From an archaeon (GTDB taxonomy: Archaea > Nanobdellota > Nanobdellia > CSSed11-243R1): a stretch of DNA of 64,000 bases. Where the stretch lies: contig JAJRVP010000005.1 of NCBI GenBank assembly GCA_024277205.1, positions 2,286 to 66,285 of the forward strand, written 5' to 3'. Under the pieces are notes generated by a model. That model was not told the origin of the DNA. It did not search any database and worked only from the letters and a program-made list of their open reading frames with translations. Positions 1 through 64,000 of this stretch are shown one piece after another. Numbering within the stretch: position 1 is the stretch's first letter; each line of letters begins with the position of its first letter. The position numbers and the translations under genes are program-made.

Positions 1-1
1 A

Positions 2-2521
2 GACGAAAATAAAGTTAAAGAAATTGTAAGGGGTTTTGTTGAACCTGAAAATGTAATGAAATATTTTGCTTTGACTTTTAAAAAAGATTTTAAATCAATT
101 GGCTGCTCAATTGATTGGAGAAGGGAATTCACAACAAATGATTCTGAATACAATAAATTCATAGAATGGCAATTTGAGAAGCTTAAGGAGTTAGGATTTC
201 TTACAAAGGGAAACTACCCTATATTATATTGTCCAAATTGTAAAAATGCGGTTGGTGAGGATGATATAAAAAGTGGGGATCAAATAAAAGCTGAGGTTGG
301 AGAATGGCAGCTTTGGAAATTTCCATTTGAAGATAAATTTATTGTTTGTGCAACTCTTCGTCCAGAAACAATCTATGGGGTTACAAATATATGGATAAAT
401 CCAGATGGTGCTTATGTTGAAGCAAAAGTTGAGAATGAGATTTGGATAATAAGTAAGGAAGCTGCTGAAAAATTAAAATTCCAAGGAAGAAAGGTTGAAA
501 TTTTAAGAGAATTTTTAGGAAAAGAATTAATTGGAAAAAATGCAAAAAGCCCAATAGATGAAAAGGAAATCCCTATTTACGAAGGAAAATTTGTAGATTC
601 AAAAAGTGGAAGTGGGGTTGTTTTTTCTGTTCCTGCGCACGCCCCATATGATTGGATTGCTTTGCAAGATTTAAAAAAGAAAGGAAAAGCAAGTGATGTT
701 AAACCAATTTCAATAATAAAAATTCGAGGTTATTCTGAATTTCCTGCAAAAGATGCTTGTGAAAAATTTGGAATTAAGAGTCAGGAAGAAAAAGATAAAC
801 TTGAAAAGGCAACTGAAGAAATATACAAAGCAGAATTTTATTCTGGTATATTAAAAGAAAATTGTGGTGAATTCTCAGGAAATAAAATTGCTAATGTTAA
901 GGATAAAGTTATTGAAAAATTCAGAAAAGAGAAAAAACTTGACTTTATGTATGATGTGTTTGCAATTGAAAAACCAGTGTATTGCAGGTGTGGAACAGAA
1001 ATTGTTGTTTCAATGTTAAAAGATCAGTGGTTTATTGATTATAGCAATGAAAAATGGAAAAAATTAGCAAGAAGTTGCTTGAAAGAAATGGAAATTATTC
1101 CTGAAATATATAGGAAACTTTTTGAGGATACGATTGAGTGGGTTCATCAAAGACCTGCTGCTAGAAAAAGAGGGCTTGGCACAAAACTTCCATTTGATAA
1201 AAATTGGATAATTGAAAGTCTTTCTGATTCAACAATTTACATGGCATTTTATACTGTAATCCACCATATAAAGAAAAATAATATTTATGCTGAAAAATTA
1301 TCAACTGAATTTTGGGATTACATATTCCTTGGAAAAGGAAATGTTAATGAAGTTATTGAATCTACTGGGATAAAAAAAGAAATTTTAGAAGAAATGCGCA
1401 ATGAATTTGAATATTGGTATCCTATTGATTTAAGGCATACTGCAATTGCACATATAACAAACCACCTAACTTTCTATATATTCAATCATGCAGCAATATT
1501 TCCAAAAAACAAATGGCCAAAAAGAATAACTTTAAACGAATTGCTTATACGCGAAGGTAAAAAGATGTCAAAAAGCCTTGGAAATGTTATTCCATTGGCA
1601 GAGGTTCCAAAAAAATATGGGGCTGATTTGTTTAGATTCTACATGGCATATGGTGCTGATTTATCATCTATAATGGACTTTAGGGAATCAGAGGTTTTAG
1701 CTCTAAAAAATAAACTTCTGCAATTCTATAACCTTATTGTTAGTGAAAAAAAATCAAAGTATGCAATAGACAATTCTGTGAAATGGCTTTTGTCAAGGTT
1801 TAATAAAAATATAAAAATAGCAACAGAATTCCTTGAGAAATATTCTCCAAGACAATATGTCCAAACTGCGTTTTTTAACATAATGAATGACATTACATAT
1901 TTTAAAAGACGTTCAAAAAATACAGGTGTATTATTAGAAAAAATTTTCCCAGCATGGCTTAAATTACTTTCTCCAGTTATACCTCATCTTTGTGAAGAAC
2001 TTTGGAAAGAGATTGGTAACAAAGATTTTGTTTCAATAGAAAAATGGCCAGTATATAACAAAAATGAAATTAATGACGAAGTTGAAGCTGGTGAAGAAAT
2101 AATAAAAAACCTTGTTGGGGACATAAATAAAATAATAAAACTTGTTGGAAAAGAGCCAAAGAAAATAAAACTTTTTGTTTCAGAAGGATGGAAATATTTA
2201 GTTTTTGAAAATGTTAAAAAAGAATTGGAAAAAGGAAATGTGAATTTCAAAGCAATAATGAAAAATTTAATGGAAATTGATGAGCTTAAAAAACATGGAA
2301 AAGAACTAAGTGCTCTTCTTCAAAAAATATTAAAGAATACGAGCAAAATCCCAGAAGTATTAATTGGGAAAGAAAAAGAATTTGAAATAATAACTGAGGC
2401 AAAAGAGTTTTTAGAAAAAGAATTTGGATGTAATCTTGAGATTAAACCTGCTGAGAGGAGTAAAGAAGCAAAAGCAAAGCAGGCTTTGCCAAATAAACCT
2501 GCAATTTTGGTGGAAACATGA
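2..2521 (+). CDS. leuS: Leucyl-tRNA synthetase, archaeal type (5' end lies outside the window)
   Basis: SIDWRREFTT, ATLRPET, SVPAHAPYD, IESLSDSTIY and KMSKS motifs. The frame is open from position 2, so the ATG at 56 is internal and the HIGH motif is upstream of the window. Confidence 0.95.
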   Translation, partial: DENKVKEIVRGFVEPENVMKYFALTFKKDFKSIGCSIDWRREFTTNDSEYNKFIEWQFEKLKELGFLTKGNYPILYCPNCKNAVGEDDIKSGDQIKAEVGEWQLWKFPFEDKFIVCATLRPETIYGVTNIWINPDGAYVEAKVENEIWIISKEAAEKLKFQGRKVEILREFLGKELIGKNAKSPIDEKEIPIYEGKFVDSKSGSGVVFSVPAHAPYDWIALQDLKKKGKASDVKPISIIKIRGYSEFPAKDACEKFGIKSQEEKDKLEKATEEIYKAEFYSGILKENCGEFSGNKIANVKDKVIEKFRKEKKLDFMYDVFAIEKPVYCRCGTEIVVSMLKDQWFIDYSNEKWKKLARSCLKEMEIIPEIYRKLFEDTIEWVHQRPAARKRGLGTKLPFDKNWIIESLSDSTIYMAFYTVIHHIKKNNIYAEKLSTEFWDYIFLGKGNVNEVIESTGIKKEILEEMRNEFEYWYPIDLRHTAIAHITNHLTFYIFNHAAIFPKNKWPKRITLNELLIREGKKMSKSLGNVIPLAEVPKKYGADLFRFYMAYGADLSSIMDFRESEVLALKNKLLQFYNLIVSEKKSKYAIDNSVKWLLSRFNKNIKIATEFLEKYSPRQYVQTAFFNIMNDITYFKRRSKNTGVLLEKIFPAWLKLLSPVIPHLCEELWKEIGNKDFVSIEKWPVYNKNEINDEVEAGEEIIKNLVGDINKIIKLVGKEPKKIKLFVSEGWKYLVFENVKKELEKGNVNFKAIMKNLMEIDELKKHGKELSALLQKILKNTSKIPEVLIGKEKEFEIITEAKEFLEKEFGCNLEIKPAERSKEAKAKQALPNKPAILVET

Positions 2522-3018
2522 TACTAACAAAAAATGAGATATTAAAGGCAATTGAAAAAAAAGAATTAGTTATAAAACCACTTAATAAAAATCAGATTGG
2601 TGCTGGCTCAATTGATTTGACTCTTGACAACCAATTTAGAATTTTCAAAAAAGATAGTCTTATCAAAATAAGTGAAAATGTTGATTATAAAAAATATACA
2701 AAGCTCATTAAAGCAAAGAAAATTGTTTTGCAACCCCGGGAGATGGCTCTTGGAATAACAAAAGAAAAATTAAAACTTCCCCCAACTTTGTGTGGTTGGC
2801 TCCAAGGTAGAAGCAGGTTTGCAAGGTTGGGTCTTGTTGTTCATGTAACTGCAAGTTTTGTGCAACCTGGCTCTGAAAATAAACAAGTGCTTGAAATGAT
2901 TAATCTCGGAAAAAATCCGATTGAAATCCATGCTGGCGACAGAATTTGTCAATTAATACTTGAACGAACAGAAGGAAAAGCAAAATTTAAGGGTAAATTT
3001 GTTAATCAAAATCTTTAG
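2518..3018 (+). CDS. dcd: dCTP deaminase
   Basis: SIDLTL, GRSRFARLGL, FVQPG and GDRICQL motifs; ATGA overlap with the leuS stop. Confidence 0.9.
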   Translation: MILTKNEILKAIEKKELVIKPLNKNQIGAGSIDLTLDNQFRIFKKDSLIKISENVDYKKYTKLIKAKKIVLQPREMALGITKEKLKLPPTLCGWLQGRSRFARLGLVVHVTASFVQPGSENKQVLEMINLGKNPIEIHAGDRICQLILERTEGKAKFKGKFVNQNL

Positions 3019-3026
3019 GTGTAAAG

Positions 3027-4766
3027 ATGAATAGCAAGGAACTAAAAAAGAAGTATATTGAATTTTTCAAAAAGAAAGGGCATGTGGAAATAAAAACATC
3101 CTCTCTTATTCCTGAGAATGACCCCACTGTTCTTTTTACAACAGCAGGCATGCATCCTCTTGTGCCTTTTCTTTTAGGGCAACCACATCCTGCTGGCAGA
3201 AGATTGGTAAGTGTGCAAAAATGTTTGAGAACAGGAGACATAGATGATGTTGGGGATGCAACCCATAATACTTTTTTTGAAATGCTTGGAAATTGGTCAT
3301 TGGGAGATTATTGGAAAAAAGAAACAATTGAATGGTGCTATGAATTTTTGATAAAAGAATTAAAAATCAATCCAAACAAATTACATGTGAGTGTTTTTGC
3401 TGGAGATGAATTAATACCAAAAGATAGCGAATCTGCTGAAATTTGGATATCTCTAGGAATACCAAAAGAAAGAATTCATTTCTTGCCAAGAGAAGATAAT
3501 TGGTGGGGTCCTGCTGGAGAAACAGGTCCATGTGGTCCTGATACTGAGATGTTTATTGATACTGGAAAAGAAAAATGTTCCCCAAATTGTAAACCAGGGT
3601 GTAATTGTGGAAAATATTTTGAAGTTTGGAATGCTGTTTTTATGGAATATAACAAAACAAAAGGTGGAAATTTCGAACCATTAAAACAAAAAAATGTTGA
3701 CACTGGGATGGGTGTTGAAAGAACAACTGCTGTTCTAAACAATTGTAAAAGTGTTTATGAAACAGACTTATTCAAACCAATAATAGATAAAATAAAAGAA
3801 CTTTCTAAAAAAGAGGATACAAAAGCAGAAAGAATAATTGCTGACCATCTTCGTGCTGCAACATTTGTGCTTGCTGAAAAAATTGTTCCTTCAAATATTG
3901 AAAGGGGATACATTTTGCGAAGATTAATACGAAGAGCAATAAGATTTGGAAGAATTCTTGAAATGGAAAAAGGATTTACAAAAGAAATTGTAGAAGTTGT
4001 TATTGACAACTACAAAGATGAATATCCAGAACTTGAAAAAAATAAAGATTTCATATTTGAAGAGTTGGAAAAAGAAGAAGAAAGATTTATGAAAACACTT
4101 GAAGCTGGATTAAAAGTTTTTAATAAACTTGCGAAAGAGGGAGATATTTCTGGTGAAAAAGCATTCCTTTTATTCCAATCTTATGGCTTCCCATTAGAAA
4201 TGACGGTTGAGCTTGCAAAAGAGAGAGAATTAAAAGTTGATGTTGATGGATTTCATAAAGCATACAAAAAGCACCAGGAGATATCCAGAGTTGGTGCTGA
4301 AAAAGAATTTAAAGGTGGACTAGCAGATAGCTCATACGAAACAACAAAACTTCACACTGCAACACATTTGCTTGCTGAAGCATTAAGAAGAGTTCTTAAA
4401 AGAGATATTGTTCAAAAGGGTTCTAACATAACACCTGAAAGATTAAGGTTTGATTTTAACTTTGATAGAAAATTAACAGATGAAGAAATCAAAAAAATTG
4501 AAGATTTAGTTAATGAAAAAATAAAAGAGGGGCTTCCCGTCATTAAAAAAGAAATGACACTTGAAGAAGCTAAGAAGATTGGAGCACAAGGTGTTTTTGA
4601 AGGAAAATATGGTGAAAAGGTTTTTGTTTATTTTATTAATGATTTTTCAAAAGAAATTTGTGGTGGGCCCCATGTTAAAAATACAAAAGAGCTTGGAGAA
4701 TTTAAAATAGTCAAACAAAAATCTATTGCTGCTGGAGTAAGAAGAATAAAAGCAATTGTTAAATAG
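3027..4766 (+). CDS. alaS: Alanyl-tRNA synthetase, short form without the C-Ala domain
   Basis: DPTVLFTTAGM, HNTFFEMLGN, GPCGP and DTGMGVER; editing motifs HTATHLL and EICGGPHV; ends at GVRRIKA (579 aa). Confidence 0.95.
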   Translation: MNSKELKKKYIEFFKKKGHVEIKTSSLIPENDPTVLFTTAGMHPLVPFLLGQPHPAGRRLVSVQKCLRTGDIDDVGDATHNTFFEMLGNWSLGDYWKKETIEWCYEFLIKELKINPNKLHVSVFAGDELIPKDSESAEIWISLGIPKERIHFLPREDNWWGPAGETGPCGPDTEMFIDTGKEKCSPNCKPGCNCGKYFEVWNAVFMEYNKTKGGNFEPLKQKNVDTGMGVERTTAVLNNCKSVYETDLFKPIIDKIKELSKKEDTKAERIIADHLRAATFVLAEKIVPSNIERGYILRRLIRRAIRFGRILEMEKGFTKEIVEVVIDNYKDEYPELEKNKDFIFEELEKEEERFMKTLEAGLKVFNKLAKEGDISGEKAFLLFQSYGFPLEMTVELAKERELKVDVDGFHKAYKKHQEISRVGAEKEFKGGLADSSYETTKLHTATHLLAEALRRVLKRDIVQKGSNITPERLRFDFNFDRKLTDEEIKKIEDLVNEKIKEGLPVIKKEMTLEEAKKIGAQGVFEGKYGEKVFVYFINDFSKEICGGPHVKNTKELGEFKIVKQKSIAAGVRRIKAIVK

Positions 4767-4787
4767 AAATAATTACTTCTTCTTTTT

Positions 4788-5192
4788 ATGAGATTAACAG
4801 TTAAAGCAATTGTTATTATTATTCTTGCCATAATTGTAGCTGCTGTTGCAATTATGTATGCTTTTGGTGTTTTTTCTCAAAGTGGAGAACAAGCAGGTTC
4901 ATATTGGGAATTTAGTTTTAATATAACAAAAGGGACAACAGAAAGGGCTGGAGATCAACCTCCGACAGTTAGTAGTTGTAATAATGTTGGGGAAAAATGT
5001 TTTGGAAGTAATTCTAACTGTTGTGGGGATTTAGTTTGTAGGCCAGAATATGCTGGCGGAGATTTAAAATGCCTTCCTTGTGGAGATGGAGATTTGATTG
5101 CTGGAACAGGGGACTTTTGCGAAAGAAATGATGATTGTTGTTCTGGAAAAACCTGCCATAATGTAGGAAGTAATAACGCCTACTGTGCCTAG
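4788..5192 (+). CDS. Orphan pilin-like membrane protein with a Cys-rich C-terminus
   Basis: N-terminal hydrophobic helix and FG...SFN segment resemble the pilins at 21946 and 23694; two C-x6-C-x5/6-CC-x4-C modules. Confidence 0.6.
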   Translation: MRLTVKAIVIIILAIIVAAVAIMYAFGVFSQSGEQAGSYWEFSFNITKGTTERAGDQPPTVSSCNNVGEKCFGSNSNCCGDLVCRPEYAGGDLKCLPCGDGDLIAGTGDFCERNDDCCSGKTCHNVGSNNAYCA

Positions 5193-5198
5193 CTAATT

Positions 5199-5222
5199 AA
5201 AATTAGAAAAAGGAAAAAATAA
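5199..5222 (-). terminator. Oligo-T terminator of the rpl1-rpl10-rpl12 transcript
   Basis: A-rich tract on + (T-rich on -) just after the rpl12 stop, between convergent genes. Confidence 0.45.
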
Positions 5223-5228
5223 GTTTAC

Positions 5229-5531
5229 TTATCCAAACAACCCTGCTAGTCCTGCTGCAGCTTCTTCTTCAGTCTTCTTCTCTTCTTTTTTCTCTTCTTT
5301 CTTTTCTGCTGGTGCTGAAGCTGCTGGTGCTGCTGCCACAGGTGCTGCTGCTACTGCTGATGCTTTTTCAATTATCTCTTCTATGTTTGCACCTTCAAGT
5401 GCTGAAACAACTGCTTTAATCATTCCAATGTCTGCATTTGCTCCTGCTGCTTCAAGAACTTTTTTCATATTTTCTTCATTTATCTCCTTTCCTGCTTTAT
5501 GTAGCAATAAAGCCGCATACATCATCTCCAT
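5229..5531 (-). CDS. rpl12: 50S ribosomal protein P1/L12 (archaeal stalk)
   Basis: YAALLLH N-terminus, Ala-rich hinge, [14 protein letters not shown]-terminus. Confidence 0.97.
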
Positions 5532-5533
5532 TT

Positions 5534-6475
5534 TTAATCACCCTCTTTTTGAGTATTACCCTCTGAATCTTTTGATTCTTCAGGTTTTTCTTCTTTTGTT
5601 TCTTGTTTTGGTTTGTGTTCCTCAACATATGAATCTAATTCGCTTGCTTGTGCTTGAGCCTTAGCCAGAATTTCACCTGCTAAGGCATCGACAAAAATAT
5701 CTTTTTCTTTTGCAAGTGTTTTAGCCTCATTAAATGCTTTTGAAATTAATAATGAAATGTTTTGTTTTGTTGGATATGGTAATCCAATTGATAACTTAAA
5801 TGCTTGGTTTGCTGCAGATTCTAATTTTGAAATATATTCTTTAACATCAAATACCAACACATCCTTTCCAAATACATAACCCTCCTCCCAAGCACCACTA
5901 AATTCTAATCCAATCTCCATTGGTTTTATTCCAAGTTTTATAAGCAAGTCTGCAACATCCTCTGAAATTTCTTCTCCTTTCTTAACAATAACTGAATCTT
6001 CTTGTACAACAATTTTTCCAGCTTCAACTTTAACTTTGAGTCCTTTCGATTTTAATTCGGATAACATTGGACCTGGTGCAAATGGAGTTGGCCCTGCGCT
6101 TATAACAATATCTTCTGGTGCAATTTGCCCTGGTTTTGCAAATGCAGGTGCTTTATTTTGTGAAAATAATTTTGAGATTTTAAATGGGTCTAATTGAGAT
6201 AGAATAATTGCTGGCATGCCTTCTAATTTTTCTTTTAATTCTTCTATGCCCTTTAGTTTTTCTTTGCATTTTTCAATTGCAAATTTAATAATAGATTTCT
6301 TAACTACTTCAATGTGCATGTTTTCCCTAAGTTTGTTTCTTAAGTTGTGCATTTCTCCTGCTGGAATCCCTTTCATGTCTACTATGCCAATTGTTTTGCT
6401 GGTTTGCATTTTTTCTGCTATTTCATCTATCTTTTTTACTTTCTCTTCTGGCAATTTTTTTGTGAGTATTGTCAT
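5534..6475 (-). CDS. rpl10: 50S ribosomal protein uL10/P0
   Basis: [31 protein letters not shown]; syntenic between rpl1 and rpl12. Confidence 0.95.
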
Positions 6476-7125
6476 TATAGCATCACCGGTTTTGACATAG
6501 TAAATTTAACATATGTTTTTTTAATCTGTTGGTCCCCTCTTGGAAGTTTTTTCTTGACAAAATCATAAATAGTTGAAATATTTTGGGCTATTTCTTCATC
6601 CTTCATATCTTCTGTTCCAACAATTGTAGAAACAACTGGTTGTTTTTTTGCTTGAATTCTAACTGTTTTTTGCAATTTCTTAACTAAGGATTTTAAATCT
6701 GCTTTTGGAGGAACAATACATCCTGATTTTGGATTGGGCATTTTTCCTTTTGGACCAAAAATTTTACCAAAGGTTGCTGCAATATCAGTCATAATTGTTG
6801 CTTGAGCAATGAAATAATCAAAGTCATTTGCAAGTTTTTTGATTTCTTTCTTTTTTCCAGCCCATTTTGAGAATTCTTCTTTTGTAATTACTTTGTCGCA
6901 CGCTTCTCTTGCCTGAGTAACTAAATCCTTATCAACAAGTGCGCAGACTTTTATCTTTTTTCCAATTCCATTTGGAAGAATAAGAAATTCATCTATTTTA
7001 TTTTCTGGATTTTTTAAATCTACATCTTTTAACACAATAGAGAAGTCAACTGATTGTTTGAACTTTCTCTTTTTTGCTTCGCTTCTTAATTTTTTAAGTG
7101 CTTCTAAAATTTTATTTTGTTCCAT
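6475..7125 (-). CDS. rpl1: 50S ribosomal protein uL1 (start corrected to MEQNK)
   Basis: RKFKQSVD, GPKGKMP and KFTMSKP motifs; GGTGG SD at 7131-7135 precedes the ATG at 7125. Confidence 0.95.
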   Translation of the reverse strand: MEQNKILEALKKLRSEAKKRKFKQSVDFSIVLKDVDLKNPENKIDEFLILPNGIGKKIKVCALVDKDLVTQAREACDKVITKEEFSKWAGKKKEIKKLANDFDYFIAQATIMTDIAATFGKIFGPKGKMPNPKSGCIVPPKADLKSLVKKLQKTVRIQAKKQPVVSTIVGTEDMKDEEIAQNISTIYDFVKKKLPRGDQQIKKTYVKFTMSKPVML

Positions 7126-7218
7126 TGTCTCCACCATCTCCCACCGAAGTGGTAAAAGCGACGTGGAACGACCATGAAGGTGGCAAGCCACCTTTGGTCG
7201 TAATGCGCTCGTTCGGGA
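7126..7218 (-). promoter_or_regulatory. Structured 5' leader of the rpl1 operon with a uL1-binding-site mimic
   Basis: GC-rich island. Hairpin ACGACCA-AAGGUGG(CUUG)CCACCUU-CA-UGGUCGU. Second element UCCACGUC-GCUUUUA-CCAC(UUCG)GUGG-GA-GAUGGUGGA pairs over the SD. Confidence 0.75.
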
Positions 7219-7237
7219 AATATAAACAATAACCTAA

Positions 7238-7251
7238 TTATTTATAAATTT
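7238..7251 (-). promoter_or_regulatory. TATA box for the rpl1-rpl10-rpl12 transcript
   Basis: AAATTTATAAATAA on the - strand about 25-30 nt upstream of the structured leader. Confidence 0.55.
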
Positions 7252-7751
7252 TACTTAAGGAGCTCATCCCATGCCCCTTCATCAACTTCTTTTTGAACTT
7301 CTTTCGGATTCTTACCCTCAACTGTGATTCCACAGGATAAGCAAGTGCCAAGTACATTTTTTACAGCATTTTTAATGTTTTTAACACCCATTTCTTCTTG
7401 TTTTAGTTTAGCAATTTTTATGATAACCTCTTTTGAAGCATCTCCTGCTGTTGGTGGCTTTTCTGCATTTCCTTCCCTCCAAGCACTCCCACTTCCTTTT
7501 TGAAGTTTTAATTCTTTGAATAGTAGTTGTGATGTTGGTGGGCTTCCAACTTTAATTTCCCATTTTTTTGTTTCTGTATCAATTATTATTTCTACTGGGA
7601 CTTTTATGCCCTCAAAATCCTTTGTAGCGGTATTAATATCATTAATTAATTGCCCTACATTAATTCCTAAAGGCCCTAGTTTTGGACCTAATGGTGGACC
7701 TGCTGATGCTCTTCCACCATCGACAAGTGCTTGTATTTTTTCTTTTGCCAT
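7251..7751 (-). CDS. rpl11: 50S ribosomal protein uL11
   Basis: GGRASAGPPLGPKLGPLG, KVPVEI, GTCLSCGITVEG. Confidence 0.96.
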   Translation of the reverse strand: MAKEKIQALVDGGRASAGPPLGPKLGPLGINVGQLINDINTATKDFEGIKVPVEIIIDTETKKWEIKVGSPPTSQLLFKELKLQKGSGSAWREGNAEKPPTAGDASKEVIIKIAKLKQEEMGVKNIKNAVKNVLGTCLSCGITVEGKNPKEVQKEVDEGAWDELLK

Positions 7752-7783
7752 AGCTACACCTTTAAAATTAGTCTTTAAAAAGA

Positions 7784-8239
7784 TTACTCTTCTTTTTTCT
7801 CCTCAGTTTTTATAACACGAACAGAATCAAGTTTTACAGTTATTGGGATTTGAACTGCTGCTTCAAGAAGTTCAACTACAACCTCATCTTTTACTTTTGT
7901 GATTCTCTTAACGCGTGCTTTTTCTCCCCTAAATGGTCCGGATATTATTTCAACAATATCCCCAGTATTTATTTTTATAGTCTCCATTGTTGGTACAAGG
8001 AATTTTTTGATTTCATCTATCCTAATTGCACCAAGAACTCCTTTTGCATGTTGAACTCCATAAATAGAACGATTTATATCATCTTGTTCTTCTGCTTCTA
8101 CAAAAAAGTATCCTTTTACTTCTCTTGGTCTTAATATTGCATATACTGGAAGCCCTTGCTGCTTTATTTTAGCAACCATTTTTTCAATTACTTGTGCTTC
8201 TCTTCCTGTAGTTGTTCTTACAACAAATATTTCGCCCAT
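7784..8239 (-). CDS. spt5: Transcription elongation factor Spt5/NusG
   Basis: NGN domain (VRTTTGRE, KGYFFVEA) plus KOW motif (GDIVEIISGPFRG). Confidence 0.95.
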   Translation of the reverse strand: MGEIFVVRTTTGREAQVIEKMVAKIKQQGLPVYAILRPREVKGYFFVEAEEQDDINRSIYGVQHAKGVLGAIRIDEIKKFLVPTMETIKINTGDIVEIISGPFRGEKARVKRITKVKDEVVVELLEAAVQIPITVKLDSVRVIKTEEKKEE

Positions 8240-8241
8240 TT

Positions 8242-8595
8242 TTACACCAACAATTTAAACAAAGTTTGTAATAAAAATCCTATAAATCCAATTATTAATA
8301 TACCTATGCCTGAAATTTTTGAAATTTCAGAAAGCTCTTCTATATCTGGTTTTCTTGAAACTAAGATAACTCTTTTATATTCTCTTAATGTGTGCATAAT
8401 CTTTTGTGGCCATGTTTTTATGTCAAGGTTTAATCTAAATTTAAATGAAGGTAATCTATTTCCAAATTTTTGTTCAAGTTTTTTTCCAAAATCAGAACCT
8501 GTGGTACTCTCCTTTTCTTTAGTCAAACTTTCAGGTTTTGTCTCTACTTCAATTGTTTCTTTTATTTCTTCTTTATGTTCGTTGTTTTCTTCCAT
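8242..8595 (-). CDS. secE: SecE/Sec61-gamma with an N-terminal extension
   Basis: EYKRVILVSRKPDIEE followed by the TM helix GILIIGFIGF; canonical position between ftsZ and spt5. Confidence 0.9.
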   Translation of the reverse strand: MEENNEHKEEIKETIEVETKPESLTKEKESTTGSDFGKKLEQKFGNRLPSFKFRLNLDIKTWPQKIMHTLREYKRVILVSRKPDIEELSEISKISGIGILIIGFIGFLLQTLFKLLV

Positions 8596-8596
8596 A

Positions 8597-9724
8597 TTAA
8601 TCCTCTACAAAAGTAATTCCTAACTCTTTTTCAATTTCTTTTTGCTTTTTATATTTTAATGTTCTTTCTTTTCCAAATATTTGTGGTGAATTAACACCAG
8701 TTATGATTAGCAATGTTCTAACTGTGTCATGCAAGTCATTTGAGATTTGTGCACCCCAGTTTATTTTTGCATCTTCATCTAATTTTCTTGAAATAACCTC
8801 TATTACTTTTTTTGCTTCTTCAAGTGTCATTGTTGGGCCACCAGAAACAACAATTAATGCCCCACTTGCACCAGAGATATCAACATCAAGCAATGGATTG
8901 TTTATTGCTTTTTCAACAGATTCTACTGCACGATTTTCTGAATCTGACTCTCCAACACCAATCATTGCAACTCCGCCCTCTTTCATTATATTTTTAATAT
9001 CTGCAAAGTCTCTATTGATTAATCCTGGTTTTGTAATGAGTTCAGAAATTCCTTTAACTGCATTTGTTAAGATTTCATCAGCTACTTTAAATGCTGTATA
9101 AAGTGGTAAGTCTGGTGCAATTTCAAGAAGTTTATCATTTGGAATAACTATGATAGTATCTGTGTTTGCTTGGAGTCTTTCAAGCCCATCAACTGCATTT
9201 TCCATTCTCCTTTTTCCTTCCATTGTAAATGGAATTGTAACAACACCAACAGTAAGAGCTCCAATCTTTTTTGCAATTTCAGCAACAACTGGTGCTGCTC
9301 CTGTACCTGTTCCACCACCAAGTCCACAAGTAATGAAAACCATGTCTGCTCCTTTTAATGCCTTTTTAATGTCTGCTTCTTGTTCTCTTGCTGCTTCTTC
9401 TCCAACTTTAGGATTAGAACCTGCTCCAAGTCCTCCAGAGGTTTCTTTACCAATTAAAATTTTTTTATCACATACACAGCAAAGTAAATCTTTAGCATCA
9501 GTATTAAGTGCAATTAATTCTGCACCTTTAATTCCTATTTCAGCCATTCGGCTAAGGGTATTGTTACCAGCTCCGCCGATACCAACAACTTTTATTGCAG
9601 CTGCTTTTTTAGCAAGGAGCTCTTCAAGTTCAGTATCAATATCTTTTGTTCTTGAAAGTTCTGGTCTTGGACCTTTTAACCCACTTATGTCATTTTCTTT
9701 TTTAATATCAAAAGATGTAGCCAT
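8597..9724 (-). CDS. ftsZ: Cell division protein FtsZ (FtsZ1-type context)
   Basis: [23 protein letters not shown] and DFAD motifs. Confidence 0.98.
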
Positions 9725-9778
9725 TTATTATCACCCTTTTAACTATTGTTATATTTTATCACTTCCTAATTAATAAAT

Positions 9779-10450
9779 TTACCTTTTTTCTTTATTTTGT
9801 TTTGTTTGTTCAACAAATTCTACTTTTTCCAATTTGATATATTTTTTGATATCATCAATTATGACTTTTTGTGCATTTTGAGGTACTGGTTTTTCTTTGG
9901 GATAATATATTTTAACTTGTTTGTCTTTTAATTCAATTTTATAATCTGATTTGTTGGTATATAATTCTAAAATAGCTTTTACTTTTTCTTTATCATCTTC
10001 AATTTTTTTATGGATTTTTATCTCATATTCTAAAATTTTACCAGCAAGAGGATGATTGAAATCAACAATTACTCTTCCTGCACCAACTGAAACCACATAA
10101 CCAACAAGGTTGTCAACATTAACTGTCATGCCAGGATAGGGTTTAACCTTTTGATTTTTAAAAAGTCTTTCAGGAATTATTTTCAAAAGTTTTGGGTTCT
10201 TTTTTCCAAAGGCTTTTTCTGGCTCAACTTCAATTTTAAATTCATCTCCTACTTTTTTGCCAATTAATGCTTCATCAATTCCTTTGATTAAATGTCCTGC
10301 ACCAATAACAATTGTTATAGGGCCATACTTTGTTTTTTCATTATAAACATTTTCTTTTTTTGCAAGCTTTTCATCTGTTAAATCAAAAATTCTTCCTTCT
10401 ACTCTGCCAATATAATCTATGTTTACAAAATCTCCTTTTTTAAGAGCCAA
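9779..10450 (-). CDS. Long-type FKBP peptidyl-prolyl isomerase (SlyD-like)
   Basis: KGDFVNIDYIG, FDLT, GHLIKGIDEAL, PEKAFG, DFNHPLAGK; TTG start with a GGTGA SD. Confidence 0.9.
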   Translation of the reverse strand: MALKKGDFVNIDYIGRVEGRIFDLTDEKLAKKENVYNEKTKYGPITIVIGAGHLIKGIDEALIGKKVGDEFKIEVEPEKAFGKKNPKLLKIIPERLFKNQKVKPYPGMTVNVDNLVGYVVSVGAGRVIVDFNHPLAGKILEYEIKIHKKIEDDKEKVKAILELYTNKSDYKIELKDKQVKIYYPKEKPVPQNAQKVIIDDIKKYIKLEKVEFVEQTKQNKEKR

Positions 10451-10459
10451 GATATCACC

Positions 10460-10696
10460 CTATTTTTCTAAAGTAATCTCTATCAAAGAAGTTCTTTTAT
10501 CATCTTTCTCTTCAGTATCTATTTTAATATTTTTTACTTTAAACCCTTCAGCTTTTAGAAGTTCAGCTGTGTCAACTGCTTTTACAGTGTCTCTTCCTAT
10601 TCCTTTGATTGTAACCTCGCTTTTTTCATCAAATGTTTTTTTTGCTTGTTCTACATATTCATTTGTTTCTTTTTCACCAACTAAAATTGTTTCCAT
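10460..10696 (-). CDS. Alba-family protein, divergent and acidic
   Basis: ILVGEK..NEYV, EVTIKGIGR, KAVDTAE and SLIEITLEK align by eye with Alba. Confidence 0.8.
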   Translation of the reverse strand: METILVGEKETNEYVEQAKKTFDEKSEVTIKGIGRDTVKAVDTAELLKAEGFKVKNIKIDTEEKDDKRTSLIEITLEK

Positions 10697-10770
10697 ACAA
10701 AATCCTCCTTTTGCTAAGTTATTGCTAAATTAGCAAAAAAATAAGGTTTTAAAAAGGTTATTGTTAATCT

Positions 10771-13575
10771 CTAGTTGAAAGGATTACAATCTGCTGGCCA
10801 TACAGATGGAGTGGGAATTAGATCCCATTTATCTGTCCCTCCACAAAGAACTGAATAAGAGTCTCCTCCAACATCTGTTATAGAATCCCCATTATCACAA
10901 AATCTCATATAAGTGTCACATAAAACATGACTATCGTACAAACCATAAATAGAAGATGGTATTCCATAGATATCTGATTTTTCCATGTCATCTGGTATTA
11001 TTTGTATCTGAAGATATGGATGATAATCCTCCCCTTCTCCAAATGTACAATCTCCTGGAGAATCACAATCAATAAATGCATAACAATATCGCATAGATGT
11101 TCTTACACAATCCCATATGAATGTCTTTGTAACTGAATTTTCAGGTGCCAATTCAAAACTAGCTTCCTGCAACCAACTATATGGTTCACCAGTAATAAAA
11201 TCATTGTCTTTTTCTGTACCTAAATCTACTTTTATTTTCCCTGTTTCTGGAAGATTTCCATAATTTTTAATAGTAATTGAAATTTTGACAAAACCAACAT
11301 CCTCTCTTCCTACGCAACACCAATATGTATCATATCCACCCCCTCTTTTAAATTCTACTTGTATCGCTTCAATTAAAACACTTCTTGGTGTTTCACATTT
11401 TTGTTTTTCTTCATTCCACAATTCAGAAGGATTACAACACACACCTGGGACTTTTGGATTGGTGTTCACCTTATTTTCCACAATTGTTTCTTCGGGGTTA
11501 TTGTATTGTTCTGTAACATATTTTAAACCTGGTTTACACATTTCAGAACATGTTGCTTCTTCATTTCGTTCTTTCCATTTTATAACACACCCTCTTGGGT
11601 CTGAAAAAGTTGAATCTGTTGTTGGACATCTTGAACAACCCAAATTACTACAAGAACCTATAAACTCAGGTAATGTTCCATCTGCAGATTCTCCACAATC
11701 TTGTGGGCAGTTCCAACATCTTTCTCCCGAATCATATGAACAAATACCATCTCCACAAATTGGAATTTCTGTATAACAAAGAACTCCTTCTCCTTCGCAA
11801 CCACCCAAAATTTGTTGGGTTGCTTCCCCAATTGGTTGTAAGTCCTCACCAACAAACATTGGAATGATATCCGTAGTACTTAAAATACTTGGAGCCATGT
11901 CATATGAAAATTTCCAATTGTATGTGTATCTTGAGATTCTGTGGGTGTTATATTCGCAATAGTTATTATCACACCCTTGACTATAATCTGATTGGTGTTG
12001 ATAACATCCAGTTACTGCTTTTCCATCTTCACATCTATAATACTTTGCCATATTATCTATTATGTCTGAATAATTACTCCATAACCATCTTACTAAGTTC
12101 TCTTTGTTGGTTGTATCTGGTAAGCAAAAAATTGTTTGATCTTCACATTTTGGGCAATCACAATTTGGACCATTTGGTGCAGAACCACCATAACAATTCA
12201 TTCCATATGTAAAGTTTCTATATGTTGGGTTTCCGCAATTAATAGAACTTGTTGGTGATATCTGAACATTTTCTCTTTTTGAAGCAAATGAAAAGTGCAA
12301 TGGGATTGATATTCCTGCCACATCTTTCCATCTTTGTAATGGTATTTTATCACTGCAAGTATCAATACAATCTGTTTGTCTTCCAAGATAGTCATAACAT
12401 ATACCTAAATCATCTGGACGTTCATTAATTTCTAATGTAGTTGTAATTGGTGTAAGGGCGCCACCTACATATGTTTGTATGTGATAAACCCCTTGTGGAA
12501 TGTCTGGTGTTCTAAATGCGCAAATTGCAGTTTGATTAAATGACTTAACTTCACACAATTCAGTTGATCCAATTTTTAATTTAACAACTGCATCTTTACA
12601 ATTTTGTAAGTTATATATCTGTGCAAGTATTGTATCATTTCCGCAAGCACGATTTTTTGAAAGTTCTAATATGCCAGCACAATATTGGCATCCTGTTGAA
12701 GGGGGTTCAATTACATTTACTTGTGCATCATCTGTGTCCTCTATGATTAATGTTGTATTTTTAACTTTCAGATTTATAGTATAAACTCCTGTTGAAGTAA
12801 AGGTGTGTTGAATTATTTTTCCATACTCAGAGATACCTCCACCATACCAGTAGTATTCGTCTATAAATCCACGCGAGCCACTTCCGTCTAATTTTATAGG
12901 ATAATCTTTGCATGCTACTCTGTCAGGTCCTGCATCTGCAACAATTGTACAAGAAGGATCACTTGTATCCCATGTGTACTTGCAAATATTTCCACTACAT
13001 TGTTTAATCATACAAGATCTATCTGAACAATCTGTAGAAGATATACATTCAACACAGCTACTTGTTGATGAATCACACAATGGTGTGTCCCCTGAACAAA
13101 CTGTAGTGGCGTAGTTACAAGTTGGTGTACAACTGCCACAAGTTCCACTTCCAGTGCAATACTGAGTACAAGATGCTGTTGAAGTTATTGGTGTTTTTAA
13201 TACATTGCCTTGGCAAAAAGAAGAACATGTGATTGTGTTTGTTCCGCAAGGAGTAGATGATGGATAATAGCTTGTTAACCCTGTATGTCCTGTTGATGTA
13301 TCACAATTTGCACTTGTATCGCAATATGTACAAGGATCACCTGCATAATCTCCTGCGTCACAATCGCAATTTTTTATTTGTCCTGTTACACAAATTGCAT
13401 TTGTAGGATCGCAAGTAAGCCCTGAACAACAAGGTATTGAAGCACTACAACTTTCACCTATTTGAGCACAAGTTGGTGCTACACTTTTGCTAATGCTTAT
13501 GTTAATAAAAACTATTGCAAGCACTACAAAAATCTTCAATATTTTTGAATTAACTTTTGATTTCATTTTAATCAT
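10771..13575 (-). CDS. Large secreted Cys-rich surface protein with a PKD domain
   Basis: Sec-type N-terminus; Cys-rich N-terminal region; PKD-like VADAGPD...LDGSGS...HTFTSTGVYTINLKV (~12710-12945); CGDGIC...ERCWNCPQDC repeat; CARDB/Ig-like ITIKNYGN segment. Confidence 0.7.
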   Translation of the reverse strand: MIKMKSKVNSKILKIFVVLAIVFINISISKSVAPTCAQIGESCSASIPCCSGLTCDPTNAICVTGQIKNCDCDAGDYAGDPCTYCDTSANCDTSTGHTGLTSYYPSSTPCGTNTITCSSFCQGNVLKTPITSTASCTQYCTGSGTCGSCTPTCNYATTVCSGDTPLCDSSTSSCVECISSTDCSDRSCMIKQCSGNICKYTWDTSDPSCTIVADAGPDRVACKDYPIKLDGSGSRGFIDEYYWYGGGISEYGKIIQHTFTSTGVYTINLKVKNTTLIIEDTDDAQVNVIEPPSTGCQYCAGILELSKNRACGNDTILAQIYNLQNCKDAVVKLKIGSTELCEVKSFNQTAICAFRTPDIPQGVYHIQTYVGGALTPITTTLEINERPDDLGICYDYLGRQTDCIDTCSDKIPLQRWKDVAGISIPLHFSFASKRENVQISPTSSINCGNPTYRNFTYGMNCYGGSAPNGPNCDCPKCEDQTIFCLPDTTNKENLVRWLWSNYSDIIDNMAKYYRCEDGKAVTGCYQHQSDYSQGCDNNYCEYNTHRISRYTYNWKFSYDMAPSILSTTDIIPMFVGEDLQPIGEATQQILGGCEGEGVLCYTEIPICGDGICSYDSGERCWNCPQDCGESADGTLPEFIGSCSNLGCSRCPTTDSTFSDPRGCVIKWKERNEEATCSEMCKPGLKYVTEQYNNPEETIVENKVNTNPKVPGVCCNPSELWNEEKQKCETPRSVLIEAIQVEFKRGGGYDTYWCCVGREDVGFVKISITIKNYGNLPETGKIKVDLGTEKDNDFITGEPYSWLQEASFELAPENSVTKTFIWDCVRTSMRYCYAFIDCDSPGDCTFGEGEDYHPYLQIQIIPDDMEKSDIYGIPSSIYGLYDSHVLCDTYMRFCDNGDSITDVGGDSYSVLCGGTDKWDLIPTPSVWPADCNPFN

Positions 13576-16500
13576 TATAATCTATGTATCCTTGAACATA
13601 ATTAGATGTGCATGTAAATGATACATAAGAACCATCGCACCACCAATCTCCTGGTTCTTTGTTATACCCTATGCTTGTTCTTAAGGAATCACTACATAAA
13701 TATCCAGAAATAACACAATCTTGACAGTCCCCACTTACTGTTGTTGGATATTGGAATTTTTCACCACATCTTGTATAAGTATCTGCTGTAACTGTGTGTG
13801 AATCACACAATGGCCACACACCCGTATAATAAACACATGTTGGAGCAGTATCTTGACATATAACAGCAGTGGTACATGAACTAGTACCGCACCCTATAGA
13901 TACCCCGCTTCCACTTTTAGCATGCCAGCACTTGCTACCTCCATGGCATAAATTATCAGTACCTAAATATGCTGGGAAATAACATTTATCAAATGGACTT
14001 CCACAGTTTACTCCAACATAGTATCCTAAAAATCCTGCTGTTCCAGTACAAGTGGGGCAAGGTGGTTGTCCACCCTCTGAGCCACAAGGTACACATGTTC
14101 CTCCTGAACAGGTATTTCTATACCCTGGAATTGTACCCCATGCTGAAAAAGCAAAGTGGTAACATCCTTGCGTATCATCGAAATAACCATCTGTGTATTC
14201 ATTATCACAACAGATATCTCCTGCAAACCCACATTCTACACATATTCCACTTCCATTTGGAGCTAAAGGTGGGCTTGTGTCATAACAGCCATTGTACATT
14301 CCTGTATCTGTGTATGGGCATTGTGGTTGATTAAGAGTTCCGCATGGCACACATTGTGGTGTATTGCCTCCACTGCAATATCCTGTATTACATTTATTAT
14401 TATCAAATGTGGCTCCATCTTCAACATTATCACAACATATTTGGTTATCTCCTCCACAAGTATAGCAATATCCTTGTGTATAAGAGTAACTTCCAGTTGA
14501 GTAGGTTGATGGCGCTTTTGCAGTTCCATCTATGCAACCGTTGTAATAATTACTACAATCATCATCACAAGCTTCAAGACCATCCAAACCACAATCATTT
14601 ATAATTAGTGTTGTTGATGCTGTTTCTCCAGCATCATTTGTATCTCCATCACCATTAATGTCAACTGTTGCTGTTATTGTGCAGGTTCCTGGTGTTGTAA
14701 ATGTAATAATTTCTGATACGCCCCCAGTATTTATACCGCCAGCCCCAAATGTTTCTGTTGTTACAGAACCGCTTCCACAGCCAGTCCATGAAATTGTGGC
14801 TGTTTTTGAGTCGCAATAATTACATAAACCAGTTACAATAACATTTGCAGAACTACATTTCTTAATCGATGTTGGATCTACAACAATGTTGACTTCTCCG
14901 ACACAAACCTCTTCCCAACATTTATTTTTATAATCACTATCGGCATATGAAGTATTACAACAAGATAATCCTGGGCCCCCAATTCCTTCTCCACAGCATG
15001 GACAATCTTCTCCTGGGAAATTAGCACAATACTCTGTTGTTTCTGGTTTACAAATAGCATCTGTACAATCTGCTGGATCTGGTTCTGCTATTGCTCTTGG
15101 AGCATCACCACCAGAATCTAAATCAGTAGCATTATATACTTTATCAGAAAATCCTGAGCCAGTATATTCTAAATCAAATGAAGAAATTAAATAACGATAT
15201 TCTATATCTGCAAATGCTTGGAATTCAACAACATGGAATTGATTATTTGCAGTATTTTTTGTTCCAGTTATTCTAATATATTTAACTTTCATTGGCGTAA
15301 TATTCCATTCTTCAACACTTTTATGGCTGCCTGTTGTAGCATCAACTAATTTATTCCAATGAACTCCATCAAGCGAACCTTCTATCTTGTACAAATAATA
15401 TCTATCATCCTTATCCCATAAATGTATTCTTACACTATCAATAACATATTCGTCTGCAAGAGTGATTATCATTGCTTGAGCATCATCTACTCCACCATCT
15501 CCATTTGGATCCCATAATACATATCCATATCCATACGAACCATCATAATGAGTTTCATCACCATCAATTACATGTTGTAATCTTTGATTATACAATTCTC
15601 CTTCTATGCGAGCTGGTGCTGTTGGATCAGAGTAATCAACTGCTTTTATTTGCGCCCCCCAATAGAGAGAAGCAACATTTTTTTCAACTGGTTTAGAAAG
15701 CAATTCTTTATTCATACGATTAATAATCCTTTTAATAACACATTTCATAGCATTGTTATCATTATTAGACGTTGTTGAGCAATCTCCACTAAAATAATCA
15801 ACTCTCAATTTTCCTTCATCAGTCATAATTGCATGAACTTTGCAATTTCCAGAATATGTATCTGAAATAGATGTTGGAAAACTACAAAGGTTTGGTTCTT
15901 CATTTGGATATAAATCAGGATTGTTTTTTATGTAATCTACAAGTACTTTAAAGGGTTGTTGCGGGGATTTACAAAGCGTTGTATCCTCTGTACATGTTTC
16001 TCCAGGTGCTAAATCTTTATCAACAGTTCCATCACCATCACTATCAAATTGAGTATCGCTGCATACGCATGCTTCTATGCTACCGTCGCTATAGTGTTTT
16101 ACAACAGATTGATCTTTATCGATTATGCTTGGAATTGGAGAGTATTGTGGGTCCTTTAAAAAATCTTCAAAATATTCGTCCTCTACAAAACTTTTTGCCT
16201 CATAATAAACATCAAAAAATCTGGTTTTTGAAAAAAGATGCACATAGGGTTTTACTTCATATTCCACACTTGGATTTTCTGGAGGAACAGATAAGATTAT
16301 ATAATCTTGTCCAACAGGTATCCATCTTGTTTGGAGAATTCCATCTTCTGTATTTACATCTCTTTGCAGATTAAAATCTAAATAATAGTTAAAATAAATG
16401 GGATACATGGTTCCTGCTGTTAATGCATTTAAAACATTTTCATTTGGTTTGGCATAAAATTGTCCTGCATATGTTCTGAATGTTTCCATTACTTTTTCAA

Positions 16501-17014
16501 AACTTGGAATGCAAGTATAGGAATTAACGCGCCAATAAGGTAGATATTTTTCAGCAATGTAAGGAACATTTAAATCTTTCCTGCCACAACTAAATCCTGC
16601 CCCATTGTTAATATTTGGAAAACAATAATTTGGTAGAATTACTTGGCTACCTCTACGACATTTACCTTTGTTAATACCAGCAGTTATACATACTGACCCA
16701 GTTGGACATGTACTCCCACAAGTTGGTAATGTGCAATCTTGGCTAGGTATCAAATCTGAAATTGAATATCCTCCAAATGAACCAGTAGCAAAAAGAGATT
16801 TATCAACTGCATAACCTCTTTCTTGATCTAACAATTTTTTAAACATTTCCGCGTTCTTGGCTGCAGATATAGCACTAAACCTAAAAAAACTTGCTTGAGA
16901 TGCAGATTCCAAATCTTTTGAAAGTCCGAGCATACCAACTATTAATATTATTGCTATTGCAAGTGCATACAAAAATGCACTTATGCCATACAATTGGGCT
17001 TTTCTTAATCTCAT
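13568..17014 (-). CDS. Giant pilin-like adhesin with class III signal, F5/8-type-C (discoidin) domain and Cys-rich repeats
   Basis: RKA|Q followed by a hydrophobic helix; discoidin motifs (YKIEGSLDGVHW, KYIRITG, VVEFQAF); DxDGDG-type loops; CxxCG-x4/5-CC-like repeats; ATGA overlap at 17011-17014. Confidence 0.75.
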   Translation of the reverse strand: MRLRKAQLYGISAFLYALAIAIILIVGMLGLSKDLESASQASFFRFSAISAAKNAEMFKKLLDQERGYAVDKSLFATGSFGGYSISDLIPSQDCTLPTCGSTCPTGSVCITAGINKGKCRRGSQVILPNYCFPNINNGAGFSCGRKDLNVPYIAEKYLPYWRVNSYTCIPSFEKVMETFRTYAGQFYAKPNENVLNALTAGTMYPIYFNYYLDFNLQRDVNTEDGILQTRWIPVGQDYIILSVPPENPSVEYEVKPYVHLFSKTRFFDVYYEAKSFVEDEYFEDFLKDPQYSPIPSIIDKDQSVVKHYSDGSIEACVCSDTQFDSDGDGTVDKDLAPGETCTEDTTLCKSPQQPFKVLVDYIKNNPDLYPNEEPNLCSFPTSISDTYSGNCKVHAIMTDEGKLRVDYFSGDCSTTSNNDNNAMKCVIKRIINRMNKELLSKPVEKNVASLYWGAQIKAVDYSDPTAPARIEGELYNQRLQHVIDGDETHYDGSYGYGYVLWDPNGDGGVDDAQAMIITLADEYVIDSVRIHLWDKDDRYYLYKIEGSLDGVHWNKLVDATTGSHKSVEEWNITPMKVKYIRITGTKNTANNQFHVVEFQAFADIEYRYLISSFDLEYTGSGFSDKVYNATDLDSGGDAPRAIAEPDPADCTDAICKPETTEYCANFPGEDCPCCGEGIGGPGLSCCNTSYADSDYKNKCWEEVCVGEVNIVVDPTSIKKCSSANVIVTGLCNYCDSKTATISWTGCGSGSVTTETFGAGGINTGGVSEIITFTTPGTCTITATVDINGDGDTNDAGETASTTLIINDCGLDGLEACDDDCSNYYNGCIDGTAKAPSTYSTGSYSYTQGYCYTCGGDNQICCDNVEDGATFDNNKCNTGYCSGGNTPQCVPCGTLNQPQCPYTDTGMYNGCYDTSPPLAPNGSGICVECGFAGDICCDNEYTDGYFDDTQGCYHFAFSAWGTIPGYRNTCSGGTCVPCGSEGGQPPCPTCTGTAGFLGYYVGVNCGSPFDKCYFPAYLGTDNLCHGGSKCWHAKSGSGVSIGCGTSSCTTAVICQDTAPTCVYYTGVWPLCDSHTVTADTYTRCGEKFQYPTTVSGDCQDCVISGYLCSDSLRTSIGYNKEPGDWWCDGSYVSFTCTSNYVQGYIDYND

Positions 17015-17622
17015 TCTACGCACCTGCCCCCACTACATTTTAAACCCGGATCGCAAAAATTACCTGGACAACATTCTTTTCCTTTAATCCCACAAGCATC
17101 TGTATCTTCTGCCACAAACAATTCTGCTGTACCTATTTGTCCAGTTGGGTTGTAAATTGGAATAAAACAAAATTGTTTTATTGTTAAACCTTTTTCTTTG
17201 AGTTCGTCCATGATTTCTTTTCTCAAATCGCCAGATATTCTTTTAGATGCTAAATAACCTTCTATATAAGTTGGTTTTTGCCCCAAAGGTGTTGTTTTTA
17301 ACTTGGTTGTGTAATCAACTAGCGTAGTATTAAATTCGTTTGAAACAAAAATGTATCTTCTATCTCCACCAAAATAATTATACATTTTACTAAATTCTGG
17401 GTGTTTGCTTACATTGTCTCCTTCTCTTATGTATTCATCTCCTATTAAGGGAAGTATCATGAAAAAGCATCTTTGATCTATTTCTTGATCAAGAATGGAT
17501 ATCATGCCCTCAAGTGTTATACCATTAACAAATGTATTTAAGAAAAATATGCCACCCAACCCAATTACAGCTACTACAACCATTCCAACTAATGCATCTG
17601 GTCCAAATTGCGCGCGTTTCAT
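17011..17622 (-). CDS. Minor pilin-like protein
   Basis: KRA|Q followed by a hydrophobic helix; C-terminal CGIKGKECC...C...C...C module. Confidence 0.7.
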   Translation of the reverse strand: MKRAQFGPDALVGMVVVAVIGLGGIFFLNTFVNGITLEGMISILDQEIDQRCFFMILPLIGDEYIREGDNVSKHPEFSKMYNYFGGDRRYIFVSNEFNTTLVDYTTKLKTTPLGQKPTYIEGYLASKRISGDLRKEIMDELKEKGLTIKQFCFIPIYNPTGQIGTAELFVAEDTDACGIKGKECCPGNFCDPGLKCSGGRCVE

Positions 17623-18704
17623 TTTTTCACATATTTTGCTTTAAATTCAATTTCTGGTAGAGTCATACCTTGATGGTTTTCTCCTTCAAGCAAACAAGTT
17701 TGTATGAGCAACACACCAGGTTTTAATTCCCCATTATCATAAATACTAATTGGTATGATGGTTCTTTTCACACTTGAAGCATCAAAACATGTGGTATCCA
17801 ACTGATTCCATATCCCGATCTGATAGTTTTCTTTGCTTGTGTTTGCTGCAACAGTTCCTTCAAAAACATAAAGTGGTTCATAAACTTTCCATATTGGCAA
17901 TATCCCACCAGGGTCGGATTTATTATCCTCTATAACGCAAGCCCCTGAAAAGAGATTTGGTGGATGGTCATCATAATTATCAACATAACAATCTCCTTTT
18001 TTACATGATTGTGTATATGGATACGCAGTTGTGGATTTACATATATCTGAAACATAACACCCATATGTATTTCCTTCATCATCAACACATCCATTTGCAT
18101 TCCAGGAATAATCACAACCACACATTGCGTGATAGTCCAAATTACATCCTGCAATATTTCCTCTATTTTTATAATTAACTTTACAGGGTACTAATTTTTT
18201 ATTTATTCTCCCTAGCAAAGAAGTTACAATTCCTTCCTTAATTGTTGTTGGATTAGTTAAACCAGTCACAAATTGTGGAGTTTCGCCGCTCAAGTCTACA
18301 ACTGCAATATCATACTTAAATGCTGCACCAGTACCTTTAGCAGCATCCCACACACCTTCCGCTACATCTGCTTTTAAGTCATAATTGTCTTTCCTCATAC
18401 AGTTAATATGTTCGTAATCAATCACTTTATTTTTATCAATTATATTTGGAAATACTCTGCTAACAAATTTTAATTGTTGGGATTCTAGATTTACAATTAT
18501 TTCCCTATCCTCATAAGCTAAACAATCTGCAGAAGAAACAATTCTTCTTGTTGCAAGAAGATAAGCTGTGTTTTCATCAAATTCTCTGATTGTAAATTTA
18601 ACATGTTGTGTCATTGACAAGAGTGAGATTAAAACTATGAAAAATATCATTATTGAAACGAGCTGAAGTGCAAAAAATACAAGTAATGCTTGTCCTTTTT
18701 TCAT
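17619..18704 (-). CDS. Minor pilin-like protein
   Basis: KKG|Q followed by a hydrophobic helix; RRIVSSADCLAY segment; Cys-rich insert. Confidence 0.7.
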   Translation of the reverse strand: MKKGQALLVFFALQLVSIMIFFIVLISLLSMTQHVKFTIREFDENTAYLLATRRIVSSADCLAYEDREIIVNLESQQLKFVSRVFPNIIDKNKVIDYEHINCMRKDNYDLKADVAEGVWDAAKGTGAAFKYDIAVVDLSGETPQFVTGLTNPTTIKEGIVTSLLGRINKKLVPCKVNYKNRGNIAGCNLDYHAMCGCDYSWNANGCVDDEGNTYGCYVSDICKSTTAYPYTQSCKKGDCYVDNYDDHPPNLFSGACVIEDNKSDPGGILPIWKVYEPLYVFEGTVAANTSKENYQIGIWNQLDTTCFDASSVKRTIIPISIYDNGELKPGVLLIQTCLLEGENHQGMTLPEIEFKAKYVKK

Positions 18705-20002
18705 GGATTTTCCTCCAAATTTATAGTTACTCCAAAATATGGTTTGGTAGCAATTGATTCATCAACATAACACTTTCCTATTGATATATCGCATGTACAA
18801 CCTACTGAAGATATACAACTGACTTGTGTGACAACCTTAATGCTTCTATATTCTAAGTAAGAATCTCTATTATTAAATGAGGGGTTATCTATTGTAAATT
18901 CGCATCTCTCGATAGAATTTAATTTAGAAATATCAAAACAATAAATATCTACATCTGTTTGTTGTGTCTCATCCACAACATTTTGTGGATCTTGTGCAAC
19001 TCTTTTTAAACATACATCGCCGATGTTATAAATTTTTATATAATACATTGGTAGGAGTACTATTTCTTTATCTGTAGCTGTACCACTCCAACAAGAATCA
19101 TATGCTAGCTGGAGTATTTCGTATATCGGATCTCCATCATATTTTGGATAAACCCAATTCAATGTATCATAAATCCCATCTCTTATCTTTGAGATTAATA
19201 TTCTTTCTCTTACAATTTTAAATTCAACTACATCTCCATAACCATAATCTTTTAAGTTTGCAAATCCAGGATATTCAATTAACAAAGGATCCTCTAAAAC
19301 ATGACGTGGGAATCTTGCTGGCATTATTGCTTTTATATAATAAACAAAATCACCTTTTCCATAAATTGTCTTTGTTTCTTTACCTCCCTTTTGAATACCA
19401 AAATTTGAAATATTCATAAAACCGTTTAAACAAGAAAGTTGCCTCTTAGTTGGTTCTTCCCAAAAACAACCAACATCCTTATTAGAATTACAATCATTTT
19501 CATTGAATGTCTCGCAAGCTTCATAAACACCAACCCCATCTCCGCTACAATATGAGAATATGCTTTCACCATCTACTGTCCTATCATAATAAGGTATACA
19601 CCCCTCATTTTCACATCTATCCTCATCTAATAATCTACACTCATCTACACACTCTGTTCCTGTCCAAGCACATCCTACTAATTTCTGACATTTTTCTTCG
19701 GTTTCCATAAACTCGCAGGATACTATTGCCGCATTACAACCCACATTAGAATCATCCGGTTCTACAAATTGACACATTCTAGGAGGCTGATAATATACTT
19801 TGATATTATCTGGCACAGAATACGCAACATCTGCTAGGGTTACTGTATCATGTGCAATTACTGCAGCTAATCTTGCCGCATCTGTTAAGGGACCTAAAAG
19901 TGCAAATGCAAAGATTAATGAACCTATTAATGCTGCTGCGGGTATTACAATTGCGCCAATTGTCAGGGCTATATCAACTTGGGCTTTTTTTGTTTTTAGC
20001 AT
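18701..20002 (-). CDS. Minor pilin-like protein with Cys-rich repeats
   Basis: KKA|Q followed by a hydrophobic helix; three C...E..C....GC.W-like repeats. Confidence 0.7.
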   Translation of the reverse strand: MLKTKKAQVDIALTIGAIVIPAAALIGSLIFAFALLGPLTDAARLAAVIAHDTVTLADVAYSVPDNIKVYYQPPRMCQFVEPDDSNVGCNAAIVSCEFMETEEKCQKLVGCAWTGTECVDECRLLDEDRCENEGCIPYYDRTVDGESIFSYCSGDGVGVYEACETFNENDCNSNKDVGCFWEEPTKRQLSCLNGFMNISNFGIQKGGKETKTIYGKGDFVYYIKAIMPARFPRHVLEDPLLIEYPGFANLKDYGYGDVVEFKIVRERILISKIRDGIYDTLNWVYPKYDGDPIYEILQLAYDSCWSGTATDKEIVLLPMYYIKIYNIGDVCLKRVAQDPQNVVDETQQTDVDIYCFDISKLNSIERCEFTIDNPSFNNRDSYLEYRSIKVVTQVSCISSVGCTCDISIGKCYVDESIATKPYFGVTINLEENP

Positions 20003-20868
20003 TTACCACACCAAGTATCGCAAGGGATTTTATCATTTGCATTATACACAGTACTTCCACCTTCAATTTTCATATTAAGAAACCACCCATAATCTTGTTT
20101 TTCTAAAATAAATATTTCAAATTTTATTGGTCTTTTTTGGAAGGAATCACCTTTTAATCCAGCAAGCCAAACAAGAGGTTTTCCAAAATAACGAAGCGTA
20201 CAAGGATACATAGTACCATCTGGTGCTCTATATGTGCAACCAATATCTTCTATAATGCGCGCACAATCCATCACTTTTATTCGTTCAACAGCATAATCAT
20301 TTCCTTCTTTATCAAATGCATTCAATAACTTATTGTTCGCCCATGTTGTTATTTTTTGAAATTCCTCTTCCCATGTTGAACCTGCGTTAACAGTAATGAG
20401 GTTATTATAAGGAACACAATCAGCAAAGAACGAACTTGAATAATCTATCCTCAGTAAACATAGACACGCATCCTGCAAATTTCCAATATTTGGTGTTGTA
20501 CATTTTTTAATTGCAAATTTACCATCGTTCCCGATATCCTTTAATTGCTTTCCATCATAAGACCCACTATAAAGATAATCTGCTGTTTCGCGAGGTATAA
20601 TAACAGCTGCATACGCCCTTTGGTCTACATCAGTTCTTAGTTTAAATGGTGTTAAAGTTTCTTCTCCTTGTGTCATAGCTTTTGCCATTAGTGCTTTCAA
20701 ATCATTAAATGCCTGTTTATTGTTTGCATCTTCAACTGCTGTTGAAATTGACGAACCAAAATAAATAAAGATGAGCAAAATTACGACAACAATTATTATT
20801 CCCCCTATTATTTCAATCCAATATTTTGTAAATCCTTTTTTCATCTTTAAAAGGTTAATCATGGACAA
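19996..20868 (-). CDS. Minor pilin-like protein (paralogue of 20859-21767)
   Basis: KKG|F followed by a hydrophobic helix; shared FN..MxK...G.ET and CxCLxR motifs. Confidence 0.65.
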   Translation of the reverse strand: MSMINLLKMKKGFTKYWIEIIGGIIIVVVILLIFIYFGSSISTAVEDANNKQAFNDLKALMAKAMTQGEETLTPFKLRTDVDQRAYAAVIIPRETADYLYSGSYDGKQLKDIGNDGKFAIKKCTTPNIGNLQDACLCLLRIDYSSSFFADCVPYNNLITVNAGSTWEEEFQKITTWANNKLLNAFDKEGNDYAVERIKVMDCARIIEDIGCTYRAPDGTMYPCTLRYFGKPLVWLAGLKGDSFQKRPIKFEIFILEKQDYGWFLNMKIEGGSTVYNANDKIPCDTWCGKC

Positions 20869-21767
20869 TCACTTGAATATACATTGTTTTTATCTTCTTT
20901 AAAATCTCCTGCTTTCAAACTCGGATGGCTATAAAATTCCATATAATAATCTGGACCATAATTTGCAATTGGGCGTTGCATAGACATGGAATCAAAGAAT
21001 ATTTTTCTTACAATGTAATCTCCAAAGAATCCTGATTTCTTTGTTGCTGGATCAATCCAAACAATGACTTTTTCCTCATGTGACATAGATGGAAGCACTG
21101 GAAAACCTCCTTGCCCAGATGGTGCGTAATATCTGCAGTTTAACTCATCAACTGATTTGCATTGAAGAACAACTATTTTTTCAACAGCATTTGATGTAAG
21201 CTCATCTGCTGCTTTCTCATTCCACTTATTTATTTTATCTATTTGTTCAGCCCATTTTTCTGCTTTTCCTGTGCCCGCATCAATCAATATCTCTCCATTT
21301 GAGGATAATGGATTAACTCTTGGTATTGTAATTGTATTGTGTGTTGGATTAACACAATACTCTTTTTTGAATCGAACTCTTATGAGGCACCAACACAAAT
21401 CGCTATCATCCAAGCAATTTTTAATTCTTCCTTTTGAAACTTTTGTGGTGCATGGATAATACTCTTCACCAAAACATTCATCTAATAAATCAAGTTTATT
21501 TGCAAAATCGCTTACAAATAATCCTATGGCATATGTATTTGATTTTGTTGGCGCAGACAAACTTATATATGCTGTTGTTTCTGCTCCTTCTGTACAGGTT
21601 TTTGACATAACTGAGGTAAATTTATTAAATGATTTTATATTTTCCATATCTGTTAAAAACTGCAAGAATGGACCTGCAAATCCACTGAAAAGTATAATCA
21701 TTAATCCCACTACTATCATCGAACCTATCATTTCAATTATAAATGGAGATAGCATTCCTCTTTTCAT
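20859..21767 (-). CDS. Minor pilin-like protein (paralogue of 19996-20868)
   Basis: KRG|M followed by a hydrophobic helix; shared motifs with the downstream gene. Confidence 0.65.
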   Translation of the reverse strand: MKRGMLSPFIIEMIGSMIVVGLMIILFSGFAGPFLQFLTDMENIKSFNKFTSVMSKTCTEGAETTAYISLSAPTKSNTYAIGLFVSDFANKLDLLDECFGEEYYPCTTKVSKGRIKNCLDDSDLCWCLIRVRFKKEYCVNPTHNTITIPRVNPLSSNGEILIDAGTGKAEKWAEQIDKINKWNEKAADELTSNAVEKIVVLQCKSVDELNCRYYAPSGQGGFPVLPSMSHEEKVIVWIDPATKKSGFFGDYIVRKIFFDSMSMQRPIANYGPDYYMEFYSHPSLKAGDFKEDKNNVYSSDCP

Positions 21768-21949
21768 GGTCCTGAAATCACCCCTCCAGATGTGTTGTTG
21801 ATTAATTCATGAGTAACATTTCCAATGTTTCTTTCAAAAAGCCCAAATCCTGAAAAATGCCAAATTAAAATAATAATTGAAATTATTAATATGATTATTA
21901 AAAAGATTATAAATGAAAATGGTATGCTTATTCCTTTCATTTTTATCAA
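21764..21949 (-). CDS. Very short pilin-like protein
   Basis: KG|ISIP followed by an Ile-rich helix; overlaps both neighbours. Confidence 0.6.
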   Translation of the reverse strand: MIKMKGISIPFSFIIFLIIILIISIIILIWHFSGFGLFERNIGNVTHELINNTSGGVISGP

Positions 21950-22146
21950 CCAAAAAATCCAGTTACCTCTTCAGTGGCATTTTTGGACACATTCCCACCG
22001 ATGTTAAATATGTCAATTGATGCTTTGCTGCCCTCTCCAATAACTCCAAAAACATAAAGAAGCACTACTGCTAGTATAATTATACCTAATACTAAGACGA
22101 TGATTACATGGATGGGTAATCCCTGTGCTTTTTCTCCAACTCTCAT
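21946..22146 (-). CDS. Short pilin, KAQGLP family
   Basis: KA|QGLP followed by a hydrophobic helix; TATA-like TTATATAT at about 22169-22176. Confidence 0.7.
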   Translation of the reverse strand: MRVGEKAQGLPIHVIIVLVLGIIILAVVLLYVFGVIGEGSKASIDIFNIGGNVSKNATEEVTGFFG

Positions 22147-22225
22147 TAGTATTTTCTAATACTTATGGATATATAACTTTTAAGAAAACAAAAAATTAAA
22201 AGAAAAAATAAAAGCTTGGCTATGT

Positions 22226-22603
22226 TTAAGGTGTTACTGTTGCACCGCTACAATCCAGTTGTTTTTGTATTCCATTTGCAAAAGTTACATAACATTGTAC
22301 TCCATAATCGTAACAATTAATCTCTTGTGTTTGTCCTTTTAATGCTTGTGAAATACAGTATTTACTATTAACTGAACCTAATAAATCGTCTGGGTCTTGA
22401 CCTACTGTGTATTCCATTGTATTTGCTTTTGTTTGTAATTTTGCACAAGCATCTTCACAACTGGTTCTAAATTGTTGTGGTGCTAATGCACTTCCTGCAG
22501 AACTCCCACCCGCTACTACAAATCCTGCTGCTAAGATTAAAATCAAAATAGCCAAAGCTGCTATAACAATAAAATTTATTGGCAATCCTTGTGCTTTCAT
22601 CAT
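22226..22603 (-). CDS. Pilin, KAQGLP family (candidate major pilin)
   Basis: KA|QGLP; strong SD AGGAGGT; own AT-rich promoter-like gap (22604-22698); downstream oligo-T tract (about 22185-22213 on -). Confidence 0.75.
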   Translation of the reverse strand: MMKAQGLPINFIVIAALAILILILAAGFVVAGGSSAGSALAPQQFRTSCEDACAKLQTKANTMEYTVGQDPDDLLGSVNSKYCISQALKGQTQEINCYDYGVQCYVTFANGIQKQLDCSGATVTP

Positions 22604-22658
22604 GCTTACCTCCTTTTGATGTTAATTTTAACTAATTATATATTAAAAAGGTTTTCTA

Positions 22659-22680
22659 AATCAGAACCTACGGTTCTGAT
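22659..22680. repeat. Intergenic inverted repeat ATCAGAACC-TAC-GGTTCTGAT
   Basis: Perfect 9-bp stem between two pilin genes. Confidence 0.7.
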
Positions 22681-22698
22681 ACATCCTCTTGTAGAAGG

Positions 22699-23043
22699 TT
22701 AACATGAAGATGTTGTTCCACTACAAGAAAGAGTACAGGTAACACCATCGCTTGTTGTTATTTCACAAGTTGTTATTTCGTCGCATCTCAAATCTTCACC
22801 AAGTCCTTTTACAGATTGAGTTAAGGAACAAAATGGTGAATCCGAATTTGAATATGGGCTCGTTGCGCCTTTTGCTAAATTTATTTCTAAAAGGCATTTT
22901 GAATCGCAAGCATTTACTGCTGTTTGTGTGTCAACTGCTTCTGTTCGAAATCCTTTAAAGAAAAACATTGTGACAACTACCAAAACTAAAATAACCATAA
23001 TGGTGATTACAATAAAACTCATTGGCATTCCTTGAGATTTCAT
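22699..23043 (-). CDS. Pilin, KSQGMP variant
   Basis: KS|QGMP followed by a hydrophobic helix ending FFFKG; CxxxC and further Cys residues. Confidence 0.72.
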   Translation of the reverse strand: MKSQGMPMSFIVITIMVILVLVVVTMFFFKGFRTEAVDTQTAVNACDSKCLLEINLAKGATSPYSNSDSPFCSLTQSVKGLGEDLRCDEITTCEITTSDGVTCTLSCSGTTSSC

Positions 23044-23045
23044 GA

Positions 23046-23327
23046 TCAACAACACGCAGTTCCATCAGGTTTATCACAATCAAGGTAATTACAGCAATTT
23101 ACACCTGCTTTGTTAGATGTAGATTTATACGTACTGCAACTGATTCCTCCTTGATTTAGCTTTAAACATTCTGCTTGACACTTTCCATATATCGTTTGTT
23201 CAGTTACTCCCTCTTTCCCACTACCAAGTCCTTTAAAGAAAAATAATAATACTCCAACAAGTACAACTATCACCAATATTATCAAAACAATTGTTGTCAT
23301 TGGGAGTCCTTGTGCTTTACTCATCAT
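23046..23327 (-). CDS. Pilin, KAQGLP family (start corrected to MMSKAQ)
   Basis: GGAGGT SD before the ATG at 23327; KA|QGLPMTTIV; EQTIYGKCQAEC. Confidence 0.75.
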   Translation of the reverse strand: MMSKAQGLPMTTIVLIILVIVVLVGVLLFFFKGLGSGKEGVTEQTIYGKCQAECLKLNQGGISCSTYKSTSNKAGVNCCNYLDCDKPDGTACC

Positions 23328-23370
23328 CTTACCTCCAAATTTTTTAGTTAATTGATTATTAAAAACATTT

Positions 23371-23694
23371 CTAAGTGCAGGATGCACTCCCACCACTACA
23401 TGTAATTAAACATGCTGGGGAAACGCTTTCTACTTTGCAAGACAAATAACTATCACAATTAGAATCACAAAAGCCAACATTATTTGCTGCATTGCTTGCT
23501 GCTGTAGTTGTTGTTGGCTCTTGCGATGTTATTTTTGCACATAATGCTTGACACTTAGCAAATATGTTTTGTTCTCCAACTCCTGTTTTTCCTTGCCCAA
23601 AACTGCTAAAGAAAAAAATCAAAACTGCTGCAAGAGTTACAATTACCAAAATGATTAATACAATTGTTTGCATTGGAAGACCTTGGGATTTCAT
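23371..23694 (-). CDS. Pilin, KSQGLP variant
   Basis: KS|QGLPMQTIV; EQNIFAKCQALC; TAATG overlap with the upstream gene. Confidence 0.75.
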   Translation of the reverse strand: MKSQGLPMQTIVLIILVIVTLAAVLIFFFSSFGQGKTGVGEQNIFAKCQALCAKITSQEPTTTTAASNAANNVGFCDSNCDSYLSCKVESVSPACLITCSGGSASCT

Positions 23695-23996
23695 TAGCAA
23701 CTACTCCTACAAACATTATCTTCACACAAAGTTGTAGCTCCAGTACAGCTAGCACAAGTTGGGGTACATTCACCTGTTTTTGAACAACAATATGGTTTAT
23801 CACTTGGACAACCACCAAAAGCTGCTGAGCCACAGCGTGCTTCTCCTGTTTTATTAAAGCTGATATCCAAAAAAGTTTTTGTAGATTCTTTTCCACCACT
23901 GAATCCACCAAAGAAAAATATTGCTATAACTGCTAGTGCAACTATTGCAATGATTATTATTACAATTGTTGTCATGGGTAGTCCTTGTGCTTTCAT
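23694..23996 (-). CDS. Pilin, KAQGLP family with a Cys-rich C-terminus
   Basis: KA|QGLPMTTIV; CPSDKPYCC...C module; start corrected to MKAQ at 23996. Confidence 0.75.
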   Translation of the reverse strand: MKAQGLPMTTIVIIIIAIVALAVIAIFFFGGFSGGKESTKTFLDISFNKTGEARCGSAAFGGCPSDKPYCCSKTGECTPTCASCTGATTLCEDNVCRSSC

Positions 23997-24009
23997 ATTT
24001 ATCACATCC

Positions 24010-24165
24010 TTATGCCACGCTCTCTGCAGAGCCAAAAAGTTGCCCTATCAAGCTTTTGACTTCTGCCCCATATTTCATTCCTAAAATAATAACTATAACT
24101 GCGATTACTACCATCAAGATTAAAATAATAATTTGGCGTGTTGAAAACTCTATTGAGGCTTTCAT
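24010..24165 (-). CDS. 51-aa pilin-like protein missing from the ORF track
   Basis: MKASIEFSTRQIIILILMVVIAVIVIILGMKYGAEVKSLIGQLFGSAESVA; GGTGGAGG SD; ATGA overlap with the upstream stop at 24162. Confidence 0.7.
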   Translation of the reverse strand: MKASIEFSTRQIIILILMVVIAVIVIILGMKYGAEVKSLIGQLFGSAESVA

Positions 24166-24377
24166 TGTAATCCTCCACCACCACGAATTATGTTTAATTT
24201 ATCCACAATAGTTGTTGTTTGGGATTCGCTTTGTTTTCCAAAATAAATAAGTAAAAATAATACAACTGCCATGCCAACAACTAAAAGAATTATACTTATT
24301 ATTGTTGCAGAGATTCCTTTTTTTGAAATTCTTTTCATAATTTTTTTATAAATTTTTTTAAACATGTTTATCCCCAT
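24162..24377 (-). CDS. Short pilin-like protein
   Basis: KKG|IS followed by a hydrophobic helix. Confidence 0.65.
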   Translation of the reverse strand: MGINMFKKIYKKIMKRISKKGISATIISIILLVVGMAVVLFLLIYFGKQSESQTTTIVDKLNIIRGGGGLQ

Positions 24378-24532
24378 TTGAATACTTTACTAAAATTGGT
24401 TATTTTATTAAAAGCTTCGCTCCCACTAAGTTTTTGTCCAAAAAACAAAACTAAAACAACAATTATTGCAAGTATGGCTATGAAAATTATTAAAACAACC
24501 ATATTGCTTGGGGCTTCAAGTGCTTTTTTCAT
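24368..24532 (-). CDS. Short pilin-like protein
   Basis: MKKA|LEAP followed by a hydrophobic helix. Confidence 0.65.
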   Translation of the reverse strand: MKKALEAPSNMVVLIIFIAILAIIVVLVLFFGQKLSGSEAFNKITNFSKVFKWG

Positions 24533-24533
24533 T

Positions 24534-25514
24534 TTAACATCCAATATCATTATCTGCTGCTAATACGCAACCATCACCTGTTTTTTCGCAAGTTACATCT
24601 TCATCAAAACACCAGTATACGCTATCCCATGGTGGGGTTTCTCCTGTCCAACAATCTGCATCTCTTATGTTCTCCCCATATGGCATTTTATCCAGATATT
24701 TTATGAACAATCTCCCTTTTTGTATATATTTACCAGAATAGTAAGTGTCATCAACTTTCTCTCCCCCACCAATTAGTGCACCGCTAACATAGAAAATATA
24801 ATCGTTTGTCCTTGTTATTGTAAGCCGCATTCCTCCGTCTGTGCTCTTAATCTTGTCCCAATATGTTATCCCACAACCATCAGGATCACCAGGGTCACAT
24901 TTTTTATTGCTTGGGTATTCATGCGTTTTTAGATAATAAACAATTTCTTCGATAGTGACTCCTCTTTCAAGGTTGAAGTTTATTACAAAACAAGTTCTTG
25001 GGTTTGGTGGTGTTTTTCCTGTTAATGGATCAAACTTTCCTTTTGAAAACATACCCCAACAATCAACACTTCTTTCAGCAACTTCTCTCATAAAAACTTC
25101 TGGGGAAGTCAAACTATCACCACAATCCTTCTCAAAATCCCCTATTTTTATTGTTGGGTTTGGACAATGCATTAAGGGTAATCCAGAAAAAACAACCAAG
25201 ATTGTATACAACAAAAAAGCTATGAATGCAGCATAAATTGATAAACAATATATGTTTCCTGGGAATGCTTTACAAAAGGATCCATAAATTACAATTAACA
25301 ATGCCATTACACCAATCATTGCCCAAAAGAACAACCAAATTAAATTAACTAAGATACCCCTCACATAAGATGTCCATGTTATCAATGTTGTACAAATTAT
25401 TGTTTGAAGATTTGAAATTAATCCTGCTTTCATGATTAACATTATCCCTATTGCTAGTGAAATAATTGCCAAGATTAACATTACAACTGTTTGCAGAGCA
25501 ATTCCTTTTTTCAT
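24534..25514 (-). CDS. Multi-TM pilin-like protein (paralogue of 25511-26410)
   Basis: KKG|IALQ, two extra TM helices, AERSVDCWGM...PLTGKTPPNPRTCF. Confidence 0.65.
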   Translation of the reverse strand: MKKGIALQTVVMLILAIISLAIGIMLIMKAGLISNLQTIICTTLITWTSYVRGILVNLIWLFFWAMIGVMALLIVIYGSFCKAFPGNIYCLSIYAAFIAFLLYTILVVFSGLPLMHCPNPTIKIGDFEKDCGDSLTSPEVFMREVAERSVDCWGMFSKGKFDPLTGKTPPNPRTCFVINFNLERGVTIEEIVYYLKTHEYPSNKKCDPGDPDGCGITYWDKIKSTDGGMRLTITRTNDYIFYVSGALIGGGEKVDDTYYSGKYIQKGRLFIKYLDKMPYGENIRDADCWTGETPPWDSVYWCFDEDVTCEKTGDGCVLAADNDIGC

Positions 25515-26410
25515 ATTTCCTCCACACACCATACTATTGCATCATGAGGTGGGTCGAACTGTCCAAATGGCCCTACTGAGATTCCACCACATGGTGCACT
25601 TGATAGCGAGCCAGTCCAATCAAAGTCATGCCTATCTAAAAACATGACATAGACTCTCGAATCTTTTACTTTGCAATCTGCCCAATCATCTGGGTTGTTC
25701 CCTTTAAAAGTGGAACCACAATATAAATACAATTTTAAATCGGGTTCCTTACCTAATGGCCATGACGCATTAAAAAGCCTGTACGTTTCATCAAATACGT
25801 GCTTCATGTTATCCTCTGTTTTAATGTAGGTTTCAAGAGTAAAACAAATCCTTGGGTTTGGAGGGTCTATACCAAAAAGTGGATTTAATTCTCCTGCGCC
25901 AAGCATATTATAACAATCAATTGTTCTTGATGCAATTGTTTCAATAAATTTGTCAGAATCTACTGGCTTGCTTCTAAAACCAACATCGATTGTTAAAGAG
26001 GGGCACATAAGGGGAATTTTTGGGAACATAGTTAAAATGACAAATAGCATAATTGTACTACCAATTCCTAAATATGAAAATGCCCTAGTCAATGTTCCTT
26101 TTGCAACATCTTTTAAAATTATTTTTGGAACTTTTGTGATGCCTCTAATTCCTGTTTGAAATAATGCTCCAGCACCACCGATAAGTACAGTAAAAATAGT
26201 TATCATTGTCAAAGCAATGCTCAAAAGTGACCAAATTGTTTTAATAAAATAATCCCGAGTATATGCTGAAAAGGTGCAAAACATTACTGCTGTTTGTTCT
26301 TTAAATGCTGCAAGCAGTCCTGTCTGCATTAAAACAAAGATGATTAACACTAAAAAAACAATTCCAACTATGAATTTTACTGCAGTTTCGAGTGCAACTC
26401 CTTTTTTCAT
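25511..26410 (-). CDS. Multi-TM pilin-like protein (paralogue of 24534-25514)
   Basis: KKG|VALE, extra TM helices, ASRTIDCYNM...PLFGIDPPNPRICF; GGTGG SD before the ATG at 26410. Confidence 0.65.
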   Translation of the reverse strand: MKKGVALETAVKFIVGIVFLVLIIFVLMQTGLLAAFKEQTAVMFCTFSAYTRDYFIKTIWSLLSIALTMITIFTVLIGGAGALFQTGIRGITKVPKIILKDVAKGTLTRAFSYLGIGSTIMLFVILTMFPKIPLMCPSLTIDVGFRSKPVDSDKFIETIASRTIDCYNMLGAGELNPLFGIDPPNPRICFTLETYIKTEDNMKHVFDETYRLFNASWPLGKEPDLKLYLYCGSTFKGNNPDDWADCKVKDSRVYVMFLDRHDFDWTGSLSSAPCGGISVGPFGQFDPPHDAIVWCVEEI

Positions 26411-26455
26411 CAGAACCACCTGCGGGTTCCGATACCTCCCGCATCCTTTTTTCAT

Positions 26456-26653
26456 TTATTCACCTGTGAGTACTTCAAAAATTCCAGAGCCGAAATTATA
26501 AAGGGTTTCACCAGATTTTTCAGCTGTTAATCTTGGAATAACAATTATTATAATAATTGCAACTAGCAACAAAAATAAAATAATTTTGATAATATTCCCT
26601 GTTGAAAAGTGCATGCCTTGTTCTTCAAGTCCTTTTTTATTTAGTTTAACCAT
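26456..26653 (-). CDS. Short pilin-like protein
   Basis: KKG|LE...FSTGNII followed by a hydrophobic helix; FST..II is shared with the 24010 protein. Confidence 0.6.
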   Translation of the reverse strand: MVKLNKKGLEEQGMHFSTGNIIKIILFLLLVAIIIIIVIPRLTAEKSGETLYNFGSGIFEVLTGE

Positions 26654-28331
26654 TCCAACACCAATCTCCTGTTGGTATTCCTAAGAAATTATCAGTATAA
26701 TTGTTTTCAGTATATTCTGTTGTTTGTAAAAGGGCCTTAGCAGCAATATAATTATCTCCTTTACAATCTAGATTTGTAATTTGACTATTTTCGATATTAC
26801 ATGGAAGGGTTACTTGAGTAAACCAACATTTTCCTTCAAATGAACCTTCAACTTGGTGAGCAATGAGTCTTGGACGTGATGTGAAGGTTATGCTCTTCAG
26901 TATTGGTGTCTGACTTGTATCTGTTGTTTTTAACATTGCTTTAAAAAATATATTTCTACCTTCAATTAAATCAATTGTTCCTGTATTATCTTTATCGCCA
27001 AATGGAGAATCTTGCCACTCAGTATTGCTCCACCCAGCTATTGTATCTGTTTCATACTGAATGCTAATATCAGTAATTCCAGGGGAAACCTCTTCTTCCC
27101 ATTCTACTTTTGTCCAATTAACATCCCTTGGAAGATTTCCAATTGCTTGAGATTCATATTCACCCGTAAAATAAGATTGGATAACTACATCACCAGCACA
27201 TTCCCACTCTCCCACATCATTAACTAGCCAATTCCCACAAGAAGTACCATCTCCATCTGAATCACAAGTAATCTTATTCCCATCCTCATCATAACACCCA
27301 TTATCATCACAATGATCAATAACATCTTCAAAACCAGGTGGCACCTCTGAAATAGCACATTTTGTTCCTACACAAAATCCAGATAAACAACAATCAGATA
27401 TAGTACAAGATCCCCCATTCTGTTCTTTTGGTTTAAAAAAGTAACATACTTGGTCTGCACCAGGTGTCAATGCATTACCATCTTTATCATAACAATATCC
27501 TGTATAACTACCACTAAGACAATATCCATTTGGTGGATTAGGATTATTGCACTGTCCAAATTCATAGCCACTATTTGTAGCTTGTATATTGCAACAATTC
27601 TCATCACATGTTGAACATTCTCCACAATTAAACCAACCAATGTTTATTATTCGTTGAATGTCTGATGTTTGCATTAAACAAGTACAAAATGGGACCCAAC
27701 AACCACTACTTTCTCCAAAACATTGTTTTTCACAACAATCTCCTCTACAAACAAATCCCCCACATTCAGGTAGAGCAACACAGGAGTATGTGGTTCCATC
27801 TGATGTAGAACAATATTCATTACCACCACAACCACAATCTTCCCAGCAACCCATACAGTTTTCTCCATTTGCCTCTTCGCAGATACCATCTCTATCACAA
27901 ACATATCCACATAACAAATCATCTACTTCATCACAATCATTTCTATTTGCACAACAAACTTTTCCTTCTGTGCAAATACAATCATTTGGGGAGTTACCAC
28001 AATTTTCGCCTCTATTCATGTCACAACTACCATCACCTCTGCAGAAATAGCTATCACTACTTTGAGTACATGTTGAACCAGATGGACATCCACAATCTGC
28101 AGAACAGGTGTTACAATTTTCAAATATATCGCATAAACCATTTCCGCAGCAATCGCCACAATCATCTGGACATAACAAGCAACTCTCAGAATCGCCACAT
28201 ACGTCATCTCCACAAGTAGAATCATCATCGCTAGCGATGGGATTAGCAATGCTAATTGTTAGAAAAATTACTACAAAAAACAATATTCCAAAAATTATCT
28301 TTCTTTGATTCATCATTATCATCCTTGACAA
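26646..28331 (-). CDS. Secreted Cys-rich repeat protein
   Basis: Sec-like signal; four CG[DN]GxC...ENCxxCxxDC-like repeats; C-terminal beta-rich domain (GEYES...W...TPILKSIT). Confidence 0.7.
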   Translation of the reverse strand: MSRMIMMNQRKIIFGILFFVVIFLTISIANPIASDDDSTCGDDVCGDSESCLLCPDDCGDCCGNGLCDIFENCNTCSADCGCPSGSTCTQSSDSYFCRGDGSCDMNRGENCGNSPNDCICTEGKVCCANRNDCDEVDDLLCGYVCDRDGICEEANGENCMGCWEDCGCGGNEYCSTSDGTTYSCVALPECGGFVCRGDCCEKQCFGESSGCWVPFCTCLMQTSDIQRIINIGWFNCGECSTCDENCCNIQATNSGYEFGQCNNPNPPNGYCLSGSYTGYCYDKDGNALTPGADQVCYFFKPKEQNGGSCTISDCCLSGFCVGTKCAISEVPPGFEDVIDHCDDNGCYDEDGNKITCDSDGDGTSCGNWLVNDVGEWECAGDVVIQSYFTGEYESQAIGNLPRDVNWTKVEWEEEVSPGITDISIQYETDTIAGWSNTEWQDSPFGDKDNTGTIDLIEGRNIFFKAMLKTTDTSQTPILKSITFTSRPRLIAHQVEGSFEGKCWFTQVTLPCNIENSQITNLDCKGDNYIAAKALLQTTEYTENNYTDNFLGIPTGDWCWNG

Positions 28332-29692
28332 ATAGTTTCTTCCAAAGTTAAATAGGGGGGTATTCTATCTGTTGTTAAGTTAGTTGAGGACCCACTTGTG
28401 AAATCAGTTACAACGTAAGTTGGATAATACTGAACAGTATCATCATTCTCGATATTAGCATCTGGGTTTCCAAAATAGGCGTAATATTCAACTTTTGCAC
28501 CATCAGAAAGGCTGTCAACAACAAATTCAACAACAGCATAAGTACAATAACCATCTTCATCTGTTTCATAAGATAAAACATTTCTTTCAAGAGGAATATT
28601 ATCTGAGGTTGTAATAACAATCTCTTTTTCACAATCTGTTATGTTTACATCATATCCAAGATAATCATCACTTAAATTTAATTCAACAAGGGCTGTTTCA
28701 CTTGTAATATCTGTCCCAACATCGTTTTCTAATTCAATTGTAACTCTATACTTCCACTCTTCGCTATACCACCCACTTGGCTGTTTGGATCTATCAGATT
28801 CTATTGTAAAAAGGCAATCGTCTCCACCGCTATCTTTCATCATAACTTCTCTTCCTTCTTTGTTTGTCATTGATAATGAAACTGTTGCAGTTGGACATAA
28901 TTCTAAAACATCATCACCTGTAATTGAAACTGTGGTTGTTGTTAATGGAATACTTCCATCAAAATCAACACTCAAAATACTGATATTCACTTCCTTCTCA
29001 GGGGGAGATACGCAAAAATCATAACTCTCTTTGAATGAACTTGGTTTATCTTCTCCTTTAAAATATGTTTTTGAATTTGGGTCTTTATCTGCTGTTAAAT
29101 TGATCTCAATTTCTCCGTGACAGGGGGTTTGTTGTGGTTTTGTAATAATAAATCTACCTGTGTTTCCATAACTAAACATATAATCTGTGGTATTTTGAAC
29201 TATTATACTCTCAAAAATAACTCCATCCCTCTCTCTTTTTTCAGTCATATAAAGAAGTATTTGAGAGGGGACATTTCCCTCATATCTAAAATCCACAATC
29301 CATTTTGAATAATTGAGGTCTTCCATATATTCAGATTCACAGCTTTGTTTACAGGATTCACAATTAGATTGTATGTCTGCTGAACAATAATCACAATTTT
29401 CATTTTTAGGATGTGCGTCACAACTGTGAATCTCTTCACATTTTTCTTTGCAACTTGATTGATTAATTGTTTCTTGAGTAACATCAAGAATAATGATCTT
29501 TCCAGGGGTTGAATAATGTGGTTTTCCAATCAAACTTGAAACTGTGAAGTTCACACCCAAATCTTCTGCAAAAGATTTATACGATAAAAAAATTCCAAGG
29601 AATAACATTGCAACTGCAATTCCACTTATAATTAATACTAGCATTACTCCTGTTATTGCTTTCTTGTTCATTTCTTTTTTAAACTTCCTCAT
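28319..29692 (-). CDS. Pilin-like protein with a C-terminal DUF2341-like domain
   Basis: KKA|I followed by a hydrophobic helix; GWYSEEWKYRVTIEL...YYAYFGNPDA pattern. Confidence 0.65.
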   Translation of the reverse strand: MRKFKKEMNKKAITGVMLVLIISGIAVAMLFLGIFLSYKSFAEDLGVNFTVSSLIGKPHYSTPGKIIILDVTQETINQSSCKEKCEEIHSCDAHPKNENCDYCSADIQSNCESCKQSCESEYMEDLNYSKWIVDFRYEGNVPSQILLYMTEKRERDGVIFESIIVQNTTDYMFSYGNTGRFIITKPQQTPCHGEIEINLTADKDPNSKTYFKGEDKPSSFKESYDFCVSPPEKEVNISILSVDFDGSIPLTTTTVSITGDDVLELCPTATVSLSMTNKEGREVMMKDSGGDDCLFTIESDRSKQPSGWYSEEWKYRVTIELENDVGTDITSETALVELNLSDDYLGYDVNITDCEKEIVITTSDNIPLERNVLSYETDEDGYCTYAVVEFVVDSLSDGAKVEYYAYFGNPDANIENDDTVQYYPTYVVTDFTSGSSTNLTTDRIPPYLTLEETICQG

Positions 29693-31734
29693 GCAAATTC
29701 ACCAAGTGCAATTGCAACTTTTGCCATTCCAGCAAACGCAATTGTTACTCCTAATGCTATAAAGAAATAAATAATTATTGAAATAATTAGTGCTTTTTGA
29801 ATAGAATCCAACTCTTGGATTCTATCATCGCCAAATTCTATTTTACTTGCTAAAATTGTTGATATAACTACAATTTCAATAAGATAAATTCCTACAACAA
29901 TTTGAAAAATTGGCAAGGGTATTGTATTTGACATCTCAAAAAACCCAAATGCCATTGAACCCCCTAAACCTGCGCCACCAACAGTTCCTGGAACTTCTGC
30001 TGCTGAGGTTGCTGCTGATATTTTCTCACCCAATACTGAAAGAATAATTAATATCATTGATGTCAAACCAACAATAATTCCTGAAATCAAAGGTGCGATA
30101 AAAGAAGATTGAAACTTTAGAGTTGAAAGAGTTTCTGAAAGAACATCTCTTATTTTTTCTTCAATTCTATGTACTGATTGGAGATAGTGTGCAATGTGCA
30201 TTAATGAAGCTGCTGCAACTTCTTCAGATTCTTTTGTGGATTCAATAAAAATCTTCATAACACTTTTTATTAAAGAAGATGGGTACATTACAATAGCGCC
30301 ATATTTAGAATCAAAAATTGCTCTTTTTAGGTCCATGCCAAGTTTGGACATGTTGTCTGCAATTCTTTTAATAAATAAAGCCACATTTGATTCTTTCATG
30401 GTTGCTGCTGTTTTAAGCATTGCAATTTCTGCTGGAACACCTTCTGATAATCTGTTTCCTATTTGGAAAACAGCATATGTGAAATCTCTTTCAACACCTT
30501 TTATGTCCTTCCTTAGTTTTACTCTTATTCCTGAAGCTAATTTTGCATAAACAGCAATTCCCATTCCTATTGCCAAAATTAAAAATAATGAAAACAAAAC
30601 ATCATTCTCGCTTGGAACAGGACTTCTCATAAAAATCAAATACCAAACAAATGGGATTACGAGGACAAAAAAAGTTAATGCTGCTGGTATTGCTGCATGA
30701 ACTGGTTTACCAAATAGATAAAAATGGTCTTTTGGAGGAACAAGAGGGTGTCCTTCGAGATTTATTTGTGGAAATGCTGTTGGTCTTGTTGAAAGTATTT
30801 GCATTATCATTAATATAACTGCTAATGGAAGAAGTATATCATAAAAAACAAAAAGTGATGATGGGGTTAAAAGATTTGCAAGAAATGCACCAATCAATGG
30901 GAGCATGACAAGTCCCATTATTGGAAGTGTTATACCCAGCATAAAAACTGCGGAGATTGGGGTTCTTAAATCATTTACATAATGAACCATCATCTCATAT
31001 GTTCCATCAAGAATTCTTTTTAATGCTTGGTCAAGCATATTAATTCTTCTTTCTTCGCTAATTTGGACTAATGATGTTTCAATTAAATATATAGAATCCA
31101 CAAATGCCTCATTATACTCTTTCCATTGTTTTAAATAAGCATTAAGTGCTTCTTGAATGTCTGCATACTTTTTTGCAGAAACATCCCAAAGCATTTTTCT
31201 AAAATCCATGCCAAGCGGACCTTCAAGATTATCTGCTGCAAATCTTACTGCTGCTTCAAGATTAGAAACTGTTTTCATGTATATTACAATATACAAAACT
31301 GAAAGTATAACTTCAGTAGATGCTTTTGCCCTTCTTATCTGAACAAGTTTTTGAGGGTAATCTTTTAGATAAAAAAATGCAAATAAACCAAGTGCTATTA
31401 GAGCAATACCAAACATTAATGAAATTATAAAAAAGAAAACACCAAATACTATTGCTGCTACAAATGTAAGAATTGCAAGGGACATTGCATCTTCTGCGGT
31501 GACAGCATAGTTAAAGGATTTGAAAATATTATCTATCTCTGCTTTTTTGTCTGGGGGGACAGGGTATTTAAATATCTTTCCAGCAAACTGGGCAAGTTTT
31601 TCATAAAGCATTGTGGCTTTTGTTTTTTCAGAAATAAAAATTCTGTATTCCCTAGTCAAAAGTTCTTCTGAGAGTTCCCCTTGCTCTGCTTTATATTGTT
31701 CATAAAGCTTACGAGCAATTTCTTTTTCCCTCAT
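29689..31734 (-). CDS. Type IV filament membrane platform protein (TadB/TadC, ArlJ-like)
   Basis: Two T2SSF-like halves (NLEAAVRFAA...GPLGMDF; GVPAEIAM) with many TM helices; directly downstream of the ATPase. Confidence 0.85.
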   Translation of the reverse strand: MREKEIARKLYEQYKAEQGELSEELLTREYRIFISEKTKATMLYEKLAQFAGKIFKYPVPPDKKAEIDNIFKSFNYAVTAEDAMSLAILTFVAAIVFGVFFFIISLMFGIALIALGLFAFFYLKDYPQKLVQIRRAKASTEVILSVLYIVIYMKTVSNLEAAVRFAADNLEGPLGMDFRKMLWDVSAKKYADIQEALNAYLKQWKEYNEAFVDSIYLIETSLVQISEERRINMLDQALKRILDGTYEMMVHYVNDLRTPISAVFMLGITLPIMGLVMLPLIGAFLANLLTPSSLFVFYDILLPLAVILMIMQILSTRPTAFPQINLEGHPLVPPKDHFYLFGKPVHAAIPAALTFFVLVIPFVWYLIFMRSPVPSENDVLFSLFLILAIGMGIAVYAKLASGIRVKLRKDIKGVERDFTYAVFQIGNRLSEGVPAEIAMLKTAATMKESNVALFIKRIADNMSKLGMDLKRAIFDSKYGAIVMYPSSLIKSVMKIFIESTKESEEVAAASLMHIAHYLQSVHRIEEKIRDVLSETLSTLKFQSSFIAPLISGIIVGLTSMILIILSVLGEKISAATSAAEVPGTVGGAGLGGSMAFGFFEMSNTIPLPIFQIVVGIYLIEIVVISTILASKIEFGDDRIQELDSIQKALIISIIIYFFIALGVTIAFAGMAKVAIALGEFA

Positions 31735-34061
31735 TATGTCTCTCCTTTTTTAATTCTTGATTTTAACCAAACTTCAAATTCTCTTAGAACTTCTTTTGAT
31801 TCAGGATATCCTGTTTCCTCTCTTAAATTATCAAATATTCTATGAAATATATCATTTGCTTCAACAACAAAGTCAGCTTCTAAAAGTCCATTTGGTCCTG
31901 TTATTCTGCCTGTTTTTTCAGCATACTTTCTCAACATATCTTTTATTTCTCCACGCAAAACAATGTTGTCCCAAACTAAATCCCATTTACCAACCCATGC
32001 TCTTACTTTTGATGCAATTGATTTTACAACTTCGCTTTCACCTTCAATCAAATCTCTTGTTGGTACAATTTTATCTTCTTTTGCATCATACTCCATTAAA
32101 TTCATAAATCCCCCTTCTTTAAGAGGGTCTTCTTCCCAAGTTTTTCTTATTTCTGTTATGTGAGTTGTTCTTCTTATCTCTCTCATCTGGTCTGGGGTTC
32201 TAAGTTTTCCTGCAACCACAACTATATCTGTTGCTTTGAAACTTGTTCTTGGAACGCCCAAATCATTTACAACTCTATCAAATACACCATATGGAGAATC
32301 TCCATGTATTGTACCTGCTACAACATTTGCAAGAGCACCAACCCTCATAGCTTCATAAAGCGCTCTTGCTTCTGTGCTTCTTACTTCACCCACAATCAAC
32401 GCAGAGTCTCCTAAACGAAGAGATGTCCTTATGCCATCCTCTGCAGAAAGTTCTGCTTTTTCTCCAACAATTGCTGAACGTACTTTCATTGGAAGGATAT
32501 TATATCCTATATTTCTCATGTAATTAACTGGAAGTTCAAGTGTATCTTCAACAGTAATAATTCTAAACTTTCGCATTATTTCAACCATTAATGCACCCAA
32601 CAAGGAGGTTTTACCAGCACCTCTTGTTCCTGCGATGAGCATTGAACGTGCACCATCAATTAAAAATGAAAGAAGTCCTGCTGCTTCTTTTGAAAGCGTT
32701 TTATAGTGTATGAATAAAGGTAGTGTCCATGGTCTTTCTCTATGCTGTCTAAATGCAAAAGAATATCCCCCGGGACTTAATGGATTCTGAATTATTGCGG
32801 TTCTTGCTCTTGCAACATTTGGGATAAATAATTCGGTATCAAGAACAGGATTTGCTTCATCTAAGGGTCTTCCTGAAATCATTCTAAATCTTGATGCCCA
32901 TGAATCTGCTTCTCTTCTTTGAGGAATAATATTAGTTTCACATTCGCCATATTCTGCATGCTTTATGTAAATTGGTAAAGTTCCAATTGGTGCATTGATG
33001 TATATGTCCTCAACTTTTGGGTCGCTAAGAAGAACTTCAATCATTCCAAAACCAACAGTAAGTCTTACAAGAAGTTTTGCGAGCCTTTCTACTTTAGTAT
33101 ATGAAATTTTGATTCCTTTGTTTTTTGCAACTTGGGTAATCAAATCTTTTGCTATGTTAAAAAATATCGAACGCATTCTTTCTGGGTCAATAAATTCTTC
33201 TTCTTTTGGCTTGTATCTGGATATAATCTGTCTTGCTTCATCAAGCAAAACATATTCATCCTCTGCTAATTGAAACTCTGGGGATAGAACATGGTATCTT
33301 AATCTAACTTGATTTGGGAGTTTTAAAATAGAAACTGTTGATTTCAGCTCTTTGCCAATTGTATATGTTGCTATTTCTTCAGCCATTGTTGGTGGTTCTG
33401 CTTGCAATCTAGTAAACATAAAATTTGGACGTATTAGTGGCTCAAAGAATTTAAAATATATGTCCCTGTTCCCAACTTTATATCCTGGTAAATATGGTTT
33501 GGCAAGTTTGATTAACTCTGTTTTTTCAAGTCTTTCTATGATTTCATCAAGAACAGCTATAAATTTTTGTAAACATTTTTTATATTTTGATTCATAAAGT
33601 TCCATCTGTGCCTTTTTTTCTCTCTTAATCCTTATTGCTGAAACATAAGCACCAACAGGGTCTCTTTTTAGTTGCTCCATTACAATTCTGCGTATGGTAT
33701 GCAAAAGTTCTGGATAAAATTTTTGGCAATCTGGAGAGTCCAATCCAATTGATTCTTTTTTTAATATCTCCCTTTGTTTGATTAAATAAACATAAACAGA
33801 AGCAATTTCATTCAAAAATTTAACTTGTTCAAAGGGATATATGTAATTTCTTTCTGCTTGGTAAGTTATTGTTGTAACTGCACCGGTTTCGATAAGAAGG
33901 TTAATTGTTTTTTCCATGCATTCTCCGCTATCTTCTAGAGATGGGTAAAATGGACAACCAATTGTATTGATTACAAGATTTATCTCACCACCTTCTCTAA
34001 CTATTTCATAATCAAAACACTTTTTTTCTTGTTTTACCATGCTCAACCTCACCAAAGGCAT
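31734..34061 (-). CDS. Type II/IV secretion assembly ATPase (TadA/ArlI-like)
   Basis: Walker A GTRGAGKT, Asp box TVEDTLEL, Walker B LIVGEVR, His box TIHGDS. Confidence 0.93.
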   Translation of the reverse strand: MPLVRLSMVKQEKKCFDYEIVREGGEINLVINTIGCPFYPSLEDSGECMEKTINLLIETGAVTTITYQAERNYIYPFEQVKFLNEIASVYVYLIKQREILKKESIGLDSPDCQKFYPELLHTIRRIVMEQLKRDPVGAYVSAIRIKREKKAQMELYESKYKKCLQKFIAVLDEIIERLEKTELIKLAKPYLPGYKVGNRDIYFKFFEPLIRPNFMFTRLQAEPPTMAEEIATYTIGKELKSTVSILKLPNQVRLRYHVLSPEFQLAEDEYVLLDEARQIISRYKPKEEEFIDPERMRSIFFNIAKDLITQVAKNKGIKISYTKVERLAKLLVRLTVGFGMIEVLLSDPKVEDIYINAPIGTLPIYIKHAEYGECETNIIPQRREADSWASRFRMISGRPLDEANPVLDTELFIPNVARARTAIIQNPLSPGGYSFAFRQHRERPWTLPLFIHYKTLSKEAAGLLSFLIDGARSMLIAGTRGAGKTSLLGALMVEIMRKFRIITVEDTLELPVNYMRNIGYNILPMKVRSAIVGEKAELSAEDGIRTSLRLGDSALIVGEVRSTEARALYEAMRVGALANVVAGTIHGDSPYGVFDRVVNDLGVPRTSFKATDIVVVAGKLRTPDQMREIRRTTHITEIRKTWEEDPLKEGGFMNLMEYDAKEDKIVPTRDLIEGESEVVKSIASKVRAWVGKWDLVWDNIVLRGEIKDMLRKYAEKTGRITGPNGLLEADFVVEANDIFHRIFDNLREETGYPESKEVLREFEVWLKSRIKKGET

Positions 34062-34147
34062 TATTTTTTTAACATATTTATATTAACACTAAGATATTAA
34101 ATAGTTAATTATATAATCTTAATTAGTATTTTTAAAAAGGAGAGAAA
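34062..34147. promoter_or_regulatory. Divergent promoter region between the pilus ATPase and the coiled-coil genes
   Basis: Very AT-rich 86-bp gap with TATA-like elements on both strands. Confidence 0.45.
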
Positions 34148-34555
34148 ATGGCAAATTTATTAGGTAAACCCCAACAAAAAACACAACCACAACCTGAAAT
34201 TTCAAATATTTTAAAAAAAATAGGGCAGCTTAGTGAAAGAACTCGTCTTCTCGAAGAAAGAATGAAGCAAACAAGAAGCAAAATACAAGTTTTAGACGAA
34301 ACATTTTCAGCTAAAATAAACGATTTAAGGGATGCAACAAACAATTTTCAAAATCAATTAATCTCATTGCGTAAAGAATTAAGTGAAACAAAAGAACTTT
34401 TAAGAAGAGTTGTGAAAGAACTTGGTTCTACTGCAAAATTGAGTGATGTAAAAGTTTTAGAAAAATACATAAATATGATTGACATTACAAGACTTATAAC
34501 AAAAGAAGATGTTGAAAAAATTGTTGAAGAAAAATTAAAAAAGAAAAAAAGTTGA
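34148..34555 (+). CDS. Coiled-coil hypothetical protein
   Basis: Heptad pattern; R.RLLEER and DVKVLEKYI segments. Confidence 0.75.
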   Translation: MANLLGKPQQKTQPQPEISNILKKIGQLSERTRLLEERMKQTRSKIQVLDETFSAKINDLRDATNNFQNQLISLRKELSETKELLRRVVKELGSTAKLSDVKVLEKYINMIDITRLITKEDVEKIVEEKLKKKKS

Positions 34556-34556
34556 G

Positions 34557-35315
34557 GTGAAAAATTTGGCTTTTAGATTACCATTCGGCAAAAAGAAAGA
34601 AGAAGCTCTTCCTGAGATGCCTGAAACTACAATTCCTGTTTCACAAGTTCTTAGTATGAGGGCGCAAGGCATGACAAATTCTCAAATTGCAAATCAGCTT
34701 AGGGCGCAAGGATTTACATTAAGTCAGATAAGAGATGCTATTGCTCAAGCAGATATAAAAAGTGCTGTTGTACCTACAGGAATGCCTCAACAACCAATGC
34801 AAGAAATGCCAGAGATGCCACCTATGCCAGAATTACCACCAATGCCGCAAGAACAACAAATGCCTGGCCTTCCAGAGATGCCACCTGTTCCTGAGATGCC
34901 TCCAATGCCAGGAGTTCCAAGTACACCACCAATGCCTAGTCCTACTCAAAAACCTGTTCTTCCAAAAGGGGCAGTAGGTATGGATGAATTAGTAGAGGAA
35001 TTACAAAGAATAATCGAGAACATTATTGAAGAAAAATGGAAAGAAGTTGAACAAAAACTATCTGGGTTGAATGCTTGGAAAGCAAAAATAGAAGAAAAAG
35101 TTAATAATCTTGACTCAAAAGTTTCTGAATTAGACTCAAGAATTGATGATTTCTCTAAGACACTAGTATCGAAAACAGAAGAGTATAAAGACACGATGGG
35201 TGAAGTAAGCACACAAATGGAAGCAATTGAAAAGCTCATGGGTAAGTTAGTACCAAGTTTAGCAGAGGAAATAAAAGAATTAAGAAGTGTTGTTGAAAAA
35301 ATGAAAAAGAAATAA
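34557..35315 (+). CDS. Protein with a helical N-terminal domain, Pro/Met-rich linker and C-terminal coiled coil
   Basis: RAQG twice, MPEMPP-type repeats, IENIIEEKW and coiled-coil C-terminus. Confidence 0.75.
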   Translation: MKNLAFRLPFGKKKEEALPEMPETTIPVSQVLSMRAQGMTNSQIANQLRAQGFTLSQIRDAIAQADIKSAVVPTGMPQQPMQEMPEMPPMPELPPMPQEQQMPGLPEMPPVPEMPPMPGVPSTPPMPSPTQKPVLPKGAVGMDELVEELQRIIENIIEEKWKEVEQKLSGLNAWKAKIEEKVNNLDSKVSELDSRIDDFSKTLVSKTEEYKDTMGEVSTQMEAIEKLMGKLVPSLAEEIKELRSVVEKMKKK

Positions 35316-35364
35316 TCTCTTCCTTAGAAACTTTTAAGAAAAGTTTCATCAAAAAAAGAAAGAA

Positions 35365-35955
35365 TTAGCTTTTAGGTACATAGACTACGAAGAATGTAGC
35401 AATTGCTAAAAGCCCCAATAATACTATCGCACCTAAAACTTTTGGATGGGAAATCATGCATGCTACTGCCCTTCCACCACTAATTGCTGTAAAATCGCAT
35501 GTTGCTTGAGATGCGGGTGTGTATTCTGCAGTTACTGTCACATTCCCTTCAGCTGCCGCTCCAGCTCCTGCTTCATAAAGTCCACTCCCAAACATCTGCC
35601 CCATTACATAAAATACAAATATTAAACTTACTATCACTAATAAAGCAATTATAAATTTGCTTTTGAGCACATCTTCAACCCTTAATCCGAAAAATAAGAA
35701 TATCATTAACATAAAAAATACTATTATAAACAATGTTGCCATGAATGGTGCTAAATTCATTAAAAATTTACCAGCACCAGAAAGTGCCACAATTAATGCG
35801 ATTGCAAAAGATATGACTGCATTAATATTTGCATCTTCTGTTAAAAATTTTGTTTTAAGCAAAATTGCATATGTTACTGCAAATACTAATAAAAATGGTA
35901 GGAAAAAGTCAAATATGTCTGAAAAAAATCCTAATGTTTCGAGTAATGTTGCCAT
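35365..35955 (-). CDS. Multi-pass membrane protein, paralogue 3
   Basis: FDFFLPFLLVFAVTYAILLKT...INAVISFAIAL. Confidence 0.75.
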   Translation of the reverse strand: MATLLETLGFFSDIFDFFLPFLLVFAVTYAILLKTKFLTEDANINAVISFAIALIVALSGAGKFLMNLAPFMATLFIIVFFMLMIFLFFGLRVEDVLKSKFIIALLVIVSLIFVFYVMGQMFGSGLYEAGAGAAAEGNVTVTAEYTPASQATCDFTAISGGRAVACMISHPKVLGAIVLLGLLAIATFFVVYVPKS

Positions 35956-35965
35956 TTTATATCAC

Positions 35966-36550
35966 CTATTTCCATCCCTTGCCAAATATCCATTTTGGGA
36001 GTTTTAAATAATCTTTTTCTGGTTTTTTAGTTCCAACAATTGCCCAAATTATGCCAATAACAATTATAGCAGCCATAATCATCGCCACATCATCATCTGA
36101 AATAGAAACTCCTGTACCCTCTGAAATATATCCTGCTGCTGAAAGTTCTGGTGCAACAGCAGAGTATGTCAAAAATATTACAATTATAAATGCGACAATT
36201 GCAATAAATGGTGCTGCTCTTAATCCACCTTCAAATGCATCTGGTGAAAGGAATGCAATTACCATTAGCAATCCTAAAATTGCCATAATTGCAATGCCTA
36301 TGTTTGGGAAAAGTTTTGCAATTATAATTGTTGCAAATGCACTGCTTGCCACAAAATAAGAGATTACTGCAGCTACAATGAATGCAATTCCTCTTGATTC
36401 TTTAAATAAGGGAAGTAATTGCAACAATAGGTATATTATACCAAATGAAATCAAAAGGGTTGCCCAAAAATAAACAGGATCTATGCCTATTGGAACAAAT
36501 CCTTGTAATAGTTTACCCATACTTGATAATATACCTGAAATTGTTACCAT
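35966..36550 (-). CDS. Multi-pass membrane protein, paralogue 2
   Basis: LLISFGIIYLLL..LPLF....IAFIVAAVIS; same architecture as its neighbours. Confidence 0.7.
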   Translation of the reverse strand: MVTISGILSSMGKLLQGFVPIGIDPVYFWATLLISFGIIYLLLQLLPLFKESRGIAFIVAAVISYFVASSAFATIIIAKLFPNIGIAIMAILGLLMVIAFLSPDAFEGGLRAAPFIAIVAFIIVIFLTYSAVAPELSAAGYISEGTGVSISDDDVAMIMAAIIVIGIIWAIVGTKKPEKDYLKLPKWIFGKGWK

Positions 36551-37074
36551 TTTGATTCACCCTTTTTTCCTCCAGCTTTAACAACAATTGCAAAGGCACC
36601 AAAACCAATTATTAACATTATGAGTAATGCTATGTCCTCCTCAGTTAAGAAACTTCCAGCTCCTGCTAGTGATTCATTTAATCCTAATCCGAAATATAGT
36701 CCTAATCCTAATGCGATTACAACAAAAATAAGGGCTCCAGCTTTTACCCAATCGCTTTTAAACAATTCTCCTACATCTCCGCCATAAACCATTGCTGCGA
36801 GCATTAAAAATGCGACAACAATTAGGGCAATAAAACCAACCCATGGTAAAAATCCTGCAACACCTTTTAATACCCAACTTGTGGTTGAAGCTATGAGGGC
36901 AATAACAAGGGCAATAATTGCATTTATGTCTTTTCTTCCCTCTCCAAAAACTTGGGTTTTTTCAAGAGCACCATAAATTATTGCAAAAAATAGTATGAAT
37001 GGTAGGAAAAAGTCAAAAAATCCTATTTCTCTTAAAGTTTGAATTCCGCCCAACATCAAAGATTCTTCAGTCAT
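36544..37074 (-). CDS. Multi-pass membrane protein, paralogue 1
   Basis: GFFDFFLPFILFFAIIYGALEKT...INAIIALVIAL. Confidence 0.75.
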   Translation of the reverse strand: MTEESLMLGGIQTLREIGFFDFFLPFILFFAIIYGALEKTQVFGEGRKDINAIIALVIALIASTTSWVLKGVAGFLPWVGFIALIVVAFLMLAAMVYGGDVGELFKSDWVKAGALIFVVIALGLGLYFGLGLNESLAGAGSFLTEEDIALLIMLIIGFGAFAIVVKAGGKKGESKW

Positions 37075-38468
37075 TATTTCACCCTCATCATGATTATTTG
37101 GGTGCCCTCTTTTTTAAATGTCCATGTATACCCACCTTTTAATTTAGAGCACGTATGTCCTTCTTTACGTTTATCTAATTTTTCATTACAAATTGGACAT
37201 GTTGTACGTTTTGTAACATTGTAACTACGCTCAACTTTTATTTTTCCTTTTTTATCTTTTTTTTCAATCCAAACCACAGATTTCCATATGTGGTCAATTT
37301 GTTGAATAAATCCTGCGATAGCATTAATATCTGTATTCAATTTAATGAGGTATTTTTCTAATTCTATTATTAATTCACCTTCACTTCCAGGAACATGGGG
37401 ATCTGTCAATCGTTTTAATTCCAAAACTTTTTCTTTAATCTTTCCGATATTAAACATCCTCCTTGTTCTTCCTTTAGAAAGCAAAAGGATTAATTCTGCT
37501 AATAATTTTCTTTTCTCACCAATCCTTAATTTTACTTCTTTTTCTTTTTGTTCTATTTCTTTTTTTAATGATTCTGCTTGATTTATATACTCGAGTGTCA
37601 TCTCAGCAGCATCTCTTAACTCTTTTAATTTCCAACCAGGAACTCTTGCATCTTTTATAGCGGTTAATGCTTCAATATCTTTTATTTTCTTTTTTTCTAT
37701 TTGCAATGAATCCAGATTTTTCTTGATTTCATCGATTAATGGGGGTATCCTTTTTTCAAGGGAACGCTCATGCCCATAATCTCGTAATCTTTTTAAAAAA
37801 TTAATTGTTGAATCTACCTCTTTGGGTGAGCTTAATCTAAGTTTCCACCTTCTTGCCCAATCGTTTAAGAATTGATATATTCTTTCGTAGGCTTCATGTT
37901 CATACTCTACTGTTTTAAGTAAATCGCTCATTTCATGAACTGCTTGTTTTTCTTCTTTTTTTATTCGTTCTACATCTTCCTTAATTTCTTCTTCCATTTG
38001 AGATTCTTCTTTTTTCTTCCTTTTTAAAAGCTTGGAGAATAATCCTTCTCCTCTTGGAGCTAATCCTCTTGTTGTAGCTCCAATTCCTCTTCCCCATCTC
38101 CAAGTTGCAAGTATTAATCCACCAAATAAAACCACAAATGCGATAAATGCAAATATAATTCCAAATGTCTCAAGCATTGCAGCCATTAACAAAGCCACAC
38201 CAGAATATAATGAGATCAGGGTTATGGCAACAGTCATTAAAAATACTATTTTATTCAAAGTATGTTCTTCAATATTAGCTTTATCTGTTAAAGGTTTAAG
38301 AACAATATATCTTAAAAGGAAATATGTCAATACACCAAGTATAAGCATGGAAAGTGTAACTGGAACAGCAAGCATTACTGCCTCTGCACCACCAAGCGCT
38401 CCAAGGATATAAATCCAAGGTGTCCATATGTATAATAATACTTTTTCAACCATAGTTGGTTCAGCCAT
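37074..38468 (-). CDS. Membrane-anchored coiled-coil protein with a C-terminal Zn-finger-like motif
   Basis: N-terminal TM helices, long charged helical region, CPIC...HTC. Confidence 0.65.
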   Translation of the reverse strand: MAEPTMVEKVLLYIWTPWIYILGALGGAEAVMLAVPVTLSMLILGVLTYFLLRYIVLKPLTDKANIEEHTLNKIVFLMTVAITLISLYSGVALLMAAMLETFGIIFAFIAFVVLFGGLILATWRWGRGIGATTRGLAPRGEGLFSKLLKRKKKEESQMEEEIKEDVERIKKEEKQAVHEMSDLLKTVEYEHEAYERIYQFLNDWARRWKLRLSSPKEVDSTINFLKRLRDYGHERSLEKRIPPLIDEIKKNLDSLQIEKKKIKDIEALTAIKDARVPGWKLKELRDAAEMTLEYINQAESLKKEIEQKEKEVKLRIGEKRKLLAELILLLSKGRTRRMFNIGKIKEKVLELKRLTDPHVPGSEGELIIELEKYLIKLNTDINAIAGFIQQIDHIWKSVVWIEKKDKKGKIKVERSYNVTKRTTCPICNEKLDKRKEGHTCSKLKGGYTWTFKKEGTQIIMMRVK

Positions 38469-38521
38469 AAAACCACCAAATTTTTACATACTTTTTACAA
38501 TTATATAAATTCCTATTATAT

Positions 38522-39127
38522 TTATATGTATTTAACTTTTGGCAATGTTGGATATGTGGACTTTAATCTGTTAATAGCTAAATCAATTGGTGTTTTTGGC
38601 AATTCCTCACCACATACCATATATCTCAATAAATCTTCTTCTTTGATTTTATCATTTATTCCTTCTAACAGTTTTAATAATTCTTCTCCATCTTCTGATA
38701 CAGAGAATTCTATTTCGGTTTCAACAACATAATTTTTTCCCTTAAATCTAATTTTTCCATTTGGGTAATACCTAAGAAATTGTAGGGCAACATATGCATC
38801 TCTTGGTTGAGAATTGATTGGTGGGTTGTCAATTATCAATATGTTAGGATCATAGATTGAGGTTTCTCTTTCTTTTTTTCTTCGCAATTGTTCTAACTTG
38901 TTCATTTTTAATGCAATCACTGCCATACATTTCGTATTCGGAGTATAGTGCCTCTCTTGAAGGATTTCAGTTACAATATCCTTTTCAAATTCATATATAT
39001 TCATCTGTTGAAGTAAAAACCATTTTCGTTTGAATGAATTTTTTATAGCATTTCTTGGACAAGAACAACTAAGGTTATCTAAATAACTATCAGAAGTAAC
39101 TATGTTTCTTAAATCTTTGAAAATCAT
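38522..39127 (-). CDS. Hypothetical protein
   Basis: 201-aa ORF with a GGTG SD; no family recognised. Confidence 0.55.
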   Translation of the reverse strand: MIFKDLRNIVTSDSYLDNLSCSCPRNAIKNSFKRKWFLLQQMNIYEFEKDIVTEILQERHYTPNTKCMAVIALKMNKLEQLRRKKERETSIYDPNILIIDNPPINSQPRDAYVALQFLRYYPNGKIRFKGKNYVVETEIEFSVSEDGEELLKLLEGINDKIKEEDLLRYMVCGEELPKTPIDLAINRLKSTYPTLPKVKYI

Positions 39128-39190
39128 TCTTACACCAACACATACATAACATTACGAATTAAAAAAATTTTTTAAAATAAAAAAAGAAAA

Positions 39191-40120
39191 TTACTGTATT
39201 CCTTGCCCTACATTTACTGTTCCTTGTTGTTTGTCTTTTTCAATTTGTGTTACTAAATCATCTGTACTTGGCATTGGCATTGGGTTTTGATATGTTGAAA
39301 AAGCTGCTGCAATTAAATCTTTCTCCCCAAATCTACCAACAAGGTCTTCTAACTTATTTCTTGCATCTTGTTCTCCAAGTATATCAGACATACCATATTG
39401 TTTTGTTGTCCTGAATCTTTTTCTAAATATTTCCCCAGGTAATCTTATCTTTACTTCTCCATGTGGGTCTGGCACTAGTTCTCTTACTAAGACACCACAA
39501 GAGCTATACATCTCCTTTCCACTTTGTGTTTTTTTCTTTGAAAATGGAAATCTGTGTTTTTGTGCTCCACCTAAATCAATAACTTGTACCAAATTGAATG
39601 AACCATAAGGTTTTTTCCTTTCCTCTGGTAATAACCTCTCTGCAAAATCGTATGCTGCAAATAAAGCTGCTTTTTTTCCCATACATAAATGTGGATCTGC
39701 TTCAATATCTGTAATAGCAGATTCCCTTTGGTCTATTGTATATCTCCCTGGGAATGGAGATAATGTCCATACTCTTGGTTTTTTTCTTTGGTGTGTTGGA
39801 CATTTGTATCCAGATGGATTCATTCCAATACATTCTGGCAAAACTGTTTGTTCTTCAAATGCCATTGTTGGGTCAATTTTCGTTTTTTTATCAAAGTACA
39901 TTTTCGTGAGTCCATATGCAATTGTCCCACCTGCTGCCATCCATGGAAGTGCTGCTAATAATTGGTTTGAAAGAGATAGACTCTGTGATATCTCTGTACC
40001 AACTCCTGCATTGGATGCGCTATCTACTAATTTGACACCTAATTGTGTCAAACCAAATGCATACAATGGTTTTGTTACTCCATTCCAAAGTATTTTTTTT
40101 GCTTTTTGTAAGTATTCCAT
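39191..40120 (-). CDS. Hypothetical protein with a probable TM helix
   Basis: 309-aa ORF; GGTGA SD; no family recognised. Confidence 0.6.
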   Translation of the reverse strand: MEYLQKAKKILWNGVTKPLYAFGLTQLGVKLVDSASNAGVGTEISQSLSLSNQLLAALPWMAAGGTIAYGLTKMYFDKKTKIDPTMAFEEQTVLPECIGMNPSGYKCPTHQRKKPRVWTLSPFPGRYTIDQRESAITDIEADPHLCMGKKAALFAAYDFAERLLPEERKKPYGSFNLVQVIDLGGAQKHRFPFSKKKTQSGKEMYSSCGVLVRELVPDPHGEVKIRLPGEIFRKRFRTTKQYGMSDILGEQDARNKLEDLVGRFGEKDLIAAAFSTYQNPMPMPSTDDLVTQIEKDKQQGTVNVGQGIQ

Positions 40121-40122
40121 AC

Positions 40123-40890
40123 TTAATCACCACCTTTTTTGATTATATATAGCGCTAATGGATATATCCCATCAACGCCCGAGATTATTCCACCGTAAAT
40201 CTCGTTTGTCGGCACAAATCTAATTGATTCTCCTTCTTGTTTTCCATTACCCAACACTGTTTTCTGTTCAAATTCATTATCTTCTGTTTTTATTGCATAA
40301 TCTAACCCCATTTTCAATAAACCTTCTAATTTTTTACCTTGGTAGGGTATTGTCAATTTTACATTGGTTGTTGGGTTTTGTGTTTGTATAACACCACTTA
40401 TTTCTGTTCCTTTAAAACCTCCTGCTCCTGCAACTAAAAGAATCTTCTCTGATTTCACTATCTCCTCTAATCTACTTTTTTCATCCCCTAACTCTTTTTG
40501 AGCCTCAAGAATCTGAAGGAATAGGTTGTATGCTTGTATGTAATCTTGTTGTTCTTCTGTTGTAGAATATGTGTTTAATCTCTCTTGAAACTGATCATAA
40601 AATTTTGCTATGCCTTCCTCAGTTGGCCTCTGGTCACTTAGTTTATTCTTAGTTATCTCTATTTCGTCTTTTAGCTTTTTTGGATCAAAAAGGTATTGTT
40701 TCAGTAACTCAACTAAGTGTAAAAAGGTTTTTGCATCATATAATTTTTTCTCATTTTTAGAAGTTGAATCCCTATCTACTACTCCTACTTCAGTTTGTGG
40801 TTGTTCGGGTTTTGAATTCTTAAGTTCTTTTTGTCTATTATCGCCATACCCGACTATTGCATTACCAACATCGATTTTGTTTCCTACCAT
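40123..40890 (-). CDS. Hypothetical protein
   Basis: 255-aa ORF; GGTGA SD; 2-nt gap to the next gene. Confidence 0.6.
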   Translation of the reverse strand: MVGNKIDVGNAIVGYGDNRQKELKNSKPEQPQTEVGVVDRDSTSKNEKKLYDAKTFLHLVELLKQYLFDPKKLKDEIEITKNKLSDQRPTEEGIAKFYDQFQERLNTYSTTEEQQDYIQAYNLFLQILEAQKELGDEKSRLEEIVKSEKILLVAGAGGFKGTEISGVIQTQNPTTNVKLTIPYQGKKLEGLLKMGLDYAIKTEDNEFEQKTVLGNGKQEGESIRFVPTNEIYGGIISGVDGIYPLALYIIKKGGD

Positions 40891-40904
40891 TTTTAAATCA
40901 CCTT

Positions 40905-42053
40905 TTAAATTTCATATCCATACATTATTCTTTCCAAATTCAATTTTTCTCCTTTTTTAAGATAAACATCTGCTATAATTTTAACAGAATCATCCTCAAA
41001 TTCAACCTTAGCTTTAAAATGTTGAATCTTCTTACCTGAGGAATCAATAACTGGAATATACGCTATGGATGGTTTTGCTTTTTTGAAAATATCATAATTT
41101 TTACCGCTTAAAAATAGTGCAAATTCATAAATTTCTCCTTCTTCTAGTTTATCAACAATTGAACCACTTATTTTATCATAAAAAGCCCAATCTACTTCGT
41201 TGGTATCAGTAGGTTCTATTCTCCCTATTAATAAATTCTCCAATCTAAATTCTGGTTTTTTAGTAAAAATTCTTTTAAGGAAAGGCAATTGATTATATTC
41301 TTCTAATTCTTTAAAATAATTCACAAATTGCCCCATTACACTGAGATAAACTTCTTTGAAAACATCACTTTTTGCAATTTGTAGTGACACTAATTTTGAT
41401 GCTTTTAATCTAACTTCTTTGAGATTAATCTCCTCTTTTATTGTTTCTGCTAGCTTATCAGAAACATCTTTAAAGTCTATGTTTAATTCGTGTTTTGTAG
41501 CAAGATAAAAAACGAGTTCCTTTTTAATCTCACCAAAATCCAATTTCTCTTCTAGTTCATTATAAAATGTTTTTTTAAGTGCATCGATTAAATTCTCAAA
41601 ATTAAGTCCAACAGTTTCAAGAATATCAGCCAACGGTACCCCTGCCCCGAATTGTTCTTTTAGTTTTTGAGAAAGAGTAGAGTATGCATCTTCTTTAAGT
41701 TGATTTACATCAATACTTTCAAAAAAATTGGAAATTGTTTTTTGAATGATTTCCTCTTTAAATTCTTGGATGTTTATATCTAACGCTGTGAAAACATCAT
41801 CTAACTCTACATCTTCAAGTTCATATTGTTCAGCAATCATTCTCAAAATTTCTTCTTTAGAACCTGAAATATTAAGATAATTTGCAATTGCTTTAAATGC
41901 TTCCTCTTTGGACATATCATTAAACATATCACTTATACCTTTGGCTTCAGAATTGAAATCTTGTATAAGTTGTTCCATTTTTTCTCCCACATCTTCTTCT
42001 ACCATTTTTTCTATTTCTTCTATGGTTTTATCTCCATCTGTAGGATTTGGCAT
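40905..42053 (-). CDS. Acidic helical hypothetical protein
   Basis: 382-aa ORF; GGGGTGA SD; upstream TTTATAAA; D/E-rich amphipathic helices. Confidence 0.6.
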   Translation of the reverse strand: MPNPTDGDKTIEEIEKMVEEDVGEKMEQLIQDFNSEAKGISDMFNDMSKEEAFKAIANYLNISGSKEEILRMIAEQYELEDVELDDVFTALDINIQEFKEEIIQKTISNFFESIDVNQLKEDAYSTLSQKLKEQFGAGVPLADILETVGLNFENLIDALKKTFYNELEEKLDFGEIKKELVFYLATKHELNIDFKDVSDKLAETIKEEINLKEVRLKASKLVSLQIAKSDVFKEVYLSVMGQFVNYFKELEEYNQLPFLKRIFTKKPEFRLENLLIGRIEPTDTNEVDWAFYDKISGSIVDKLEEGEIYEFALFLSGKNYDIFKKAKPSIAYIPVIDSSGKKIQHFKAKVEFEDDSVKIIADVYLKKGEKLNLERIMYGYEI

Positions 42054-42134
42054 GTTGTCACCCCTTGATAATAAACTAAGTTATTAGAGGAAAATCTTAT
42101 TTATAAATGTTTCTGTATTGACTACTTAATAGTC

Positions 42135-42581
42135 ATGAAAAACATCGAAGAAAGGCATTTAAAACAAAAAATGGTTCAACTCATTATGAAATGGCTATCA
42201 AAAAAGACATTGTTGCCTTTGTTATTGGCTGGAATATTTTTATCCTCTGTATTAGTGGTTTTCTCAAGTGGTGGACTCCAAAAAAAGCAAGCAGTAATTA
42301 TAGTTGATATGGGGCAAGGGCAGGTTTATCAAGGGAAAATTCAGATTAATGAAAAAACAACAGCACTAACTGCACTTTCAAGTTTTGCATACTCTGTTGA
42401 AATTGAAAATGGGAAAGTGTATTGCATTGCTAATTATTGTAACACAAATGTAAGTGTATGGAAATTCTATAAATTAGAACAAACTTCTTTAGGTTCTGTT
42501 GAAAAAGAAGTTAATCAAAGTATTGAAAATTATAAAGTTGAAGAAGGAGAAATCCTTGTTTTTAGGTATGAATCTATTTAG
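42135..42581 (+). CDS. Exported protein, DUF4430/transcobalamin-C-like (start may be downstream)
   Basis: TM helix, then TALTAL...VYCIAN...WKFY...NYKVEEGEILVFRY pattern. Confidence 0.55.
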   Translation: MKNIEERHLKQKMVQLIMKWLSKKTLLPLLLAGIFLSSVLVVFSSGGLQKKQAVIIVDMGQGQVYQGKIQINEKTTALTALSSFAYSVEIENGKVYCIANYCNTNVSVWKFYKLEQTSLGSVEKEVNQSIENYKVEEGEILVFRYESI

Positions 42582-42846
42582 ATTTCTTTTTTCTTCTGCC
42601 CCGTCTTTTATTTAGGGGTTCTACCACAATTTTACATCCGCAATTTTGACAAATAAAGGTAATTGGTTTTTGAAATTCTTGGGTTATTTCTCCACTTTTC
42701 TTACAATTTCCACAAGCATATTTTATATTGACAATGTTTGTACCTGTTGGCACCCATGCAACTAGTTTTGTATTGTCATCTAATATTCTTCTTGTAAAAA
42801 AAGCGCATTCATCCATGCTTTCTGGTTCTTTTAACATGATATTCAC
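42574..42846 (-). CDS. Small Zn-ribbon protein
   Basis: CGNC...CQNC pair; basic C-terminal tail. Confidence 0.7.
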   Translation of the reverse strand: MNIMLKEPESMDECAFFTRRILDDNTKLVAWVPTGTNIVNIKYACGNCKKSGEITQEFQKPITFICQNCGCKIVVEPLNKRRGRRKKKSK

Positions 42847-43105
42847 CTTTGTTATAGAAATATTTAGTAGTTAAAAAAACTATTGTCCCAAAAATAACCA
42901 TATAAACTGCTGTGTATGGGAATGGTGGTTTTTCAATTATGAGTTGTGTTGTCTGGGTTGGTGGTGTTTTGTTAATTGATTGTTTTATGTATCCTGGGGT
43001 TTGAGCGTAATAACTAAAAATCCATAAAAATCCAATTATTACAAATATTGCCCCAAATCCAAAATAAAAATACCATGTTTTCTCTGAAATTTTCTTTTTA
43101 GTCAT
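42809..43105 (-). CDS. Small two-TM membrane protein
   Basis: Two hydrophobic helices. Confidence 0.6.
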   Translation of the reverse strand: MTKKKISEKTWYFYFGFGAIFVIIGFLWIFSYYAQTPGYIKQSINKTPPTQTTQLIIEKPPFPYTAVYMVIFGTIVFLTTKYFYNKGEYHVKRTRKHG

Positions 43106-43123
43106 ATTAGAAACATATCAGTA

Positions 43124-43276
43124 TTACTTAATATCCATTTCTATATGGAACGCAATATATACTTTGTCTTTTATTCTGCCAAATACCCCTGTTACTCCTG
43201 TAACTTGAGGCATTGGTACATATGGAACAAGTCCTTGCTCTTTTCGCATATATTCTAAAAATCCTGAGCACACCAT
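43124..43276 (-). CDS. Putative 50-aa protein missing from the ORF track
   Basis: MVCSGFLEYMRKEQGLVPYVPMPQVTGVTGVFGRIKDKVYIAFHIEMDIK; GGGGTGG SD upstream. Confidence 0.4.
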   Translation of the reverse strand: MVCSGFLEYMRKEQGLVPYVPMPQVTGVTGVFGRIKDKVYIAFHIEMDIK

Positions 43277-43347
43277 TTATAACCACCCCAAAATAGTAAA
43301 TATTATATATAGTAAATTTATAAGTGTTTTGTTGACTTATGTCAACA

Positions 43348-43419
43348 GGGAACAATGATGAAGTGTTGACACCCAATGAGGCGCAAGCCAATGAAATACA
43401 GGGTAGCTACAGAGTTCCC
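43348..43419 (+). ncRNA. C/D-box sRNA (2'-O-methylation guide)
   Basis: Terminal stem GGGAAC/GTTCCC; box C ATGATGA (43355-43361); D' ATGA (43376-43379); GGC-GCAA-GCC hairpin; C' ATGAAAT; box D CAGA (43410-43413); TATA TTTATAA at 43317. Confidence 0.8.
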
Positions 43420-43420
43420 C

Positions 43421-43451
43421 GCACCTTTTTAGAAAAAAGCTGCACCAAAAA
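43421..43451 (+). repeat. REP-like palindromic repeat, copy A
   Basis: gcacctttttagaaaaaagctgcaccaaaaa matches the reverse complement of 45163-45193 at 30 of 31 positions. Confidence 0.8.
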
Positions 43452-43524
43452 ATTCTACACATTTTTAGAAAAAGTTTGATCAAAAGTGCAAACATTTTTA
43501 ATTCTGGATTGTTTTAATCTAACT

Positions 43525-43665
43525 ATGGAAATACCTTATGAATTAAGCGTAAATTGGCCATGGATTGTGCTTGCAATTGTAATTATAATTGCAATTCTAA
43601 CTTTGAAAAATAAAATAGTGAGACGGAGATTACATTCTTTATTTGGATGGCCACCAGAACCTTAG
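43525..43665 (+). CDS. 46-aa single-TM protein missing from the ORF track
   Basis: MEIPYELSVNWPWIVLAIVIIIAILTLKNKIVRRRLHSLFGWPPEP; TM helix followed by basic residues. Confidence 0.55.
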   Translation: MEIPYELSVNWPWIVLAIVIIIAILTLKNKIVRRRLHSLFGWPPEP

Positions 43666-43700
43666 GAAAGCTTTTATTTAATTAATTTTTTGGGATTCTT

Positions 43701-45125
43701 ATGACATTTATATTATTCAACACGCTTGGGAGAAAAAAGGAAGAATTTAAACCGCTTGAAGATAATCTAGTTAAGATATATACTTGTGGGCCAACTGTTT
43801 ACAATTTTGCACATATTGGGAATTTTAGAAGTTATGTTGCACAAGATATTCTAAAGAGATATCTGCTTTACAAAGGTTTCAAAGTAAAACATGTTATGAA
43901 TCTAACTGATATAGATGATAAAACAATTAGGGATAGCCAAAAAGAAGGAATTTCTTTAAAAGAATTTACAGAAAGATATACAAAAGCTTTTTTTGAAGAT
44001 TCTAAAAAACTAAATCTCTTGCCAGCAGATATTTATGCAAAAGCAACTGAACATATTGAAGATATGCGAAAATTAATTCAAATTCTTCTTGATGAAGGAT
44101 TTGCTTACAAAGGAGAAGACAATTCAATATATTACAACATTTCTAAGTTTAAAGAATATGGAAAACTTTCTGGTATAAAAGTTTCTGAACTAAAAGCTGG
44201 AGCAAGAGTAAAACAAGATGAATATGAAAAAGAAGAAGCAAATGATTTTGCACTTTGGAAAGCTTGGACTCCTGAAGATGGAGATGTTTTTTGGGATGTA
44301 AAATTTGTGATTAATGGAAAAGAAGAAACAATTCGCGGAAGACCGGGTTGGCATATTGAATGTTCAACTATGAGTATGAAATACCTTGGGGGTACATTGG
44401 ATATACATGCTGGTGGGGTTGATTTAATATTCCCACATCATGAAAATGAAATTGCTCAAAGTGAGGCAGCAACTGGAAAAATATTTTCAAGGTTTTGGTT
44501 CCACAATGAATGGGTAATTGTGGAAGGGAAAAAAATGTCAAAGAGATATAAAAATTTTTACACCTTACGTGACATTTTATCAAAAGGTTATAGTCCTAAA
44601 GCAATTAGGTATCTTTTAATGAATGCACATTATCGTTCGCAATTAAATTTCACATTTGAAGGACTAAAAGATGCAGAAACAACAGTTAATCGCTTAATAG
44701 AATTTATTGACAAACTTGATGAGATTAAAAGTAGTAATTACAATGGAGACATTAAAAATTTAATTGAAAATGTAAAAGAAAAATTTGAATCTGCGATGGA
44801 TGATGATATCAATATGCCTCTAGCACTTTCAGCAATTCATGAGTTTGTTTCTGAAATAAATAAAGCAATTGCTCAAGGAAATTTTGATGAAAAGAATGCA
44901 AAAGAAGTAAAAAGTATTATGTTGGAGTTTGACAAAGTTTTAGGTGTATTAGAGCATGAAAAAGTTGAAGTTCCAGAAGAAATTAAAAAACTTATCGAAG
45001 AAAGAGAAAATGCGAGAAAAGAAAAGAACTTCAAAAAATCAGATGAAATCCGCGAAAAGATTAGACAAATGGGTTGGGAAGTCCAAGATACACCAGAAGG
45101 ACCAAAGGTAAGAAAGAGATTGTAA
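43701..45125 (+). CDS. cysS: Cysteinyl-tRNA synthetase
   Basis: CGPTVY..AHIGN, DFALWK, GRPGWHIEC, HAGGVDLIFPHHENE, KMSKR. Confidence 0.97.
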   Translation: MTFILFNTLGRKKEEFKPLEDNLVKIYTCGPTVYNFAHIGNFRSYVAQDILKRYLLYKGFKVKHVMNLTDIDDKTIRDSQKEGISLKEFTERYTKAFFEDSKKLNLLPADIYAKATEHIEDMRKLIQILLDEGFAYKGEDNSIYYNISKFKEYGKLSGIKVSELKAGARVKQDEYEKEEANDFALWKAWTPEDGDVFWDVKFVINGKEETIRGRPGWHIECSTMSMKYLGGTLDIHAGGVDLIFPHHENEIAQSEAATGKIFSRFWFHNEWVIVEGKKMSKRYKNFYTLRDILSKGYSPKAIRYLLMNAHYRSQLNFTFEGLKDAETTVNRLIEFIDKLDEIKSSNYNGDIKNLIENVKEKFESAMDDDINMPLALSAIHEFVSEINKAIAQGNFDEKNAKEVKSIMLEFDKVLGVLEHEKVEVPEEIKKLIEERENARKEKNFKKSDEIREKIRQMGWEVQDTPEGPKVRKRL

Positions 45126-45162
45126 ATCTAAATAAAATGTCTAATAAGAAGTTGCGAGTGTG

Positions 45163-45193
45163 TTTTTGGTGCAGCTTTTTTCTAAAAAGCTGC
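45163..45193 (-). repeat. REP-like palindromic repeat, copy B
   Basis: Internal palindrome GCAGCTTTTT...AAAAAGCTGC; inverted copy of 43421-43451. Confidence 0.8.
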
Positions 45194-45235
45194 AAGGAAA
45201 AGAATTTAAAACAAACCTTTCTATTTTTAATTTAA

Positions 45236-45391
45236 GCGGGGTTGGCAGAGCAGCTATGCGGCGGACTGCAGTTCGTCAGCGGCGGATCTGGCTGAGGCGC
45301 CCGATGATGTGAAGAGATCCGTTCAGGGGGGTGCGACAAGCCGAACCTGGGCGATTCCTCTTAGATTCGCTCGCTATTCCCCCACCCCGCT
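45236..45391 (+). tRNA. trnC: tRNA-Cys(GCA) with two introns (37/38: 45272-45316; 59/60: 45338-45377)
   Basis: Acceptor stem GCGGGGT/ACCCCGC, U73; anticodon stem GCGGA/TCCGT with CT-GCA-G; T-stem G5/C5; relaxed BHB motifs at both introns; TATA at 45205; oligo-T after the gene. Confidence 0.9.
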
Positions 45392-45412
45392 TTTTAGTTA
45401 AATGGTGGTAAA

Positions 45413-45667
45413 ATGGAAGCAAAGATAATCTATAACTGGGATGAATTCCAAAGGGAATTTGAAAAACTTGAAGAGCCAAAATTCTACATAAATCTTGATA
45501 CAAGTGACAAAGGAAATGTTTTAAGAATATATGCAGAAACAAAAGATGTTGTCTTAATATTCGAGCCCGAGGACATGGACTTAAGAAAGTGGAAGAAAAA
45601 GCTTGATGATATGAACATTGAGTACAAATGGGGGAAAAGCCCTGTAAAGATAATTGAAAATGGATGA
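45413..45667 (+). CDS. Small hypothetical protein
   Basis: 84-aa ORF with a GGTGG SD. Confidence 0.65.
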   Translation: MEAKIIYNWDEFQREFEKLEEPKFYINLDTSDKGNVLRIYAETKDVVLIFEPEDMDLRKWKKKLDDMNIEYKWGKSPVKIIENG

Positions 45668-45944
45668 GGAATTTTATATTTTTAAACCTTGTAAAACAAC
45701 TGCTGCTTTTCAAGGTACTTTGAAAAAACAGATATCCTTAGATATGAATTCTGTTAAAAGAATTTTAGAAAAAGAAGGTTACAAAATTGAATTGGCTCTG
45801 AATGATTTAGTCATAGCACGAAAGGGACATATTGTAAATATCTATAACACTGGAAAAATTCTGATTAAAAATATTGAAGATGAAGAAAAAGCAAAGAAAG
45901 TAATCGAATCTATTTATAAAAAAATAATAAAAGAAAAAGATTAA
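45654..45944 (+). CDS. Small hypothetical protein
   Basis: KPCKT...NIYNTGKILIKN pattern; overlaps the upstream gene. Confidence 0.65.
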   Translation: MKMDEEFYIFKPCKTTAAFQGTLKKQISLDMNSVKRILEKEGYKIELALNDLVIARKGHIVNIYNTGKILIKNIEDEEKAKKVIESIYKKIIKEKD

Positions 45945-46885
45945 CAAGCTCCGGCTGCTTGTGTTCCTTCTTCTGAAAGTGTTTGTTCACATTCTGCTAT
46001 TGGTGTACTAAATCCTGAACAAATTGCATCTTTAAATGCCTCTGAGGTTCTTTCACCATAATATTCTGCGTCATTAATTATCAATGTTGGGGAGCCCCTT
46101 ACATTATATTGTTCTGTTAATGCTTGGTCAGCTTCCATAAGCGAAATTCCTTCTGTTGCAACACAATTTTCTATAACTGTTGTATCAATTCCAACTGCTT
46201 CTGCTTTTTCTTTCCAACATGTATCTAAGTTGTCTTTGTTACAAACACCATTAAATTGTTCAATATAGTTCCAAAATGTGGTTGAACCATAATTCTTCCA
46301 AATACAAGCTTGTCTCATGTTTTCATTTGCTTCATATTCTCCATGTAACGAATTAACCTTTCCATCAACTACACTTACAATAAAGTGTGGCTCAATTGCA
46401 ACCTTGTCTCCAAACAATTTAACTACATCAACCATAGCATTTTCTGCTTGTTGTCCATATGGACAGAAACTCATTACAAATAACCTGACTGTTGGAGTTT
46501 CTGCATCTGGCGCATCAAAAGGTTCATTTTGTTGTTGTGGTTGTGTTGGTTGTTGCATTGTTTGAGACATATCAATTGCTGTTGGAAATAATAATTTTCC
46601 ATCCCCACTCACATATATGTCATTAGTTTGTCCTTGAATTTCAATAGAAACTTTGTACACCCCATTTCCACTTGCACTATTTAAGAATTTAGCTTCAATG
46701 CCTGGTGGCAAAAGATTGTTGTTAATGAAATTTACTGTTTTTTGCCCAACTGAATTCGCATCTCCTGCGATAAGACATCCTGTTTGCTTTAATGCAAAAC
46801 TTCCAACTAATGCAACTGCTAAAACAATTGTTAATACTTGAAAGATTTGCAGCTTAGATATTTTTATTTTGTTTTTTTCCTTCAA
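45941..46885 (-). CDS. Membrane-anchored thioredoxin/DsbA-fold protein
   Basis: N-terminal TM helix; DsbC-like YVSGDGKLLF; FVMSFCPYG; cis-Pro GSPTLIIN. Confidence 0.75.
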   Translation of the reverse strand: MKEKNKIKISKLQIFQVLTIVLAVALVGSFALKQTGCLIAGDANSVGQKTVNFINNNLLPPGIEAKFLNSASGNGVYKVSIEIQGQTNDIYVSGDGKLLFPTAIDMSQTMQQPTQPQQQNEPFDAPDAETPTVRLFVMSFCPYGQQAENAMVDVVKLFGDKVAIEPHFIVSVVDGKVNSLHGEYEANENMRQACIWKNYGSTTFWNYIEQFNGVCNKDNLDTCWKEKAEAVGIDTTVIENCVATEGISLMEADQALTEQYNVRGSPTLIINDAEYYGERTSEAFKDAICSGFSTPIAECEQTLSEEGTQAAGAC

Positions 46886-46942
46886 ATCTCACACCCCTTT
46901 TGTAGTATTATAACAATCTGAAATAAGATAATGTTTAAAAAA

Positions 46943-47605
46943 CTAACCATTGTCTCGAATAAATTGTTTAAGTTTTTCTGCAGACATTTCTCCGCAAACA
47001 GCCTTATCTGTTTTAAATGCATAAAACGAAGGTACTCCCAAAAATCCACAATCTCTTTCAATAGATTCTGCATGCATTAAAAATGTTTGTTTATTTGTTT
47101 CGTTGTACCATACTTCTATTCTTTGGAATCTAACACCAGTTTCATTTTCAACTTGTTCAACAATGGGTTCCATTTTTGCGCAATGTGGACAACCTTCTCC
47201 ATAGAACATAACAAATTCACCAGTAATTACACAAACATTTTCAGATGGAGTCACGTTTTCTACCATGGGTGTAAATACACAATTTTGTGGATTTTGCATA
47301 TCACAAGTACCATGTACTGCTAAGTTGTATATACTATACCCCGTATATGCCATACTTGAGAATAAAGCTATTGTAAAAATCCAAGATATAAATTCAAAAT
47401 GTTTATGTGTAAATCTCGCAAGTTTTGGGAATTTCATCAATTTAGAAACTACTCTTGTTTTCATCTTTTGGTCAAATCCGGTTTGGCAAGGACGAAGAGT
47501 TATTCTTCTAAAAACACAATCAAATGCTTCTTTAGCAATTTGTCTATGCGAAACGCTGAATATCCCTAGAACTCCAAAAACAATCAATGCAACAATGCAA
47601 ATCAT
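46943..47605 (-). CDS. Membrane protein with a C-terminal thioredoxin domain
   Basis: Two TM helices; FYGEGCPHC; GVPSF. Confidence 0.8.
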   Translation of the reverse strand: MICIVALIVFGVLGIFSVSHRQIAKEAFDCVFRRITLRPCQTGFDQKMKTRVVSKLMKFPKLARFTHKHFEFISWIFTIALFSSMAYTGYSIYNLAVHGTCDMQNPQNCVFTPMVENVTPSENVCVITGEFVMFYGEGCPHCAKMEPIVEQVENETGVRFQRIEVWYNETNKQTFLMHAESIERDCGFLGVPSFYAFKTDKAVCGEMSAEKLKQFIRDNG

Positions 47606-47684
47606 AACTTATCTCTCTCATTTATTGTTTAAAAAGTTATCTTTAACCACAATCTATTTTAAATTTATATCTGTTAACATAAGT

Positions 47685-47918
47685 ATGAAAAAATTTTTCC
47701 TTTTTAAAAAGATGAATAAAGAAAAACGAAGTAAAATCATCCTTGCTAGTTCATTTTCATCTTTGATAATTATGTGGTTGATATACTTTTTTGTTAATCT
47801 CTTTGGGATTAAAGGAGAACAATATGATAACTTCTTTATATTTATGGTTATAATGTCTTTAGTACTTATTGCTAATTTGGTTTATGCGGTTAAGATGGGG
47901 TTGAAATGGAGAAAGTAA
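47685..47918 (+). CDS. Small two-TM membrane protein
   Basis: Only the 3' part of the 47265-47918 ORF is plausible (ATG at 47685 or 47712). Confidence 0.5.
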   Translation: MKKFFLFKKMNKEKRSKIILASSFSSLIIMWLIYFFVNLFGIKGEQYDNFFIFMVIMSLVLIANLVYAVKMGLKWRK

Positions 47919-48781
47919 TAATTGTTAGGTATGGAGAAATTGGGATAAAGTCTTATTGGGTTAGACGAGAGTTTGAAAAAAGATTAGTAGATAATATCCC
48001 GAGGGCTCTTTTAGAAAATAAAATAGAATTAGAAAAGATATGGCAGAGTGGTGCTAGAACATACATCTGGTGCAAGCCAATTAATAAGGCATTAAAAGTA
48101 TTGAAAAATGTATTTGGGGTTGTTTCATATTCTCTTGCATATGTTATAAAAACGGATTTAAATGAAATGAAAAAATTTGCTCTTAAACTGTATAAAAAAA
48201 GTGGAAAGAAAAAATTCAGAATATCCACACGGAGAATATATAAAAAATTTCCTTTAACATCAATGCAAGTAAGTGCAGAAGTTGGGGCGTATGTTATTGA
48301 TAAAACAGAAGCTAAGGTAGATTTAACAAGATACGACATTAATATTTGTTTTGAAATAACAAAAAATAGAACTTTTGTATTTTCTGATTTCTACAAAGGG
48401 TGGGGTGGTTTACCAATTGGTACACAAGGAAAAGTTCTATGTGTGCTCTCTGATAAAAAAGAATCCCTATTTAACGCATGGTTAATGGCTAGAAGAGGTT
48501 GTGAAATTGTTTTGGCTGGAAAGAATAAGCGTTCTTTTGCAAAAAAATTTGAAAAAAAATACTATTATTTTGAAGAAGAATTGAGTTATTATGATTTAAC
48601 AGATTTTAGTATTGAAAAAATAATTGAGATAGCTAAACGGGAAGGTGCAAAAGCCATTGTTGTTGATAATTCCAGAATCAATGTTTTCGAAGGAAAAACA
48701 GATTTAATTGTATTTTATCCTTCTTTGGGATATTCGCCACAACAAATAAGAAAAATTTGGAAGGAATTAGATTTTGATTAG
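47906..48781 (+). CDS. ThiI-like THUMP protein with a degenerate PP-loop
   Basis: VRYGEIGIKS, THUMP region, GGLPIGTQGK; the SGGxDS motif reads SDKKES. Confidence 0.85.
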   Translation: MEKVIIVRYGEIGIKSYWVRREFEKRLVDNIPRALLENKIELEKIWQSGARTYIWCKPINKALKVLKNVFGVVSYSLAYVIKTDLNEMKKFALKLYKKSGKKKFRISTRRIYKKFPLTSMQVSAEVGAYVIDKTEAKVDLTRYDINICFEITKNRTFVFSDFYKGWGGLPIGTQGKVLCVLSDKKESLFNAWLMARRGCEIVLAGKNKRSFAKKFEKKYYYFEEELSYYDLTDFSIEKIIEIAKREGAKAIVVDNSRINVFEGKTDLIVFYPSLGYSPQQIRKIWKELDFD

Positions 48782-48812
48782 ATTTTTATATAAGTGATTA
48801 TTTAAGAGATAT

Positions 48813-49178
48813 ATGGCAAGAACACCATCTACCATCCCGATAGTACTATTTGCTCTATTGGCATTTTTCATATTCTACCTAATAATGATTCCGCCAGTAG
48901 AAAGAGCCAGAATTCTTCAAACAGAAGAAGTTTCAGCAACAAATGTTGTTTATATTGAGGATGGTATGTTTATACCAGAAGAGATTACAATTAGCAAAGG
49001 AGATTTTGTATTGTGGATTAATAATGATATGACAAAACATAGAATAGTTGGTGCTGATTTTAAAAGTCCTGTGTTGCTTCCAAATGCAAGATATATGCAC
49101 CAATTTGATGAAAGTGGGGTTTTTGTATATTCCTCTGAGTTTTATCCAGGAATGGTTGGAAAAGTAATTGTTGAGTAA
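48813..49178 (+). CDS. Membrane-anchored cupredoxin-fold protein
   Basis: FIPEEITISKGDFVLWINND..KH and G.F.Y....PGMVGKVIV. Confidence 0.8.
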   Translation: MARTPSTIPIVLFALLAFFIFYLIMIPPVERARILQTEEVSATNVVYIEDGMFIPEEITISKGDFVLWINNDMTKHRIVGADFKSPVLLPNARYMHQFDESGVFVYSSEFYPGMVGKVIVE

Positions 49179-49179
49179 A

Positions 49180-49562
49180 ATGGCAATTAAATTTTATCCA
49201 TCTATAGAGTTAGAACTAAAGATTAAGGATATTGTTGAAAACTTGGAATGGAACACATAGATTTGTCAAGAATAAAATGTATGAAAAGTTATGGTTCTAA
49301 AGCGCGACATACAATTGCTAGGTGTTATGCTCTTTCTAAAATATGGCAAAAAGCACTAGATATAAAGGCGCATTATATAATAGAAGTAATCTCTGAAAAT
49401 TTTGACAAATTGCCTGAAAATGAAAAAGAAAAAGTTCTCATACATGAATTATTGCATGTGCCATTTAGCATGGGTGGTGGATTTAAGCACCACAAAAATT
49501 ATGTAACACGAAAGCGAGTAGAGTTACTTCATCGAGAATATAAACAAAAAGTATATAAATAA
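49180..49562 (+). CDS. Putative HEXXH metallopeptidase with an apparent frameshift near 49238-49241
   Basis: VLIHELLHVP. The upstream ATG at 49180 reads MAIKFYPSIELELKIKDIVE and would join LGMEHIDLSR if one A were added. Confidence 0.7.
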
Positions 49563-49581
49563 TTGTGTAGAATTTCGACAT

Positions 49582-49875
49582 ATGAGGGAACTAACTCTCT
49601 TACAACTCAAAGTACTTTGGTTGATAAGCAAAAAGAAGTATCATGGGTATGAATTAATGGAGAGATTAAAAGTATCTCAAGGAACAATTTATCCCCTTTT
49701 GCGTTCCTTAGAAAAAAATAGACTTATACGTTCGTTAAAAAAAGATTTGAAAAAAGAATATCAAATCACAAAAAAAGGTGGAAATTTACTTAAGAAAAGC
49801 TGTGAGGAATTTTGTGAAATTTATGAAGACATCTTCAGAGAGTATGTCTGTAAAAAATGCGGGGTGAAAAAATGA
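49582..49875 (+). CDS. PadR-family transcriptional regulator
   Basis: HGYEL, SQGTIYPLL..LE, YQITKKG; C-terminal CxxC. Confidence 0.9.
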   Translation: MRELTLLQLKVLWLISKKKYHGYELMERLKVSQGTIYPLLRSLEKNRLIRSLKKDLKKEYQITKKGGNLLKKSCEEFCEIYEDIFREYVCKKCGVKK

Positions 49876-51080
49876 ATGAATCCATAAGGAAGGATTTTCC
49901 ATTTCTTAAGAGGAAGATAAGAGGTAAACCAATAATCTATTTTGATAATACAGCATCAACTCAAAAACCGCAAGTTATGATTGATGCTCTAAAAGATTTT
50001 TATGAAAACCATTATGCAAATATTCACAGAGGGATATATACTCTTTCACAAGAAGCCTCAGAAATGTATGAAAAAGCGCATGACAAGGTTGCAAAATTTA
50101 TTGGGGCTCGCGGAAGAGAAGAAATAATATTCACACGAAATACAACTGAATCTTTGAATTTGGTTGCACACAGTTTAAATCTTAAAAAAGGAGATGAAGT
50201 CATTATAACAGAAATGGAACACCATTCTAACATGATTCCTTGGATGATGCTTAAAGATAAAGGAGTAAAATTAAAGTTTCTTGAAGTTGATAAAAATGGT
50301 GAAATAGTTCTTGATAAACTTCCAAGTTTAATAACAAAAAATACCAAAGTGATAAGTTGTGTTCATATGTCAAATTTCCTTGGGACAATAAATCCTGTTG
50401 AAAAAATTGGAAAAATTGCAAAAGAAAATGGAATAATCTTTGTTGTTGATGGTGCACAATCTGTTCCACATATGCCAATCAATGTTAAAAAAATTAATTG
50501 TGACTTTTTGGCTTTTTCTGCTCACAAGATGTGTGGTCCAACTGGAATTGGTGTACTCTATGGAAAAAAAGAAATTTTAGAAAATATGAAGCCATTTCTT
50601 GGTGGTGGGGATATGATAAATGAAGTGGATTATGAAGGATACACCACACATACTCTTCCTTGGAAATTTGAAGCTGGCACAGCAAATATTGCTGATGGAT
50701 ATGCTTTTGGTGTAGCAATTGATTATCTATCTAAAATTGGAATGGACAACATATGGAAACATGAACAAAAGCTAACAAAATTTGTTTTGGAAAAACTTAT
50801 GCAAATGAAAAATGTTGAGATATATGGGCCTCTTGATTGGAAAAAGAGGGGTGGTTTGGTTTCATTTAATGTAAAAGGTATGGAAGCGCATGATGTGGCT
50901 GGTATTTTAGACAATAGGGCAAATATTTGCGTGAGAAGCGGACATCACTGTGCAATGCCTATGCATAAAAAACTTGGTGTAAACGGCTCTGTGAGAGCAT
51001 CATTTTATTTATATAACACAGAAAAAGAAATTGAAGTTTTTATTAAACATTTAAATGAAATTGTAAATGTGTTTGGGTGA
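49872..51080 (+). CDS. sufS: Cysteine desulfurase, SufS group
   Basis: YFDNTAS, EHHSN, DGAQS, SAHKMCGP, RSGHHCA. Confidence 0.95.
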   Translation: MNESIRKDFPFLKRKIRGKPIIYFDNTASTQKPQVMIDALKDFYENHYANIHRGIYTLSQEASEMYEKAHDKVAKFIGARGREEIIFTRNTTESLNLVAHSLNLKKGDEVIITEMEHHSNMIPWMMLKDKGVKLKFLEVDKNGEIVLDKLPSLITKNTKVISCVHMSNFLGTINPVEKIGKIAKENGIIFVVDGAQSVPHMPINVKKINCDFLAFSAHKMCGPTGIGVLYGKKEILENMKPFLGGGDMINEVDYEGYTTHTLPWKFEAGTANIADGYAFGVAIDYLSKIGMDNIWKHEQKLTKFVLEKLMQMKNVEIYGPLDWKKRGGLVSFNVKGMEAHDVAGILDNRANICVRSGHHCAMPMHKKLGVNGSVRASFYLYNTEKEIEVFIKHLNEIVNVFG

Positions 51081-51417
51081 TATATTGAATCTAAAAGAGA
51101 AATTCATAAAAGAAGTTTTAAAAATTAAAGGAAGTCATAGTTTTGAAACTTCAAAAGAAGATTTAATTGGGTTTTGGTTTGAAGGTGTTGAAGGTGAAGC
51201 TCTTTCATTAATTTTAAAAGATGAAGGTATTGAAGCTTCAACAGAATCTCCTTGTATTAAAAAATACAAAAAATCTTCTGGTTTAACACATGAACAAGCC
51301 CATGGTTCTTTAACAATAAGATGGGGTGACGCTTTTAATGAAGGTGACGTGAATAAAATGGTAAATGCTATCAAAAAAGGGGTTGAAAAACTAAGAAAAA
51401 TATCTGGGTGGAAATGA
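51067..51417 (+). CDS. Stand-alone IscS/NifS C-terminal-domain-like protein
   Basis: F.GVEGEAL..L...GIEASTESPC and AHGSLTIRWG resemble IscS STGSAC and AHGSLRFSLG; no PLP domain. Confidence 0.7.
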   Translation: MCLGDILNLKEKFIKEVLKIKGSHSFETSKEDLIGFWFEGVEGEALSLILKDEGIEASTESPCIKKYKKSSGLTHEQAHGSLTIRWGDAFNEGDVNKMVNAIKKGVEKLRKISGWK

Positions 51418-51791
51418 TGGAGTATTCAAAAAAAGTTTTGGAATATTTTAGAAATCCAAAAAATATGGGAAGATTAAAAGATGCTGATGCTATTGGTAAA
51501 GCTGGCAATCCTACTTGTGGAGATGTAATGGAAATTTATATCAAAGTGGAAGATAATAAAATTGTTGATATATCATTTCAAACTCTTGGATGTGCAGTTG
51601 CAATTGCTATGTCATCTATATTAACTGAGATGGTAAAAGGCAAAACTCTTGAACAAGCTGAAAAGATAACAAGTAAAGAAATTGTAGAAAAACTTGGTGG
51701 AGTTCCACCACCAAAATTTCATTGTTCTATACTCGCAAAAGAAGCTCTTAAAAAAGCAATAGAAAATTATAAGAAAAAAATTAAGAAGTGA
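51408..51791 (+). CDS. iscU: Fe-S scaffold IscU/NifU N-terminal type
   Basis: NPKNMG, GNPTCGD, GCAVAIA, PPKFHCS. Confidence 0.93.
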   Translation: MEMMEYSKKVLEYFRNPKNMGRLKDADAIGKAGNPTCGDVMEIYIKVEDNKIVDISFQTLGCAVAIAMSSILTEMVKGKTLEQAEKITSKEIVEKLGGVPPPKFHCSILAKEALKKAIENYKKKIKK

Positions 51792-52050
51792 AATATTTCC
51801 TAATTTTTTTATCAACTTTAAAGAAATCTAATTTAACTCCTGCGTCAATATATGCCCATGAGATTATAAATGCTTCAAAAGCTTCAATATATTTTCCTTT
51901 TTCAAAAAAATATTTTCCATCTTCAAAATAATTTTCTGCAAAGGAATAAAATTCATCCGCATTTTTATTGTTGATTATCTCTATGTTATCAAAAATTTCT
52001 TTCATTCTTTCCATCTCTCTTTTTGCAGCATCTTTAATTTCCATTTTCAA
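51781..52050 (-). CDS. DUF357-family protein
   Basis: AENYFEDGKYFFEKG..IEAFEA...WAYIDAG. Confidence 0.85.
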   Translation of the reverse strand: MKMEIKDAAKREMERMKEIFDNIEIINNKNADEFYSFAENYFEDGKYFFEKGKYIEAFEAFIISWAYIDAGVKLDFFKVDKKIRKYFTS

Positions 52051-52582
52051 TTGCCTCTTTTAATTTTTCAGGAGATTCCCCAATTATATCAAATATTTCT
52101 TCCTCGAGTGAAAAAACAAGTTTCTCATCAACTCTTTTTTCAGGAGGAACATTATATCTTTTGATTAGGTCATCTAATCGTTCCTTTACACTTACAATTT
52201 TATCGTGCCTAGCTCTCAAATCTGCATATTGCATAACCTTTTCTTCCCATGTTTTCAAGTTTTGAATTTCTTTTAAGGAATGCATCCTAACAATGTGGCC
52301 CAATTCAGGATATCCTTCTTTAATCAAAATTTTCTCACCATCAAGATGATGGTTCTCGTTCTCAGGCGGAATATGTTCTCGTATCACCTTAGACTTTGCA
52401 ATATCATGTAATAAAGATGCCCTATCAACTAAATCAATATTTATATCAATCTCTTTTTCTTTAAGTTTTTTAGCAAGATAAACCGCAATTTTATTTACAA
52501 GTTTAGTATGTTCAATTATATTTGGAAATGTCTTGTACTTTTCTAAAAGTTTAAAACATTCTTCTCTTGTTGGCAATTTCAT
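52034..52582 (-). CDS. HD-domain (HDIG-type) phosphohydrolase
   Basis: H...V..IA, LLHDIAK, YAD motifs; start corrected to MKLPTREE (ATGA overlap with mnmA). Confidence 0.85.
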   Translation of the reverse strand: MKLPTREECFKLLEKYKTFPNIIEHTKLVNKIAVYLAKKLKEKEIDINIDLVDRASLLHDIAKSKVIREHIPPENENHHLDGEKILIKEGYPELGHIVRMHSLKEIQNLKTWEEKVMQYADLRARHDKIVSVKERLDDLIKRYNVPPEKRVDEKLVFSLEEEIFDIIGESPEKLKEAIENGN

Positions 52583-53640
52583 ACAATCCATCCTCCACCA
52601 AGCACAATGTCTTTTTTTATGAAAACTGCTATTTGTCCTGGAGATACTGCCCATATAGGTTCTTTTGGCACAACTTTAACTTTTTTTCCTTCTGGTACAA
52701 TTTTTACCTTTTTGGGTTGAGTTTTATTTCTTACTAAAACTTCTGCATTTATAGGTTTCTTTGGTGTGTCAATGGAAACCCAATTTAATCCATTAACATA
52801 AAAGTGTTCGAAGAATAAATCTTTTCTCTCACCAACAACAACTTCATTCTTTCTTGGGCGGATTCCAATAACATATAACTTCTTATGACTTTTTATTCCA
52901 AGCCCTTTTCTTTGTCCAATTGTATAATGAATGTATCCATTGTGTTTTCCTAAAATATTTCCATTTTTATCAACAATATTGCCTTTGCCAATTTTTTTAT
53001 TAATGTTCTCCTCTACGAAATCCCCTTTTTCCTTATGAAGAAAACACAAATCTTGATTCTCTGGTTTGTTAAAAACACGAATATGATTTTCTTTTGCAAT
53101 TTTTCTTATTTCTTCTTTTGTATAATCCCCAATTGGAAATAATAGTTTTGAAAATACTTTTCTTGGGAGCATTGAAAGAACATAAGATTGGTCCTTTTTT
53201 ACATCAACTGGGCGATTCAAAATTATTTTTTTACCTCTTTTGCATAATCTTGCATAATGTCCTGTTGCAACTAACTCAGCTCCAAGCTTTTCTGCTTCTT
53301 TAATTAATGCACCAAACTTTACTTTTTGATTGCAAGGCACACAAGGGTTTGGATTTTTGCCTTTTAAACTTTCTTTAACAAAATAATCAATTACTCCTTT
53401 TTCAAAAATTTTTCTTAAATCAATTACATAATGTTTAATTCCTAAATCTTTTGCAACAAGTTTTGCTTGTTTTATATCATCAAGAGAACAGCATTTTGAA
53501 CCTGGGATTGTTTTCATTGTTATACCAAAAACATCTGCACCTGATTTTTTAAGTAAAAATGCGCAGACAGAGCTATCAACACCCCCACTCATAGCTACTG
53601 CAATCTTTTTTCCTCTAACTCTTTTTATTAAAGACTTCAT
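52579..53640 (-). CDS. mnmA: tRNA 2-thiouridylase MnmA
   Basis: AMSGGVDSSV, PNPCVPCN, ATGHYA, KDQSY, QDLCF, YTIGQRKG, PGQ. Confidence 0.95.
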   Translation of the reverse strand: MKSLIKRVRGKKIAVAMSGGVDSSVCAFLLKKSGADVFGITMKTIPGSKCCSLDDIKQAKLVAKDLGIKHYVIDLRKIFEKGVIDYFVKESLKGKNPNPCVPCNQKVKFGALIKEAEKLGAELVATGHYARLCKRGKKIILNRPVDVKKDQSYVLSMLPRKVFSKLLFPIGDYTKEEIRKIAKENHIRVFNKPENQDLCFLHKEKGDFVEENINKKIGKGNIVDKNGNILGKHNGYIHYTIGQRKGLGIKSHKKLYVIGIRPRKNEVVVGERKDLFFEHFYVNGLNWVSIDTPKKPINAEVLVRNKTQPKKVKIVPEGKKVKVVPKEPIWAVSPGQIAVFIKKDIVLGGGWIV

Positions 53641-53695
53641 AAAGACAGATTTAATTTAGCAGTTTTTAAATATAACGAATTGATATAACTATGTT

Positions 53696-54331
53696 ATGAA
53701 CAACGAAGAATTAGTTCAACACCTAATTAATCATGGGGCTCTAAAAACAAAAGAAATTATAGAAGCATTTAGAAAAGTTGACAGGGTGAATTTTTGCTTA
53801 AAAGAATATAGGCATCTTGCTTATGTTGATCAGCCCCTTCCTATTCTTGTTGGACAAACAATTTCTCAACCAACAACAGTTGCAATAATGACTGAATCTT
53901 TACAGCCACATAAAGGAGACAAAGTCCTTGAGATTGGAACTGGAAGTGGATATCAAGCTGCAATTCTTGCAGAAATTGTAAAACCTGGAAAAGTTTATAC
54001 AATTGAAAGAATAAAAGAGCTTGTTGAATTTGCAAAAAATAATCTTAAAGACTATGAAAATGTTGAGATTATCCATGGAGATGGTTCTAAAGGATTAAAA
54101 GAAAAAGCACCTTTTGATTGTATCATAGTTACGGCGTGTGCTCCAGAAATACCTGAAATTTTGAAAGAACAATTAGCATATGGTGGGAGAATGGTTATCC
54201 CTATTGGTGAAAGTGAACATTCGCAAGATTTACTTTTAATAAGAAAAAAGGAAAAATTTGAGATAATAAATTTGGGTCCTTTTGCATTTGTGCCTTTGAT
54301 TGGAAAATATGGTTTTAAATTGACTCAGTAA
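53696..54331 (+). CDS. pcm: Protein-L-isoaspartate O-methyltransferase
   Basis: AYVDQPLPI, QTISQP, VLEIGTGSGYQAA, APFD, FVPL. Confidence 0.95.
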   Translation: MNNEELVQHLINHGALKTKEIIEAFRKVDRVNFCLKEYRHLAYVDQPLPILVGQTISQPTTVAIMTESLQPHKGDKVLEIGTGSGYQAAILAEIVKPGKVYTIERIKELVEFAKNNLKDYENVEIIHGDGSKGLKEKAPFDCIIVTACAPEIPEILKEQLAYGGRMVIPIGESEHSQDLLLIRKKEKFEIINLGPFAFVPLIGKYGFKLTQ

Positions 54332-55208
54332 AAATTGTTTTGACTTCATCGAAGAGTTTTGGAATTTTTTCTTTTGATTCGAATTTTGCTTTTGCATAAG
54401 AAATTATTTTTTCAGGAATGTTAATGCCACTAATTTTAATTGCATCTCCAAGAAGAGGACATAGATTAACATCTACCACAATTGGTTCGGCAGTATCCAA
54501 GATATCAACTCTTGCATAATCTGTTTTTAAAATATTTGCAACATTAAGTGCAGTTTTGATTATTTTTCGGTTTGGTTTTATTTTTTTCAATTCTCCGCCT
54601 GCATAATCAATCTCTTTTGGTTCTTTTTCTAAAGCAGTTAGTACTTCATCTCCTAAAACAAAAACCTGTATCAATTTTGCTTCTGGGTAATATTCTTCGA
54701 AAAGCATTGGCTGTTCTAAAACTTGAAGTGCATCTATCATTGATTTTGCCTCTTGTTGGGAATTAGCAAGCATTACTTTTTTCTTATCTGTCGGAACTTT
54801 GATTAAAATTGGAAATCTTAAAAGTTTCAAATCAAATACTCCTGTTTGAGGATCATCTGCAAATATTACTCTTGGCACATTTATGCCAAATCTTGAAAGA
54901 ATTTGATAAAGAGAAAGTTTAGAAGATGCTATGTAAAAACTTTTTGGAGAATAAATAGAAATTGCTTTTTCAGGTAATGCCTCTAAAATTGGGGCTGCAA
55001 GATTATATTTTGACTTTGGAATTCTAAATAATATTACATCAAATTTTGAGATGTCTTCATATTCATAAACAAAATTTATTCCATTGTCTATAAGAAGAGA
55101 AATACAAGAGATAGGTATTTGTTTAACATTGGCTATCTTTTTTGCTTCTTCTAAAAGCAATTCATCTGTTTTCTTTTTTTGTTTTGAACTTATTAAACAA
55201 ATTTCCAT
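54315..55208 (-). CDS. RimK-like ATP-grasp protein, degenerate
   Basis: FPILIK, EEY, RVDI..DVN; lacks the GxxGxGV loop. Confidence 0.75.
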   Translation of the reverse strand: MEICLISSKQKKKTDELLLEEAKKIANVKQIPISCISLLIDNGINFVYEYEDISKFDVILFRIPKSKYNLAAPILEALPEKAISIYSPKSFYIASSKLSLYQILSRFGINVPRVIFADDPQTGVFDLKLLRFPILIKVPTDKKKVMLANSQQEAKSMIDALQVLEQPMLFEEYYPEAKLIQVFVLGDEVLTALEKEPKEIDYAGGELKKIKPNRKIIKTALNVANILKTDYARVDILDTAEPIVVDVNLCPLLGDAIKISGINIPEKIISYAKAKFESKEKIPKLFDEVKTIFTESI

Positions 55209-55210
55209 TT

Positions 55211-56086
55211 TTACCTCTTTGTTTCATTATGGCAAAATCTAACTATTTTTTCAGCAACATTTTTTCCTGTTTTAGTTTGAGAAATTGCTTTTAAACCTGG
55301 ATTAAGATTAACTTCAATTACTTTTGGGCCATCTTCGCTTTGAATCATATCAATAGCGCATATTTTTGATTTTACTGCCTCGGCTGCTTTAAAACAAATT
55401 TCTTCTTCTTCTTTTGTAAGATTGTAATCGATTGGTTTTCCTCCTAAAAAAAAGTTTGAACGTTTTTCTCCTTTTTTTGCAACTCTTTTGAAACTAGCAA
55501 CTATCTCATCTCCTGCAACAATTCCTCTAATGTCCTCTCCTGGATTTGGAACATAATCCTCAATCAGCAAATCTTGCTTCAAAACACCAAGGGTTTTGAA
55601 AACACTTTTTGCAGCAGTTTCACCCTCTATAAAGAGAACACCTTTCCCACCAAAAGAACTTACAAGTTTGATAACAACTGGGAATTCCATTAATTCTATT
55701 ATTTCATTTGCTGATTTTTGTGAAGCAGTATACATTGTTTTTGGGACAGGTACTCCTTTTTTCTTAATCTCAAAAATCGTTGCAAACTTATTGTGTGCTA
55801 TTAATATGCTTTCTGCAGGATATGGCTTTTTAACATTAAAAAAATCTAACATTTTTATTATATGATATCCAAAACTTGCATGCCTTGAATCTATTCTTGG
55901 CAAAACATAATCATAATCTAGAAGAGAATCATCCTCATAGATAATCCCAAAATTTTCAGAAACTTCGAGTGCAACTTCTTTTAATGGAACAAATTCAACT
56001 GTTTTGAACATTTTTTTAGCTGCAGAAATTAACATATCAGTTGAAACTGATTTCTGTTTTGGGGCAAGTACAAGTAGATTTACCAT
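55211..56086 (-). CDS. RimK-family alpha-L-glutamate ligase
   Basis: HNK, PVVIK..SFGGKGV, EDIR, RSN..GG, IEVNLNPG. Confidence 0.88.
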   Translation of the reverse strand: MVNLLVLAPKQKSVSTDMLISAAKKMFKTVEFVPLKEVALEVSENFGIIYEDDSLLDYDYVLPRIDSRHASFGYHIIKMLDFFNVKKPYPAESILIAHNKFATIFEIKKKGVPVPKTMYTASQKSANEIIELMEFPVVIKLVSSFGGKGVLFIEGETAAKSVFKTLGVLKQDLLIEDYVPNPGEDIRGIVAGDEIVASFKRVAKKGEKRSNFFLGGKPIDYNLTKEEEEICFKAAEAVKSKICAIDMIQSEDGPKVIEVNLNPGLKAISQTKTGKNVAEKIVRFCHNETKR

Positions 56087-56087
56087 T

Positions 56088-56447
56088 TTACTCCATCTTT
56101 TTTGAGCGCTCAACATCAACAATAAAATTAGAACGGATTATATCTCTCCCAATAAGAACTTTGTGCTTTAGATTTCTTCTATTTGCAACACTTACTTCAA
56201 CAGGAATTTTTTTCCCACCAATCTCAATTTTTGCTCTAAATACTGGGCGCCTTACATAGGGTTTATCTCCTGTTGTTGCAGATTTAACTCTAACAAATTT
56301 TATTACCGGGCCCAATCCTGCTTCAATTGCAATTTTTTCATCTACGCAACTTCTTGCAGCACCAGTATCTATCTTTGCGAGTGCTGAAACTGTTTTTTTT
56401 CCTATGACTTTTACAGGTTCTATCAAACCCACAACAATTTTTTTCAT
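56088..56447 (-). CDS. RimK-associated retropepsin-like aspartyl protease (RimB-like)
   Basis: AKIDTGA, R..L...VLIGRD. Confidence 0.85.
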   Translation of the reverse strand: MKKIVVGLIEPVKVIGKKTVSALAKIDTGAARSCVDEKIAIEAGLGPVIKFVRVKSATTGDKPYVRRPVFRAKIEIGGKKIPVEVSVANRRNLKHKVLIGRDIIRSNFIVDVERSKKME

Positions 56448-56452
56448 AAGAA

Positions 56453-57280
56453 TCACTTAATCACACAACTCTTTTTCATAAACAAATAATTTGGAATCTG
56501 GATTTCATTCTTGTTGGAATCCAGCACAGTATATATTAATCCAATCTCTTTAATTTTTCCTTTTTTATTATCAAATTCTATTGTTATGCCTTTTCGGAAA
56601 TTTCCACTGGATTGAAGGTATATACCTGCAAAGATATTTAGTGCTAAATCGCGACTTCCAATTAATGCAAATAACACTATGGCTAAAAACACAATTGTAA
56701 ATCCTGCTGTTAAAACACCTACATAAATTCCAACAATATCAAGTGCAATTGTAATTGCAATAAGGAAAATTAAAATTTTCATTAAACCTGACGAAATTGC
56801 TGAAATCATGCTTTTTTCTTTTAATTTTATTGGAGATTTTTCAATTAGATTTCCTACAACATTACCCAACACATCCCCAAACACAAGTCCGCTAATTATT
56901 ATTATCGCTGATAAAATAACTTTTGGAAGGTAAACTGCAATTGACACAAATGCTTTGGCTAAAAGTTGTTCTCCAAATATAACATGCGCTGCAGCTCCAA
57001 TAAACATAACATATATTACCCACTTTATCAAATCCCCTATTAATTCTGAAGTTGTTTTTGTATATCCAAATTTATGAAGAATCTTGTCAGTTCCTTTTGA
57101 GAGTTTATCCAAACCAGTAATCTTTCCAATCTTAACAATAATCCATTTTGTAATTTTTCCAATAATAATGCCTGCTACTAAAAAGATAATTGCTGTAAAA
57201 ATTTGTGGTAAATAACTTGATATCCAATCTGTAATTGTTACTAAACCTGTCCACCCCTGTATAAAAGTTTGATTAGCCAT
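56453..57280 (-). CDS. MscS-related membrane protein with TM_helix repeats
   Basis: YLP...A repeats; N.FAG.Y; G.I.EIG..T...IPN MscS beta-domain. Confidence 0.8.
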   Translation of the reverse strand: MANQTFIQGWTGLVTITDWISSYLPQIFTAIIFLVAGIIIGKITKWIIVKIGKITGLDKLSKGTDKILHKFGYTKTTSELIGDLIKWVIYVMFIGAAAHVIFGEQLLAKAFVSIAVYLPKVILSAIIIISGLVFGDVLGNVVGNLIEKSPIKLKEKSMISAISSGLMKILIFLIAITIALDIVGIYVGVLTAGFTIVFLAIVLFALIGSRDLALNIFAGIYLQSSGNFRKGITIEFDNKKGKIKEIGLIYTVLDSNKNEIQIPNYLFMKKSCVIK

Positions 57281-57302
57281 GAGATTTAGATATTTTTTAA
57301 TT

Positions 57303-58310
57303 TTAAAAATATTTGCTTAGTCCTGTTTGATTTTTTTTATTTTCTAGAAGTGATTTTATTTGACTCTCAACTCTTTCTTGGCTAAAATCATATTCGTCAA
57401 TAAGAAGCTTCATTAAATTCTCTTTATTTATGTCTCTCCATTCTAATTTGTACTCATCTGTAACATTTGGATTCAAGAACCAATTAAGAATTTCATTAGC
57501 ATCTACATCACATTCCCATTTAACAACATTAAGTATCTTTGACAATTTCTTTTCTTTTTTAACCAATGCTAATGATTTTTTGGGCCCATAACCCCTAACA
57601 CCATCACAATAATCTGTTCCAATTAACATACCAATTATTATCAATTGTTTTTGATTTATGCCAAGGGTTTTAAGATTCTCATTTAAATCAATTATCTGTG
57701 GTTTGATTAATTTGAATACTCGCGTTCTTGGCACTTTTTTCCTCCCAGATATAGAAAGGTTTCTCACTAAGAATTTGCTTCCAAAAAGAAGTGAATCCCA
57801 ATCCTGGGAAGCACACGCCCATAACTCCCCTTTCTTAACCATGTGGGATATCTGGGCTTCACCTTCGCTAGGAGCCATTATATATGGAATGCCAAGTGCG
57901 TCAAGTAATTTATTTGCATCCTCAATCATCTCTGGTGTAAGTTTTGAAATCTGCTGGGCATATTTCATTTTGTCTTCTATTGTTTTGGCTTTTTCAAAAG
58001 CAATTTGTGCTTCATGCTTTCTTTTTTCTCTTTGTTCTAATGTTTTTAATTTAAATTCTGGGGGCTTGCCATCCCAAACATAACAAGGTTTAATATTTTC
58101 TTTGAGCAAATTCATTGTTCTTGTAAAAAGCCCGATTAAATGAGAAGTAACCCTCCCTTTGCTATCTTTTAAAAGTTCTCCTGTTCTCAACCTAATTGTA
58201 GAAAGGAATTGATAAGTCCAATTATATGCGTCGATACCTATTTTCTTATTTGAAAGATACTTAAGGTCAATTTCTTTTGCTTGGATGATATCTTTTAAAT
58301 TTACACCCAT
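57303..58310 (-). CDS. fen: Flap endonuclease 1
   Basis: MGV, DAYN..YQFL, DGKPP, APSEGEAQ, SQDWD, GTDY; C-terminal PIP box QTGLSKYF. Confidence 0.97.
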   Translation of the reverse strand: MGVNLKDIIQAKEIDLKYLSNKKIGIDAYNWTYQFLSTIRLRTGELLKDSKGRVTSHLIGLFTRTMNLLKENIKPCYVWDGKPPEFKLKTLEQREKRKHEAQIAFEKAKTIEDKMKYAQQISKLTPEMIEDANKLLDALGIPYIMAPSEGEAQISHMVKKGELWACASQDWDSLLFGSKFLVRNLSISGRKKVPRTRVFKLIKPQIIDLNENLKTLGINQKQLIIIGMLIGTDYCDGVRGYGPKKSLALVKKEKKLSKILNVVKWECDVDANEILNWFLNPNVTDEYKLEWRDINKENLMKLLIDEYDFSQERVESQIKSLLENKKNQTGLSKYF

Positions 58311-58357
58311 ATCTCTATTTTAGTTTAGTAATCTATATAACTTATTCCTTTTTTATT

Positions 58358-59260
58358 TTGGATATGGTCTTGGAAAGCATTGTAAGTCCAATTGGTGTTA
58401 GAAAAAACCCGAAAAGTGCATTTTTGCTTGGAGTAATATATGCTGCGATTGCCATTATATTAGCATATTTTATATTTCCCAGTGACCCAAGCATATCTAT
58501 AATATTTTTAACAACTCTTGCTGCACTTCCTTTACTAATTGATGTTTTAATTGCTGAAGAAGAAGAAGGAATGGATTTTCTTAAAAAATTCAAAAAAATG
58601 CCCTTGATTAAAACGCATTTAGATGTTTTCATGGTATTTGCATATATGTTCTTTGGATTTCTTGTTTGTTTTATTGTGGTGTATATATTCATGCCAATGG
58701 ATACTGTTACTCTCTTTTTTTCAAAACAAATACAAACAATCCAATCTATACTTGGTCCGAGTGGTTTTTCAACAACAACAGGAAATATGGTTATCCAAGG
58801 TGCGGCATTTTCAGCAGAAGAAAGTTTGAGAATAATCATGGTTAATAACTTCAAAGTTTTGCTTTTTTCTTTGCTCTTTTCATTTCTTTATGGTGCTGGT
58901 GCAATATTTGTGCTTGCTTGGAACTCGAGTGTGCTTGCTGTTGCTATGGGAAACTTTATCAAAAGAGAGCTTGCTGCATTTGGAGAACTAACTGGTCTGG
59001 GTGGTGTTGGTGCATATTTTAAAGCAGGTTCTCTTGGGGTGGCAAGGTATATGATACATGGTTTACCTGAAATAGGCGCGTATTTCTTGGGAGCCATTGC
59101 AGGAGGCATCATTTCTGCTGCTGTTGTAAAATCAGATTATAATGACCCAAGATTTTATGAAATTGTTTTAGATTCTTTCGACTTAATTGCACTTGCAGCT
59201 TTACTTTTAATCATTGGTGCACTTTTAGAGGTTGGAGTTACCCCATTGATAATAAGGTAA
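58358..59260 (+). CDS. SpoIIM/DUF95-family membrane protein
   Basis: NN.KV, WNSS, HGLPE, LE motifs. Confidence 0.8.
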   Translation: MDMVLESIVSPIGVRKNPKSAFLLGVIYAAIAIILAYFIFPSDPSISIIFLTTLAALPLLIDVLIAEEEEGMDFLKKFKKMPLIKTHLDVFMVFAYMFFGFLVCFIVVYIFMPMDTVTLFFSKQIQTIQSILGPSGFSTTTGNMVIQGAAFSAEESLRIIMVNNFKVLLFSLLFSFLYGAGAIFVLAWNSSVLAVAMGNFIKRELAAFGELTGLGGVGAYFKAGSLGVARYMIHGLPEIGAYFLGAIAGGIISAAVVKSDYNDPRFYEIVLDSFDLIALAALLLIIGALLEVGVTPLIIR

Positions 59261-59290
59261 TTTTTTAAATGAATAAGGTGAGTTTATTAT

Positions 59291-61891
59291 ATGGCTGAAG
59301 AAGAAAATGAGATTGTTGAAAAAAACACCAAAGAAGAAATTGAAATTGATTTCAATAAAATCGCCTCATTTTTTAAAAATAATCAGCGTATTCTTATTTA
59401 TTTGATTTTGATTCTTTTGTTGATTGGTGGAGCATATTCGAGAACTCGGAATGTTTCAAATTTAGAAGGCAAATATCTTGTCAGTCCAGATGACCCCTAT
59501 GTCTTTTTAAGATATTCAACGTATGTAGCTGAAAATGGAAAACTTCCTGCAAATGACACTCTAAGGTATTACCCGGATGGTTTTGATGCTACTCGGGAAA
59601 ATGCGTTTATGGCATATCTTGCGGGTTATTCATTCAAATTTGCAAGTGCTGTGAACCCGGAGGTTTCAATGTTTGACATTGCTGCTTATTTGCCACCTTT
59701 GCTATTTGTAATTGCTTTAATCTCATTTTTCTTTTTATTAAAAGAAATATTTAATGATGAACTCACTGCTTTGGTTTCGACAGGAATTTTGGCATTTTCG
59801 CCAGCAATTTTATTAAGAACGGTTTCTGGTTTTTTAGAAAAAGAACCAATCTTCTTGCCATTATTTTTTATATCAATGTACTTTTTTGTAAAAGCATATA
59901 ACCTTTTTTCAGAAAAAAGCTTAACCAAAAAAGATAAAAGAAAAATTTATCTCTTCGCATCCCTTTGTGGAATCTTCACTGGACTTGCTGCTTTTGCATC
60001 AGGACTTTTCTTTTTTATTGTAATCTACATTTCTGTATTTTTAATAGTTGAAGTCTTGTTGCAGAAAATGAATAAAAATAAACTTATTATTTACATTCTT
60101 TGGTTTATTTTTACTCTTGTAGTAACCTCATTAACAACAACAAAATATGGTGGCTTTTTCAGATTTTACAAACCAATTCAGTTTCAATTGCCAATAATCG
60201 CTCTTATTTTTGGATTTGTTTCAGTTGGATTTGATTCAATCAAATGGTTAAGATTAATAAAAGAAAAACTTAGTTTTATCCCAAAAGGTTTGTTATACTC
60301 CTTTATCACATTTTTTATTATCCTACTCGGTGGATTGATAGTACTTGGACCATCTGGATTTGTAGCTAAACTTGGTTTCTTGTGGGAAAAAGTGATGATT
60401 CCTTTTGGCACTACAAAAATGGCTGCAAGTGTAAGTGAGAATCAACCACCTGTATTCCTTGGAAGAGGAAGCAGCTGGTGGAATATTTTTGGGGTTGTAT
60501 TCTTAATGTTTTTCTTGGGAGCAATTGCATTATTTCACAAAGAGTTCAAAAGATTTAGGTATGGAAAATATTTAGTTAGTGTATTTCCATTATTTTCATT
60601 AGCATTGGTTTTTGAAAACTTTTCGCATGAATTAAAACATAGATGGATTACAATTTTATTCTCACAGCAGTGGTTCTTTATGTTATTATTTGGATTAACT
60701 TTCATAATCTTCTTATTTTTAGAACATAAATCTCATGAACATATTGAAAAGATTAATTCAATCAATTTATTAGTCATTGTTTGGTATCTTGTTTCAATTG
60801 TTGCTGCAAATGGGGCGGTTAGATTATTTTTTATAATGGCAACACCTGCTGCAATGCTGGCGGGATATTTTATAAAGTGGTGTAAAGAACAAATTCCTAA
60901 ATTCTCTAACAAAGAAATTTTGCAATATGTACCGCATCTTCTCATCGCAGCCTTTGTAATATTCTCATTTGTTAATGTCTCAAGTGCTGTGGCGCATATG
61001 AAACCTGGTTTGGGTATTTGGTATGAATCAATGAATTGGATAAAAGAAGATACTCCAGAAGATGCTATTTTTACGCATTGGTGGGATTATGGGTACCTAA
61101 TACAAACCATGGCAAACAGAAAAACTGTTGGGGACCCTGGTAATTTCTATAAAGAACGCAACTATGATGTTGGTGGACATGTGTTTAATGCATTTAACAA
61201 TTCAGAAATCTTATGGTTTACAGATAAATACAATTTAACTGACAAAGATGTTTATCTATTGATTCCATCTGAAGACATACTAAAATTTGTTCAGATAGCT
61301 AAATTAGGTAGTTTAAGCGAGGGAACGTCTGGAAGAGAAGTTTATTTCACATTATTTGGAGTTACAGATCCAAAAAAAGACATAATCCCTAATAATCTAA
61401 AGGAATACTCAGAGTATCCAATGTTGATATTATATGAACCCCTAACAGGACAACCACAGATTCTAGAAGATTTTAGAATTGGGAATTATGTTTATTCTGG
61501 TAATAAAACATTTATCCTTAGATATCTCCAACCTGCTTCGCAAAACAAAACAGGACCTTTGCTTGTACAAATTTTTGATGCCACAACTCAAAAAACAAAA
61601 ATTTTCCCTGTAAAATGTATTTGTGAGATTAAAAGAGATTGTTATGATTTAAATGAAACTGGTGTTCCAACTTGTGCTTTAAGAATCCAAGGCGGGATAT
61701 TGAATATCCCCCACAAATCAAAAGATATTTTGTTTACGCAACTTTATTTGCTTGACAAAGAGATTCCTGGTTTTGAAAAAGTTTATGACAATGGACTACC
61801 ATTGGATTTAAGAACTGCTATGGGCAGTGGGCCACTTATAAGAATATATAAATATAATTTTACAGCCCTTAGAGAAAATGAGGGATGGTAA
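59291..61891 (+). CDS. aglB: Oligosaccharyltransferase AglB/STT3
   Basis: DDPY, RYYPDG, G..EKE, SVSE, WWDYG, D.LKF; many TM helices. Confidence 0.93.
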   Translation: MAEEENEIVEKNTKEEIEIDFNKIASFFKNNQRILIYLILILLLIGGAYSRTRNVSNLEGKYLVSPDDPYVFLRYSTYVAENGKLPANDTLRYYPDGFDATRENAFMAYLAGYSFKFASAVNPEVSMFDIAAYLPPLLFVIALISFFFLLKEIFNDELTALVSTGILAFSPAILLRTVSGFLEKEPIFLPLFFISMYFFVKAYNLFSEKSLTKKDKRKIYLFASLCGIFTGLAAFASGLFFFIVIYISVFLIVEVLLQKMNKNKLIIYILWFIFTLVVTSLTTTKYGGFFRFYKPIQFQLPIIALIFGFVSVGFDSIKWLRLIKEKLSFIPKGLLYSFITFFIILLGGLIVLGPSGFVAKLGFLWEKVMIPFGTTKMAASVSENQPPVFLGRGSSWWNIFGVVFLMFFLGAIALFHKEFKRFRYGKYLVSVFPLFSLALVFENFSHELKHRWITILFSQQWFFMLLFGLTFIIFLFLEHKSHEHIEKINSINLLVIVWYLVSIVAANGAVRLFFIMATPAAMLAGYFIKWCKEQIPKFSNKEILQYVPHLLIAAFVIFSFVNVSSAVAHMKPGLGIWYESMNWIKEDTPEDAIFTHWWDYGYLIQTMANRKTVGDPGNFYKERNYDVGGHVFNAFNNSEILWFTDKYNLTDKDVYLLIPSEDILKFVQIAKLGSLSEGTSGREVYFTLFGVTDPKKDIIPNNLKEYSEYPMLILYEPLTGQPQILEDFRIGNYVYSGNKTFILRYLQPASQNKTGPLLVQIFDATTQKTKIFPVKCICEIKRDCYDLNETGVPTCALRIQGGILNIPHKSKDILFTQLYLLDKEIPGFEKVYDNGLPLDLRTAMGSGPLIRIYKYNFTALRENEGW

Positions 61892-62911
61892 ATGTATTTA
61901 TCAGTTATAATCCCATCAATAATTGCTTTTTTTGTAACTTATTTTTCAACTCCTTATTTTATAAAATTATTAAAATTAGAAGGGATTGTAGGATATGACT
62001 TAATGAAAAGAGGAAAACCAAAAATTCCTGAGATGGGTGCGCCACCTGTTCTATTTGGTTTTCTTGGTGGAATTTTTGCTTACATAGCAGCCAAAACATT
62101 TTTAATTGGCTCGATAAATCAAACCCAATTACTACATCTAATGGCCGCAATTACAACATTGATAATAATAACTTTTATTGGAGTTCTAGATGAATTAACC
62201 TGTTTAATAAAAGAAAGGGAAGGCAAAAGTGGTTTTGAATTATTTAAAAGAAAGGGATTAAGCAAGATTGCACAATTCTTACTTCCATTCCCAGCAGCAA
62301 TTCCACTTATGGCAATAAGCGCTGGTGTCTCTATAATGGCAATCCCTTTTTTTGGTGTTGTGGATTTTGGAATTTTATATCCATTAATCATTGTGCCTTT
62401 TGCGATTGTTGGTGCTGCAAATGCAACAAATATGCTTGCTGGTTTTAATGGACTCCAAGCAGGATTAGGTATTGTTCTTTCAATCTTTTTAGGAATTTAT
62501 TCTTATATCAATGGTTCATTTACAGCTGCTCTTCTTGCTTTTGTTTTTGCAGCATCTCTCTTAGCATTTTTAAAATATAATTGGTATCCTGCCAAAATTT
62601 TTCCAGGCGGATTAGATTACTTAGTTGGTGCAGTAATTGCTGTCATTGCAATTGTTGGGAATGTAGAAAAATTTGCATTTTTATGTTTTCTTCCATGGTT
62701 TGTTGAATTATTTTTGAAATTGAGAAGTAAGTTTAAAGCTGAAAATTTTGGAATTCTCCAAAAAGATGGAACATTAAAAGCCCCATATAAAAAAGTTTAT
62801 TCACTAACGCATATTGTTATGAAACTTGGAAAATTCAAAGAATGGCAAGTTAGTTTAATATTAATAACATCTGTTGCAATTTGGTGCACATTTATTTTTT
62901 TGGTGATTTAG
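61892..62911 (+). CDS. MraY/GPT-family polyprenyl-phosphate HexNAc-1-P transferase (AglH-like)
   Basis: PEMG, NATNMLAGFNGL, NWYPAKIFPG, YSLTH. Confidence 0.85.
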   Translation: MYLSVIIPSIIAFFVTYFSTPYFIKLLKLEGIVGYDLMKRGKPKIPEMGAPPVLFGFLGGIFAYIAAKTFLIGSINQTQLLHLMAAITTLIIITFIGVLDELTCLIKEREGKSGFELFKRKGLSKIAQFLLPFPAAIPLMAISAGVSIMAIPFFGVVDFGILYPLIIVPFAIVGAANATNMLAGFNGLQAGLGIVLSIFLGIYSYINGSFTAALLAFVFAASLLAFLKYNWYPAKIFPGGLDYLVGAVIAVIAIVGNVEKFAFLCFLPWFVELFLKLRSKFKAENFGILQKDGTLKAPYKKVYSLTHIVMKLGKFKEWQVSLILITSVAIWCTFIFLVI

Positions 62912-63355
62912 ATGTATGGCATACTTGGTATAATCTTATTATCAATCGCTCCCATAAGCGAACTACGCGGTGCAATCCCTTTTGGCATTTCAATTGGTTT
63001 AAACCCATTATTCATATTTGTCATAAGTGTAGTATTTAATTCTTTAATTTTTTTCCCGATTTATTTTGGATTAAATTTTTTTTATGAACGCCTCTCAAAA
63101 ATTAAATTTATCCATAAAAATATTGAACGTATAAGAAAGAAGGGACATAAAAAAATGGAAAAATATGGGATTTGGGGTTTGATATTTTTTGTTGCAATCC
63201 CATTTCCATTGACTGGTGTTTGGACAGCAAGCATTATCTCTTGGCTTTTTGATTTGGAATGGTGGAAGTCGTTTGGTGTTATTTTTGTAGGGGTTTTAAT
63301 TGCGGGGACAATTGTGATGCTTAGTACATTAGGGGTTATAAATCTGATATGGTGA
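62912..63355 (+). CDS. Small multidrug-export-family membrane protein
   Basis: P.SELRGAIP, FVAIPFPLTGVWT. Confidence 0.85.
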   Translation: MYGILGIILLSIAPISELRGAIPFGISIGLNPLFIFVISVVFNSLIFFPIYFGLNFFYERLSKIKFIHKNIERIRKKGHKKMEKYGIWGLIFFVAIPFPLTGVWTASIISWLFDLEWWKSFGVIFVGVLIAGTIVMLSTLGVINLIW

Positions 63356-63359
63356 AAAA

Positions 63360-63740
63360 ATGGGTGATAAAATGGAATTAATAGTTTTACTTTTGGTTGT
63401 TAGTGCTGCAGTTATGGGTGGCATTGCACAGGTTTTGTTAAAAAAAGGAATGAATGGGGTTGGGAGCATAACATTAACTGAGATGACAAAACAATTTGTT
63501 AGGATAGTGGCAACAAATCCATATGTTTTTTTGGGATTGCTAATTTATGTTATCTCAACTGTGATATACCTTGCAGCACTTTCAAGAGGCGAACTAAGTA
63601 TTTTATACCCAATTATTGCAATTAGCTATATTGTTGCAGCGGTTTTTGCAGTTTTATTTTTAAATGAAAAAATAACTTTGATTAGGTGGGCTGGCATAAT
63701 AACAATTGTTGTTGGTGTTGTAATGGTAGTGTGGAAATAG
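63360..63740 (+). CDS. EamA/DMT-family four-TM transporter (ArnE/F-like)
   Basis: AQVLLKKG, ELSILYP, L.EKI...RW.G. Confidence 0.8.
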   Translation: MGDKMELIVLLLVVSAAVMGGIAQVLLKKGMNGVGSITLTEMTKQFVRIVATNPYVFLGLLIYVISTVIYLAALSRGELSILYPIIAISYIVAAVFAVLFLNEKITLIRWAGIITIVVGVVMVVWK

Positions 63741-64000
63741 TCATTTTGTTGAGTCAATTGTTGTCCAAATTTGGGCGATATCCTTTTTCTTTATGTTTAA
63801 ATTCCACCATGCAAGAATCCATGCAAGAATCCTAAAGAAAAGCAATTCTAAAAACCAAATTTTTTCTTTGATGCTTTTTGCAAACTTAAATCCATCAAGA
63901 ACATATTTGCTTTCATTTGATAAACTTCTTACTGGATTAATCTTAAACATTTTTTTAAATTGATAAAATCCTGCCATTGTTCTTATCTTTTGAGCAAAAT
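63741..64000 (-). CDS. 3' end of a gene entering from the right edge, possibly a family 2 glycosyltransferase
   Basis: Frame is open to the window edge; ends WTTIDSTK; glycosylation-gene context. Confidence 0.45.
   Translation of the reverse strand, partial: FAQKIRTMAGFYQFKKMFKINPVRSLSNESKYVLDGFKFAKSIKEKIWFLELLFFRILAWILAWWNLNIKKKDIAQIWTTIDSTK

Follow-up and report, generated by a model that had tools for sequence, protein, structure and literature searches.

What does an archaeon with a reduced genome build from one assembly ATPase, one platform protein and 20 pilin-like proteins encoded one after another on the same strand? DPANN archaea are believed to rely on host-cell contact, and the molecules that make this contact are largely obscure. 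The locus studied here lies in a 64-kb stretch of DNA (the window) from a DPANN-type archaeon whose genome is 0.68 Mb in size and 91.6% complete. In the accessible parts of the literature, type IV pilus components are described as 'missing in DPANN genomes', and it is stated for these archaea that 'no pilins were annotated'. The available sections of Makarova et al. 2016 (PMC4858521) say that the pilins of nanoarchaeal ATPases 'could not be identified', and those of a more recent survey (PMC13705601, PLoS Genet 2026) describe ordered type IV filament (T4F) loci as rare in DPANN. An earlier reading of the letters of the window (the sequence-only reading) had suggested that one motor here may build a combinatorial or highly decorated filament, and that this filament may serve in host recognition and attachment.

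The locus is a tightly packed array of 24 genes

The locus spans positions 10771-34061 of the window and consists of 24 tightly packed minus-strand ORFs (g1 to g24), which bears out the gene number and arrangement given by the sequence-only reading. With longest-ORF starts, 21 of the 23 gene junctions overlap or abut, and the only gaps between genes, 95 nt and 79 nt long, flank g15. Shine-Dalgarno motifs point to later starts for g6, g7, g12, g13 and g23, so part of the apparent overlaps are really short gaps. The composition, too, is the one originally listed: a PilB/FlaI-type ATPase, a polytopic membrane protein that we assign as the platform, 20 proteins with a leader followed by a hydrophobic helix, and two Cys-rich proteins with Sec-like signals. 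Pfam and NCBIfam searches with all proteins of the locus put a name only to the ATPase, a PKD domain and a discoidin domain.

The motor pair belongs to the type IV filament superfamily

31734..34061, minus strand: g1, assembly ATPase of the PilB/GspE/FlaI/TadA family, 775 aa (from PF00437 and PDB matches)
29689..31734, minus strand: g2, platform protein, 681 aa, about nine TM segments (from a fold match and a chain of homology)

g1 scores 63.1 bits against PF00437 (E 2.4e-17, cut-off 24.9) and matches the sequences of archaeal GspE (2oap, 8.3e-33), CpaF (1.2e-23) and FlaI (5.3e-19) in the PDB, which together place it among the ATPases of the T4F superfamily. All its PDB matches are confined to residues 249-667, and the protein carries an N-terminal extension of about 250 aa. 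The NCBIfam models for FlaI, TadA and BasE all score far under their cut-offs. The best match is the FlaI model, with 136.6 bits against a cut-off of 550; the TadA model TIGR03819 gives 132.7 bits against 373, short of an equivalog-level TadA, and the BasE model NF053672 gives 72.6 bits against 1000, short of a BasE-type ATPase.

The assignment of g2 took a longer route. It has no Pfam match, a direct match to T2SSF is absent or marginal, and its profile finds no match among PDB sequences. The AF2 model of g2 (pLDDT 82, pTM 0.76) was compared with solved structures in a wide VIA-align search, in which the top five matches all fall on residues 340-538 with Z of 9.1-11.6: the PilC N-domain 2whn_B (Z 11.6, rmsd 2.5, 103/103), PilC in 3jc8, EpsF 2vma, SpoIIIAB 6bs9 and TcpE 4hhx. 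Foldseek returned a single weak top match for the same model, 3jc8_Ca, at E 0.073. The genome also encodes a 664-aa paralogue of g2, which hhalign aligns to it with a probability of 100% (E 4.4e-54) and which passes the Pfam T2SSF model with 36.3 bits against 25.2. Profile matches to the halves of the canonical TadC proteins of the same genome are weak (probabilities 24.5%, 5.8%, 40% and 3.5%), and a profile test for an internal repeat in g2 gave a probability of 0.65%. The predicted fold and the alignment to a T2SSF-positive paralogue together confirm g2 as a diverged, single-gene platform of the GspF/PilC/TadC/FlaJ type.

Just 5' of the ATPase gene lies a possible extra part of the system:

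35365..37074, minus strand: three paralogous membrane proteins of 196, 194 and 176 aa

Relatives lie directly upstream of the ATPase gene, on the same strand, in six of nine other genomes searched by tblastn, and those in distant genomes are 33-38% identical. The upstream proteins have no Pfam match, and for the 196-aa protein the protein atlas gives unnamed Nanobdellota clusters only.

Twenty proteins carry class III-like leaders

We flagged class III-like N-termini with a hydropathy rule: K/R-G/A/S followed, at most 12 residues on, by a 16-aa window with a mean Kyte-Doolittle value of at least 2.2. The rule flags g3 and g5 to g23, that is, all 20 of the pilin-like proteins, and also g24. Across the genome it flags 65 of 899 crude ORFs, 20 of them inside the locus, an enrichment (20/22 versus 45/877) with p = 1.5e-22 by Fisher's exact test. 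A FlaFind-like regular expression accepts two of the 20 N-termini when strict and 12 when relaxed. Glutamine occupies the predicted +1 position in half of the set (10/20), and Shine-Dalgarno sites lie directly before the short leaders. Three members are atypical of pilins: g5, which has a polar spacer of about nine residues, and g6 and g7, which have extra membrane segments.

None of the 20 proteins matches a pilin family of Pfam or NCBIfam. A control for this result is found on another contig of the genome (C20), where a canonical T4F locus encodes an ATPase of 506 aa and has two half-size platform genes, both positive for T2SSF. The six pilin-like ORFs beside it, which start MKSQ, MKAQ or MRRSQ, also stay below the Pfam cut-offs, so the missing family matches in the 20 proteins carry little weight. 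The same contig encodes the only Peptidase_A24 match of the genome, a 274-aa ORF that scores 49.3 bits against PF01478 (cut-off 26.5). The 64-kb window itself contains no recognisable prepilin peptidase, as had been remarked from its sequence.

g15 is a candidate major pilin

22604..22698, minus strand: gap 5' of g15, with a TATA-like 'ttttaat' box and a AAAGGAGGTAAG ribosome-binding site (function inferred from recurrent motifs)
22226..22603, minus strand: g15, candidate major pilin, 125 aa, six Cys (from flanking gaps and a conserved N-terminal helix)
22147..22225, minus strand: gap 3' of g15, holding a T-rich, terminator-like run and, between it and g16, a 'tatata' box (function inferred)

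g15 is the sole gene of the locus bounded by intergenic gaps. The 'ttttaat' and AAAGGAGGTAAG motifs recur upstream of four orthologous copies in genomes G000, G001 and G002; the copy in G004 has a weaker 'tgaggtggt' site. Among 39 homologues the first ~32 residues are almost invariant, and the C-terminal part is hypervariable except for five invariant Cys. This is the classic conservation pattern of pilins, in which an invariant N-terminal helix precedes a variable head, here presumably disulfide-bonded. The AF2 model (pLDDT 82) predicts helices at 9-33 and 41-59 and then a small beta-sheet.

Having its own TATA-like box, a strong Shine-Dalgarno site, a T-rich tail and a near-invariant N-terminal helix, g15 is our candidate for the major pilin of the filament. 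At E <= 1e-3 the family comprises 268 clusters out of 1.84 billion representatives. No relative of it was found in Pfam or the PDB: the g15 profile finds no match among PDB sequences, and the model finds nothing among solved structures at E <= 0.001 with Foldseek and a best Z of 3.6 with VIA-align. One of 89 distant family members touches Arch_flagellin (E 2.4e-4). A complex prediction with four copies of mature g15 scored 0.10 against a mark of 0.42, and was counted neither for nor against binding. For positions 21701-31700 of the window no sequencing run and no holder of RNA data is listed, which has no bearing on whether the genes are expressed.

Mini-pilin-like proteins, tip pilin candidates and giant Cys-rich proteins surround g15

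28319..29692, minus strand: g3, large pilin-like protein, 457 aa, 15 Cys, leader MNKKA then a hydrophobic helix (leader rule)
26646..28331, minus strand: g4, Cys-rich protein with a Sec-type signal, 561 aa, 61 Cys or 10.9% (composition)
26456..26653, minus strand: g5, 65 aa, KKG leader, a polar stretch of about nine residues, hydrophobic helix (leader rule)
24534..26455, minus strand: g6 and g7, paralogues of 314 and 332 aa, MKKG leader plus two to three further hydrophobic segments
24010..24550, minus strand: g8, g9 and g10, headless mini-pilin-like proteins of 60, 71 and 51 aa, leader plus one helix
22699..24035, minus strand: g11-g14, four tandem paralogues of 109-118 aa, 8-10 Cys, MK[AS]-QG[LM]P then a helix
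21764..22146, minus strand: g16 (66 aa, KAQGLP type) and g17 (61 aa, MKG leader), headless mini-pilin-like proteins
17011..21767, minus strand: g18-g22, larger pilin-like proteins of 302, 290, 433, 361 and 203 aa, 8-22 Cys
13568..17023, minus strand: g23, modular pilin-like adhesin, 1151 aa, 70 Cys, leader MRLRKA-Q then a helix
10771..13575, minus strand: g24, Cys-rich protein with a Sec-like signal and a PKD domain, 934 aa, 74 Cys

Most of these genes keep their place in related genomes. The small g5 holds its position in G001, G002 and G004, and the same three genomes have orthologues of g6 to g10 and positional orthologues of g18-g22; in the tandem group g11-g14 the copy number varies among genomes. 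The paralogues g6 and g7 are 23% identical (E 1.7e-25), Shine-Dalgarno motifs precede their MKKG starts, and the protein atlas gives unnamed Nanobdellota clusters only for g6. They are candidate membrane accessory parts. The leaders of g18-g22 read MKRG, MKKG, KKA-Q, MKKG-Q and MKRA-Q; g18 and g19 are paralogous, and none of the five has a Pfam or NCBIfam match. We consider them candidate minor or tip pilins.

Cysteines are most numerous in g4, g23 and g24. In g23 a pilin-like module precedes an F5/8 type C (discoidin) domain at 503-597 (E 1.2e-10), and the C-terminal part is rich in cysteines, which cluster beyond residue 650; residues 1-482 align with the entire 422-aa orthologue of G004. 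The last gene, g24, which has orthologues in G001 and G002, contains a PKD_4 domain at 212-287 (E 8.7e-07) and, at 36-63, a sub-threshold match to the cystine-knot-like Toxin_12 (19.9 bits against 21). g4 matches no Pfam or NCBIfam family. In the relative G002, the g3 orthologue and the C-terminus of the g4 orthologue are fused in one 1092-aa ORF, and this gene fusion suggests that g3 and g4 may work together.

The motor is nearly universal, the contiguous array is lineage-restricted

g1 orthologues, 45-83% identical, are present in 27 of 31 related genomes. The ATPase-platform pair is nearly universal in the class, with the platform present in 391 of the 401 genomes sampled. Public records label the motor pair as a type II/IV secretion ATPase. 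The assignment of the locus to the type IV filaments stands; the motor pair as such is not new.

The contiguous array is confined to some lineages: 14 of the 28 genomes sampled have it immediately behind the platform gene. The other 14 have the motor pair with no adjacent array, so co-location is not required; in five of them, related small pilin-like genes are located far off. Comparable arrays end in giant Cys-rich proteins of up to 2777 aa and 115 Cys. Between families, the motor proteins share 35-83% identity. For the pilin-like genes the figure is 30-60% even inside the genus, yet their order is kept. A conserved motor accompanied by fast-diverging pilin-like genes fits the pattern expected of surface-exposed interaction proteins.

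Relation to known filament systems

The closest counterpart that we know from published descriptions is the archaeal T4F 'system 2'. As described in the available text of PMC13705601, it combines an N-terminally extended ATPase, a single-gene platform, multiple class III pilins, extra membrane proteins and large adhesin-like proteins in one locus. By description, the locus differs from it in having 20 pilin-like genes and Cys-rich giants, and in a platform too diverged for the Pfam T2SSF model. In its general layout the locus, which the sequence-only reading had named as the best candidate for an undescribed system in the window, resembles system 2. We agree that 20 pilin-like genes in one operon are far above the number in characterised archaeal systems, as far as the published descriptions at hand go. 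S10 Fig and S4-S5 Tables of PMC13705601 show DPANN loci and could bear on novelty.

Similarly, the subclade 4F ATPases of Makarova et al. 2016 are described, in the sections of PMC4858521 at hand, as having N-terminal Cys-containing extensions, and g1 resembles them at the level of description; in our locus, candidate cognate pilins lie directly downstream of the ATPase gene. The Epd-type 'system 1' of methanogens has two platform genes, in contrast to the single fused 681-aa gene here; the two-gene form is the one on contig C20. Bacterial type IV pili with modular minor pilins and PilY1-type tip adhesins, and the type IV pili of episymbiotic Saccharibacteria, follow a like logic, in the excerpts consulted, with major and minor pilins and large host-attachment adhesins. 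They belong, however, to another domain of life and share no pilin sequence relationship with the locus, which lacks a secretin, PilMNOP and a retraction ATPase. Nowhere in the main texts covered by our literature search did we come across this ordered locus or its pilin families.

A probable adhesive filament and its alternatives

We consider it probable, on balance, that the locus encodes the machine for an adhesive type IV filament and all of its substrates, modular tip adhesins included. In such a machine the single A24 prepilin peptidase would cut leaders of 3-7 residues (MKA, MKS, MKKG, MRLRKA etc.). Going by what is known of the families, hexameric g1 would dock on g2 and lift the processed subunits from the membrane into a helical fibre. 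The major subunit would be g15, with the tandem paralogues g11-g14 and the headless 51-71-aa proteins as alternative or minor subunits. The large g3 and g18-g23 would act as priming or tip subunits that bear modules for adhesion, for example a discoidin domain in g23, and would hold the secreted Cys-rich partners g4 and g24. For a 0.68-Mb DPANN-type archaeon, the most likely use of such a filament would be attachment to, and discrimination of, a host or another surface.

The Sulfolobus Bas system puts class III signals on binding proteins, and by analogy the locus might instead form a bindosome- or pseudopilus-like surface assembly. Motor and peptidase would then process the class III-signal proteins and insert them as a short stalk or as an array anchored in the membrane, which would present the large Cys-rich binding proteins at the cell surface, and no long fibre would be made. 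The available part of the 2026 survey (PMC13705601) places the bindosome under subsystem 4I. Such an assembly would account for several features: small pilins are a minority among the 20 proteins, nine of which (g3, g6, g7 and g18-g23) are 200-1151 aa long, two Sec-type partners are co-encoded, one of which forms a fusion with a class III protein in a related genome, and g6 and g7 resemble membrane parts. However, g15, with its invariant helix and apparently separate expression, resembles a subunit dedicated to polymerisation, g1 scores far too low against the BasE model, and Pfam and NCBIfam find no solute-binding or transporter domains in the locus. We therefore regard a fibre-less assembly as rather unlikely.

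An uptake pilus, that is, a competence-like filament with which an auxotrophic symbiont would scavenge nucleic acids or nutrients, is less probable still. The reduced genome would suit it, and the published texts consulted include suggestions that DPANN pili may import DNA or nutrients. Against this, ComEC (PF03772), detected in 11 of 14 named control genomes, gave no match in the 91.6%-complete genome, the locus yielded no DNA-binding domain, and the discoidin and PKD domains that were detected are of carbohydrate- or protein-binding types. Finally, a rotary motility organelle of divergent archaellum type is hardly credible: the FlaI model is the best NCBIfam match of g1 and yet falls far short of its cut-off, the locus consists mostly of Cys-rich adhesin-like proteins, and, as the sequence-only reading had noted for the window, there is no archaellin, PF01917 having no match at E <= 0.01 in the 91.6%-complete genome (four archaeal control genomes were positive).

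Returning to the adhesive filament, a more far-reaching version of it can be put forward tentatively, and we hold it to be somewhat doubtful as a whole. It would take g1/g2 as a near-universal, lineage-defining surface machine of Nanoarchaeia (Woesearchaeales-type DPANN), and the window as an example of its full cognate repertoire, a combinatorial host-recognition pilus. The repertoire would then comprise a separate major pilin, a fast-evolving cassette of alternative pilins, headless mini-pilins, and modular tip pilins with giant Cys-rich lectin-like adhesins. If so, the variable parts of the pilus would set host range in uncultivated episymbiotic archaea, and the pilin family would supply the 'missing' DPANN pilins that surveys have left unannotated.

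In this operon a near-universal motor is linked to giant Cys-rich lectin-like proteins and to about 20 proteins of class III type that evolve fast and lack annotation. It offers concrete candidates for a major pilin, a tip complex and adhesins, and its variable adhesin set is a testable candidate determinant of host specificity. Sequence profiles, for example of the invariant 'QGLPINF' helix, could be used to find scattered pilin genes in other DPANN genomes.

Architecture of the locus and its motor

The simplest reading of the 24 minus-strand ORFs at window 10771-34061 (g1 to g24 in order of transcription) is that they encode an adhesive type IV filament (T4F). The packed same-strand layout described by the sequence-only reading is confirmed: with longest-ORF starts, 21 of the 23 gene junctions overlap or abut, and the sole two intergenic gaps (95 and 79 nt) lie one on each side of g15. 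Shine-Dalgarno motifs (GGAGG, AGGAG or AGGTG) are found immediately 5' of a short-leader ATG in g6, g7, g10, g12, g13, g15, g21 and g23, and the true leaders are therefore 3-7 residues long (MKA, MKS, MKKG, MMSKA, MRLRKA).

The first gene, g1 (775 aa), indeed encodes an ATPase, as had been claimed, and belongs to the T2SSE family (PF00437, E 2.4e-17). Its nearest solved relatives by sequence are archaeal GspE (2oap, 8.3e-33), CpaF and FlaI, and it falls below every NCBIfam equivalog cut-off (FlaI, 136.6 vs 550; TadA, 132.7 vs 373; BasE, 72.6 vs 1000). Since all alignments of g1 to solved structures are confined to residues 249-667, the first ~250 residues constitute an unmatched extension. The second gene, g2 (681 aa, ~9 hydrophobic segments), has no Pfam or NCBIfam match, and direct comparisons with T2SSF are marginal. 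That it encodes the platform protein, as had also been proposed, is settled by two independent lines. A family profile built from 43 sequences aligns over 620 columns with a 664-aa paralogue on contig C14 of the same genome (hhalign probability 100%, E 4.4e-54), which itself exceeds the Pfam T2SSF cut-off (36.3 bits vs 25.2). In addition, we compared an AlphaFold2 model of g2 (pLDDT 82, pTM 0.76) against ~48,000 PDB representatives, and the five top matches are all platform-type cytoplasmic domains: PilC 2whn_B (Z 11.6, rmsd 2.5, 103/103), PilC in 3jc8, EpsF 2vma, SpoIIIAB 6bs9 and TcpE 4hhx.

As anticipated, no prepilin peptidase is present in the 64-kb window, which spans 2286-66285 of contig C1; the assembly (684 kb, 21 contigs, 91.6% complete, ~33% G+C) contains a single Peptidase_A24 match, a 274-aa ORF on contig C20. 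Two further gene sets bring the T4F-type sets of this 0.68-Mb genome to three:

C14:4823-9503: second, paralogous system (L130); the 664-aa T2SSF-positive platform, then 5-6 pilin-like ORFs of 136-166 aa
C20:15515-24738: third, canonical T4F locus (L005, L129); a 506-aa ATPase, two half-size T2SSF platform genes and ~6 pilin-like ORFs

No ATPase adjoins the C14 platform. Relatives encode an ATPase paralogue elsewhere (~700 aa, 40-43% identical), which was not found in the source assembly.

Twenty pilin-like proteins and a candidate major pilin

Twenty proteins, g3 and g5-g23, begin with a short basic leader that closes with K/R-G/A/S and continue into a strongly hydrophobic stretch, so that the claimed number of class III-like N-termini stands under an explicit rule (K/R-G/A/S and, at most 12 residues on, a 16-aa window with a mean Kyte-Doolittle value of at least 2.2). 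Genome-wide, 65 of 899 crude ORFs satisfy the rule, 20 of them in the locus (Fisher p = 1.5e-22), and many of those outside it adjoin the other two T4F loci (C14:6866-9503, C20:15515-21297). Of the 20 N-termini, a strict FlaFind-like regex matches 2 and a relaxed version 12. Q occupies the predicted +1 position in 10; at the canonical locus on C20, the pilin-like ORFs likewise start MKSQ, MKAQ or MRRSQ. No Pfam pilin family matches any of the 20; this says little, because 6 pilin-like ORFs beside the canonical locus are also below the Pfam cut-offs. Three subsets can be told apart:

g11-g14: tandem paralogues of the g15 type, with 8-10 Cys
g5, g8, g9, g10, g16, g17: 51-71 aa, little beyond the helix
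g6, g7: paralogues with additional hydrophobic segments, which may be membrane accessory parts

We consider g15 (125 aa) the candidate major pilin, distinguished by its gaps, flanking signals, invariant N-terminus and model layout. It is the only gene of the locus with intergenic DNA on both sides. Upstream, a 'ttttaat' box and a AAAGGAGGTAAG site are common to four orthologous copies in three genomes; downstream there is a T-rich run. The 39 homologues compared are all unnamed or 'hypothetical' and lack Pfam domains; their N-terminal ~32 residues (MKAQGLPINFIVIAALAILILILAAGFV) hardly vary, and the remainder is hypervariable save five invariant cysteines. An AlphaFold2 model (pLDDT 82) predicts helices at 9-33 and 41-59 followed by a small sheet. 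The conservation pattern in the alignment and the general layout predicted by the model resemble those of a type IV pilin. The model has no match among solved structures and the g15 profile none among PDB sequences; at E <= 1e-3 the family counts 268 clusters in a set of 1.84 billion representatives.

Cys-rich proteins and the proposed filament

The largest pilin-like protein, g23 (1151 aa, 70 Cys), is built of modules. Its residues 1-482 align with the entire 422-aa orthologue of the related genome G004; beyond them come a discoidin (F5/8 type C) domain (E 1.2e-10) and then a C-terminal part dense in Cys. Both Sec-type Cys-rich proteins of the sequence-only reading were recovered, g4 (561 aa, 61 Cys) and g24 (934 aa, 74 Cys, a Sec-like signal and a PKD domain). 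In another relative, G002, a single 1092-aa ORF unites the orthologue of g3 with the C-terminus of that of g4, and this Rosetta-stone fusion hints that pilin-like g3 and secreted g4 may act together.

In an adhesive filament, g15 would be the major subunit, g11-g14 and the mini-pilins alternative or minor subunits, and a complex at the tip or for priming, with lectin-like domains, would be made up of the large, modular class III proteins and their Cys-rich secreted partners. Cleavage, polymerisation, expression and host binding are predictions from the genes. The main rival is a bindosome-like surface-display system. A competence pilus and an archaellum are both disfavoured, as neither ComEC nor archaellin was found in the 91.6%-complete source genome.

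Distribution and published context

The earlier interpretation is borne out in part: the machine is T4F-type and of known kind, and its motor pair is not new, being widespread and already annotated. There are thousands of close full-length g1 homologues, which their sources label Nanoarchaeota, Woesearchaeota or Nanoarchaeia, and 27 of 31 related genomes have orthologues at 45-83% identity. At E <= 1e-10 the g2 profile matches 391 of the 401 genomes sampled from the class (278/281 high-quality genomes; 229/235 genera); of 600 pattern matches in GTDB species representatives, 577 were confirmed, one of them in the complete genome GW2011_AR20.

The contiguous array does not extend as widely as the motor pair. 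At least 7 pilin-like ORFs directly follow the platform gene in 7 of 9 mostly close relatives. G001, G002 and G004 match the locus near gene for gene, and the arrays of G017, G020 and G007 terminate in giants of up to 2777 aa and 115 Cys. A further 19 genomes were picked solely because their platform gene is on the minus strand of a long contig; after that gene, 7 of them carry 5 or more pilin-like ORFs and 12 fewer than 5 (nine 0, two 1, one 2). Five of these 12 have related small pilin-like genes hundreds of kb off or on other contigs. Across families, identity is 35-83% for motor proteins; pilin-like proteins share only 30-60% inside the genus and mostly escape detection by BLAST between families. 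The very small complete genome G015, 490,885 bases in one contig, encodes an ATPase with 45% identity and gives a g2-type platform match (E 1.1e-63), and no pilin array comes after its ATPase.

A 2026 survey of archaeal T4F describes ordered loci as rare among DPANN, where ATPase and platform are adjacent and pilins scattered; its 'system 2' resembles this locus by description (PMC13705601). Makarova et al. report no identifiable pilins for nanoarchaeal ATPases (PMC4858521). A groundwater study reports T4P components missing from DPANN genomes (bioRxiv 2020.05.14.094862), a Nanohaloarchaeota study no annotated pilins (PMC9563170), and other papers simply note that 'FlaIJK' or type IV pili are present (PMC8561730; PMC6142677; PMC10134863). 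The literature searched, outside supplements such as the 2026 survey's figure of DPANN loci, held no published account of this operon or its pilin families. As far as searched, this substrate set, complete, contiguous and 20 members strong, with modular Cys-rich adhesins, is undescribed; it gives a direct way into the study of cell-cell attachment in DPANN.

Flanking genes

The surroundings of the locus in the window are as follows:

4788-5192, plus strand: orphan 134-aa protein with a pilin-like N-terminus (MRLTVKA, then helix) and 12 Cys
5229-10696, minus strand: housekeeping block of Alba, FKBP-type isomerase and FtsZ, then NusG-like and ribosomal-protein-like ORFs recognised from their N-termini
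34148-35315, plus strand: two genes (135 and 252 aa) separating the membrane-protein block from the ATPase
35365-37074, minus strand: three paralogous membrane proteins (196, 194 and 176 aa) of no known family, just upstream of the ATPase
37074-42053, minus strand: five more same-strand genes (464, 201, 309, 255 and 382 aa)

The housekeeping block adjoins the locus, and its genes likewise follow the locus in relatives of several families, G017, G020 and G007 sharing the same Alba-FKBP-FtsZ-NusG-ribosomal flank. The orphan protein has no BLAST relative within the locus; it gives a sub-threshold cystine-knot-like match (Toxin_12, 19.9 bits vs 21), as does the N-terminus of g24. The five genes have zero family matches and are a second dark-matter block, upstream of the locus. 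Relatives of the three membrane proteins occupy the same site and strand in 6 of 9 other genomes, distant ones included, and these proteins may be part of the filament system. The 252-aa protein, with weak helix-turn-helix matches at residues 23-65 and coiled-coil-type matches in its C-terminal half, could be a divergently transcribed regulator.

Follow-up and report, generated by a model that had tools for sequence, protein, structure and literature searches.

In the available text of reviews up to 2024, the intron of archaeal tRNA-Trp is presented as the one intron that guides modification of its own tRNA (PMC4090602, PMC11408192), the targets being C34 and U39 (PMC4090602, PMC11408192, PMC7994747, PMC2584109). 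The tRNA-Met intron of Nanoarchaeum equitans has been put forward as a tentative second case (Randau 2012, PMC3491384). Work with synthetic half-mer or hemi C/D RNAs reports that one K-turn with one guide suffices for assembly of L7Ae, Nop5 and fibrillarin and for activity (PMC1635284, PMC3608112), and half-mer crystal structures are cited in PMC3608112. An old question about the C/D ribonucleoprotein (RNP) is whether its activity and site specificity depend on having both the C/D and the C'/D' motifs, and the element described here, which would be a natural fusion of substrate and half-mer guide of 30-45 nt, bears on it.

The element is the first intron of a tRNA-Cys gene that lies within a 64-kb stretch of archaeal DNA (the window, to which all positions refer). 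Its host genome (G000), which is of DPANN type, comprises 684 kb in 21 contigs, with 32% G+C and an estimated completeness of 92%. Based on sequence comparison, we propose with moderate confidence that this intron is a natural half-mer box C/D guide that would methylate nucleotide 38 or 39 before splicing. The preliminary description of the locus knew of no such guide in a tRNA-Cys intron, and our literature searches for a self-guide in tRNA-Cys or for K-turns in DPANN tRNA introns likewise found no published report. In the sources available to us, the machine is in print only for tRNA-Trp and tentatively for tRNA-Met.

The tRNA-Cys(GCA) gene (45236-45391, forward strand) was delineated by direct reading and with the help of homologous tRNA-Cys genes, and contains two introns. 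Its exons occupy 45236-45271 (5'), 45317-45337 (middle) and 45378-45391 (3') of the forward strand, with the anticodon GCA at 45268-45270, the discriminator U at 45391 and no encoded CCA at the 3' end. The tRNA has GCGGGGU/ACCCCGC as its acceptor stem and GCGGA-CUGCAGA-UCCGU as its anticodon arm. Intron 1 (45272-45316, forward strand, 45 nt) follows G37 at the canonical 37/38 position and carries the K-turn guide; the tRNA-Cys introns of four relatives (G003, G039, G024 and G037) occupy the same site. Intron 2 (about 45338-45377, forward strand, 40 nt) interrupts the T loop at 59/60, or equally well at 58/59, and ARAGORN finds the tRNA with either cut. Once it is removed, the T loop reads UGCGACU, identical to the T loops of three other genomes (G032, G159 and G079). 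The tRNA introns of G000 are highly mobile.

ARAGORN made no call at this locus, either in the 64-kb window or in the whole genome with intron search. It calls a tRNA-Cys once both introns are cut in silico, and cutting intron 1 alone is insufficient. Between 45000 and 45600, Rfam matched neither the tRNA-Cys gene nor its intron, whether the gathering threshold was applied or E values up to 10 were admitted; the sole row of a C/D family in this interval is ceN28 (14.3 bits, 45489-45575), downstream of the gene. We searched G000 for a second tRNA-Cys gene and found none, and only about 11 tRNAs are detectable in this genome. In terms of annotation, the sole tRNA-Cys gene found in G000 is invisible to both ARAGORN and Rfam. 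The cysteine--tRNA ligase gene cysS (43701-45125, forward strand, TIGR00435, 477.9 bits) precedes the tRNA gene by 110 nt, on the same strand, and is part of the context, outside the RNA element.

Intron 1 comprises, in order, a guide, CUGA, a GG(CGC)CC hairpin, a GAU bulge and GAUGU, in exact K-turn register. The antisense element (45281-45290, spanning N11 to N2 as counted from box D', with U45287 as N5) lies upstream of a box D'-type CUGA (45292-45295), which forms the non-bulged strand of the K-turn. A C stem of GG/CC with a CGC triloop (45296-45302) constitutes the variable linker between D' and C', and is followed by the bulge GAU (45303-45305) and a box C'-type AUGAUGU (45304-45310), both boxes being assigned by direct reading. 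The intron ends with GAAG (45311-45314), the 3' strand of the central helix of the bulge-helix-bulge (BHB), and with AG, its last two nucleotides (45315-45316). Directly downstream lies the target strand, nucleotides 38-44 (45317-45323, with A38 at 45317), in which nucleotides 39-43 double as the anticodon stem's 3' strand. Near the 5' end of the intron, CGUCA (45274-45278) is the BHB outer-helix strand that faces UGAUG (45305-45309). All of these features are on the forward strand. The preliminary description had read a box D, a 2-bp stem, a 3-nt bulge and a box C in K-turn register, and direct reading finds every one of them in place. It had also viewed the intron as a guide with a single motif, which is borne out by one K-turn and one guide in 45 nt.

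The consensus of box C is RUGAUGA and that of box D is CUGA. AUGAUGU matches the former at six of seven positions, the final letter of box C' being U, not A. In intron numbering, the tandem sheared pairs are G35.A24 and A36.G23, and U.U, G-C and U.G come next. The final U of box C' pairs with N1 (G45291), and in the 20 aligned rows the pair between N1 and position 7 of C' is G.U in 17, A-U in two and G-C in one. With the 2-bp C stem and the 3-nt bulge, the boxes are placed so that the tandem G.A pairs form a K-turn, as in archaeal C/D sRNAs, and the linker of G000, a 2-bp stem with a triloop, makes this a true K-turn hairpin. The bipartite arrangement of such sRNAs, a terminal C/D motif plus an internal C'/D' motif with two guides of about 12 nt, is missing: intron 1 has no second RUGAUGA or CUGA, and is left with one motif and one guide.

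This layout is conserved: at least eight other genomes, drawn from two DPANN classes, have it in their tRNA-Cys introns, and so do 16 metagenome contigs. When the 401 genomes of the class were scanned with a tRNA-Cys D-arm pattern that is blind to the intron, 16 matched, and 15 of the matches are tRNA-Cys genes. Three of these 15 genes have introns with CUGA...AUGAUGU (G000, G003 of the same family and G039 of another family), three share the layout, their box D' reading AUGA or AAGA (G001 and G002, of the same genus as G000, and G029), four are intron-less, four have other introns and one (G054) is unplaced. The intron of G054 has GA-rich motifs that could not be set in register. Public metagenome-assembled genomes in the same class sample carry the label Woesearchaeota. 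A broad scan of species genomes returned 121 tRNA-Cys-like matches from many archaeal phyla, most of them intron-less, and L119 (Aenigmatarchaeota) is the only one with the boxes; a metagenome scan that required the boxes returned 26 stretches, 16 of them tRNA-Cys genes; 15 of these belong to the L119 type, and the remaining one is identical to G039.

A covariance model (R1) searched against 151 relatives added G024 and G037, which represent two further families, and a tRNA-Leu(CAA) intron of G017. R1 gave 25 matches, of which 12 were inspected beyond G000, G003 and G039, and ten partial matches of at most 16.8 bits were left out; nine of the 12 were rejected as AT-rich, apparently coding DNA. 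Among 151 genomes of the class of L119, the same model found G410, G418 and G547. CUGA is invariant in all 17 canonical-box introns of other genomes, and box C' reads UGAUG followed by U, C or G. The linkers are unrelated in sequence and vary in length (8 nt in G000, 7 in G003, 6 in G039 and 3-7 in the others). R1 scores intron 1 of G000 at 41.4 bits, and when a leave-one-out model (R2) was built from the 17 introns of other genomes, its single match in the whole genome was intron 1, at full length (23 bits, E = 5e-4). The simple pattern CTGA-N2-12-RTGATG has 18 copies on both strands (1.37 Mb) of the 684-kb genome, and only the copy in intron 1 lies in a G+C-rich island, as structural RNA does. 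The element exceeds chance occurrence.

The guide and its target change together. In an alignment of 20 rows, fitted to the structure of the model and made of related sequences, pairing holds in 94.0% of the cells and the covariation score is 0.270; sliding the partners by 1-3 columns lowers these values to 28-41% and 0.038-0.075. Five of the 11 pairs show two-sided changes, and none of 500 shuffles reached the observed score. G039 stands one column off register in both alignments (A1, made with MAFFT, and A2, fitted to the covariance model), and the mismatches counted for it are alignment errors, which weigh against the structure. Anticodon stems differ by lineage (AUCCGU, CCCGAU, ACCGGU and ACCGAC) and the guides follow. 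The preliminary description had suggested comparing homologous introns for covariation between guide and anticodon stem; the K-turn and the self-complementary guide are conserved, and the pairs covary across the 20 rows.

These data bear on the view that the intron is functionless, either what is left of a two-guide C/D sRNA or a fragment copied from the anticodon stem. An 8-nt direct repeat, GCGGCGGA, is indeed present at 45258-45265 and 45279-45286, one motif remains, the tRNA introns of this genome move readily, and the tRNA-Cys gene of G496 has a 13-nt intron that resembles a deletion remnant of the boxes. We consider such a relic highly improbable, as boxes, register and complementarity have been kept across two classes as linker and stem changed, with five compensated pairs. 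Moreover, the guide is not a mere copy of the 5' strand of the stem and departs from it exactly where pairing with nucleotide 38 demands: in G039, a guide G faces C38 and the exon has C32.

In G000, the guide at 45282-45290 pairs over 9 bp with nucleotides 35-43 of the spliced tRNA (one G.U), as the preliminary description had noted, and over 10 bp when G45281.U44 is counted. Both substrates fit: N2-N11 pair with the spliced tRNA (10 pairs), and N3-N11 pair with the pre-tRNA (9 pairs; 45315-45324), that is, with the last two intron nucleotides and nucleotides 38-44. Duplexes were parsed for 14 of the 18 introns; those of G547, G017, G001 and G002 were read by eye, and the spliced row of G410, which has a 5'-exon intron, is invalid. 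In 12 of the 14 parsed introns, the precursor duplex is longer than the spliced one, the exceptions being G000 (10 spliced pairs versus 9) and L191 (9 versus 7). In these same 12, the spliced tRNA is mismatched at N3 or N4, where G37 faces A or G, and the precursor pairing is unbroken. The guide covaries with the last nucleotide of the intron (A-U in 11, G-C in five and C-G in two). It also covaries with nucleotide 38, which is unpartnered in the anticodon stem (U:A in G000, G:C in G039). Because the precursor duplex is longer and the last intron nucleotide covaries, the partner of the guide is best taken to be the pre-tRNA across the 3' intron-exon junction. The guide-target duplex thus spans this junction, and the element lies in the 37/38 intron of the very tRNA that it targets.

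The preliminary description had aimed the guide at the spliced tRNA and supposed that it could form only after splicing, a claim that these duplexes contradict. In that account, the excised and probably circularised intron would guide methylation of the spliced tRNA-Cys in trans. The longer spliced duplexes of G000 and L191 fit it; circularisation of archaeal tRNA introns after their excision is known (PMC7994747, PMC3491384) and the tRNA-Trp intron guide acts in trans in vitro (PMC4090602, PMC2584109). However, the mismatches with the spliced tRNA in 12 of 14 introns fall beside the presumed target, the covarying last intron nucleotide is absent from the spliced tRNA, and nucleotides 39-43 are locked in the anticodon stem of the mature tRNA, and we regard action in trans as unlikely. 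A scan of the whole genome found no other site in G000 with at least nine Watson-Crick base pairs to the guide, and no Watson-Crick 8-mers to it occur on the rRNA contigs. A genome scan for guide targets with G.U allowed was discarded as too noisy (622 matches).

The precursor can also adopt the fold required for splicing. Intron 1 qualifies as an archaeal BHB intron, and G000 encodes both EndA and RtcB. In the BHB central helix, C32-C35 (CUGC) face GAAG (45311-45314), with three of four pairs formed and one G.A mismatch. The preliminary description was right that box C can pair instead with CGUCA in the outer helix (45274-45278 with UGAUG, 45305-45309), and this outer helix, CGUCA/UGAUG, excludes the K-turn. 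When the 62-nt arm of G000 is forced into either fold, BHB or guide, both have a free energy of -18.2 kcal/mol. In G024, L172 and G418, the unconstrained minimum is the guide fold, and in G003 and G037 this minimum also includes the helix that crosses the junction.

Two folds that are mutually exclusive and about equally stable are what would be expected of the main alternative, in which the K-turn is an L7Ae-binding structural switch without methylation, acting as a chaperone, timer or gate for a pre-tRNA with several introns. Pairing with nucleotides 38-43 and the 3' junction would then keep the precursor unspliceable or prevent its misfolding. Several hosts do have additional introns (G000, G001, G002, G410 and G418), but the element is also found in hosts with a single intron (G003, G039 and L119). 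In addition, canonical CUGA and UGAUG in 17 of 17 introns exceed the needs of a bare K-turn, for which the tandem G.A pairs are sufficient. We view such a switch as possible, if somewhat doubtful.

The register of the guide also speaks for the switch. The spacing on the other side of the K-turn (box C', 4 nt of the BHB central-helix strand, 2 nt, splice site) is constant in all 14 parsed introns. The distance on the guide side varies: nucleotide 38 faces N4 in 11 of the 14 tRNA-Cys introns, which places C39 at N+5, and N5 in the remaining three (G000, G003 and G039). In the tRNA-Leu(CAA) intron of G017, nucleotide 38 faces N6, and N5 faces the last nucleotide of the intron. The conserved features, namely the K-turn, the helix across the 3' junction and a constant distance between C' and the splice site, favour a switch. 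The preliminary description had counted five nucleotides from box D to A38; this holds in G000, where U45287 (N5, the fifth nucleotide upstream of CUGA) faces A38 (45317), and does not extend to the relatives, most of which present C39. A device for one site is expected to keep its guide-side spacing, yet the spacing varies in tRNA-Cys, unlike in the tRNA-Trp guides of these lineages, which hold C34 strictly at N5, and this drift is the chief argument against a strictly site-specific methylation guide as judged from these alignments. The drift may mean that the targets truly differ among lineages, or that an extra nucleotide is looped out. By analogy, a one-sided complex may also be less site-specific; a single-site archaeal C/D complex is active in vitro without site specificity (PMC1635284). 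The lone K-turn and the final U of box C' likewise weigh against the guide reading. As to the predicted target in G000, Am38 has been observed in some tRNAs of Pyrococcus furiosus (PMC7668247).

The tRNA-Trp genes of the same lineages provide an internal control. The tRNA-Trp gene of G000 (C1:331-535, reverse strand, outside the window) has three introns, and its 37/38 intron of 58 nt comprises a guide, CUGA, GCC(CAUUGC)GGC, AAU and GAAGA. This layout with one K-turn is found in the tRNA-Trp introns of five genomes (G000, G002, G003, G006 and G024), with CUGA as box D' in two of them and AUGA in three. C34, the established target in euryarchaeal tRNA-Trp, faces N5 in all five, and the duplex extends into the first intron nucleotides in G000, G002 and G006. 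This indicates that intron guides with one K-turn in these lineages would follow the N+5 rule, at least for tRNA-Trp, and the placement of C34 at N+5 by the same design argues for guidance of fibrillarin and against a bare switch. The tRNA-Trp intron of G000 has another CUGA close to its 3' end, which we weighed as a possible box D and discarded: relatives read AUGA, AUGU or GUGG at this place, and it overlaps the strand of the BHB central helix. The tRNA-Trp and tRNA-Cys introns are alike in their D'-type box, small hairpin, A/G-A-U bulge followed by GA, guide directly upstream, and occurrence in the same genomes with the same proteins. They differ in that the tRNA-Trp guide is aimed at the 5' exon (C34), and the tRNA-Cys guide is aimed at the 3' exon with a register that varies.

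G000 encodes the three C/D proteins fibrillarin (270 bits), Nop5 (178.9 bits) and L7Ae (97.5 bits), all above the Pfam cut-offs. Fibrillarin was detected in 98 of the 151 relatives and in all nine genomes that have a K-turn intron, which also speaks against a switch without methylation. In one family (f11), fibrillarin was detected in none of the seven genomes, and the tRNA-Cys genes are intron-less or have other introns. This co-occurrence lends weak support, the genomes being related and not independent. In crude pattern scans of G000, strict patterns for an ordinary two-guide C/D sRNA had no match, and box C...D with a terminal stem gave seven matches, five of them within long open frames and none convincing; this result counts against the guide reading.

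Taken with the methylation reading that we prefer, these observations outline a possible sequence of events. The antisense element would first pair, in the unspliced precursor, with the last two intron nucleotides and nucleotides 38-44, a pairing shown by covariation; the anticodon stem would have its 5' strand displaced, and the 3' splice site would be buried. L7Ae would then bind the K-turn and recruit Nop5-fibrillarin, all three genes being present. The ribose facing the fifth guide nucleotide would be 2'-O-methylated, at A38 in G000 and at C39 in most relatives. Finally, the precursor would refold to the BHB, with box C' pairing to CGUCA, and EndA and RtcB would excise the intron; the two folds are about equally stable in the nearest-neighbour model. 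As a speculation, two precursors per Nop5 dimer could provide the two-sided architecture that a single molecule provides in ordinary C/D RNAs.

A broader proposal, which we put forward only tentatively, is that the intron RNPs with one K-turn are methylation guide and splicing gate at once, in tRNA-Cys of at least two DPANN classes and within a wider set of tRNA-Trp and tRNA-Leu self-guides. The 3' splice site would be covered by the guide helix, as would the anticodon stem's 3' strand, and splicing would occur only once L7Ae, Nop5 and fibrillarin had bound, acted and left, which would amount to a checkpoint that places modification before splicing. In reduced genomes, the recognisable C/D guides may be mainly or solely of this kind.

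If the guide assignment is true, self-guiding tRNA introns are used more widely than has been described, a self-guide can be directed at the anticodon loop and stem on their 3' side, and it can work with a single K-turn. A guide role would also explain the persistence of such introns in very small genomes.

The closest described system is the guide in euryarchaeal pre-tRNA-Trp (Haloferax volcanii, Pyrococcus sR50; Clouet d'Orval 2001, Singh 2004). The available accounts of it (PMC4090602, PMC11408192, PMC7994747, PMC2584109) share with the present element a 37/38 intron, C/D-type boxes and an antisense to the own tRNA; they also describe methylation of the unspliced precursor and a target at position 39, which is the N+5 nucleotide in most of the tRNA-Cys relatives. 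Both guide duplexes of pre-tRNA-Trp are said, in work of Clouet d'Orval from 2001, to span an exon-intron junction. Unlike that system, in which C/D and C'/D' motifs serve two guides with targets at C34 and U39, the present element sits in tRNA-Cys(GCA) and has a single K-turn and a single guide. The intron measures 30-45 nt in tRNA-Cys and about 65-105 nt in the accounts of euryarchaeal pre-tRNA-Trp. A guide for C34 is lacking, there being no guide complementarity to C32-A36 of tRNA-Cys, and a strict N+5 count in G000 leads to A38.

The intron of elongator tRNA-Met in N. equitans resembles the present one in its DPANN-type origin, its host other than tRNA-Trp, its C/D-like boxes and, according to the text available, the accumulation of a stable RNA (PMC3491384). 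It differs in its length of 66 nt, in its boxes (a variant of box C and a box D, arranged in the ordinary way), in its host, and in a target that is undemonstrated in that source (PMC3491384). The synthetic half-mers of Hardin and Batey (2006) are engineered and trans-acting, with loss of specificity (PMC1635284). Intron 1, unlike these, is natural and located within its own substrate, 6 nt from the target strand. A further relative is the K-loop, reportedly described by Nolivos in 2005 as the C'/D' motif of archaeal C/D sRNAs. The K-loop has the same order of D' then C' and a short linker, as do the tRNA-Cys introns (3-4 nt in eight of the 14 parsed introns), and it differs from the element of G000, where the linker forms a stem with a triloop. 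To judge from its motifs and their order, the intron element would resemble, in its working, the C'/D' half of a C/D sRNA.

We did not find an ordinary two-guide box C/D sRNA in pattern scans of the whole G000 genome, from which the window is taken, despite the fact that this genome encodes fibrillarin, Nop5 and L7Ae. Apart from the intron guides in its tRNA-Cys and tRNA-Trp genes, no C/D-like RNA was recognised in G000. Fibrillarin is present overall in 98 of 151 genomes scanned. Among the relatives G001-G150, it was not found in any genome of four whole families (f11, 0/7; f21, 0/4; f27, 0/3; f30, 0/5), and in family f16 it is encoded by one of 17 genomes.

The tRNA-Trp(CCA) gene of G000 lies outside the window on the minus strand (G000:C1:331-535, locus L230:32-236) and has three introns, located in the D arm, at 37/38 and in the T loop. 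The 58-nt intron at 37/38 constitutes a guide of the one-K-turn type that places C34 at N+5, the nucleotide that faces the fifth guide nucleotide (N5) upstream of box D' and is the presumed methylation site; a U39 guide is absent from this intron. Four relatives (G002, G003, G006, and G024) keep the one-K-turn design in tRNA-Trp, with either CUGA or AUGA as box D'. The T-loop intron (G000:C1:~341-404) belongs to a family of repeated hairpin introns that recurs at 15 or more further sites in G000 and in many copies in its relatives. Several other tRNAs have 37/38 introns filled by GCACCCUUU...AAAGCGUGCACGGAAAG, a recurrent motif related to this family.

Within the tRNA-Cys gene, the exact 8-nt direct repeat GCGGCGGA occurs at window 45258-45265, where it runs from the D stem through position 26 into the anticodon stem (5' strand), and at window 45279-45286, where it forms the guide; five of its eight nucleotides are required by the complementarity. 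The second intron of the gene (window 45338-45377) interrupts the T loop at 59/60 or, with an equally good fit, at 58/59. After splicing, the T loop would read UGCGACU, in which position 55 is G instead of the usual U, and this loop is common to several relatives (G032, G159, and G079). Four other tRNA-Cys genes (L038 and L039, from G002 and G001, and L225 and L226, from G410 and G547) carry an extra intron at 30/31, which splits the anticodon stem on its 5' side and neighbours the 37/38 K-turn intron. The tRNA-Cys of G418 has an additional intron in the D loop. The tRNA-Thr(UGU) intron of the same genome (L229, G418:C1:26633-26670) contains two CUGA and UGAUGA-like motifs, which are candidate boxes, and one stretch complementary to nucleotides 38-43.

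The cysS gene (window 43701-45125) shares its strand with tRNA-Cys and is located 110 nt upstream of it. Judging by the reading frames, cysS directly precedes or follows tRNA-Cys in many relatives, and this association of gene and tRNA appears to be conserved.

The K-turn layout of the tRNA-Cys introns is also found in the 37/38 intron of a tRNA-Leu(CAA) gene (L203, G017:C1:199141-199181). Cleavage at the 3' splice site uses the 2'-OH of the last intron nucleotide. In contrast to the tRNA-Cys introns, two extra nucleotides separate the helix from box D' in the tRNA-Leu intron, so N5 faces the last intron nucleotide, where methylation would block the 2'-OH used in this cleavage.
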